In this document: one piece after another, positions 1 through 20,000 of the stretch
Numbering within the stretch: position 1 is the first letter of the stretch
How the letters are laid out: every line of letters starts with the position of its first letter
Virus record (IMG/VR): IMGVR_UViG_3300020049_001346
Origin: an uncultured virus (IMG/VR IMGVR_UViG_3300020049_001346)
Lineage: Duplodnaviria; Heunggongvirae; Uroviricota; Caudoviricetes
Strand: one strand, 5' to 3'
DNA length: 20,000 nt
The notes under the pieces: model-generated
Database searches by the model: none
Told to the model about the DNA's origin: nothing
The model's input: the letters and a program-made list of their open reading frames with translations, nothing else
Made by a program: the position numbers and the translations under genes

Positions 1-123
1 TTATATAGTCTAGAAGGCTATCCAATTAACCCTAAACTATACGGTCATTGGAACAAGTTAACACAGAGCGAAAAGAATAACTTGTATGCAAGGTACGTAT
101 TTCTATGCGAACAAGAGAGGTAG
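1..123 (+). CDS. 3' end of hypothetical protein (partial)
   Basis: Frame 1 is open from the window start (LYSLEGYPINPKLYGHWNK...CEQER) to TAG 121-123. Confidence 0.6.
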   Translation, partial: LYSLEGYPINPKLYGHWNKLTQSEKNNLYARYVFLCEQER

Positions 124-175
124 GTTAACTGACGAGTCCTGATTGGACGAAACACCCCAAGTGGGTGTCTTAACC
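123..175 (+). ncRNA. Hammerhead ribozyme, type I
   Basis: Stem I GGTTAA(123-128)/TTAACC(170-175); core CTGACGA(129-135); stem II GTCC/GGAC with loop TGATT; GAAA(149-152); stem III CACCC(153-157)/GGGTG(163-167); GTC cleavage triplet, cut after C169. Intergenic. Confidence 0.93.
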
Positions 176-191
176 ATTAAATATATTTAAC

Positions 192-398
192 ATGAAAGAT
201 TCATTAGCTTTATTATCCACCATAGACGTGGAAAGATTTTATGTGTGCTCGGTTTGGGAGCGAGAGGTAACCTTGCAAGGCAAGGCAAGTACAGAACTTA
301 TACAATACTGCAAAGGATTAGGTGTTGATGAATTTCAAGTGAGTGACCTTGGTCATTTAAAGGCGGAGATTGGTAAACTTAAAATAGTACTAGCGTAA
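192..398 (+). CDS. hypothetical phage protein
   Basis: 68-aa ORF with A-rich upstream region; TAATG coupling to next ORF. Confidence 0.75.
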   Translation: MKDSLALLSTIDVERFYVCSVWEREVTLQGKASTELIQYCKGLGVDEFQVSDLGHLKAEIGKLKIVLA

Positions 399-571
399 TG
401 AAAAAGTCAATCTATCAGCACATCGCTGACACGTACAAGGACGAGGTTCCAACATTGGAACAAGTGACCGCATTAATTAAGGAGCATGCTCCAAACATAT
501 CGTCGCCGAGTTTAACCTTCGACGAATTAGTAACTAACATTTACGAAAACTATACATCATGGATAAAATAG
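398..571 (+). CDS. hypothetical protein (57 aa, MKKSIYQHIADTYK...)
   Basis: Read by hand; fills the gap, TAATG overlap. Confidence 0.65.
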   Translation: MKKSIYQHIADTYKDEVPTLEQVTALIKEHAPNISSPSLTFDELVTNIYENYTSWIK

Positions 572-768
572 AACAAGCGAAGGCTATACTTAAGGAAGCG
601 GGTTACTACACGGGTAACCTATGGCACATCAACGATGTAAAAGAAGACTACGACATTACTGACGATGAGGCACATGATGTGTTATCAAAGGCACTAAACA
701 ACGAGGGAACATTTGACCAAATATGGACAGCTATTAAATTTTATGCAGATGATACTACAGAAATATAG
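559..768 (+). CDS. hypothetical phage protein
   Basis: 69-aa ORF in tandem array. Confidence 0.75.
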   Translation: MDKIEQAKAILKEAGYYTGNLWHINDVKEDYDITDDEAHDVLSKALNNEGTFDQIWTAIKFYADDTTEI

Positions 769-973
769 ACGGCAGTTAGGTCATGACTCAATCACGTTGG
801 CACACGGAAGTAAACCCTTCTTTGTGCCATCGTCATTTGAGCACAAGGATGTGAGTCCTGAACTAGTGGCGATTGAGTTCCCACAGTGGTTCCTAGACAA
901 GCACAAGCAGACCATAGAAGAGATAGAGTTCAGTACTAACTTATTAATAGAGAGAATATGCGACCAAGGATAA
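743..973 (+). CDS. hypothetical protein
   Basis: ORF 713-973; ATG 743 minimises overlap. Confidence 0.65.
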   Translation: MQMILQKYRRQLGHDSITLAHGSKPFFVPSSFEHKDVSPELVAIEFPQWFLDKHKQTIEEIEFSTNLLIERICDQG

Positions 974-1137
974 CACTAGTTAATCAGACCATCAGGTCAA
1001 TCAGGGAGCGTGAGCAGAAGTTCACGGCGCTTGTAAAGTACGAGTGCAAAGAGAACCCACAACTGAAGTGGCACGAAGCCAAGCGAGAGGTAAAGTACAG
1101 AATTTTTAATAAGACAATAGGATGGATACAGCAATAG
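958..1137 (+). CDS. hypothetical protein (59 aa, MRPRITLVNQ...)
   Basis: Read by hand; tiles between neighbours with backbone codon usage. Confidence 0.6.
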   Translation: MRPRITLVNQTIRSIREREQKFTALVKYECKENPQLKWHEAKREVKYRIFNKTIGWIQQ

Positions 1138-1286
1138 TAGTTGAGACGGGAGAGAGTGTAGAGATAGTGCACAGAGGTTTTGATATTGTAATAATACAAT
1201 TCAGTGACGGGACACAGAAACTTGTGAGACCCGATGAGGTTGGACTAACTAAAAGAAAGAGACCAAAGTTATGGAAGCTATACTAG
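1122..1286 (+). CDS. hypothetical protein (54 aa, MDTAIVVETGE...)
   Basis: Read by hand; tiles between neighbours. Confidence 0.6.
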   Translation: MDTAIVVETGESVEIVHRGFDIVIIQFSDGTQKLVRPDEVGLTKRKRPKLWKLY

Positions 1287-1471
1287 AGAGAGCCTTCGTG
1301 AAGGCGATGGTCAAGGTGATGAGCCTTGAGGACGAGTTGAAAGACATTGACAAGGCTATGTATGACGATCACCACCTTGAAATAATCAGGACAAGTATAG
1401 AGCGCGACCTAGAGGCGTGGAAATTAATCTTAAAACTAATTGAGAATGAAAGCAAAGGTAATAGTAAGTAG
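1271..1471 (+). CDS. hypothetical helical protein
   Basis: 66-aa ORF. Confidence 0.7.
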   Translation: MEAILERAFVKAMVKVMSLEDELKDIDKAMYDDHHLEIIRTSIERDLEAWKLILKLIENESKGNSK

Positions 1472-1736
1472 GGGTGCATATAGCATCGGTCACGATTGGT
1501 GTCTAGTCCTAGAGACAAAGAAGCACCACCAACGATTCTATTTGGGTCAAGATAACAAGTTCTGTACTAGGGTATTAGGTCTAAGCACATCAGATGTTGT
1601 CGCTAGGATAGGCACCCGAGAGATAGACAACGACACGAAGGGCAACCGCATATTGGCCAAGTTCATATGCAAACAACTAAACATTAACGGACACAACTTC
1701 AAGTGCATCGAGGCGTGGGGTCTGTGTGCACAATAA
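1446..1736 (+). CDS. hypothetical phage protein
   Basis: ORF 1440-1736; likely start MKAKVIV. Confidence 0.7.
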   Translation: MKAKVIVSRGAYSIGHDWCLVLETKKHHQRFYLGQDNKFCTRVLGLSTSDVVARIGTREIDNDTKGNRILAKFICKQLNINGHNFKCIEAWGLCAQ

Positions 1737-1744
1737 CTAAAGAC

Positions 1745-2017
1745 ATGACACATTTTAAATCAGACGAGTTAGAGTTCTTCAACAAGTTCACAGACAAGCG
1801 GGTTAATGTAGGAGATGGCACTACGACCATAAGAGTCAAGCCAAAGGAGACACAGCTAGACCTACAGATTGAGGTGGCTAGGAAGACGAGTATTAACATA
1901 GTAACGTGTGGAGACTGCGGTAGCACACTACTACACAGACAATCGGACGAGACCATAACGTGTCCTGACTGTGGATTTAGTAGTGAGCCTTGCGACTTCC
2001 CTAACTTAAACTACTAG
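1745..2017 (+). CDS. zinc-ribbon protein
   Basis: TCGDCG...TCPDCG CxxC pairs; ATG 1745. Confidence 0.7.
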   Translation: MTHFKSDELEFFNKFTDKRVNVGDGTTTIRVKPKETQLDLQIEVARKTSINIVTCGDCGSTLLHRQSDETITCPDCGFSSEPCDFPNLNY

Positions 2018-2019
2018 AA

Positions 2020-2241
2020 ATGAAAGAAGAGTATATCAGAATGCGTAACAGTGGGCAGTATAACATAGAGTGGTTCCACAAGTATTACAGAAGCAAGGGG
2101 GGTAGAGACATCCCCCTTCAGGACTTCCACATGGTGTTTCAGACGGCTAACCTAGATCAGGTTTTAGATAGAATAGATAAAGAGTATAACCTTACATCAT
2201 TATATGATGTAAATAATAAACTAATAAAGACATGGCAATAA
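2020..2241 (+). CDS. hypothetical protein
   Basis: 73-aa ORF. Confidence 0.7.
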   Translation: MKEEYIRMRNSGQYNIEWFHKYYRSKGGRDIPLQDFHMVFQTANLDQVLDRIDKEYNLTSLYDVNNKLIKTWQ

Positions 2242-2534
2242 AGATAACAGACGACTGCATCAACTGTGGACTGTGTGAGCCCGTGTGTCCGAACAACGCG
2301 ATATACGAGCCTGACACGGATTGGAGATGGAGCGACGGCACAAGCCTGACGGATGATACACCACAGGCACCACGTTCAAGCGACGTGTTCTACATCGTTG
2401 AGGAGAAGTGCACAGAGTGTGTCGGCTTCTACGGTGCACCACAGTGTGCGTCAGTGTGCCCATCGGACTGTTGTGTCCCTAGCACACACGAGACAGATTT
2501 ACTAACTAAAAAGCATAGACTACATGGAAATTAA
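2232..2534 (+). CDS. yfhL: YfhL-family 2[4Fe-4S] dicluster ferredoxin
   Basis: CINCGLCEPVCP and CTECVGFYGAPQCASVCP motifs; MAIKITDDC start; WRWSDGTSL insert as in Bacteroidota YfhL homologues. Confidence 0.9.
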   Translation: MAIKITDDCINCGLCEPVCPNNAIYEPDTDWRWSDGTSLTDDTPQAPRSSDVFYIVEEKCTECVGFYGAPQCASVCPSDCCVPSTHETDLLTKKHRLHGN

Positions 2535-2754
2535 AAACGGAAGGTGGACGCGCAATGGAGACGCGCTCACGGTGGCGGACAACCAAGACTTCACAGACAG
2601 ACTGATGAGAGTGAAAGAGTTTGCACGTGGACGCGAGTTGACACATAGCAAGGTTCAGGTACTGTTCAGGATATTGGACACGGACGAGTTGGTTGACGAC
2701 GCGCTGAACTGCGTGTTGGGGATGAGTAACAGACAGATAGCACAATTATTTTAG
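2524..2754 (+). CDS. hypothetical protein
   Basis: 76-aa ORF. Confidence 0.65.
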   Translation: MEIKNGRWTRNGDALTVADNQDFTDRLMRVKEFARGRELTHSKVQVLFRILDTDELVDDALNCVLGMSNRQIAQLF

Positions 2755-2768
2755 TCGGAGAGAGAGTT

Positions 2769-3038
2769 GTGTGCGTTGATTCTAGTAAATTGCCACACAC
2801 GTGCGACGAGTTGTCGGTAGACGTACCCAATTGGGTGGTCGAGGGTAGTCAGTACACGATAAGAGAGATACAAGAGCACGACTTCGGAGCAGTTGGCGTG
2901 CTACTAGAGGAGATAAGGAACAAGCCTAGGTACTTCAGGCTCATAGACAGAACAACAGAGCCGATGTTTAAGATATCGAGGTTCAGAAGACTGAAGCCGA
3001 GAGAGGTAGAGGTCTTGGAAGAAATAAACGCCATCTGA
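2769..3038 (+). CDS. hypothetical phage protein (start uncertain, possibly ATT 2745/2748)
   Basis: Frame open from 2730 with no ATG near the 5' end; reads ...IILVGERVVCVDSS. Confidence 0.65.
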   Translation: MCVDSSKLPHTCDELSVDVPNWVVEGSQYTIREIQEHDFGAVGVLLEEIRNKPRYFRLIDRTTEPMFKISRFRRLKPREVEVLEEINAI

Positions 3039-3066
3039 TTAAATACAGTCCTTGTAAAAGATACAA

Positions 3067-3166
3067 TGTAGGCCGTCTGTGTGCGTGAGTCAAAGTAGGA
3101 ATCAGTTGGCAATGAATTCATAGTCCTACAAACACAGACATTCTTTGACGGCTCGGAAAGACGGGC
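3067..3166 (+). ncRNA. structured intergenic RNA with boxA/boxB (nut)-like element
   Basis: GTCTGTGT(3075-82)/ACACAGAC(3132-39) and GTAGGA(3095-3100)/TCCTAC(3124-29) stems; ATTCTTTGAC(3140-49) followed by hairpin GCTCG-GAAAGA-CGGGC(3151-66). Confidence 0.5.
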
Positions 3167-3171
3167 AAAAC

Positions 3172-3243
3172 AGTCAGGTGGCAGTAATTGGTAACTGCGA
3201 AGCATTATGCATAGAAATACAGGTTCGAATCCTGTCCTGACTA
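3172..3243 (+). tRNA. tRNA-like element lacking a canonical anticodon arm
   Basis: Acceptor AGTCAGG/CCTGACT; D stem GCAG/CTGC with GG in loop; T arm ACAGG-TTCGAAT-CCTGT; only 20 nt between D and T arms and no 5-bp/7-nt anticodon arm. Confidence 0.8.
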
Positions 3244-3264
3244 CTAACTTTAAATTAAAACAAG

Positions 3265-3474
3265 ATGAAAGCAGTAGAATGGTTAGAAGAACAATATTAC
3301 GATTCAGAAGGCAAATTAACAAGACAAGATTTTGAACAAGCCAAAGAAATGGAGAAGCAACAACAAGGATATACTGAATATGAAGTATTAGATATACTAA
3401 AACAGTACGCACTTGAAGAACATTTAATAACATCATCTAAACCTGATGTATGGTTTAAACAATTTAAAAAATGA
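3265..3474 (+). CDS. small modular protein (AVEW...AKEMEKQQQGY..EV...WFKQFKK family)
   Basis: AT-rich; shares blocks with 16705, 17187 and 18643 ORFs. Confidence 0.8.
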   Translation: MKAVEWLEEQYYDSEGKLTRQDFEQAKEMEKQQQGYTEYEVLDILKQYALEEHLITSSKPDVWFKQFKK

Positions 3475-3812
3475 TAACAATAGAAGAACTTAAAAAAGAA
3501 ATAGCAAACAACTTGCTAGAATCTGAACTAAAAGATGACAGAGGTAAAAAATCTTTAGGTAAAAAGAATAAGGAACTGAGAGAGATTATAATGTATCTAG
3601 AGACAAATCCAAGTGAATTATTTATAAAGTCTGAGATACATAAAATTGATCGTATAATAAAATCTAAGTCTGACGGGTATGAGTATTGGACTAAAAACAT
3701 ATGTGACAAAAGCGTAGACGTAAGTAAAAGGAGGTCTTTGTTTAATTCACAGTTAGGCATAACTTCACTTAAAAGACAATTAAAAAAATTAAAATACATA
3801 CTAAAAAAATGA
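3471..3812 (+). CDS. hypothetical Lys-rich protein
   Basis: 113-aa AT-rich ORF, ATGA overlap. Confidence 0.75.
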   Translation: MITIEELKKEIANNLLESELKDDRGKKSLGKKNKELREIIMYLETNPSELFIKSEIHKIDRIIKSKSDGYEYWTKNICDKSVDVSKRRSLFNSQLGITSLKRQLKKLKYILKK

Positions 3813-3946
3813 AAGAAGAAGCACAAAGAATTTTAGATTTATTCAACGGGGACTACGTCCTAGGATTGAGATGTATTAACGAGTTGATACGTGAGACGGG
3901 AGCAAAGTATTGGTACGACGTAAGACGAGAGTATGAACAAGCGTAA
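3809..3946 (+). CDS. hypothetical protein (45 aa, MKEEAQRIL...YWYDVRREYEQA)
   Basis: Read by hand; ATGA overlap. Confidence 0.6.
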   Translation: MKEEAQRILDLFNGDYVLGLRCINELIRETGAKYWYDVRREYEQA

Positions 3947-4175
3947 GAAGGTAAAGGCGCAGTTGATGTACTGTCTGTGCAGTCTACTGCTAGAGTGTCT
4001 AGACGAGTTGAAGTCAACCACACAAAGGATGCTGAAGTTCAGGGACGACCTGATAGGCTTCTGCGAGGAGTTGAACAACGAGGTGGCCGACACCAACGTG
4101 ATACAGAGGGGTACGTACTTCCAAGAGTTAAGTAAGAAAATTGACACACTAATAAGAAAGAACTATGAAGAATGA
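3933..4175 (+). CDS. hypothetical protein
   Basis: 80-aa ORF. Confidence 0.7.
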   Translation: MNKRKKVKAQLMYCLCSLLLECLDELKSTTQRMLKFRDDLIGFCEELNNEVADTNVIQRGTYFQELSKKIDTLIRKNYEE

Positions 4176-4554
4176 AATTTGGAGGGACGCGACATGGTTC
4201 CACAAGTCGACAAGGCTTGACACACCGTACTCGAAGTCAAGAATATTCAAGGGTATAAAGATCGAGAACACGGACGGGGAGATAAAGATCCTGAACACAA
4301 AGTTAAACGGGGACTTCTACCAGGAGGTATCGAAGGAGGAGTACAGGATGTTCTATAGGCTAGGGTTCGAGCAGGGGTGCTACGAGATGTGCCTAGCGAA
4401 CTATAGGATGTCGCTGAATACAATCATCCGTAGCATACGAGATGAGATAGGGAACCGAAACAATCAGAAGCACTACCAGTATCTGAAGACGATGAGAGTG
4501 AACCTAATGGAGAAGTACACTAATGTTTTAAAAATCAAGTACGAAAATGTTTAA
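4165..4554 (+). CDS. hypothetical protein
   Basis: 129-aa ORF, backbone codon usage. Confidence 0.75.
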   Translation: MKNEIWRDATWFHKSTRLDTPYSKSRIFKGIKIENTDGEIKILNTKLNGDFYQEVSKEEYRMFYRLGFEQGCYEMCLANYRMSLNTIIRSIRDEIGNRNNQKHYQYLKTMRVNLMEKYTNVLKIKYENV

Positions 4555-4563
4555 TTTTTTTTG

Positions 4564-4571
4564 TATCTTTG
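4564..4571 (+). promoter_or_regulatory. Bacteroidota sigma-A -7 box (TATCTTTG)
   Basis: Matches TAnnTTTG, intergenic, upstream of structured leader and HNH gene. Confidence 0.75.
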
Positions 4572-4575
4572 CAAT

Positions 4576-4669
4576 GTAATGAAGTGAGACACATTGCGCC
4601 CGAAAATATTTAATAATCCTGTCAAGGAGGCATGTCTCACATTACTGCCAAATTGATGGGGTTTTTTTT
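4576..4669 (+). ncRNA. kissing-loop leader ending in an intrinsic terminator (attenuator-like)
   Basis: Hairpin GTAATG/CATTGC with loop GTGAGACA; hairpin ATCCTGTCAA/TTGATGGGGT plus GGCA/TGCC with loop TGTCTCACATTAC; T8 tract 4662-4669. Confidence 0.7.
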
Positions 4670-4674
4670 GTGAT

Positions 4675-5295
4675 ATGAAGAAGTGTACAAAGTGTAATGT
4701 TGAGAGGGAATTAATTGAGTTTAGTAAAGATAGAACTAGAATAGATGGATTATTTCCTCAATGTAAAAAGTGTAAAAAAATTGATGATGATAAATCTTAT
4801 TTAAATAATAAAAATAAAATAATTGCTAAATCTAAAAAATGGAATGAAGAAAATAAAGAAAGAAGAAAGGAATATAGAAGGCAATACAATATAAAAAATA
4901 AAGAAGTAGAAAATCAAAAATGTAGAGAATGGAATAAGTTAAATAGACATAAAGCAAATGAATATTTAAAAAACAGAATATTAAATGACCCTTTATTTAA
5001 ACTTAGTAGTAGTATACGATCTTTAATAAGGACTTCAATGAAAGGTAATGGATACTCAAAAAAAACTAAGACTTACAATATACTAGGATGTACATTTGAA
5101 GAATTTAAAAGTCATCTAGAAAGTCAATTTACCGAAGGAATGACTTGGGAGAATAAAGGTCAATGGCATATGGATCATATATACCCAGTATCATTAGCAA
5201 TAGACGAGGATCATATGATAAAGTTGAATCATTACACAAACTTCCAACCATTGTGGGCAAAAGATAATATAAGTAAATCAAATAAATTAAATTAA
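4675..5295 (+). CDS. free-standing HNH-type (homing-like) endonuclease with N-terminal zinc finger
   Basis: CTKC...DG...CKKC N-terminus; C-terminal LGC...LESQF..GMTWEN..QWHMDHIYP...NHYTNFQPLWAKDNISKSNK HNH motif; strongly AT-rich. Confidence 0.85.
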   Translation: MKKCTKCNVERELIEFSKDRTRIDGLFPQCKKCKKIDDDKSYLNNKNKIIAKSKKWNEENKERRKEYRRQYNIKNKEVENQKCREWNKLNRHKANEYLKNRILNDPLFKLSSSIRSLIRTSMKGNGYSKKTKTYNILGCTFEEFKSHLESQFTEGMTWENKGQWHMDHIYPVSLAIDEDHMIKLNHYTNFQPLWAKDNISKSNKLN

Positions 5296-5299
5296 ACAA

Positions 5300-5872
5300 A
5301 TGGAGAAAATTTTTAAAACATTATCAGAGATTGACATAAAGTCAAAAGTAGAGAAGAAGGGTAGTCAGAACTACCTCAGTTGGGCTAACGCGTGGGGGTT
5401 TGCAAAGCAAATGTATCCATCAATACAACGTATAGTGTACGAGGATCCGTTGACGGGACTTAACTACCTAAACGATGGTAAGACGGGCTATGTGAAGGTT
5501 GGAATTGTAATCGAGGGACTAGAGCACATCGACTACCTACCAATCATGAGCCACAACAACAAGTCAATTGGAATAGATAACATAACATCATTCGAGGTGT
5601 CAAAGACTATCCAAAGGAGCACTGTAAAGGCGTTGGCGCTTCACGGACTAGGCCTTCAGATGTGGAGTGGTGAAGACCTAGTGACAACTACAAAGGTAGA
5701 GAAGCCTTCAGGCCCTCTAGAGTTGACCATAGGTGACGCGAATTGGGACAAGGTCATCAAGTACATCAAGGACAACAAGCACCTTGGATTGGCCACGATA
5801 GTCAAGAACCTTGAGACGAAGTATAAAATTTCAACCGTAATCAAAAAAGAACTTGGGAAATATGTTGGATAG
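5300..5872 (+). CDS. sak: Sak-like (Rad52 fold, DUF1071-type) single-strand annealing protein
   Basis: VEKKG...YLSWANAW, GYVKVGIVI, LPIM..NN, IQRSTVKALALHGLGL motifs; next to exonuclease and SSB. Confidence 0.85.
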   Translation: MEKIFKTLSEIDIKSKVEKKGSQNYLSWANAWGFAKQMYPSIQRIVYEDPLTGLNYLNDGKTGYVKVGIVIEGLEHIDYLPIMSHNNKSIGIDNITSFEVSKTIQRSTVKALALHGLGLQMWSGEDLVTTTKVEKPSGPLELTIGDANWDKVIKYIKDNKHLGLATIVKNLETKYKISTVIKKELGKYVG

Positions 5873-6575
5873 ACTAAGAAATGACAAAGACTACTACGGG
5901 GACTACGGATCGCAGTTCCTAAGTAATAGCGCGGTGGGTGTACTATTAAGTAACCCTAAGATGTTTAAGGTAAAGCAGGAGCCGACGGTTCCTATGCTAC
6001 AAGGTAGCTACTTCCACACGGCCATATTGGAGCCTGAGAAGTTGGCCAACTTTGAGATAGTGGAGGCGAGCACGCGTAACACAAACATATACAAGGACGC
6101 GTCAAAGGGCAACCTGCTCCTGCTAAGGAATGAGTGTGACAACCTTGACGAGATGGTTCGCGTGATCAAGTCGAACTTCTTCTTTTACGAGAACATCTAC
6201 AAGGACGGAAACGTGTACGAGGAGCCCGCCATCATGGAGTTGTTCGGCCACAAGTTCAAGGGCAAGGCAGACATTGTGACAGACGAGATTATTATCGACA
6301 TCAAGACCACGTCAAAGATCTCTGACTTCAGGTGGTCTGCAAAGAAGTACAACTACGACTCGCAGTCATATTTGTATCAGCAATTTTTTGATAAACCCTT
6401 GATTTTCTACGTAATAGATAAGGGTACTCACGAGTTGGGTGTGTTCGAGCCTAGTGCAGAGTTCCTACTAGGAGGTAGAGAGAAGGTGTTGCGTGCGGTT
6501 GAGGTCTACGAAAAGTTCTTTGGAGACAGTCCTAAGGAGGACATAAATAATTTCTTCATAAGGGAAGATTTGTAA
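5862..6575 (+). CDS. PD-(D/E)XK exonuclease (DUF3799/RecE-like)
   Basis: LSNS, GSYFHTAILEPE, EE, KGKAD...IIDIKTT, YDSQSYLY motifs. Confidence 0.85.
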   Translation: MLDRLRNDKDYYGDYGSQFLSNSAVGVLLSNPKMFKVKQEPTVPMLQGSYFHTAILEPEKLANFEIVEASTRNTNIYKDASKGNLLLLRNECDNLDEMVRVIKSNFFFYENIYKDGNVYEEPAIMELFGHKFKGKADIVTDEIIIDIKTTSKISDFRWSAKKYNYDSQSYLYQQFFDKPLIFYVIDKGTHELGVFEPSAEFLLGGREKVLRAVEVYEKFFGDSPKEDINNFFIREDL

Positions 6576-6586
6576 CAAATTTGTTG

Positions 6587-6594
6587 TATATTTG
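6587..6594 (+). promoter_or_regulatory. Bacteroidota -7 box (TATATTTG)
   Basis: TAnnTTTG 28 nt upstream of the tRNA-like gene. Confidence 0.6.
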
Positions 6595-6622
6595 TTGCGG
6601 ATTATGGTGTCCATGGTCGGTT

Positions 6623-6694
6623 TGTTGTATAGTTTAGCGGTAGAATAGGCCTTGTTTAATAGGCTAGACGAGGGTTCGAGTCCCTCTGCAACAT
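6623..6694 (+). tRNA. atypical tRNA with 8-nt anticodon loop (identity undetermined)
   Basis: Acceptor TGTTGTA/TGCAACA; D stem GTTT/GAAT with loop AGCGGTA; anticodon stem GGCCT/AGGCT with loop TGTTTAAT; T arm GAGGG-TTCGAGT-CCCTC; no encoded CCA. Confidence 0.8.
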
Positions 6695-6749
6695 CAAACT
6701 GAATAGCCGACGGCAGTACAACTAGGTAGGCAAAATTAAATTTAATAAA

Positions 6750-7079
6750 ATGGCGAAAATTCAAGTGACGTTAGACGCGTCAAAGTTAAGAAACCTGATC
6801 TCTACAAGAAGCTACGAGAGCAAGGACGGTACAAATGTTAATGTACAAGAGGTTAAGTTCGAGTTGGTTGAGGTTAAGGAGCCTAAGCAGATCTTTGCTA
6901 AGGACACAATGAGAATTGTTAAGACGCACTTCGCGTGTGTGATCCAGACCAAGGAGGAGAGAGAGGCAAAGGCCGACACAGTCTACATCGGAGAGGGTTT
7001 CACATCCTATTGGGATGACGCTAAGAAGCCACAGGTAGTGCCTGAAGCTACCGTTGTTCCTGATGGACTACCATTCTAA
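6750..7079 (+). CDS. ssb: phage single-stranded DNA-binding protein (putative)
   Basis: Beta-rich body, C-terminal DGLPF tail, position after Sak and exonuclease. Confidence 0.7.
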   Translation: MAKIQVTLDASKLRNLISTRSYESKDGTNVNVQEVKFELVEVKEPKQIFAKDTMRIVKTHFACVIQTKEEREAKADTVYIGEGFTSYWDDAKKPQVVPEATVVPDGLPF

Positions 7080-7109
7080 AACGGTAGTTTTATTACCATT
7101 TTAATTCAC

Positions 7110-7117
7110 TACCTTTG
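7110..7117 (+). promoter_or_regulatory. Bacteroidota -7 box (TACCTTTG)
   Basis: TAnnTTTG 24 nt upstream of ATG 7142. Confidence 0.6.
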
Positions 7118-7141
7118 TTATTATTAATTAAATATAAATAT

Positions 7142-7678
7142 ATGAATGAGATTTTAACAAAGGTTTGTTTTAAATGTAATTTAGAAAAAAGTGTTTATGA
7201 TTTTTATAAGCACAAACAAATGGGTGATGGATACTTAGGTAAGTGTAAAGAATGTACAAAAAAAGATTCTAAAAAACAATTACAATTAAATATTTCTACT
7301 CCAGAGGGTCTTGAAAAAGAAAGAAAAAGACATAGAGAAAAGTATTTTAGATTAGATTATAGAGAAAAGCATAAGCCTAGTACTGAAAAAAAGAGATCTA
7401 TAATGAATAGATATAATCTAAAGTATCCAGGAAAAAAAATATGTAAATATCTTTCAAGAAATTTAAAACCAACAACAAAAGGAAACGAACTTCATCATTG
7501 GAATTATAATAGAGAATTTGCAAAAGATACAATAGAACTTAGTATTAAAGATCATAATAAAATACATAGGTTTTTAAAGTATGATTCAAATTTATTTATA
7601 TATATTGATGTTAATGGAAACTTATTAGATACTAAGGATAAGCATTTGTCTTTTATTCTTAAATTAATAGATTTATAA
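7142..7678 (+). CDS. second free-standing zinc-finger/HNH-like endonuclease
   Basis: CFKC...FYKHKQMGDGYLGKCKEC N-terminus; C-terminal LHHWNY...L...DHNKIH; AT-rich. Confidence 0.7.
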   Translation: MNEILTKVCFKCNLEKSVYDFYKHKQMGDGYLGKCKECTKKDSKKQLQLNISTPEGLEKERKRHREKYFRLDYREKHKPSTEKKRSIMNRYNLKYPGKKICKYLSRNLKPTTKGNELHHWNYNREFAKDTIELSIKDHNKIHRFLKYDSNLFIYIDVNGNLLDTKDKHLSFILKLIDL

Positions 7679-7682
7679 CTTC

Positions 7683-7813
7683 GGCACTAAACACTAATAA
7701 GTGCCAATAATTAGTTCAGTCTACACAGGCTGGACTTTACTTTGTGTGGTAGGATAGACCCCAATTTATGGGGTCTATTGTTCAGTAAAAGGTAACGTTC
7801 ATTAACAATGAAC
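7683..7813. repeat. cluster of four inverted repeats upstream of the primase
   Basis: GGCACT/AGTGCC(7683-7705); AGTTCAGTCT/AGGCTGGACT(7713-36, with G-T pairs); perfect ATAGACCCCA/TGGGGTCTAT(7754-78); GTTCATT/AATGAAC(7797-7813). Confidence 0.7.
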
Positions 7814-7831
7814 ATCGATAAAAAATGAACT

Positions 7832-10228
7832 ATGATAACAATATTTTCAAACATAAAGAGCACAGACACACCGTTCTTCAGGGGTATAGGTGTGGTTCTA
7901 CAGAGGATCAAGGACGGATCCTCAAGGGACAAGGTCGAGGCGATCCGCACCGAGTCAGACAAGGAGAGGAGGAACCTACTCAAGAGGGATCTGCCTTCGG
8001 TGTGCTTCTCGGGTACCTTCAACAAGCGTGAAGACAAGGCCATCGTAGACCACAGTGGTTTTATATGCCTTGACTTCGACGGTTACGAGACAGAGGATGA
8101 CCTACTAGCAGACAAAGTAAGGCTATCAGAGGATGCTCACAGTTACTCAGTGTTCGTGTCTCCATCAGGTAACGGACTAAAGGTAATCGTGAAGATACCT
8201 AAGGACATAGACAACCACAAGAACTACTTCAACTCACTAGAGAAGCACTTCGACTCCAAGTACTTCGACACCACGTCCAAGAACATATCTAGGGTTTGCT
8301 ACGAGTCGTACGACCCAGAGATATACATAAACGTGGACTCTAGGTTATGGGACAAGTTGGAGGAGGTGGAGTACGTTGAGTTAGACAGGTCTAGCAGTGT
8401 AACAACCATACCTATAACAAACGACAACAAGGTTGTAGAGATACTGATGAGGTGGTGGTCAAAGAACTACCCGATGGTTGACGGCAAGAGAAACAACAAC
8501 ATGTTTATATTGGCCTCAGCCTTAAACGATTACGGCGTGAACAAGTCACTGTCTGAGTACGTGATGAGTCAGTTCGTCAGTCAGAAGCACCCGATGTCTG
8601 AGATACAGACCATCATAAACTCTGCGTATAAGAACACGGGATCGTTCGGATCCAAGTACTTCGAGGACGACGACATGATCAATCAGGTTCGTCAGAAGAT
8701 CAAGAGGGGAGTGTCCAAGAAGGAGATCAAGTCAGACCTGTCGGAGACCAACCTACCTAGCTTCACGATAGACTCTGTGATAGACTCTATAGACAAGGAC
8801 GAGTCGGTCAACAAGTTCTGGAGCAAGTCGGACAAGGGATCCATAAGCATCGTGCACTACATGTTCAGAGACTTCTTGGAGGACAACGGGTTTTACAAGT
8901 ACATGCCCGTTGGAAACAAGAGTTTTATATTCGTGCGTGTTACGAATAACCTGATAGACCACACGTCAGAGGACGAGATCAAGGACTTCGTTCTCAACTA
9001 CCTACAGAATGTGGACGACCTGTCTGTGTACAACTTCTTCGCTGACAAGACTAGGTTCTTCAAGGAGGACTTCCTGTCGCTACTGTCATCGGTTGACGTG
9101 CACTTCATGGAGGACGACAAGAACAACGCGTACCTTTACTACACGAACTGTGCGGTAAACATCACCAAGAACACCATAAGTATTATAGATTACCTAGATC
9201 TGGGTGGGTACATATGGAAGGATCAGGTGATAGACAGGGAGTTCGACCTGTGCGAGGTAGAGGACTGCGACTTCAAGACATTCATTTCAAACATATCGGA
9301 CGATGATACAGTTAGGATTAACTCGGTTGAGAGTACTATTGGGTTCCTTCTGCACGGATATAAGAATCTATCTTACTGTCCTGCGGTCATTCTAAATGAC
9401 GAGGTCATAACGGACAACCCAGAGGGAGGAACAGGAAAGGGACTGTTCACCAACGCGATATCGCAGATGAAGAAGCTAGCATTCATAGATGGAAAGAGTA
9501 TCAACTTTGACAGTGGTTTCCCGTTTCAGACGGTATCGGTTGATACTCAGGTGCTAGCGTTTGATGATGTTAAGAAGCACTTCAACTTCGAGAGGCTGTT
9601 CTCGATCATCACAGAGGGTATCACCCTAGAGAGGAAGAACCAACAGGCCATGCACATACCATTCAACAAGTCACCTAAGATCATCATCACGACCAACTAC
9701 GCCATCAAGGGTAAGGGTAACTCGTTCGAGAGACGTAAGTGGGAGTTGGAGTTCAAGCAGTTCTACACCAAGGAGTTCACTCCACAGGTTGAGTTCGGCA
9801 GGCTACTGTTCACGGAATGGGACGAGCACGAGTGGTGCAGGTTCGACAACTACATGATCAAGAGCCTTCAGAGGTATCTCACATCAGGCCTACTCAAGAG
9901 CGAGTTCGTCAACCTTAAGATCCGTAAGCTATCTGCAGACACATGCCACGAGTTTATCGACTGGTGTGGCCTAATCAACGGTGAGGCACACAGCGACAAG
10001 CTGGTACTGGGTGAGGTGATATACAAGCAGGATCTGTACATAGACTTCATTCAGGACAACCCAGACTTCCAACCAAAGGCCAAGAGGACTATATCCAGGA
10101 CAGAGTTCTATAACTGGCTGATCTCCTACGGGATATACATATCAGGTGTCAAGCCTATAGAGGGTAGGAGCAGTACAGGAATGTGGATTAAATTCGTTGG
10201 CAAGGATGAAGACAGCATATTATTTTAA
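7832..10228 (+). CDS. primase-helicase: BT4734/VirE-N AEP primase + PriCT-1 + SF3 helicase
   Basis: LPSVCFSGTF, GFICLDFD, SPSGNGLK; GKRNNNMFILA; Walker A GGTGKG, Walker B LAFDD, motif C IIITTN. Confidence 0.9.
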   Translation: MITIFSNIKSTDTPFFRGIGVVLQRIKDGSSRDKVEAIRTESDKERRNLLKRDLPSVCFSGTFNKREDKAIVDHSGFICLDFDGYETEDDLLADKVRLSEDAHSYSVFVSPSGNGLKVIVKIPKDIDNHKNYFNSLEKHFDSKYFDTTSKNISRVCYESYDPEIYINVDSRLWDKLEEVEYVELDRSSSVTTIPITNDNKVVEILMRWWSKNYPMVDGKRNNNMFILASALNDYGVNKSLSEYVMSQFVSQKHPMSEIQTIINSAYKNTGSFGSKYFEDDDMINQVRQKIKRGVSKKEIKSDLSETNLPSFTIDSVIDSIDKDESVNKFWSKSDKGSISIVHYMFRDFLEDNGFYKYMPVGNKSFIFVRVTNNLIDHTSEDEIKDFVLNYLQNVDDLSVYNFFADKTRFFKEDFLSLLSSVDVHFMEDDKNNAYLYYTNCAVNITKNTISIIDYLDLGGYIWKDQVIDREFDLCEVEDCDFKTFISNISDDDTVRINSVESTIGFLLHGYKNLSYCPAVILNDEVITDNPEGGTGKGLFTNAISQMKKLAFIDGKSINFDSGFPFQTVSVDTQVLAFDDVKKHFNFERLFSIITEGITLERKNQQAMHIPFNKSPKIIITTNYAIKGKGNSFERRKWELEFKQFYTKEFTPQVEFGRLLFTEWDEHEWCRFDNYMIKSLQRYLTSGLLKSEFVNLKIRKLSADTCHEFIDWCGLINGEAHSDKLVLGEVIYKQDLYIDFIQDNPDFQPKAKRTISRTEFYNWLISYGIYISGVKPIEGRSSTGMWIKFVGKDEDSILF

Positions 10229-10490
10229 GTGGTGCATAGAGAATGACTTTCAGGTTTACATCAAGCCTGAGAGTTATTACTATAAGATAGCGATCCGTAA
10301 GGGTGGCATCACATCAAACGGCAAGGACTTCTACTACGACAGAGATACTGGGATGGAGTACTACAGTAACGAGAGGACAGGCTCGGTTAGATACAAGAGT
10401 GTTGACATGGCGTCAGCAAAGTTACACGATGTTTATAAGTACCTATATGAAGAAAACACTAAGGGATTACCAGTCAGACCTAGCAGGTAA
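10206..10490 (+). CDS. hypothetical protein
   Basis: ORF between primase and helicase; start MKTAYY. Confidence 0.7.
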   Translation: MKTAYYFKWCIENDFQVYIKPESYYYKIAIRKGGITSNGKDFYYDRDTGMEYYSNERTGSVRYKSVDMASAKLHDVYKYLYEENTKGLPVRPSR

Positions 10491-11673
10491 GGGGGTCAAG
10501 ATACTAAGGGACAAGGGTCTAGTATACCTGTGCATGAGCGTAAGGACGGGCAAGACCGCCACGTCAATGCAGATAGCCAAGTTGTACGGAGCAGACAAGG
10601 TTCTGTTCCTGACAAAGAAGAAGGCCATGGGCGACATACTAAGTGACTACCTAGACTTCGGGTTCAACTTCTCGATAGAGATCATGAACGACGAGTCTAT
10701 GCACAAGTGCCTTGGTCAGTACGACCTTGTTATACACGACGAGCACCACAGGTTCGGAGCCATACCTAAACCTGGAAAGGCCACCAAGACATTCAAGAGG
10801 ATGTTCGGCCACCTGCCGATGGTGTTCCTGTCGGGTACCCCGAGCCCAGAGAACTACAGCCAGCTGTTCCATCAGTACTGGGTATCGCACAGTAGCCCAT
10901 TCAAGAGCTACGTGAACTTCTACAAGTGGGCAAAGGACTACGTGATACCTGGCACCAAGTACACGAGCTACGGGCCTGCACCAGACTACTCCAACGCCAA
11001 GATCGACCTAGTCATGAGTGTGATAGAGACGTACGTTCTAACGTACACGCAGGAGCAGGCAGGCTTTGTATCTGAGATTGAGGAGGAGGTTCTGACAGTT
11101 GACATGAAGCCGTCCACGTACAACCTAGCGAGCAGGCTCAAGAGAGACCTAGTGGTACAGGGTAAGGAGGAGGTCATACTGGCAGACACGGGGGTTAAGT
11201 TGATGCAGAAGCTACACCAGATCTACTCAGGCACGATCAAGTTCGAGTCTGGTAGCAGGATGGTGATAGATGATAGCAAGGCTCTCCATATAATGGAGAA
11301 GTTCAAACATACCAAGATCGGAATATTTTATAAGTTTGTTGCTGAGTTGGATGCACTACGTCAAGTATACGGTGCAGAAAACTTGACAACTGACTTAGAG
11401 GAGTTCAACACCACAGACAAGTCCATAGCGCTACAGATCGTATCTGGTAGGGAGGGGATAAGTTTGAGGAATGCTGAGTTCATAGTGTTCTACAACATAG
11501 ACTTCTCGGCCACGAGTTACTGGCAGGCGAGGGATCGTATGACCACAATGGAGCGTAAGTTCAACAAGGTGTACTGGGTGTTCTCTAAGGGAGGAATAGA
11601 GCAGGACATATACAAGCAGGTACTTAAGAAAAAGAATTTCACATTATCACACTTTAAAATATGTACAGAGTAA
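10447..11673 (+). CDS. SF2 (SNF2/ResIII-like) DNA helicase
   Basis: LRDYQ Q-motif, RTGKT, DEHH, LSGTP, EGISL, QARDR. Confidence 0.9.
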   Translation: MKKTLRDYQSDLAGKGVKILRDKGLVYLCMSVRTGKTATSMQIAKLYGADKVLFLTKKKAMGDILSDYLDFGFNFSIEIMNDESMHKCLGQYDLVIHDEHHRFGAIPKPGKATKTFKRMFGHLPMVFLSGTPSPENYSQLFHQYWVSHSSPFKSYVNFYKWAKDYVIPGTKYTSYGPAPDYSNAKIDLVMSVIETYVLTYTQEQAGFVSEIEEEVLTVDMKPSTYNLASRLKRDLVVQGKEEVILADTGVKLMQKLHQIYSGTIKFESGSRMVIDDSKALHIMEKFKHTKIGIFYKFVAELDALRQVYGAENLTTDLEEFNTTDKSIALQIVSGREGISLRNAEFIVFYNIDFSATSYWQARDRMTTMERKFNKVYWVFSKGGIEQDIYKQVLKKKNFTLSHFKICTE

Positions 11674-11855
11674 AAGAAGTTAACGGAAAGTTTGTGCCTC
11701 AGGTAGGCAATTGGTTTAAGGGATACAGACCAATAGATAGAAAGAGTTCATATCTTTGGACAGATAATTATGAAGTATACTGCGAGTTAGATACACTACA
11801 AGAAGCCTTAGATAGAATTGAAAAGTATAAAATTAAATACCACAAAGTAAAATGA
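11661..11855 (+). CDS. hypothetical protein
   Basis: 64-aa ORF starting an AT-rich island. Confidence 0.7.
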   Translation: MYRVKEVNGKFVPQVGNWFKGYRPIDRKSSYLWTDNYEVYCELDTLQEALDRIEKYKIKYHKVK

Positions 11856-12061
11856 CATTAAAAGATAAATTTCAACAATGGTTCATCAATGATGAAGAAG
11901 ATGAACATTATGAAGGAATGGTAGAACTCGTATCTATCGAACATGAAAAAATAGCAGATGAATTTGCTATTGGATTTGGAGAATTTATGCTTACAAAAGT
12001 ATTTGTAAAAAAATCAGTAACAGAATTATTAGAAATTTATAAAAAAGAAAAAGGATTATGA
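11852..12061 (+). CDS. small hypothetical protein (IADEFAIGF...ELLEIYKKEKGL type)
   Basis: AT-rich, ATGA-coupled at both ends. Confidence 0.75.
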   Translation: MTLKDKFQQWFINDEEDEHYEGMVELVSIEHEKIADEFAIGFGEFMLTKVFVKKSVTELLEIYKKEKGL

Positions 12062-12231
12062 CACCAAAAGAAAAAGCACAAGAGTTAATTGATAAATATG
12101 ATTCAATTTTAACTTATAAATCCAAACAATGTGCATTAGTAGCAGTTGATGAAGTTAGAAATAATTTACCATTAATATCAGATATACAACAATATTGGAT
12201 TGAAGTTAAACGAGAAATAGAGAAATTATGA
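12058..12231 (+). CDS. small hypothetical protein (MTPKEKAQEL...QCALVAVDE...YWIEVKREIEKL)
   Basis: Read by hand, 57 aa, ATGA-coupled. Confidence 0.75.
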   Translation: MTPKEKAQELIDKYDSILTYKSKQCALVAVDEVRNNLPLISDIQQYWIEVKREIEKL

Positions 12232-12362
12232 AACAAAAAATAATAAATAAAATGAATGAGGGACAGGAAGAAGATGTACCCTTGTACACGTGGGAGACAA
12301 TACCTAACAACTTAAAACAATTTTGGAAGCAATGGCTAGTAGATTTCAAACAAAGACAATAG
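12228..12362 (+). CDS. hypothetical protein (44 aa)
   Basis: Read by hand; ATGA-coupled. Confidence 0.5.
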   Translation: MKQKIINKMNEGQEEDVPLYTWETIPNNLKQFWKQWLVDFKQRQ

Positions 12363-12601
12363 CAAGGTTCAAGTCCGATGGATGGATCGTGCTGAACACA
12401 ATCAAGCTGAGCGATAGCGGTTACCCAGACCTGATCTGTCTCAAGGACGGTAAGACTGTATTCATAGAGTGCAAGGAGGATGGTGACACACTGAAGCCAC
12501 TACAGGAGTACAGAATAGATGAACTAATATCCCAAGGCTTCGAGGCTTACTGCCTGCACGCAACCAAGGGACAAATATATCCACCATGTACACAACAGTA
12601 G
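12332..12601 (+). CDS. VRR-NUC domain nuclease (putative junction resolvase)
   Basis: GYPDLICL...VFIECK...LKPLQ...IDEL..QGF motif. Confidence 0.85.
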   Translation: MASRFQTKTIARFKSDGWIVLNTIKLSDSGYPDLICLKDGKTVFIECKEDGDTLKPLQEYRIDELISQGFEAYCLHATKGQIYPPCTQQ

Positions 12602-12942
12602 AGGCATGCAAGGAGATAAACATGAAGACAGACGCGTTCAGAAAGAGGGCTAAATTAATTGGCCTTGTTGCTATGAGAGAGTCAGGCGTGTTCATGTGGA
12701 ACGACAAGCAGATAGATGCCATACAGAAGTACAAGAGGACGATGTCCACGAACTACTTCAGGTACTCTAAGAAGAAGATAAGCATCGTAGACTTCTACCT
12801 GACGCACAGGTACAACACACAGTCAGAGATCGCCAGTGCCATGGACATAAGCGTGACAAACGTAAATACAGCACTCAACGAGTACCTAGAGACAGGGTGT
12901 GTGGTAGTGGCATCGAGGATGAATGTTGATAACTTTTTTTAA
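12586..12942 (+). CDS. putative HTH DNA-binding protein
   Basis: YTTVEACKEINM N-terminal and TQSEIASAMDISVTNVNTAL C-terminal HTH-like patterns. Confidence 0.6.
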   Translation: MYTTVEACKEINMKTDAFRKRAKLIGLVAMRESGVFMWNDKQIDAIQKYKRTMSTNYFRYSKKKISIVDFYLTHRYNTQSEIASAMDISVTNVNTALNEYLETGCVVVASRMNVDNFF

Positions 12943-12961
12943 TAGTAAGTACGTTAATTTA

Positions 12962-12969
12962 TACATTTG
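12962..12969 (+). promoter_or_regulatory. Bacteroidota -7 box (TACATTTG)
   Basis: TAnnTTTG in short intergenic gap before ATG 12983. Confidence 0.5.
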
Positions 12970-12982
12970 ATAAAAAAACAAT

Positions 12983-13141
12983 ATGGAATATGTGAATAAG
13001 ACAATGTTATCTATTAATAATCTGACGGATGACATATACGAGGGCTTAGCGGACAAGGACTACGTTGCGCTAAACAAGACAATAGCTGAGCTAGTTGCAC
13101 TGCTAAAGGAGATCCAGACCTCAATGAAGACCGAACTGTGA
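12983..13141 (+). CDS. hypothetical helical protein (52 aa)
   Basis: Read by hand; GTGA overlap with next ORF. Confidence 0.65.
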   Translation: MEYVNKTMLSINNLTDDIYEGLADKDYVALNKTIAELVALLKEIQTSMKTEL

Positions 13142-13515
13142 GACAGCTAGTGTACAACTCAGTTACGTGCCTCAGCTGTAAGGAGGTGCTTGTGTCACAC
13201 CACAGGCACGACTACAAGACGTGCGGCTGCGACAACCAGACGATGGTTGACGGAGGAACAGCGTACTCAAGGTACGGTGGTTTAGACCTAAAGAAGGTGA
13301 AACCATTCTTTGTTCACGACGACGATCCATACGAGGAGGTACGAGAGTACGCCGAGAGGGGTGGACGCGGTAAGGACGGGACAGAGCCACTTACATGGGT
13401 GAAGTTGAAGGACATGGACGAGGACTGGCTGTATGCCATACTTGACTACGGAGGCCCAGAGTGGCACATAAATTTAATCAAAAAAGAAATAGACTACAGG
13501 AATGATAATAACTGA
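13138..13515 (+). CDS. phage zinc-binding protein
   Basis: CLSC...S.HRHDYKTCGC...VDGG..Y.R motif. Confidence 0.75.
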   Translation: MRQLVYNSVTCLSCKEVLVSHHRHDYKTCGCDNQTMVDGGTAYSRYGGLDLKKVKPFFVHDDDPYEEVREYAERGGRGKDGTEPLTWVKLKDMDEDWLYAILDYGGPEWHINLIKKEIDYRNDNN

Positions 13516-13590
13516 TAAATGTCCTAATCGTCACCTTACAGAAGGATTCATAAGATGTGATGCGAAACACAAAAAAGTAACAATACTATT

Positions 13591-13818
13591 ATGAAAATAG
13601 ATAAATTAATAGAATTATTAGATGTTGAAGAAGCTATTATAATAGTCAACAAGAAAACTATAGATTCATTTTTTGACAATACAGAAGGTATAAGTGGTGG
13701 ATCTGCTACTTTTGATATGCCAATACACATGGGTGCAAGAGGAATATATAGAAATGGGGTAAACATATATTTTATAGATCAAGAAGATTTAGAAGATATA
13801 AAATTTAAAAAATTATGA
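13591..13818 (+). CDS. hypothetical protein
   Basis: AT-rich 75-aa ORF ending KFKKL. Confidence 0.7.
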   Translation: MKIDKLIELLDVEEAIIIVNKKTIDSFFDNTEGISGGSATFDMPIHMGARGIYRNGVNIYFIDQEDLEDIKFKKL

Positions 13819-14084
13819 TAACAACAACGACGACTAAGGACATAGTGGTGAACGGCCACAAGATAATCAACCCAACCGTCGACACGGTGGTAAGGGCAGT
13901 TAGAAAGGATCTGTTAGACAGATCAAACCTTGGAATAAACAAGTACAACAACACGTTAGACAGGACAGACATAGACCTGAAGGGCTGGCTACAGCATGCG
14001 TACGAGGAGTGCCTAGACCAGGCCAACTATCTAAAGAGAAGTATAATCGAAATAGAGAGAAATGAAAGAGCACAAGATAAGTAA
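13815..14084 (+). CDS. putative all-alpha NTP pyrophosphohydrolase (MazG-like fold)
   Basis: R...GINKYNNTLDR.D...WLQHAYEECLDQANYL, with EExxD metal motif. Confidence 0.55.
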   Translation: MITTTTTKDIVVNGHKIINPTVDTVVRAVRKDLLDRSNLGINKYNNTLDRTDIDLKGWLQHAYEECLDQANYLKRSIIEIERNERAQDK

Positions 14085-14190
14085 GAAGCAGAGGATACTC
14101 ATAGTGATGAAGTACCTGTACTCACGAGGAGCCAACAAGGAGTCTGTCAACGAGGTATACAGAAAGATAATCTGCAAGGCTAATGATTAG
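14062..14190 (+). CDS. hypothetical protein (42 aa)
   Basis: Read by hand; fills gap. Confidence 0.55.
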   Translation: MKEHKISKKQRILIVMKYLYSRGANKESVNEVYRKIICKAND

Positions 14191-14734
14191 TGTAGTAGAC
14201 AACTTCCTTCCAGAGGATGAGTTCAAGTCGTTGCAGGAGTACTGCGACAACAACCTGTTTGAGATAGTTAACTTTTCAGGCAAGTCGTTCTCAGTCCTGA
14301 CTCCACCAAGTAGCATATACAACTACCTGCACATGGACGGTTACGAGATGGTATTGTCATTTGTCAGGAGCGCATACAAGGGGTTCGACACGAGCCTATG
14401 GATACACGCTGACGACATAGTGCAGGGAAAGAAGATAGACATAGCCTCTGTGCTGTATATCAACGACGATGAGGATGTGACCGAGAACGGAACAGCGTTC
14501 TGGAAGCACTACGTGTACGGAAGAACCTTACCAAAGGACTGCACGAACTCAGACTTTGATAAGATACTACTTGAGGATGCCGATAACAGATCCAGTTGGT
14601 TAAAGAAGGACTACATATCGTCAAGGCCGAACAGGATGCTGACTTATGATGCAGATTACTTCCACTCAAAGTATCCAGAGGAGATCACTGAGGGAATAAG
14701 AAAAGTTTTAGTAACATTTTACACAAAGATATAA
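14183..14734 (+). CDS. 2OG-Fe(II) oxygenase (DUF6445-like)
   Basis: VVDNFL, WIHAD (HxD), ASVLYI, GTAFW, NRML.YD..YFHS, RKVLVTF. Confidence 0.8.
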   Translation: MISVVDNFLPEDEFKSLQEYCDNNLFEIVNFSGKSFSVLTPPSSIYNYLHMDGYEMVLSFVRSAYKGFDTSLWIHADDIVQGKKIDIASVLYINDDEDVTENGTAFWKHYVYGRTLPKDCTNSDFDKILLEDADNRSSWLKKDYISSRPNRMLTYDADYFHSKYPEEITEGIRKVLVTFYTKI

Positions 14735-16299
14735 TGGGAAAGTATTCAGAAGAATTTAAAGCGTACATAGGGCTAGCACTAGCTATGGGTCACAACATTA
14801 CACACGCCACAAAGATGGCGTGCATTGAGTTCGGTATCCCTTACGAGGATCAGGTTCGCAGGACAATGTCTAAGCACCTAGAGAGAACTGGAGTAACCGA
14901 TAATAAAGAACTTCCAGAGTCGGACATGTTCCTAGAGGCCCAGAAGAGGGAGCTCGACAAGACCAAGCAGAGGTTCATAGTATCATGGTGCCAGTCTGAC
15001 ACAGAGATACACGAGCAGTTCCTTACAAACATAGAGGCGTACGCCAACGAGATAGATGCAGAGATATCCATCATAGCTGGTAGGTACAAGAACCCTACGT
15101 CACTGAACTCAAGCAAGAGGGTAAAGGAGAAGGAGGAGAGAAACTCGTGGTCGCCAAGGGTAGAGAGGTACCTAGACGCAAACAGGCACAAGGTACACAA
15201 GCACCTGTGTATCCTATCAGACCTTAAAATTCAGCCGACAGCATCAACTCCCCTTTCTGGGATTAACGGCCTCACAGGGCTTGAAAGTTGCGTCGTTGGA
15301 CACCCTAGGGTACACCTTAAGTCCCTGCCAATACTTGACGGTTATCCTCACAAGCTGTTGGTTACTACAGGAGCCATATCGCTACAGAACTACACAGACA
15401 CCAAGTCTGGTAAGAAGGGTGAGTTCCACCACACGCTAGGTTTTGTTATCATAGAGTTGGACGAGGATGACTTCCACATAAGACAGGTTACAGCTGACGA
15501 GGACGGGTCTTTCTATGACCTGCACTACAATGTAATAGCTGGATCCATACGTGAGACAAGCAAGACCGTTATGGTGTTTGGTGACCTCCACCTTGGTGAG
15601 ACAAACGACGATGTTCTTGATGTCTCGTTCAGGATGGCTGAGGACCTGAACTGTGAGGATATAGTACTACACGACGTGTTCAACGGGCACTCCATATCAC
15701 ACCACGAGCGTAACCAACCGTTCCAGGTTATGGCCAGGGAGGAGGACGGATCTGGTGACCTTATGCTGGAGCTAAACAACATGGCCGCGTTCTTTGACAG
15801 GTACTCAGACTTTAACTTTGTGATGGTCAGGAGCAACCACGACGAGTTCTTGGACAGGTGGCTAAACGACGTGGACTGGCGAAAGAGTACCAACAAGAGT
15901 ACCTACCTAGAGCTTGCACATGTGCTTAAGAATGACACCATTGGCAAGGGGATTATCCCTGCTATACTGAATAAGTTCGGTGTAATAAACGTGAACTGCC
16001 TAGGTATAAACGATAGCTTCAGGGTTGCTAACATAGAGTGTGGCGTACACGGACACATAGGAGCCAACGGCAGTCGTGGTGGTGTCATTCAGTTCAAGAA
16101 CTTGAACACCAAGAACATAACTGGTCACACTCATAGTCCTTGTCGTGAGGACGGCCACTCGTCTGTTGGAACCTTGACCCACCTAAGGGTTGGCTACAAC
16201 AAGGGTGCATCTAGCTGGATGAATACTAATGTGGTGATCTACCCTAACGGAAAGTCACAGCACGTACACATCATTAATAATAAATATACCACGTTATGA
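14734..16299 (+). CDS. large calcineurin-like metallophosphoesterase
   Basis: GDLHLG, LHDVFNG, SNHDEFL, GVHGH, TGHTHS motifs in C-terminal half. Confidence 0.85.
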   Translation: MGKYSEEFKAYIGLALAMGHNITHATKMACIEFGIPYEDQVRRTMSKHLERTGVTDNKELPESDMFLEAQKRELDKTKQRFIVSWCQSDTEIHEQFLTNIEAYANEIDAEISIIAGRYKNPTSLNSSKRVKEKEERNSWSPRVERYLDANRHKVHKHLCILSDLKIQPTASTPLSGINGLTGLESCVVGHPRVHLKSLPILDGYPHKLLVTTGAISLQNYTDTKSGKKGEFHHTLGFVIIELDEDDFHIRQVTADEDGSFYDLHYNVIAGSIRETSKTVMVFGDLHLGETNDDVLDVSFRMAEDLNCEDIVLHDVFNGHSISHHERNQPFQVMAREEDGSGDLMLELNNMAAFFDRYSDFNFVMVRSNHDEFLDRWLNDVDWRKSTNKSTYLELAHVLKNDTIGKGIIPAILNKFGVINVNCLGINDSFRVANIECGVHGHIGANGSRGGVIQFKNLNTKNITGHTHSPCREDGHSSVGTLTHLRVGYNKGASSWMNTNVVIYPNGKSQHVHIINNKYTTL

Positions 16300-16514
16300 T
16301 ACTATCAGTAATAGTTTTTTACATAATACCTGCAATACTATCCGTATTCATGATTCTTAATAAACAAAATCAAGCTACAATAGGAGATTTAATAATTATA
16401 ATTTTAGTTTCTCTTTTACCAATAGTTAATTTGTTTAGTGGATATGTAGGTGGATTGATAACCCTATGTAATTCAAAAAAAGTAAATAACTTTTTAAACA
16501 AAAGAATAAAATGA
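16296..16514 (+). CDS. small membrane protein
   Basis: Two hydrophobic segments; AT-rich. Confidence 0.7.
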   Translation: MILSVIVFYIIPAILSVFMILNKQNQATIGDLIIIILVSLLPIVNLFSGYVGGLITLCNSKKVNNFLNKRIK

Positions 16515-16708
16515 AGTACCTACTAGTTCTAATGGCATACGAGTTTATAAGGTCGAAGATGATTTGGCTTTGGTATTATTTAATCAAAAAAAGGACAAGG
16601 AGAATGAGAAATATATTTTTATTTATTTGTAAAATAGTATTTGGATTTTTAACTGGATTTGTATTAATGACTTTAATTTTTGAAATATTAAAACAAATAA
16701 GATTATGA
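16511..16708 (+). CDS. small membrane protein
   Basis: Hydrophobic halves; internal ATG may mark a second module. Confidence 0.6.
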   Translation: MKYLLVLMAYEFIRSKMIWLWYYLIKKRTRRMRNIFLFICKIVFGFLTGFVLMTLIFEILKQIRL

Positions 16709-16902
16709 ATATTCAAGACGAAGTGCAAAAAATCCATCATAAATATGGAACAAGCGAAATGGCAAATTATGAGATACAAAAGTTGTTTGATAAGCAACAA
16801 GAAAGAAGTTATAGTGAGGAAGAAGTTATGAATATAATTGACAGTTTTATAGATAATTTTGATTCAAGAAAAGAGTGGTTTAAACAATTTAAAAAGAAAT
16901 AA
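16705..16902 (+). CDS. small modular protein (QQERSYSEEEV...WFKQFKKK)
   Basis: Shares blocks with 3265 and 18643 ORFs. Confidence 0.8.
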   Translation: MNIQDEVQKIHHKYGTSEMANYEIQKLFDKQQERSYSEEEVMNIIDSFIDNFDSRKEWFKQFKKK

Positions 16903-16903
16903 G

Positions 16904-17185
16904 ATGAGAGAAAAAATAACACCAAAAGAATTTAGAAAAAAAACAATTAAAACTTTCCCAACTATATTTAGAACATGTGTTTTTTTAAGAATATCAAGTA
17001 TTGAAATTATTGACAGAGATATTTGGAAAAATAATCATGATTATGAATATAAAGTTCGTGAGATTAATTTATACAACCCTTTGAGTTATCTTGTATTACT
17101 ATTTCTTATACCTATTGGATTATTGATTGGTGGATTTAACAAAGAAACATTTAAAAGTATTAAACAACTATTTAAAAAGAAATAA
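16904..17185 (+). CDS. small membrane protein ending LFKKK
   Basis: ATG right after junction repeat; NPLSYLVLLFLIPIGLLIGG TM segment. Confidence 0.75.
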   Translation: MREKITPKEFRKKTIKTFPTIFRTCVFLRISSIEIIDRDIWKNNHDYEYKVREINLYNPLSYLVLLFLIPIGLLIGGFNKETFKSIKQLFKKK

Positions 17186-17186
17186 G

Positions 17187-17438
17187 ATGAAAAAAACAGC
17201 AGTAATGTTAATAAGAAATTGGGTAAGAACTAATGGAAATATGAGTGGTGATGGAAAATTTATAGCATATAGTTGTAAAAAACTTGAAAAAGTTATTGCC
17301 CAAGTAATAGAAATGGAAAAGAAACAGATAATCAATGCTTGTAACCAAACAGAGTTTGAAGATATTGATGGAATGGATATCCACGAAACAATAACAAGAG
17401 GAGAACAATATTACAACGAAACATTTTTAAACAAATAA
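17187..17438 (+). CDS. small modular protein (MKKTAV...EMEKKQI...EQYYNETF)
   Basis: ATG right after junction repeat; shared blocks. Confidence 0.8.
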   Translation: MKKTAVMLIRNWVRTNGNMSGDGKFIAYSCKKLEKVIAQVIEMEKKQIINACNQTEFEDIDGMDIHETITRGEQYYNETFLNK

Positions 17439-17439
17439 A

Positions 17440-17607
17440 ATGAAAAAAATAATATACAATATTTCAATTTTTAGGTTTTGGTTTAAATATATATTTTTAA
17501 AAACACCTATGGAAATTGATGTAATAGAATTTATTAAAAAAAATTACAATGCGACTAAAAGAGAACAAAATTTAATTAATAGAGTAAAAAAAATTAACAA
17601 CCTTTAA
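17440..17607 (+). CDS. hypothetical protein (55 aa)
   Basis: Read by hand; stop TAA lies inside the junction repeat. Confidence 0.65.
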   Translation: MKKIIYNISIFRFWFKYIFLKTPMEIDVIEFIKKNYNATKREQNLINRVKKINNL

Positions 17608-17618
17608 AAAGAAATAAT

Positions 17619-17750
17619 ATGAAAACAAAAAATAGTACACCTACTTCGGAGTTTGAAGAAAAAGATAAATGCCCCTCTTGTGGAAGTTATTGCAACATTC
17701 ATACTGATTTAGATGAAAATGATGAATGTAATGATTGTAGACTATGTTAG
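17619..17750 (+). CDS. small Cys-rich zinc-finger peptide (43 aa)
   Basis: Read by hand: CPSC...CNDC. Confidence 0.6.
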   Translation: MKTKNSTPTSEFEEKDKCPSCGSYCNIHTDLDENDECNDCRLC

Positions 17751-18106
17751 TAAAAGCTATTGCAAACGAAAACAATAGAGATGATTTTGCTATTGATTTT
17801 AAAATAGGAGAAGAAATAATTGGAGAATCTACAAGATATTCTCAAAATTATATTTGGTTGGATTTTTGGAATTATAATAAACAAAACCAAATAAAAGATT
17901 TTAAATATGATGATATTTTGTTTGTAAAAACAAAAGTAAAAATAGTAAAAGGCACAATAAAAAGATTACAATGTAATTATTGTGAAAATTATGATAAAGG
18001 TAATGGAACTTGCAAAAGTGAATATTGTCTTTACAAACAAGAAAAAGCAAGTGAACACGAAGATTATTCATTAGTTCAGGATTATTCTTGCGGAGGTTTA
18101 CAATAA
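17744..18106 (+). CDS. hypothetical protein with C-terminal Cys cluster
   Basis: CNYC...C...C...C. Confidence 0.7.
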   Translation: MLVKAIANENNRDDFAIDFKIGEEIIGESTRYSQNYIWLDFWNYNKQNQIKDFKYDDILFVKTKVKIVKGTIKRLQCNYCENYDKGNGTCKSEYCLYKQEKASEHEDYSLVQDYSCGGLQ

Positions 18107-18126
18107 ATTTAAAAAGAAATAAGATT

Positions 18127-18615
18127 ATGACAATTACAATTACTAACAAAGATGGTTCAAACCAAATTAGCAAATTCTCAGAAAATAAAATTAAACATAT
18201 TACCGAAACCAATCAATGGGGGTATGTTATTGAGGCTATTTTAAGAGGTCCAAACAAAGAAAATATGTATAGAGAAAAAGAAATAAACCCGATTGCAAGG
18301 TTAAGTGCTACAGATATTATGGAAGATTGTAAAGAAGAACAAATTACTTTAGAAAAAGGGGTACAAAAGGCGACATTAATTCAACAAACAATTATGTCAC
18401 TAGAAGAAATTAATAGTAGATTATATGGTATTAATAAACGTTTAGAAGATTTAACATTTAAAACTGGTCTATGTAGTGCTGAACCAGATTCTGGTGATAC
18501 ATGTGAATCTGGTGATGATACATATACAACAAGATTACTTAATAATTTAAATACTATTGATACTAGGTTAAATTTTATTACTGATAGGATAACTGATTTA
18601 GAAAAATTTATATAA
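18127..18615 (+). CDS. hypothetical coiled-coil protein
   Basis: ATG after junction repeat; heptad-like C-terminal half. Confidence 0.7.
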   Translation: MTITITNKDGSNQISKFSENKIKHITETNQWGYVIEAILRGPNKENMYREKEINPIARLSATDIMEDCKEEQITLEKGVQKATLIQQTIMSLEEINSRLYGINKRLEDLTFKTGLCSAEPDSGDTCESGDDTYTTRLLNNLNTIDTRLNFITDRITDLEKFI

Positions 18616-18642
18616 GTAATTATGAAAATATCAAATAAAATT

Positions 18643-18888
18643 ATGAAACAAACAGTAGTAGAATTTATATTTGAAGAATTAGAAAATAGACAAAACGGTT
18701 ATCCATATTTTACAATGGAACAAATTTATAATAAAGCTAAAGAAATGGAAAAGGAACAACAAGGTTATAGTCATGAAGAAGTTAAGAGCATTTTATTTGA
18801 ATGGTCAATGTATAAGGTAAGTACAATTATTGAACTTGTTGATGTTATGGATTATGAGAAATGGTTTGAACAATTTAAAAAGATATGA
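18643..18888 (+). CDS. small modular protein (MKQTVVEF...AKEMEKEQQGYSHEEV...WFEQFKK)
   Basis: Paralogue of 3265-3474; alternative start 18622. Confidence 0.8.
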   Translation: MKQTVVEFIFEELENRQNGYPYFTMEQIYNKAKEMEKEQQGYSHEEVKSILFEWSMYKVSTIIELVDVMDYEKWFEQFKKI

Positions 18889-19034
18889 AAGATTCAATTA
18901 AAAAGTGGTGGAATAGAAAATGGGGTAACTGGGAACACATACAAGATTTAACTTATAGTACAGGTGAACTAAGTGGAATTATCATAAAAAGAACATCAAA
19001 CGATGGATTAGTTCAATTTAAAAAAATAAAATGA
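18885..19034 (+). CDS. hypothetical protein (49 aa, ends VQFKKIK)
   Basis: Read by hand; ATGA-coupled at both ends. Confidence 0.65.
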   Translation: MKDSIKKWWNRKWGNWEHIQDLTYSTGELSGIIIKRTSNDGLVQFKKIK

Positions 19035-19273
19035 AAGCAAAGCTAGAGTTTAAATTACCAGAACAACAGATGGAGTTCTACAGGTCTATAAAGTCATTTG
19101 ATATGGCCTGTGCATTGTTTGATATACTACAACTTCGTAAGAAGGTAGAGAGACAGTGCGAGAACATAGCCTATAACACCGCTGACATATTTGACGGCAT
19201 CCAGTTTATGGCTAATGGAATTGGAGAGATACTTGAGGAACACGACATTAACATTGATAAACTGATAGAATGA
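19031..19273 (+). CDS. hypothetical phage protein (MKAKLEFKLPE...)
   Basis: 80-aa ORF. Confidence 0.75.
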   Translation: MKAKLEFKLPEQQMEFYRSIKSFDMACALFDILQLRKKVERQCENIAYNTADIFDGIQFMANGIGEILEEHDINIDKLIE

Positions 19274-19569
19274 AAAAATTATTAAGTAAGATCGGTAGGT
19301 TTCTTATAAAACAAAATGAAGAAGCCATAGAGGAAGAGTACTACATGCCAAAACTATTTGGAGAGAGTAAGTCGGTTGAATACGAAATTGATGGAATGAC
19401 AAAGTCCTTCTGTAAATTAACTCAGTGGGCAAATGGAGAGGGCTATGATGTAAGTTTCGAAAGTGAAGTCAGTAAAGGAAGGTGGGAGAATAAAAGAATT
19501 GAACTTCATACAGACGAACTAGAAACATTCTTTGCTTGTTTAAACCACTTTAAATACTTTGGAAAATGA
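19270..19569 (+). CDS. hypothetical protein
   Basis: 99-aa ORF, ATGA-coupled. Confidence 0.7.
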   Translation: MKKLLSKIGRFLIKQNEEAIEEEYYMPKLFGESKSVEYEIDGMTKSFCKLTQWANGEGYDVSFESEVSKGRWENKRIELHTDELETFFACLNHFKYFGK

Positions 19570-19937
19570 AACCAATTCACAAACTAAATGGAGGTAATGG
19601 AGCAACACTTTGTAATCGCTGTAGTAAGATTATAGCCACTGGATTTACTGATGATCTATACTGTAGCCAAGAGTACAAACTAGTAAGAGAAGGAGACGGA
19701 CTGACAAAACAGTCTCAGGATGTTATGTGGCTAGAGTTTGATGAGAACGGTAAGTTCAAAGCAAAGCACAAGGACATAGCTGTAGGAAGAAGCCTACTGA
19801 TGTCTCCATTCAGTCAGTTCTTTACCTGGCAGACGACAGACATAAAAGAGATTATAGAACAAAGAGAAGATTATATTAAATTCAAAACAACAAACTCAAT
19901 ATACGAATTATATGAAAAAGCAGATATTTGTAGATGA
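19566..19937 (+). CDS. hypothetical protein with N-terminal CxxC module
   Basis: KLNGGNGATLCNRC N-terminus plus beta-rich C-terminal domain. Confidence 0.7.
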   Translation: MKPIHKLNGGNGATLCNRCSKIIATGFTDDLYCSQEYKLVREGDGLTKQSQDVMWLEFDENGKFKAKHKDIAVGRSLLMSPFSQFFTWQTTDIKEIIEQREDYIKFKTTNSIYELYEKADICR

Positions 19938-20000
19938 TAACTACGACTACGACTACGAGGTAGTAAACGACAACGTGCACACGCTAAGCAGGAGCTACGC
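19912..20000 (+). CDS. 5' end of hypothetical protein (partial)
   Basis: MKKQIFVDDNYDYDYEVV... open to the window end. Confidence 0.55.
   Translation, partial: MKKQIFVDDNYDYDYEVVNDNVHTLSRSY

Follow-up and report, generated by a model that had tools for sequence, protein, structure and literature searches.

Several described systems let constant DNA elements alternate with variable ones, among them diversity-generating retroelements, integrons and CRISPR arrays. Diversity-generating retroelements have a reverse transcriptase, and their template and variable repeats differ at adenines. In integrons and shufflons a site-specific recombinase adjoins the array and acts with att-type or inverted sites, and CRISPR arrays hold spacers of near-constant length which are copied from foreign DNA. 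In the gp38 adhesins of T2/T6-type phages, hypervariable segments are parted by conserved motifs within one gene; these motifs or their surroundings are the places of exchange, and the motif core presents the variable loops (PMC3157838). The PeSL cassettes of RB49/phi1 and the Botstein–Campbell linker sequences are short conserved sites of homologous recombination by which small accessory genes are inserted, deleted or replaced. Mini-circles form between neighbouring PeSL elements, and that study names no dedicated recombinase (PMC2839356).

We analysed a window of 20,000 nucleotides from an uncultured freshwater Caudoviricetes virus (IMG/VR IMGVR_UViG_3300020049_001346; all features below lie on the + strand), in which a preliminary description had seen microproteins assembled from short blocks, A to E, and variable segments (V). 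The four ORFs translate as claimed, and their block layouts and coordinates hold. ORF 3265 (3265..3474, 69 aa, GC 0.30) reads A-V1-B-C-V3-D, with A at 3268-3285, B at 3337-3360, C at 3367-3387 and D at 3451-3471. The same order is found in ORF 18643 (18643..18888, 81 aa; A 18652-18669, B 18733-18759, C 18763-18783, D 18862-18882). ORF 16705 (16705..16902, 65 aa) is K-C-V3-D (C 16804-16827, D 16876-16896); its head, previously given as ‘x’, is a conserved module K (MNIQDE...QKLFD) which is paired with many tails. ORF 17187 (17187..17438, 83 aa) is A-V1-B-H-V2-E, with a worn block A (17196-17213), B at 17301-17327, H at 17325-17339 and E at 17400-17426; block H (IIDA), between B and E, is an addition to the earlier block list. 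A fifth member, ORF 11852 (11852..12061), had been overlooked. It has the layout x-I-V-J, with I (DEFAIGF) at 11957-11977 and J (ELLEIYKKEKGL) at 12023-12058.

Repeats between members could be confirmed at the DNA level: a 20-mer is identical in 20 of 20 positions at 3451 and 16876 and in 19 of 20 at 18862, and 3338-3373 matches 18734-18769 at 32 of 36. Three of the four changes in the latter pair are synonymous (GCC/GCT, GAG/GAA, GGA/GGT), CAA/GAA being the non-synonymous one. The longest exact repeat in the AT-rich cassette DNA of the window (4,163 nt) is 21 nt, and triplet shuffles of this DNA gave a repeat of at least 20 nt in none of 500 cases. A 13-mer reported at 3288 and 17402 is present at both sites. 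Alone it is not above chance, because 428 of the 500 shuffles contain a repeat of at least 13 nt, and at 3288 it falls in the variable segment behind block A and not in the C-terminal position which E takes in the family.

The family of the four ORFs and ORF 11852 is large: its profile matches 9,234 clusters at 50% identity. Constant blocks of about 20–40 nt each alternate with in-frame variable segments; at least 10 blocks form a branching grammar, namely A (TAVEWL), B (AKEMEKQQ), H, E (EQYYNETF), C (YSEEEV), D (WFEQFKKK), F (QETLEEAA), G (GAKWQQER), I (FAIGF) and J. The members are multi-copy accessory ORFs of 60–90 aa on unrelated phage backbones. Cultured Elemovirus phages, for which Flavobacterium sp. 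BAL314 serves as host, have three members (phanotate12, 14 and 17 of MT497074), so the family is open to experiment. When the four ORFs, the alignments A1 and A2 and 34 long members were compared with Pfam and PHROG, no family rose above cut-off; for the A/B/C/D/E family there was no PHROG, Pfam or PDB match, with nothing under E 0.2 in the PDB sequence search. A search of the ESM Atlas matched unnamed viral clusters only, its structural matches to SRP54_N falling below the threshold. An exact DNA scan of viral contigs for V1 of ORF 3265 found no copy, and searches of GenBank phages with ORF 3265 (tblastn) and ORF 18643 (blastn) gave nothing meaningful. The nearest record (G001) is identical to the window over 1-17009, and a motif scan of its other 27 kb revealed no further member. 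No description of the family was found in a literature search of main texts, mostly those of open-access papers, and PMC7077304 makes no mention of elemo phages.

A parallel family has the same block-and-gap build. ORF 12058 (12058..12231) matches PHROG 21441 (unknown function; E 1.2e-8), and 20 distinct ORFs of its family show constant blocks, TPKEKA..KQCALIAVDE..YWQEVKQEIEKL, and unalignable gaps. One chimera joins this family with block A (L079).

It is at the blocks that segments are joined to new partners. The 60 homologues of ORF 3265 divide into 30 that share only its first variable segment, 21 that share only its second and nine that share neither; none shares both. Among the 119 listed of the 209 homologues of ORF 16705, 116 share the head only and three the tail only (an identical tail behind F-G heads), and none shares both. 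In 252 two-segment proteins, the second allele is also the same in 5 of the 71 pairs with the same first allele, and the first in 5 of the 137 pairs with the same second allele, pairs sharing both segments being under-counted because P0062-P0211 are 50%-identity representatives; exact duplicates were left out. At least two partners were counted in this set for 29 of 31 first and for 28 of 29 second alleles with several members; the allele graph contained no four-gamete cycle. In 13 pairs, DNA identity falls from 92% ahead of block B to 33% behind it, the block itself being at 89%. The relative G002 is unrelated to the window upstream of block D of ORF 18643 and matches from 18860 on. Partner counts, the identity step and this switch bear out the proposal that blocks act as crossover points between which variable segments assort. 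For the window, V1 and V3 of ORF 3265 are each seen with other partners, and V2 of ORF 17187 (CNQTEFEDIDGM..) is paired elsewhere with three other V1 alleles (P0034, P0122, P0184), one V1 partner being that of ORF 3265. V3 of ORF 18643 is common to L096 and L147, and blocks I and J of ORF 11852 stand behind A-B heads in P0035 and L111. Short conserved elements, the mark of a linker, are present at the borders of the exchanged segments.

The reading frame is always kept across the block spacings, which are divisible by 3 in all 349 cases from DNA-selected loci and in 504 of 504 over all, with two internal stops in this total and 18–22 distinct lengths for each spacing. The blocks are constant as DNA beyond the need of the protein, clearly so for F, G and C and more weakly for A, B, H and E. 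Rare synonymous codons are fixed in all blocks: the Ala codon GCC accounts for 76 of 89 cases in blocks versus 5% in variable segments, and further rare codons are kept in block G (Gly GGT 59/61, Ala GCT 56/58), block C (Ser AGT 84/90), block F (Leu CTT 45/54) and block E (Tyr TAC 50/71 and 54/71). Genes whose segments are unrelated show a synonymous difference of 0.06 in block G, versus 0.34 within allelic segments; that in blocks A, B, H and E (0.21–0.40 between unrelated genes) is not below the 0.18–0.20 of allelic segments.

The terminal block D serves also as the start region of the next gene. At 16876..16906, block D and the junction TTTAAAAAGAAATAAG-ATG combine the last codons and the stop with the next gene's A-rich start region. 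Unrelated ORFs are followed by the same junction at 17167-17189, 17599-17621 and 18104-18129. In most members the next ATG lies at −4 to +5 from the stop, with 183 different downstream gene starts. Start regions have A at −6, −12 and −13. An A at −3 is likewise described (PMC6847099). These four positions hold A in 64 of 96 D-ending genes, which is a weak test in AT-rich DNA.

We consider it about 70% probable that these blocks are coding-sequence linkers which are recombined by the general annealing machinery of phages and yield small acidic helical proteins with swappable loops. The median net charge of members is −4 (n = 413), and AlphaFold models (pLDDT 80 and 84) are all-helical, ORF 3265 being predicted to fold as four helices. 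We predict that each block pair supplies both amphipathic helices of a small hairpin, of which the loop and the outer faces vary. The homodimer prediction score was 0.18. Fold searches gave generic helical matches (best Z 5.8, rmsd 3.7, 67 aligned; and 4.0, rmsd 7.8, 66 aligned), and the BFVD search matched only uncharacterised phage proteins. As to use, our best guess is that the scaffold may show interchangeable binding surfaces for host proteins, either targets of takeover or defence systems; this would account for the purifying selection under which thousands of variants are kept. A further step, tentative and rather doubtful at present, is that Bacteroidota phages possess an open antibody-like library: helical framework blocks, selected as DNA for recombination compatibility across unrelated phages, would carry thousands of interchangeable binding loops, and their in-frame recombination, without a dedicated enzyme, would yield novel inhibitors directed at the defence or the machinery of the host.

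The alternative that survives best, although we regard it as unlikely, is that the blocks are selfish or passive linkers. They would spread as landing sites and translation starts; the peptides would do little, and selection would only keep the frame open and the product harmless. In favour of this, cassettes are missing in 94%-identical relatives, as is seen also with the AT-rich accessory array at 16296..19030 (GC 0.22–0.29, about 12 translationally coupled small ORFs including three members), the interior of which has near-zero cover in three lake DNA runs with deep backbone. Block D, itself a start region, also terminates unrelated ORFs (L197, L198, L212, L239, L246), and the combinations in the window's members have no second occurrence among homologues. 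However, the internal blocks B, C, G and H have no start-region role, and pN/pS in the variable alleles is 0.27, 0.42, 0.37 and 0.18 (30, 11, 10 and 7 pairs), although the 60% protein identity by which alleles were delimited biases these values downwards. The segment ends keep hydrophobic positions that are fixed in the flanking helices (in 94–95% of 266 V1 alleles), and the helical models are confident.

Gene conversion or unequal crossing-over within one genome, which would be compatible with linker exchange as favoured here, is improbable as the main source of the mosaics. Tandem copies are frequent (L142, L162, L202, L111), and in L125 two genes have V1 in common and differ in V2. Against this, the five window members have no variable segment in common, and the partners of each sit in other genomes. 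Moreover, the cassette at a given site differs from one relative to another. In place of the array, G002 has 415 nt with another C-V-D gene and G006 another A-V-B-H-V-E gene, and the site is nearly empty in G003. Cassette 3163-3776 is replaced by other genes in G002, and cassette 11660-12227 is missing in G002 and G003. Whole cassettes come and go between close relatives at stop–start overlaps.

A candidate general recombinase is encoded in the window itself, a Sak single-strand annealing protein at 5300..5872 (Pfam SSAP_Sak, E 3.6e-27; PHROG 659). Family scans place an exonuclease VIII-like nuclease (DUF3799), its probable partner, at 5853..6575. Of the large neighbours of the family, a Rad52-like cluster occurs most often (26 of 125 loci); it is absent from the examined flanks of the other 99. 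Rad52-like recombinases favour short, diverged exchanges. Against the proposed role, lactococcal Sak proteins are reported to act as RecA cofactors, and annealing activity on 20–40 nt is an extrapolation, since ‘short’ regions there span hundreds of bases (PMC3945230). Under linker exchange, aquatic Bacteroidota phages would draw on a common pool of tiny AT-rich accessory genes, with crossovers made by their general short-homology recombination (a Sak/Rad52-type annealing protein and an exonuclease), probably in co-infection or with prophages. The exchange itself may homogenise the blocks, so that a common block would become a better landing site and the linker would reinforce itself.

That a dedicated diversifier (a reverse-transcriptase system, an integron-type integrase or CRISPR-like capture) writes the variable segments is very unlikely. 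The repeat–spacer appearance suggests one, the cassette indels end in repeats of 3–7 nt at the overlaps, and an enzyme might act in trans from the host. However, no reverse transcriptase or tyrosine integrase was found among the 30 window ORFs or the 75 of 178 neighbour clusters scanned, no template copy or long template pair in the window, and the blocks tolerate mismatches. A diversity-generating retroelement was rejected on these grounds, and an integron or shufflon because no recombinase stands beside the array in the window and a single serine recombinase adjoins the family in 1 of 125 loci. BLAST of the segment cores against non-family ORFs in the examined loci gave 900 hits and no outside source; of the 10 flagged, one was a hit of 21 nt and the others belonged to the family or were frameshifted alleles. 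The initial likeness to repeats and spacers is therefore not supported where it implies acquired foreign spacers, given also the helix-end positions, and the idea of a diversity-generating system stands only as ordinary short-homology recombination at standardised blocks. Gradual divergence of ordinary paralogues with conserved helices and fast loops is refuted as the sole explanation: the kept helix-end hydrophobic positions mean that variable segments may be old homologous loops, yet near-identical segments adjoin unalignable ones, the change coming abruptly at the block, A-B, F-G and K heads precede identical tails, and the congruent gradual divergence named beforehand as the refuting outcome was not observed in the segment comparisons.

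The family accounts for some of the very many small ORFs that are singletons in freshwater viromes, and it provides a direct test of selection for DNA recombination compatibility across unrelated phages. If the loops do bind host targets, it would amount to a library of anti-defence proteins supplied by nature. Each step can be tested in a cultured phage–host pair with three members.

The hallmarks of diversity-generating retroelements (a reverse transcriptase and a template repeat), of integrons (an integrase and a palindromic att site) and of CRISPR arrays (foreign spacers) were not found in the sequences examined, and in contrast to the near-constant CRISPR spacers the segments fall into 18–22 length classes. 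With gp38 the family has in common intragenic conserved motifs between variable segments and exchange at these motifs. However, gp38 is one structural receptor-binding gene with glycine-rich motifs in fixed order (PMC3157838), whereas the members are small, acidic, helical, multi-copy accessory ORFs; a gp38-type adhesin was rejected, as these helical ORFs of 65–83 aa lie amid replication and accessory genes, whereas a tail-fibre tip protein would be expected in the structural module. PeSL is an intergenic sigma-70 promoter with a terminator stem-loop and moves whole ORFs (PMC2839356), whereas the family blocks are coding and split genes internally in frame, the terminal block being the next start region; as no terminator-like site or promoter–terminator pair was found at any block, PeSL elements proper were rejected. 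The relaxed recombination of Rad52-like proteins (Redbeta, Erf, Sak; PMC3945230) also reshapes accessory regions through short or diverged homology, and the window has a Sak; T4 microhomology rearrangements (PMC9391042) likewise reflect general phage recombination on short homology. As described there, these cases concern chance homologies and whole genes, whereas the family has standardised intragenic blocks in thousands of genes. Clean examples for the linker model of modular evolution in phages have been few so far; here the linkers lie inside coding sequence, keep both the frame and the start of the next gene, and are common to at least several thousand distinct proteins without a Pfam or PHROG model.

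Small proteins of the block family are shuffled, and the shuffling is real. Among 60 other homologues of ORF 3265, V1, the variable segment between blocks A (TAVEWL) and B (AKEMEKQQ), is shared alone by 30 and V3, between C (YSEEEV) and D (WFEQFKKK), alone by 21; nine share neither and none both. For ORF 16705, the head only is shared by 116 of the 119 matches listed (of 209), the tail only by three and both by none. One member protein (P0034) joins V1 of ORF 3265 to V2, the segment between H (IIDA) and E (EQYYNETF), of ORF 17187. In a set of 252 two-segment proteins, freed of exact duplicates and consisting partly of 50% representatives, which depresses the 'both' count, pairs having the first allele in common also had the second in common in 5 of 71 cases, and the reverse held in 5 of 137. 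No four-gamete cycle was found among these 252 proteins. Thirteen pairs from this comparison with DNA have a mean identity of 0.92 in the 45 nt preceding block B, 0.89 within the block and 0.33 beyond it. Gradual divergence of the members is refuted, because segments assort and DNA identity drops after block B.

The preliminary description had proposed the blocks as crossover points on the basis of sequence matches, all of which were found again. The 20–21 nt repeat stands above chance (length 20 reached by 0 of 500 triplet shuffles); the 13-mer does not (length 13 reached by 428 of 500).

Block order branches in the collected loci: the heads A-V-B, F-V-G (QETLEEAA, GAKWQQER) or K lead to the tails H-V-E, C-V-D or I-V-J (I, FAIGF), and several units are chained in longer proteins. 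In the window, ORFs 3265 and 18643 are A-B-C-D, ORF 16705 is K-C-D, ORF 17187 is A-B-H-E and ORF 11852 is x-I-J. A larger block-and-variable family of 200–390 aa (PTDKPSRL / NIYITSDEEIKEGDW / KIILTTD..DDEFLEWFVKNPSCE / YKIIIPKEE; L346:1861–2985, L285, P0336, P0338), present in 18 of 125 loci, runs into the F-G-C-D chain; P0336 and P0338 (300–390 aa) end in F-V-G-C-V-D. A Pfam search gave no match for it. A second such family (PHROG 21441; TPKEKA / KQCALIAVDE / YWQEVKQEIEKL; window 12058–12231) comprises 20 distinct ORFs among the collected loci, one being a chimera with block A. By eye, ORF 3809 (3809–3946) is a worn-looking relative of it.

Exact DNA scans located block B in at least 123 and block D in at least 120 IMG/VR loci. 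A profile built on 63 A-V-B-H-V-E proteins matched 9234 representatives of 50%-identity clusters at E 0.001, some of which may be fragments or sister families, and 2369 at 1e-10. Searches of Pfam, PHROG and PDB gave the block family no name, and we did not find it described in the literature. We infer Bacteroidota hosts, because the window primase matches phages of Flavobacterium, Nonlabens, Polaribacter and Cellulophaga, a member occurs in 68 records of cultured elemo phages of Flavobacterium BAL314, 7 of 11 genome-collection loci carry a Bacteroidota label, and the ORF 16705 head module also occurs in records named Flavobacterium. One of these elemo phage records, MT497074, has three members (I-J, A-B-H-E and F-G-C-D) inside 1.7 kb.

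The family is constrained both as DNA and as protein. Block spacing is a multiple of three in 349 of 349 cases with blocks located as DNA in DNA-selected loci, and in 504 of 504 overall (internal stop in two), counted as distinct segments rather than independent lineages; the other reading frames have stops in most variable segments. Allelic variable segments have a pN/pS of 0.18–0.42, which the allele definition biases low, and their hydrophobic end positions are fixed. Codons rare in variable segments are fixed in blocks. The synonymous codon difference of block G is 0.06 between genes with unrelated segments versus 0.34 inside allelic segments; for A, B, H and E it is 0.21–0.40 versus 0.18–0.20, and the figure for D is biased by selection. 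Block D extends into a junction rich in A, where the ATG that follows lies mostly between −4 and +5; the block also terminates unrelated ORFs. After D- and E-ending genes there are 183 different gene starts.

Records with 86–95% backbone identity were compared at 16300–19030, 2.7 kb in the window. In G002 the site is 415 nt long and contains a different C-V-D gene; G003 has the first small ORF there and nothing more, and G006 another A-V-B-H-V-E gene. Upstream of block D, G002 is unrelated to the window; the match begins at 18860, and the next gene is identical at 146 of 150 nt. G002 also lacks the cassettes at 3163–3776, 11660–12227 and 13509–13835. The six indels read are bounded by stop–start junctions with 3–7 nt repeats (ATG, ATGA, ATGATAA), consistent with joining at microhomologies, after which selection would have kept the joins that leave neighbouring genes intact. 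Against G002, G003 and G006, insertions of whole genes unrelated to the family (1742, 11660, 13502, 14062, 16296, 16604) likewise stop exactly at such overlaps. In each of three lake DNA runs, contigs contain the empty 16295–16511 join. The contigs also show different sequence in the interval from block C to block D and loose ends at the borders of blocks; they include other phages, because the likeness setting was low.

The window is the replication and accessory region of a tailed phage, with every gene on the plus strand, among them those for a Sak annealing protein, a DUF3799 exonuclease, a primase and a helicase. Its backbone (about 43–53% GC) is interrupted by islands of 22–31%. Two AT-rich ORFs (4675–5295 and 7142–7678), which we take to resemble HNH homing endonucleases, are missing in G002 and G003; the first accompanies a replaced 5' end of sak. 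A dicluster 4Fe–4S ferredoxin (Fer4_7) is encoded at 2232–2534. In the structural region of the related record G001, a 535-aa minus-strand ORF (about 5260–6869) presumably resembles a GroEL-type chaperonin. Rfam detected tRNA-like genes with odd anticodon loops at 3172–3243, immediately preceding ORF 3265, and 6623–6694 (both plus strand); ARAGORN detects only the latter, anticodon undefined, and relatives have different sequence at both sites. A candidate type I hammerhead ribozyme (123–175, plus strand) has a complete core and three stems and scores 27.5 bits (Hammerhead_1, E 3.5e-5) against a gathering score of 34. Three copies precede small early genes in G002, and G001 has two. The element may be a cassette linker in its own right.

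Near members, neither a reverse transcriptase nor an integrase recurred in the 75 of 178 neighbour clusters scanned, a Rad52-like protein is the large neighbour seen most often (26 of 125 loci), and the variable cores match no non-family ORFs within the collected loci. We therefore read the blocks as probable coding-sequence linkers for general annealing-type recombination, and put the probability that this machinery performs the crossovers at roughly 60%; the exchange itself would homogenise the blocks.

AlphaFold predicts three helices for the A-B-H-E type (pLDDT 80, pTM 0.66) and four for ORF 3265 (pLDDT 84, pTM 0.48), with the blocks within helices in both models; no match stood out in fold searches with the predicted structures. 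Members have a median net charge of −4. Our leading guess, a tentative one, is that the protein may be a small, acidic scaffold of helices that displays exchangeable surfaces for binding host proteins; the main rival is that the proteins would be passive linkers.

The block family is a member of neither the gp38 adhesins, the PeSL or Botstein linkers, nor the systems of PMC3945230 and PMC9391042, whereas its working principle is like that of gp38 adhesin shuffling (PMC3157838) and of PeSL or Botstein linkers (PMC2839356), and its driving recombination can be likened to that of the other two.

Follow-up and report, generated by a model that had tools for sequence, protein, structure and literature searches.

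A portable promoter and predicted kissing-loop attenuator before a putative homing endonuclease gene and replication genes of Bacteroidota phages

Introduction

In antisense attenuators of the pT181 type, loop-loop recognition decides termination ahead of a replication initiator, and the loop sequence provides the specificity. A structured RNA (HEARO/omegaRNA) lies 5' of the HNH-containing open reading frame of IscB. In the guanidine-IV riboswitch (mepA/GGAM-1 motif), the P1 loop kisses the loop of the terminator, an interaction that works as the anti-terminator and comes under strain as the growing P2 shortens the linker (PMC11611296, PMC7736828). Among T-even phages, terminators are described for mobE and segF, and hairpins sequester the ribosome-binding sites of I-TevI, segB, and Aeh1 mobE (PMC2988022). 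Phage P4 CI RNA, from the seqA-seqC leader, and Gifsy-1 IsrK are short leader RNAs of replication operons with premature termination and complementary boxes within the leader (PMC4825925).

Here we describe a leader RNA in the window, the whole 20,000-nucleotide stretch that was analyzed (IMG/VR record IMGVR_UViG_3300020049_001346), which resembles each of these systems in part. As in guanidine-IV, the loop of a 5' hairpin kisses the loop of an intrinsic-terminator hairpin across a linker, and the kiss and closure of the terminator would compete. Unlike guanidine-IV, the leader varies in its loop nucleotides (26 codes among 33 copies) and so has no evident ligand pocket, lacks an Rfam match, and is found in phages, before nucleases and replication genes. 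It shares with P4 CI RNA and IsrK the position at a replication operon, the complementary boxes, and a predicted premature termination, but it has a pair of boxes where P4 has a CI unit between seqA and seqC, occurs also in lytic phages, and has no Rfam match to families of the C4/IsrK type, to which P1 C4 belongs. Like the free-standing homing endonucleases of T-even phages, its nuclease gene is optional, AT-rich, and intergenic, with altered neighboring sequence and an RNA structure predicted to limit expression; unlike them, it has its own promoter and a two-hairpin pseudoknotted leader, a module held in common with core phage genes. In contrast to pT181-type attenuators, both loops are in one transcript and counter-promoters are not enriched. 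In contrast to HEARO and IscB, the leader is much shorter, is optional, has no guide match and no RuvC partner, and is also found before non-nuclease genes.

Results

An optional nuclease cassette before sak

Genes for Sak, exonuclease VIII, a primase, and a helicase are present in the window, a phage fragment of Bacteroidota type (Table 1). Lake-type contigs in IMG/VR, none longer than 64 kb, are its close relatives. The cassette before sak has a GC content of 27%, compared with 44 to 45% in the flanking genes. It is absent from all six of the closest Sak loci (L020 to L025; 76 to 95% protein identity), in which the upstream gene is joined directly to sak, and the similarity of the window to these loci breaks off at 4541 and returns at 5312 (5339 in L025). 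The first eight sak codons in the window differ from those of the empty alleles; relative to L020 and L021, 9 of the first 30 bases of sak differ (two of these from a one-codon offset), followed by 0 to 1 per 30. An optional intergenic insertion is recognized by empty alleles together with changed adjacent sequence, and the cassette shows both. Replacement of neighboring sequence is expected for intronless homing (PMC2988022), and the cassette bringing its own first sak codons agrees with this.

The complete relative with an empty allele (G008) gave no match to leader covariance model R1 anywhere in its record. The nearest record (G001) is identical to the window in the leader and the start of the protein, and is non-independent. 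From these comparisons, the cassette is a putatively mobile, optional insertion, and the empty alleles in the six close relatives bear out the proposal of a first-pass annotation that a promoter and leader of its own move together with the nuclease.

Table 1. Features of the cassette and its surroundings (window coordinates)
Feature	Position	Strand	Basis or remark
Upstream host-phage gene	4165..4554	+	Own stop codon replaced by cassette left end (junction comparison)
Optional cassette: promoter, leader RNA, HNH gene, new sak 5' end	4542..5311	+	Similarity breaks
Bacteroidota sigma-A -7 box TATCTTTG	4564..4571	+	Sequence; positions -12 to -5; predicted +1 = G4576
Hairpin P1, 6 bp, 10-nt loop, GTAATG/CATTGC (4576-81/4592-97)	4576..4597	+	Folding; starts at predicted +1
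Loop code x, GTGAGACA	4584..4591	+	P1 loop, sequence
A/U-rich linker with conserved AAAATATT	4598..4614	+	Invariant columns in seed alignment
Hairpin P2, terminator-like	4615..4663	+	z -2.5 for 4612-4672
Loop code x', TGTCTCAC, complement of x	4633..4640	+	P2 loop, sequence
U8 tract, predicted termination site	4662..4669	+	Sequence; ATG at 4675
Free-standing HNH (beta-beta-alpha-Me) endonuclease, 206 aa	4675..5295	+	phrog_1035 endonuclease VII, E 9e-21
Sak single-strand annealing protein	5300..5872	+	PF06378, E 3.6e-27; now 3' of cassette promoter
Exonuclease VIII-like (DUF3799) gene	5862..6575	+	Recombination partner of sak, common operon

Other leader-plus-HNH cassettes are present in the sak-exonuclease operons of relatives (L021, 3576-4277; L026, 2080-2972 and 4688-5472), at sites between sak and the exonuclease gene, before sak, and after the exonuclease gene. 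This operon looks like an insertion hot spot.

Elsewhere in the window, a second AT-rich gene for a zinc-finger nuclease-like protein (7110-7678; phrog_2340, E 3.5e-11) has a TACCTTTG box 25 nt 5' of its ATG and no leader; it is also absent from relatives L020, L021, L022, and L024. There are tRNA matches at 6623-6695 and 3172-3243, of which ARAGORN recovers the former alone, with no assignable anticodon; a TATATTTG box at 6587 precedes it and the stretch is variable among relatives. A phage-encoded 4Fe-4S ferredoxin (2232-2534; PF12838, E 1.3e-8) is shared with L021 and L022, and the region from 7832 to 12601 codes for a primase-like protein (BT4734-like N, PriCT_1, DUF5906), an SNF2-type helicase, and a VRR-NUC protein.

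The nuclease

The protein has an N-terminal C4 zinc finger, a helical spacer, and a C-terminal nuclease domain (D167-H168, N189, N198). There are at least 2,678 homologues, and the zinc cysteines, D167, H168, N189, and N198 are invariant in 40 of them; the HNH active-site residues are intact. A structural model of the nuclease domain (pLDDT 89) has weak matches, mostly to HNH folds (Z 2 to 3.7); Foldseek returned no match at E of 0.001 or below, and a sequence search of the PDB found nothing. The first-pass annotation had seen no RuvC motifs, and we agree: no Pfam family is matched, hence neither a RuvC nor an IscB family, and the protein consists only of the zinc finger, helices, and HNH domain. 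We classify it as a putative free-standing homing endonuclease of the endonuclease VII-like HNH type.

The leader in the window

The flavobacterial -7 box spans -12 to -5 (PMC6847099 and PMC9723704), so transcription would start at G4576, the first base of P1. P2 is made up of an 11-bp lower stem (4615-25/4653-63), a GGA/AAA internal loop, a 4-bp upper stem (4629-32/4646-49), and a 13-nt loop. A generic terminator scan did not list P2 because its loop exceeds the 3- to 8-nt limit of the scan. In the linker, columns A40, A42, A43, A45, and T46 are invariant among the 18 seeds of the alignment, partly by construction, several seeds having been found through the AAAATATT word.

The x:x' duplex is calculated at -10.9 kcal/mol, and none of 200 dinucleotide shuffles of the P2 interior did as well. 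The perfect complementarity of the two loops reported by the first-pass annotation is therefore real and beyond chance, and it is kept with changed letters across the family; the positions it gave for the promoter box, both loops, the T8 run, and the ATG proved correct on re-reading. The full leader folds as two hairpins (z -1.06, unremarkable). A longer pairing had also been proposed, with the kiss extended through GTAAT/ATTAC into a 13-bp helix with a 3-nt bulge. This helix is possible in the window, where it is the minimum free energy structure of 4576-4645 alone (-17.3 kcal/mol, z -2.7), but the extension is not conserved: even if bulges and G-U pairs are tolerated, no more than 5 of 29 copies can form five to six extra pairs beyond the kiss, and the GTAAT/ATTAC extension is a local accident. 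A leader peptide running in frame through P2 was considered and rejected, as the frame is kept in L026 and stopped in the window.

A covarying family of leaders

Thirty-three copies were tabulated from homologue loci, pattern scans, BLAST, and two covariance models (R1 and R2), with identical copies collapsed. All share a -7 box, P1, an A-rich linker, a long terminator hairpin P2, and a T-rich tail, with an x-to-x' distance of 38 to 51 nt. There are 26 different loop codes, and 32 copies have a perfect loop-loop match of 6 to 10 bp, the exception having one mismatch; in 29 copies, cognate loops pair with a mean of -9.96 kcal/mol, compared with -2.88 for non-cognate loops. P1 begins between -1 and +9, mostly within +3, with a purine at +1 in 20 of the 29 copies that could be parsed, and at least six T are found in the eight bases behind P2 in 28 of 29. 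The start codon is 5 to 22 nt past P2 in most copies and 44 to 48 nt in three, in which the U tract is retained.

Many copies were first found with a script that required a kiss, and covariance models lacking a pseudoknot term are thus the cleaner test of it. All seven matches of such a model at E of 0.01 or below in one search have a kiss, and three have codes that no seed contains; the new places at E of 0.001 or below (L509 to L512, L516, and L523) all have one too. Two weak R2 matches (L513 and L514) do not, and were dropped. The covariation score is 0.52, compared with 0.18 for shuffled and at most 0.12 for slid controls, with two-sided changes in 27 of 28 pairs (P1, 6/6; P2 lower stem, 10/10; P2 upper stem, 4/4), in an alignment (A3) that was fitted to P1 and P2 and has the kiss columns in register in about half of its rows. 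Covariation shows conservation of both hairpins, the pairing of their loops, and the U tract. The check that the first-pass annotation had suggested, covariation upstream of homologous genes, comes out in favor of a conserved and covarying structure that includes loop pairing with different letters.

An element in L458 (187-318; E 1) is longer and leader-like, with a 9-base complementary pair and a terminator and no ORF found behind it; it is left out of the family counts. An antisense promoter was sought and rejected, as opposite-strand TAnnTTTG, the only type counted, occurs in 6 of 29 copies versus 15 of 78 background segments.

Rfam gave nothing at the gathering score in the window leader or in 17 other loci, with three matches at chance level (E about 1 to 9). 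Pattern scans were mostly noise: in one, 8 of 50 viral matches were members by eye, and a later scan contributed just L204 and L269/L272. Of 98 cellular pattern matches, none exceeded 31.3 bits with R1, and the 12 that were folded looked chance-like. R1 had no match in 151 Flavobacteriaceae-family genomes, a search that is uninformative since 25 of thousands of candidates per genome were scored, and in plasmids the leader search gave only 29-base chance matches. No published description of the element was found among titles and the openings of abstracts; large motif catalogues, such as the supplement of PMC5737381, may hold the motif, and the main text of that paper has no mention of HNH, Bacteroidetes, Flavobacter, kissing, or homing. 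Judged by sequence, the leader is an uncatalogued RNA family, a variant of kissing-loop terminator control.

Genes behind the leader

The first genes behind the 33 copies are 17 HNH genes of the window family, 2 NUMOD4-type HNH genes, 2 short zinc-finger ORFs, 5 replication-initiator or putative primosomal genes (two assigned on weak family evidence), 4 small genes of unknown function, and 1 each coding for a helicase, a DUF6378 protein, and an unknown product. Replication initiators, the helicase, and other non-nuclease genes thus stand behind 12 of the 33, in a sample that favored HNH loci. By gene content, the leader is not HNH-specific.

Cultured Flavobacterium phages carry it also. BLAST locates the leader in 46 records of vB_FspS phages, and in the two that were examined it precedes a 70-aa gene, followed by a putative primosomal gene and primase. 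In phage elemoA_10-9C, a homologous nuclease (49% identity) follows a leader whose kiss is 8 bp long, and hattifnatt9-1 and snusmum6-1 have three copies each, with three codes.

A gene of 70 to 73 aa with no named family is first behind the leader in L303 (4155-4364), L304 (2657-2866), and L101 (1648-1866). The C-terminal halves look shared, and the L303 and L304 copies precede a putative primosomal gene and primase; the product is a candidate partner or regulator. Leaders are also found before ORFs of 96 to 98 aa with a zinc finger and coiled coil (L067, 237-524; L086, 2347-2640), which resemble the nuclease N terminus and lack the nuclease domain. In L001, L109, L418, and L433, an HNH gene has its -7 box 2 to 13 nt 5' of the ATG, predicting nearly leaderless transcripts and perhaps a second expression strategy within the nuclease family.

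These distributions bear on a role for the RNA as cofactor or guide of the nuclease, as HEARO/omegaRNA is for IscB, which the first-pass annotation had offered as an alternative to an attenuator. The leader is directly 5' of a nuclease in 19 of 33 copies, with sampling aimed at HNH loci, and it does contain a variable segment. However, it also precedes the unrelated NUMOD4-type HNH genes and the non-nuclease genes, and only about 12 of 136 homologous nucleases have one. The 136 are what is left of 144 homologous ORFs (from 160 loci) once 8 without upstream DNA are set aside; 11 have a known leader, and inspection of 34 by eye gave one more. The count probably includes some hosts outside Bacteroidota and may overlook diverged leaders. 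Of the 23 closest nucleases, five have a leader (six with L431), and the bearers are scattered, with 15 changes for 18 rows on a quick tree that is poorly resolved and has few supported forks. The variable segment is tied up in cis, and its matches to flanks within 300 nt are no better than those of foreign codes; there is no IscB or RuvC family, and no HEARO match in Rfam. We consider a guide or cofactor function very improbable and do not retain it. Most likely, the leader serves as a portable valve on transcription and not as an enzyme guide.

Kiss and terminator

On balance, we think it probable that this valve attenuates kinetically and needs no ligand, with the kiss allowing a fraction of polymerases to read through. 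The presence of the leader upstream of unrelated genes is as expected for a cis element. A homing endonuclease would have captured a portable module of promoter and kissing-loop attenuator that is also used before the replication genes of Bacteroidota phages. With transcription starting at the predicted G4576, P1 would form first and display x; x' would emerge about 40 nt later and pair with x while the 3' strand of P2 is still to be transcribed. If the kiss is held, the short linker would hinder closing of the terminator base and the polymerase would enter the nuclease and sak-exonuclease genes; if P2 zips first, an RNA of roughly 90 nt would be released at the U tract. A Watson-Crick kiss of 6 to 10 bp would take the place of the guanidine-IV ligand and meter read-through kinetically, and the RNA would set the dose of the nuclease and not guide it. 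Covariation establishes the structure, whereas the direction and the input of the valve are what we infer.

In nested prefix folding, the x:x' helix has a probability of at least 0.5 eleven bases past x' in 24 of 29 copies, and in the other five the kiss is not formed in the prefixes. At full length, P2 wins, with an x:x' probability of 0.19 or less in all 29, although ViennaRNA is unable to fold the kiss and P2 together and the apparent switch between them is therefore partly a product of the model. Together with the guanidine-IV precedent, prefix folding suggests that the kiss works against the terminator and is not a mere embellishment of a terminated RNA. Of the two options in the first-pass annotation, an attenuator is the best reading; termination as the default, which it had also proposed, is conjectural.

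The rival closest to that earlier attenuator has the kiss and terminator coexisting, the kiss compacting or protecting the terminated RNA or aiding the folding of P2, with expression by leak-through only. Several copies in which both loops are 6 to 8 nt and almost fully paired have the classical coexisting geometry, and the preference for P2 at full length fits as well; terminators also limit T4 mobE and segF (PMC2988022). In the window copy, the linker can span a coaxial stack of the kiss and P2 (ratio 1.45) at a crude cost of 1 to 4 kcal/mol, and kiss and terminator may coexist there. In four copies with a long P2, however, the linker is shorter than the stack (ratio 0.60 to 0.74), and they cannot hold both under coaxial geometry. 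P1 and the code would be superfluous for a plain terminator, and leak alone would poorly serve core replication genes; we regard such coexistence as distinctly unlikely to be the explanation. Against the kinetic valve, linker and helix length show no positive correlation (rho -0.41, p 0.09, 18 copies, several with mis-parsed P2 bases).

A phage or host protein could instead throw the switch, acting on the internal loop of P2 (AGUA/GAA or GGA/GAA) or on the A-rich linker, or P2 could hinder ribosome loading 5 to 22 nt downstream. AGTA/GAA, which we take to be a bulged-G motif, occurs in 7 of 33 copies, and the pattern G[GA]A/[GA]A[AC] in 12 more. The usual spacing of the start codon would suit a translational effect, and structure near the start lowers initiation in Flavobacterium johnsoniae (PMC6847099). 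But 14 of the 33 copies have a non-conserved internal loop, the downstream proteins are unrelated, which makes self-binding unlikely, and the U tract is kept even in the three copies with a distant ATG. We judge control by a bound factor or by ribosome access to be highly unlikely.

The loop codes raise the question of action in trans. Atop the kiss valve, the free x' of terminated leaders might capture nascent x in a code-specific manner and enforce termination; with the cis kiss blocked, an early burst would be followed by shut-off as genome copies rise, much as with P4 CI RNA but within one 95-nt unit. This addition we consider unlikely, though several features are compatible with it: x is made about 40 to 50 nt ahead of x', the codes are extremely diverse, and the downstream genes (replication initiators, helicase, primase operons, and nucleases) are ones for which timing or dose matters. 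P4 also provides a precedent (PMC4825925). In eight multi-copy genomes no two copies have a common code, and none of 28 cross pairings reaches -7 kcal/mol, but this distinctness is not significant, since 5.7% of between-genome pairs cross-react and about 1.6 of 28 would be expected; W03 and W04 are related, moreover, and the two copies in G002 still cross-pair over 6 bp (-6.6). Compensatory drift alone accounts for the diversity of codes. The mumin phages are described as lytic only (PMC7077304), so lysogenic immunity is not the purpose there, and the purpose would be timing or dose. In its fullest form, which is possible but doubtful, the leader would be an RNA timer that addresses itself and needs no ligand: in the first transcripts made upon infection the terminator is opened by the cis kiss, terminated leaders then shut read-through from their own promoter in trans by means of a hypervariable 6- to 10-nt code, and phages and selfish nucleases share mutually insulated auto-attenuators for replication and homing genes.

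Discussion

With this leader, a phylum in which phage gene control is little studied gains an uncatalogued family of regulatory RNA whose covariation is unusually clean. Having the guanidine-IV fold without its conserved ligand contacts, the leader lends itself to asking, in a natural setting, whether a kissing loop can by itself hold a terminator open. One portable promoter module links selfish nuclease genes with core replication genes. Direct testing is possible, as the leader is carried by cultured phages such as elemoA_10-9C and hattifnatt9-1. If the reading in trans is true, these leaders would provide dozens of natural orthogonal RNA switches for Bacteroidota.

Follow-up and report, generated by a model that had tools for sequence, protein, structure and literature searches.

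The window, i.e. the whole stretch of 20,000 nucleotides that was analysed, contains between positions 16296 and 19034 an array of very small genes with a G + C content of 17–31% in a genome of 47% G + C; all features described below lie on the plus strand. On its left side the array is flanked by a gene for a T5 A1-like 'DNA transfer protein' (14734..16299; phrog_1745, E = 1.6e-144), which belongs to the conserved core, has a G + C content of about 47% and is kept in all of the relatives L004-L011 and L333-L342. Its right flank is a conserved gene for 80 amino acids (19031..19273), which in distant relatives directly adjoins the A1-like gene.

The leftmost cassette (16296..16514) is a single gene of 23% G + C coding for 72 amino acids, hydrophobic as judged by eye, which is inserted ATGA-to-ATGA and carries at its 3' end a tail resembling the motif described below, immediately 5' of the next ATG. 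It is missing in L004, L005, L007, L008, L334 and L337, where the stop/ATGA of the A1-like gene continues into the homologue of 16511, and a 51%-identical homologue is found elsewhere in L340. The left border ORF (16511..16708) is a fusion of a conserved mini-ORF of 30–31 amino acids ('MKYLLVL...') with the first array gene (ATG at 16604) that is due to an additional A in the run that ends at 16586, and contigs of the runs X3 and X4 have one A fewer at this place. There follow a cassette of the '...QERSYSEEEV...WFKQFKKK' family (16705..16902; 97 tblastn matches in the retrieved loci), a cassette of 93 amino acids with the motif in its tail ...IKQLFKKK and no family in searches with its translation (16904..17185), and a cassette assigned by its translation and its homologues in relatives to the '...EMEKKQ...YYNETF-x-x-K' family (17187..17438), the homologues in L008 and L337 ending in YYNETFKKK with the exact motif. 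The next cassette (17440..17607; 55 amino acids, 17% G + C) has a 67% homologue in L103 that sits immediately 3' of a canonical motif copy. It is succeeded by a two-gene cassette travelling as a unit (17619..18106), in which the genes for a CxxC mini-protein of 43 amino acids (17619-17750) and a Cys-rich protein of 120 amino acids (17744-18106) overlap at the start of the latter. A contig of 3,648 nt from run X2 contains window positions 17619-18130 with three differences in 512 nt, its remainder not being found on the stretch; this cassette thus occurs there in another context, with its ends at the ATG after the third exact motif copy and just beyond the fourth. In addition, the gene at 17619-17750, which the motif precedes in the window, has an 88% amino acid homologue in L022 that lacks the motif at its 5' end and has it at its 3' end instead. 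The array is completed by a cassette of 162 amino acids for which family and homologue searches found neither a family nor a relative (18127..18615), by a cassette ending in ...WFEQFKKI that an alignment places in the WFEQFKK family and that falls into virus-only Atlas clusters without a family (18622..18888), and by a cassette of 49 amino acids common to L004 and L337, though in a different order in the latter (18885..19034).

With respect to the relationships of these genes, the first-pass annotation had taken most genes between the motif copies to be unrelated, which is right for the majority but not for the paralogues at 16705-16902 and 18622-18888, which together with a distant one at 3265-3474 all end in WF(K/E)QFKK, the gene at 17187-17438 representing a related family. 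In an alignment of 20 members of the '...SYSEEEV...WFEQFKKK' family, amongst them the window genes starting at 16705, 18622 and 3265, the residues W, Q, F, K and K are invariant, and membership is marked by a conserved Y-S-E-E-E block and a C-terminal W-F-x-Q-F-K-K. The family matches no Pfam or PHROG family, and a literature search found no paper with the peptide.

Four exact copies of the 15-mer TTTAAAAAGAAATAA are present in the window, all on the plus strand and 1–4 nt 5' of an ATG, in the very places where the first-pass annotation had put them. Copies 1 (16888..16902) and 2 (17171..17185) are translated as F-K-K-K-stop, each being separated by a single G from the following ATG (16904 and 17187, respectively), and have 20 identical nucleotides in common (families D1 and D2). 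At copy 3 (17603..17617) the upstream gene ends ...N-L-stop on the TAA formed by motif bases 3-5, and a T precedes the ATG at 17619, while copy 4 (18108..18122) begins 2 nt past the upstream TAA (18104-18106), is wholly non-coding and is followed by GATT and the ATG at 18127. The four copies accordingly exhibit three reading situations, a frame-1 stop, a frame-3 stop and no coding at all, which bears out the reading frames claimed for them. Exact identity between copies extends over 15–20 nt only. No copy is expected by chance, as none of 200 dinucleotide-preserving shuffles of the window had any, and when up to three mismatches are allowed the number of matches is 17, compared to 3.1 ± 1.7 expected; enrichment over shuffled sequence had been proposed as a check. 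Amongst these matches are all the variants previously noted near 16688, 17425, 18874, 19017 and, far away, 3463. The variant at 16686..16700 (three mismatches, a C allele of the F-K-N-K type, family D6) lies 4 nt 5' of the ATG at 16705, and that at 17424..17438 (three mismatches, D11) 1 nt 5' of the ATG at 17440. The variant at 18874..18888, with two mismatches in the scan, is shorter than the canonical form and overlaps the ATG at 18885 (ATGA), and in the homologous place L004 and L025 have the canonical motif and a contig of run X4 has seven extra letters. The variant at 19017..19031 (three mismatches) forms the right border of the array, the breakpoint 19030/19031 lying at the ATG of the conserved flanking gene.

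The 15-mer is the core of a stop/start junction of about 22–30 nt that is typical of low-GC phage mini-genes, hereafter called the linker, with a consensus of roughly AACAA, then TTTAAAAA(G/C)AAATAA, then 1–4 nt and ATGA or ATGAAA. Its frame 1 encodes the F-K-K-K-stop tail conserved at the C-termini of the "…SYSEEEV…WFEQFKKK" and "…YYNETFKKK" families, and a second frame, frame 3, contains a TAA; upstream of copies 3 and 4 the sequence resembles the AACAA block of the family with small insertions and deletions. The motif is local: the nearest record, G001 (44 kb), which is identical to window positions 14000-17009 over the aligned part and has 83% of the window's sampled words in common with it, contains a single copy at up to one mismatch, corresponding to that at 16888.

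In line with the cassette-like, hypervariable array that had been proposed, gene order at this locus is not conserved in close relatives, eight architectures being found in ten close genomes (nine informative contigs and the window). The site is empty in L010, L011 and L340, where the A1-like gene adjoins the 19031 homologue directly, and L009 has three other low-GC genes there. All breakpoints are located at start codons, such as the ATGA at 16604-16607 that forms the left breakpoint of the array with respect to L005 and L334, and insertions are flanked by the repeats ATGA, ATGAAAG, ATGAAAGCA or ATGATAA; the locus is thus hyperplastic with breakpoints that are precise to the start codon. At several borders of gain or loss the motif is present, either in full or truncated. 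Others, however, namely the borders A1/16296 and 16604 and the right-hand border of the insertion in L008, are plain ATGA overlaps without it, and therefore the motif is not needed for clean gain or loss.

An all-against-all comparison of 219 loci showed that 33 of 104 tight small-gene junctions with the motif are breakpoints, compared to 80 of 522 others, and 20 of 60 versus 48 of 320 in the central, unique, low-GC subset (odds ratio 2.8, p = 0.0015). At motif junctions, alignments entering from upstream broke in 67 cases and crossed in 33, in contrast to 130 and 276, respectively, at the others. The rate at which motif junctions coincide with homology breakpoints is thus two to three times that of other tight junctions, in counts that are not independent, as the loci were chosen for the motif or a WFEQFKK gene and the family is multi-copy, and that are affected by paralogue-to-paralogue alignments, which necessarily end at the gene end. 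Of the earlier proposal that breakpoints lie at the motif, the part concerning start codons and junctions, several with the motif and with an excess at motif junctions, is consequently upheld, but the plain ATGA overlaps do not conform to it.

The motif is under constraint at the nucleotide level, and what is preserved is the nucleic acid as well as the peptide, as had been claimed before; this follows from codon skew and from the out-of-frame and non-coding copies. Amongst 70 unique instances retrieved with a degenerate back-translation of the peptide WF[EK]QFKK, 45 contain the exact 15-mer, and the second lysine codon of the tail is AAG in 64, compared to 13% (133 of 1,017) in the bodies of the same ORFs. 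AAA-AAG-AAA is used for 58 of 65 C-terminal KKK (unbiased cases) but only for 23 of 76 internal ones, although homopolymer avoidance accounts for part of this preference, all-AAA being found in only 7 of the 76 internal KKK and middle-AAG already being the commonest pattern there. An 18-mer form of the motif has 116 unique contexts in viral contigs, of which 105 have an ATG at +1, +3 or +4 and 89 are in frame with at least 30 open codons; counted with wider margins, 27 of 115 are not the end of an ORF of at least 30 codons, and one of these copies sits immediately 3' of a tRNA 3' end. The commonest tail is WFEQFKKK (28 of 115), but unrelated proteins, amongst others a 336-aa ORF and tiny hydrophobic proteins, also end in the motif. 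In bacterial genomes, in contrast, an ATG is found at +1, +3 or +4 in only 36 of 116 contexts, and CAA immediately 5' of the 18-mer occurs in 1 of 116, as opposed to 71 of 116 viral contexts. The linker is spread over more than 100 phage contigs of 4 to 320 kb with very different size and backbone, and the phages using it have Bacteroidota-type hosts without Shine-Dalgarno sites.

The spacing TAA + 1 nt + ATG puts adenines at positions -3, -6, -12 and -13 of the next ATG, and both the motif with 1 nt and the motif with GATT before the ATG have A at all four of these positions, which favour initiation in Flavobacterium johnsoniae according to Baez et al. (2019; PMC6847099). All four adenines are present at 5 of 12 array starts, compared to 3 of the 41 other window starts, none of the 53 gene starts of the window has a Shine-Dalgarno-like core, and the four junctions fold no better than shuffled sequences (z = -0.12, -0.71, +0.84 and +1.65). 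The first-pass annotation had named an A-rich, SD-less initiation region as the alternative to its own reading, and these data lend support to it; judged by adenines, lack of SD cores and low structure the linker is a putative initiation region of the Bacteroidia type, although position -3 is a G and not an A in those 26 of 115 viral contexts that have the +3 spacing, which counts against this assignment. When all frames are considered, a stop triplet occurs between 9 nt 5' of the gene and its fourth base at 12 of 12 array starts and 32 of 41 others, i.e. the array starts have the stop/start proximity of translationally coupled gene pairs and may be coupled. Between 15800 and 19600 no terminator-like site was found, and promoter-like sites show no excess (27 versus 22.8 ± 4.3 in shuffles) by the sigma-70 consensus, which is not that of Bacteroidota. 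Part of the stretch is contained in 20 runs, none of which is on record as RNA.

Elsewhere in the window, the distant paralogue (3265..3474), which ends in ...WFKQFKK and carries the junction variant at 3463, is located in another low-GC islet just 3' of a tRNA gene. A second low-GC island of three mini-genes (11660..12227; 27.8% G + C) and a third island (13509..13814; 27.1% G + C) are absent from L004 and L005, the former being cut out ATG-to-ATG and the latter having a direct repeat of 7 nt on either side, at two start codons, and ending 3' in an F-K-K-L-stop junction of the same type as the array linker. Genes for a Sak-like single-strand annealing protein (5300-5872; phrog_659, E = 1.9e-40) and an exonuclease (5862-6575; phrog_412, E = 1.7e-27) constitute, by these matches, a candidate recombination machinery (5300..6575).

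Taken together, we consider it probable, at roughly 60%, that the linker is a stop/start joint of AT-rich mini-genes that serves translation and at the same time offers a landing site for crossovers between cassettes. Read in frame 1 it would provide the last codons and the stop of the upstream gene (F-K-K/N-K-stop), and its second TAA, in frame 3, would close upstream genes arriving in that frame, so that an upstream gene in either frame is closed while the third frame is that of the next ATG. It might further act as an unstructured, adenine-rich initiation region for the next gene and presumably drives initiation there, which would allow a polycistronic early transcript to be translated onward from gene to gene. 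Each cassette would extend from its own ATG through a linker-type tail, and its insertion or removal precisely at a start codon already present would therefore not silence the neighbour. The near-identical tails (15–30 nt, often with ATGAAA) would be landing points for crossovers between cassettes or phages; such crossovers may be driven by homology at the motif and may be performed by the phage's own Sak/exonuclease pair. Against homology as the driving force counts that the exact repeats of 15–20 nt are shorter than the minimal pairing segment of 23–27 bp given for Red-beta (De Paepe et al. 2014, PMC3945230). The cassette reading and the A-rich, SD-less initiation reading are compatible, and our view merges both. 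The original observation is confirmed and its interpretation supported in part, i.e. for the array, the constraint and the breakpoints but not for the integron-like label. The linker marks sites at which accessory genes are gained, lost or swapped, and it recurs in more than 100 other phages.

That the linker is a translation signal only, an optimised SD-less initiation or coupling region without a part in recombination, appears rather unlikely. Cassette movement would then be due to illegitimate or microhomology events at any place, and selection would keep those products that fall at gene borders. This would be consistent with the four favourable adenines, the unstructured junctions, the lack of SD-like cores at all 53 starts and the clean ATGA-to-ATGA borders without the motif, and also with repeats that fall short of the Red-beta segment (PMC3945230). 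However, a need for adenines fails to explain why the T's and the single G are identical letter for letter across more than 100 otherwise unrelated contigs, bacterial genomes including those of Bacteroidota do not use the sequence in this way, phage core genes lack it (one copy at up to one mismatch in the 44 kb of G001), and the two- to threefold breakage at motif junctions would not be expected. It is improbable that the motif is simply the FKKK C-terminus of one expanded family in an AT-rich codon dialect, with the window copies being paralogues or decayed remains, even if the majority of viral contexts are in frame, no tail is commoner than WFEQFKKK, three window genes are paralogous and the AACAA-like block with its small indels 5' of copies 3 and 4 fits decayed ends. 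Both AAG comparisons, with gene bodies and with internal KKK, speak against it, as do letter-perfect copies that are out of frame, non-coding or behind a tRNA, the unrelated proteins sharing the ending, and the ATG at most 4 nt downstream in 105 of 116 contexts.

Little probability is likewise given to a recognition site that a phage-encoded regulator would bind or cut, for which T4 RegA, which represses translation from many early start regions, may serve as an example, or to an RNA-level signal, a phage promoter or a site of RNA processing. To our knowledge the linker is unlike Bacteroidota promoter boxes, which counts against a promoter. The exact conservation of an asymmetric motif on one strand only and its restriction to early accessory genes and absence from hosts would suit such a site, and the same arguments left a binding factor open for the mycobacteriophage sequences discussed below (PMC3203893). 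Yet the motif ends 1–4 nt from the ATG, leaving no leader, no candidate regulator was identified, and one shared factor would need a wide distribution, given phages of 4–320 kb with very different backbones. A dedicated recombinase acting on the linker as an attC-like site is close to refuted, although the units of the array consist of one gene each, share one orientation and have a boundary that is repeated: DNA folding of the four junctions ± 28 nt yields -0.5 to -3.4 kcal/mol, no better than shuffles, none of the four inverted repeat pairs in 16200-19300 is at a junction, borders shift by a few nucleotides and differ in sequence, and the motif is translated. Nor was a tyrosine recombinase found in G001 (PF00589, 0 matches, with the control matched in 14 of 14 genomes), which is 73% complete by the record's estimate, so that its absence is not proven, or in PHROG scans of 26 window proteins, with the last ~3 kb and the unsequenced rest of the genome outside this family search. 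It is finally very hard to believe that the low-GC blocks are assembly chimeras joined at a short repeat. Contigs do break in or beside the array (G001 at about 17010 of the window, L338 just past the border ORF, L025 inside a cassette), but all joints are in phase and at start codons, a repeat of 15–20 nt is below the usual assembly word size, G001 is identical for the other islands and the array start, and contigs of other runs bridge copy 2 (X4, 17066-17216, no differences) and copy 4 (X2, 17619-18130).

Integrons are arrays of single promoterless genes in one orientation, with a repeated attC boundary that folds as a hairpin and is used by the integrase IntI. The label integron-like holds as an analogy only, namely for the single-orientation array of one-gene units with a repeated boundary; here the junctions do not fold like attC and contain no inverted repeat, no tyrosine recombinase was found in G001, and the exact phosphodiester bond differs between borders. 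Boundary or 'linker' sequences at gene borders are assumed in the modular theory of phage evolution. Together with the relaxed recombination by Rad52-like phage recombinases, the idea is that short border sequences and annealing proteins (cf. the Sak gene at 5300-5872) generate mosaics at gene boundaries, although the experiments reported used homologies of hundreds of bp (PMC3945230) and exact repeats here are mostly below 23–27 bp.

The promoter-early stem-loop (PeSL) cassettes of T4-type phages (Arbiol et al. 2010, PMC2839356) are likewise short conserved elements repeated between small ORFan genes in hyperplastic regions. Genes differing between close relatives adjoin the element there as well as here, apart from some borders without the motif, and PeSLs were proposed to steer recombination to harmless intergenic sites and to bring expression signals (PMC2839356). 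However, a PeSL is a transcriptional element of about 100 bp comprising a sigma-70-like promoter and a terminator hairpin (PMC2839356), a combination not found in 15800-19600 by the sigma-70 consensus, which differs from that of Bacteroidota, whereas the present element has 15–30 nt and no hairpin. In contrast to PeSLs, the linker extends over the stop codon and is in part translated, and any effect it has would be on translation. PeSLs are also the subject of Comeau et al. 2014 (PMC4122927). Mini-circles are described for PeSLs, while the runs compared here consist of contigs from mixed communities.

With Bacteroidia initiation regions (PMC6847099) the linker has the adenines at -3, -6, -12 and -13, low structure and the lack of SD pairing in common, but the rule reported there is a statistical preference for A, whereas the phage linker is one fixed word that hosts do not use in this manner. 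The start-associated sequences (SAS) of Cluster K mycobacteriophages (Pope et al. 2011, PMC3203893) are asymmetric 13-bp repeats on one strand, located a few nucleotides 5' of the ATG in non-structural genes from various families; they sometimes include the upstream stop codon and are virtually absent from host genomes, and the role in translation initiation suspected for them is described as unproven. As a one-strand repeat near the ATG of non-structural genes belonging to different families that is rare in hosts, the linker belongs to the same type. SAS, however, contain a Shine-Dalgarno core and are described from one phage cluster (PMC3203893), whereas the linker has a different sequence without such a core, doubles as a conserved C-terminal peptide, is found in more than 100 contigs of very different size and coincides with the borders of cassettes.

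The exact 15-mer TTTAAAAAGAAATAA, here called the linker, lies on the + strand at 16888, 17171, 17603 and 18108 (copies 1 to 4), just where the first-pass annotation had placed it, and not a single copy occurs in any of 200 dinucleotide-preserving shuffles. With up to three mismatches allowed, there are 17 matches where 3.1 ± 1.7 would be expected, and all variants named in that annotation are among them. The linker is a real feature. The three reading situations described for it were borne out by read-out of the DNA and translation of the ORFs: copies 1 and 2 are read F-K-K-K-stop, the TAA at motif bases 3-5 of copy 3 is the stop codon of the upstream gene, and copy 4 is untranslated and begins 2 bases past the upstream stop. 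The next ATG follows after 1, 1, 1 and 4 nt, respectively. Identity extends beyond the 15 nt, with 20 bases shared between copies 1 and 2, and an AACAA block is located 0-3 nt upstream of the motif in all four copies. Two frames of the motif contain a TAA (at bases 3-5 and at bases 13-15); the third is that of the ATG behind copies 1-3.

A search of viral contigs with an exact 18-mer (motif + GAT) yielded at least 121 stretches. Among the matches listed, the 18-mer is followed by an ATG at +1, +3 or +4 in 105 of 116 unique viral contexts, and the motif forms the in-frame end of an ORF of at least 30 codons in 88 of 115; the other 27 include copies that start directly after another TAA and one that immediately follows a tRNA gene. 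The commonest upstream tail, WFEQFKKK (28/115 among the matches listed), belongs to a large, unnamed, modular family of the form '...ETLEEAAE...GAKWQQERSYSEEEV...WFEQFKKK', of which the window holds members at 16705-16902, 18622-18888 and 3265-3474, and a second tail family, YYNETFKKK, is represented at 17187-17438. The same 15-base end is also found on unrelated proteins, such as one encoded by a 336-aa ORF and several that are tiny and hydrophobic, and the genes downstream of the linker are diverse, 79 of 99 being without a recognisable start type and 83 of 99 coding for 30-120 aa. In one genome per species from 185,579 prokaryotic species, which served as control, copies of the 18-mer are scattered across AT-rich taxa, with an ATG at +1, +3 or +4 in only 36 of 116 contexts and CAA immediately upstream in 1 of 116, compared to 71 of 116 viral contexts among the matches listed. 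Since the prokaryotic copies thus mostly lack the ATG or the upstream CAA, the linker is a word of phages and not of their hosts. On the minus strand of L022, a viral locus, a row of mini-genes (about 650-2300, reverse complement) shows five joints read F-K-N-K-stop and followed after 1-4 nt by an ATG; this is the C allele of the linker, also present at 16686 and 17424 of the window. In the literature searched, no paper with the peptides WFEQFKKK, FEQFKKK, QFKKK or YYNETF and no description of a comparable linker in Flavobacterium-type phages was found.

The proposal that the motif is kept as nucleic acid is upheld by the out-of-frame and untranslated copies and by a skewed choice of C-terminal lysine codons. 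To obtain a sample unbiased at synonymous sites, the peptide WF[EK]QFKK was searched with fully degenerate codons, resulting in 437 stretches, of which 334 were confirmed and the best 80 of 334 used. In the 70 unique instances of these best 80, the first lysine codon is AAA in 69 and the second AAG in 64, as opposed to 13% AAG (133/1,017) in the bodies of the same ORFs; the stop codon is TAA in 49 and TAG in 11, and the 15-mer is intact in 45. As the sampled genes are only 34-60% identical in protein sequence (with the exception of L253, at 100%), synonymous sites elsewhere in them must long have been randomised. The preference for AAG is partly explained by the avoidance of a run of nine A's, as internal KKK is all-AAA in only 7 of 76 cases and AAA-AAG-AAA is its commonest form (23/76). 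AAA-AAG-AAA is still far more frequent at the C-terminus (58/65; Fisher's exact test, p = 4e-13, a value that overstates independence because the instances share ancestry).

The window represents an early or replication region of a phage genome. All genes lie on the + strand, and PHROG matches were obtained for a Sak-like annealing protein and an exonuclease (the Sak/exonuclease pair, 5300-6575), for a helicase and a primase-like protein, and for a T5 A1-like 'DNA transfer protein' (A1, 14734-16299). A near-identity search of the whole window against 50,697 phage records gave no match, and the sole match in a distant search with 16200-19400 comprises 69 nt (79.7% identity) at the 3' end of A1 in Flavobacterium phage vB_FspP_elemoC_14-1A (listed under two accessions), a match too small to name a host. 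While the G + C content of the core genes is about 47%, that of the array at 16296-19034, which consists of twelve small genes, is 17-31%. None of the twelve has a PHROG match or a Pfam match reaching the family cut-off, and neither PHROG nor Pfam assigned a function to any of the 14 genes lying between 16296 and 19937 or to the cassettes of relatives, every Pfam match being below cut-off. In an Atlas look-up, 18622-18885 fell into virus-only clusters without a family; neither relatives of the 162-aa cassette 18127-18615 nor a 24-mer from gene 17744-18106 were found in viral contigs. The 55-aa gene 17440-17607 (17% G + C) might be a remnant of a GIY-YIG domain, to whose end it is weakly similar (E 0.009, below cut-off).

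Elsewhere in the window, two free-standing HNH/endonuclease VII-like genes of 23-25% G + C (4675-5295 and 7142-7678; phrog_1035 and phrog_2340) were observed; the latter is absent from the related loci L004 and L005, where 21-61 nt replace some 625-664 nt, and is probably a mobile homing endonuclease. Rfam indicates tRNA genes at 3172-3243 and 6623-6694 (38.4 and 50.7 bits), the first located just upstream of the WFKQFKK paralogue 3265-3474, and ARAGORN reports only the second, with an odd two-base anticodon call. The genes at 3471, 7832 and 13815 share their first nine bases, which encode Met-Ile-Thr, and two of the three border on low-GC islets.

A Shine-Dalgarno-like core was found at none of 53 gene starts in the window, and the regions upstream of these starts are adenine-rich, which is the pattern of Bacteroidota phages. 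According to PMC6847099, adenines at -3, -6, -12 and -13 are positive determinants of initiation in F. johnsoniae, and their mutation lowers reporter output. The arrangements 'motif + 1 nt + ATG' and 'motif + GATT + ATG' place an A at all four positions, while the +3 spacing has a G at -3; all four adenines are present at 5 of 12 array starts and 3 of 41 other starts in the window. The four junctions are no more folded than shuffled sequences (z about -0.7 to +1.7), and there are no terminator-like sites in 15800-19600. The adenine positions, the missing Shine-Dalgarno-like cores and the low structure lend support to the alternative offered in the first-pass annotation, according to which the motif would be an A-rich initiation region, and the array fits a single transcript that would be translated gene after gene. 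The 20 sequencing runs that carry small shares of the window (at most 0.13) include none on record as RNA.

Relatives of the locus were fetched via the A1 protein from viral contigs and metagenomes, and their comparison agrees with the expectation that gene order varies and that the borders of gain and loss coincide with start codons: the locus is HYPERPLASTIC, with breakpoints at start codons. In a distant group (A1 about 69% identical), an ATGA overlap joins A1 directly to the homologue of the conserved right-flank gene at 19031 in L010, L011 and L340, and in L009 three different low-GC genes lie between the two. Among the closer relatives (87-99% protein identity in A1), eight architectures are found in nine informative contigs and the window, L338 and L339 being left out of this count as they end too early. 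L005 and L334 carry only a 30-aa border ORF, to which one WFEQFKKK cassette and an 18885 homologue are added in L004, and one YYNETFKKK cassette and one mini-gene in L008; L006 has a 251-aa ORF together with a duplicate of the A1 3' end, and in L337 this ORF is accompanied by the border ORF, an 18885 homologue, one cassette of the YYNETFKKK type and one further gene. Replacements lacking 19031 are seen in L333 and L336, which share one form, and in L007, which has another; the window has twelve genes. Two more distant phages (L052 and L025) have the same flanks, yet other cassettes.

All readable borders are located at start codons, with short direct repeats (ATGA, ATGAAAG or ATGAAAGCA) on either side, and inserted blocks extend from their own ATG to an A-rich tail ending just before the resident ATG, e.g., the variant at 19017, the tail of 16296-16514 or the truncated linker in L337. 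Two low-GC islands, 11660-12227 (27.8% G + C, three mini-genes) and 13509-13814 (27.1%, two mini-genes), are missing from L004 and L005, and both ends of each coincide precisely with start codons; the second island has the 7-nt direct repeat ATGATAA at both sides and ends in an F-K-K-L-stop junction. The 43-aa gene 17619-17750 has the motif upstream in the window, and its homologue in L022 (88% protein identity) has it downstream, with nucleotide homology from the ATG to a few bases short of the stop codon; in addition, a 3,648-nt contig of sequencing run X2 contains window 17619-18130, i.e., from the ATG behind copy 3 to a few bases beyond the ATG behind copy 4, with three differences, its remainder lying off the window. 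By these comparisons, the motif is a property of junctions and not of particular genes.

At 16580-16586 the window has seven A's instead of the six seen in relatives and in contigs of runs X3 and X4, which fuses the 30-aa border ORF in frame with the next mini-gene (ATG 16604) and may be a homopolymer-length polymorphism or an error. The 251-aa ORF (25% G + C; L006:1768-2523 and L337:2243-2998) lies directly after A1 and is accompanied by a second, partial A1 3' end; such an arrangement is what a homing endonuclease would be expected to leave behind, and by eye the ORF has a GIY...YIG-like start. No endonuclease family was assigned to it by Pfam or PHROGs, which gave only phrog_15526 of unknown function. 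Three independent contigs stop in or beside the array, namely the nearest phage record, G001 (at window position ~17010), L338 and L025, which would fit strain or population heterogeneity breaking assemblies.

For a quantitative comparison, 219 viral and metagenome loci (880 kb) were aligned all against all (at least 80% identity over at least 80 nt), and an alignment end within 12 nt of a start codon was taken as a breakpoint. At tight junctions between genes of at most 150 aa, breakpoints were found at 33 of 104 with and 80 of 522 without the motif; here and in the figures that follow, the counts are of sequences and not of events, in loci chosen for carrying the motif or the WFEQFKK family. 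When only junctions with unique contexts, a local G + C content below 33% and a distance of over 600 nt to the locus ends are considered, the figures are 20/60 and 48/320 (odds ratio 2.8, p = 0.0015). Where a homologue adjoins such a small, tight junction, 67 alignments arriving from upstream break and 33 cross at the motif, compared to 130 and 276 elsewhere, and at least some break is seen at 37 of 46 motif and 87 of 168 other junctions; because the WFEQFKK family is multi-copy, some of the breaks in all these comparisons are from paralogue to paralogue. Alignment ends cluster at -5 to +14 when arriving from upstream and at -35 to -16 when arriving from downstream, i.e., alignments extend across the linker that both partners share and end where it ends. 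These data give moderate support to the view that motif junctions would be preferred as breakpoints.

Most joints in contigs of four sequencing runs have sides shorter than 30 nt, linking SYSEEE and WFEQFKK blocks or two motif copies; they were not counted as deletions and probably derive from other phages sharing these modules. Likewise, a backward joint from 18881 to 18638 (depth 2.8) was rejected as a circle, as it reflects two family members in tandem elsewhere. In one X2 contig, 19031 directly follows the 3' end of A1; because this contig also skips 92 nt within A1, it may represent an L006-type duplicate and not a true empty site.

We consider it reasonably probable (about 0.6) that the linker would act as a dual-use stop/start adaptor at which cassette-changing crossovers succeed. 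It would close the upstream gene in two frames and supply the start region of the next, and since all cassettes of the gene pool carry it, crossovers that add, remove or swap cassettes would succeed there; these might be driven by homology, possibly with the participation of the Sak/exonuclease pair. What the data themselves show is the linker's anatomy, its nucleotide-level constraint and its spread, the plasticity of the locus and the excess of breakpoints at motif junctions. Two observations count against a strong recombination role, namely that the exact repeats, at 15-20 nt, are shorter than the minimal pairing segment of 23-27 bp quoted for Red-beta in PMC3945230, and that several clean borders lack the motif. 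Both favour the main rival, in which the linker still serves translation but the clean borders result from selection acting on microhomology joins; we regard it as unlikely, though worth serious consideration.

Conservation of the peptide only is improbable in view of the C-terminal excess of AAA-AAG-AAA over internal KKK, and a factor-binding or RNA signal is held to be equally improbable. Neither a hairpin nor an inverted repeat at the junctions nor a tyrosine recombinase in the incomplete 44-kb G001 could be found, which speaks against an attC-like site, makes the integron-like array originally suggested an analogy only, and leaves a site-specific system with hardly any probability. An assembly artefact is just as implausible, as every joint is in phase, the beginning of the array and the other islands are present in identical form in G001, and contigs from other runs bridge copy 2 (no differences) and copy 4 (three differences).

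Extending the adaptor reading, the linker might be a pool-wide universal adaptor kept by selection, through which unrelated Bacteroidota phages would exchange mini-genes by annealing-protein-driven linker-linker crossovers, possibly via excised linker-bearing circles; as a cassette would carry with it the start region for its neighbour, expression of every insertion would be immediate. This extension is rather doubtful.

The turnover of accessory genes in phages (ORFans, candidates for host takeover and anti-defence) is very rapid, and it is an old open question whether neat mosaic borders stem from selection after random joins or from short linker homologies. In the present case, one translated word is letter-identical in more than 100 uncultured phages, constrained at the nucleotide level and located at cassette borders, which makes the linker hypothesis directly testable in a host group (Bacteroidota) with experimentally worked-out start rules. 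The linker also flags hyperplastic regions and the true start codons of mini-genes in phage genomes with which gene callers do badly, and in the engineering of such phages it might be used, as it stands, for insertion and as an adaptor for expression.

With respect to known systems, the linker is alike in logic to the PeSLs of T4-type phages (PMC2839356) and alike in position to the start-associated sequences of Cluster K mycobacteriophages (PMC3203893). It belongs to neither class, since the promoter and terminator of a PeSL and the consensus with Shine-Dalgarno core of a start-associated sequence were both looked for and are missing; a PeSL is ruled out by the lack of a terminator in 15800-19600 and of an excess of sigma-70 promoters, whose consensus is not that of Bacteroidota. 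If the universal-adaptor extension were true, the linker would be a functional analogue of the integron that needs neither integrase nor attC and is made of a translated stop/start signal.
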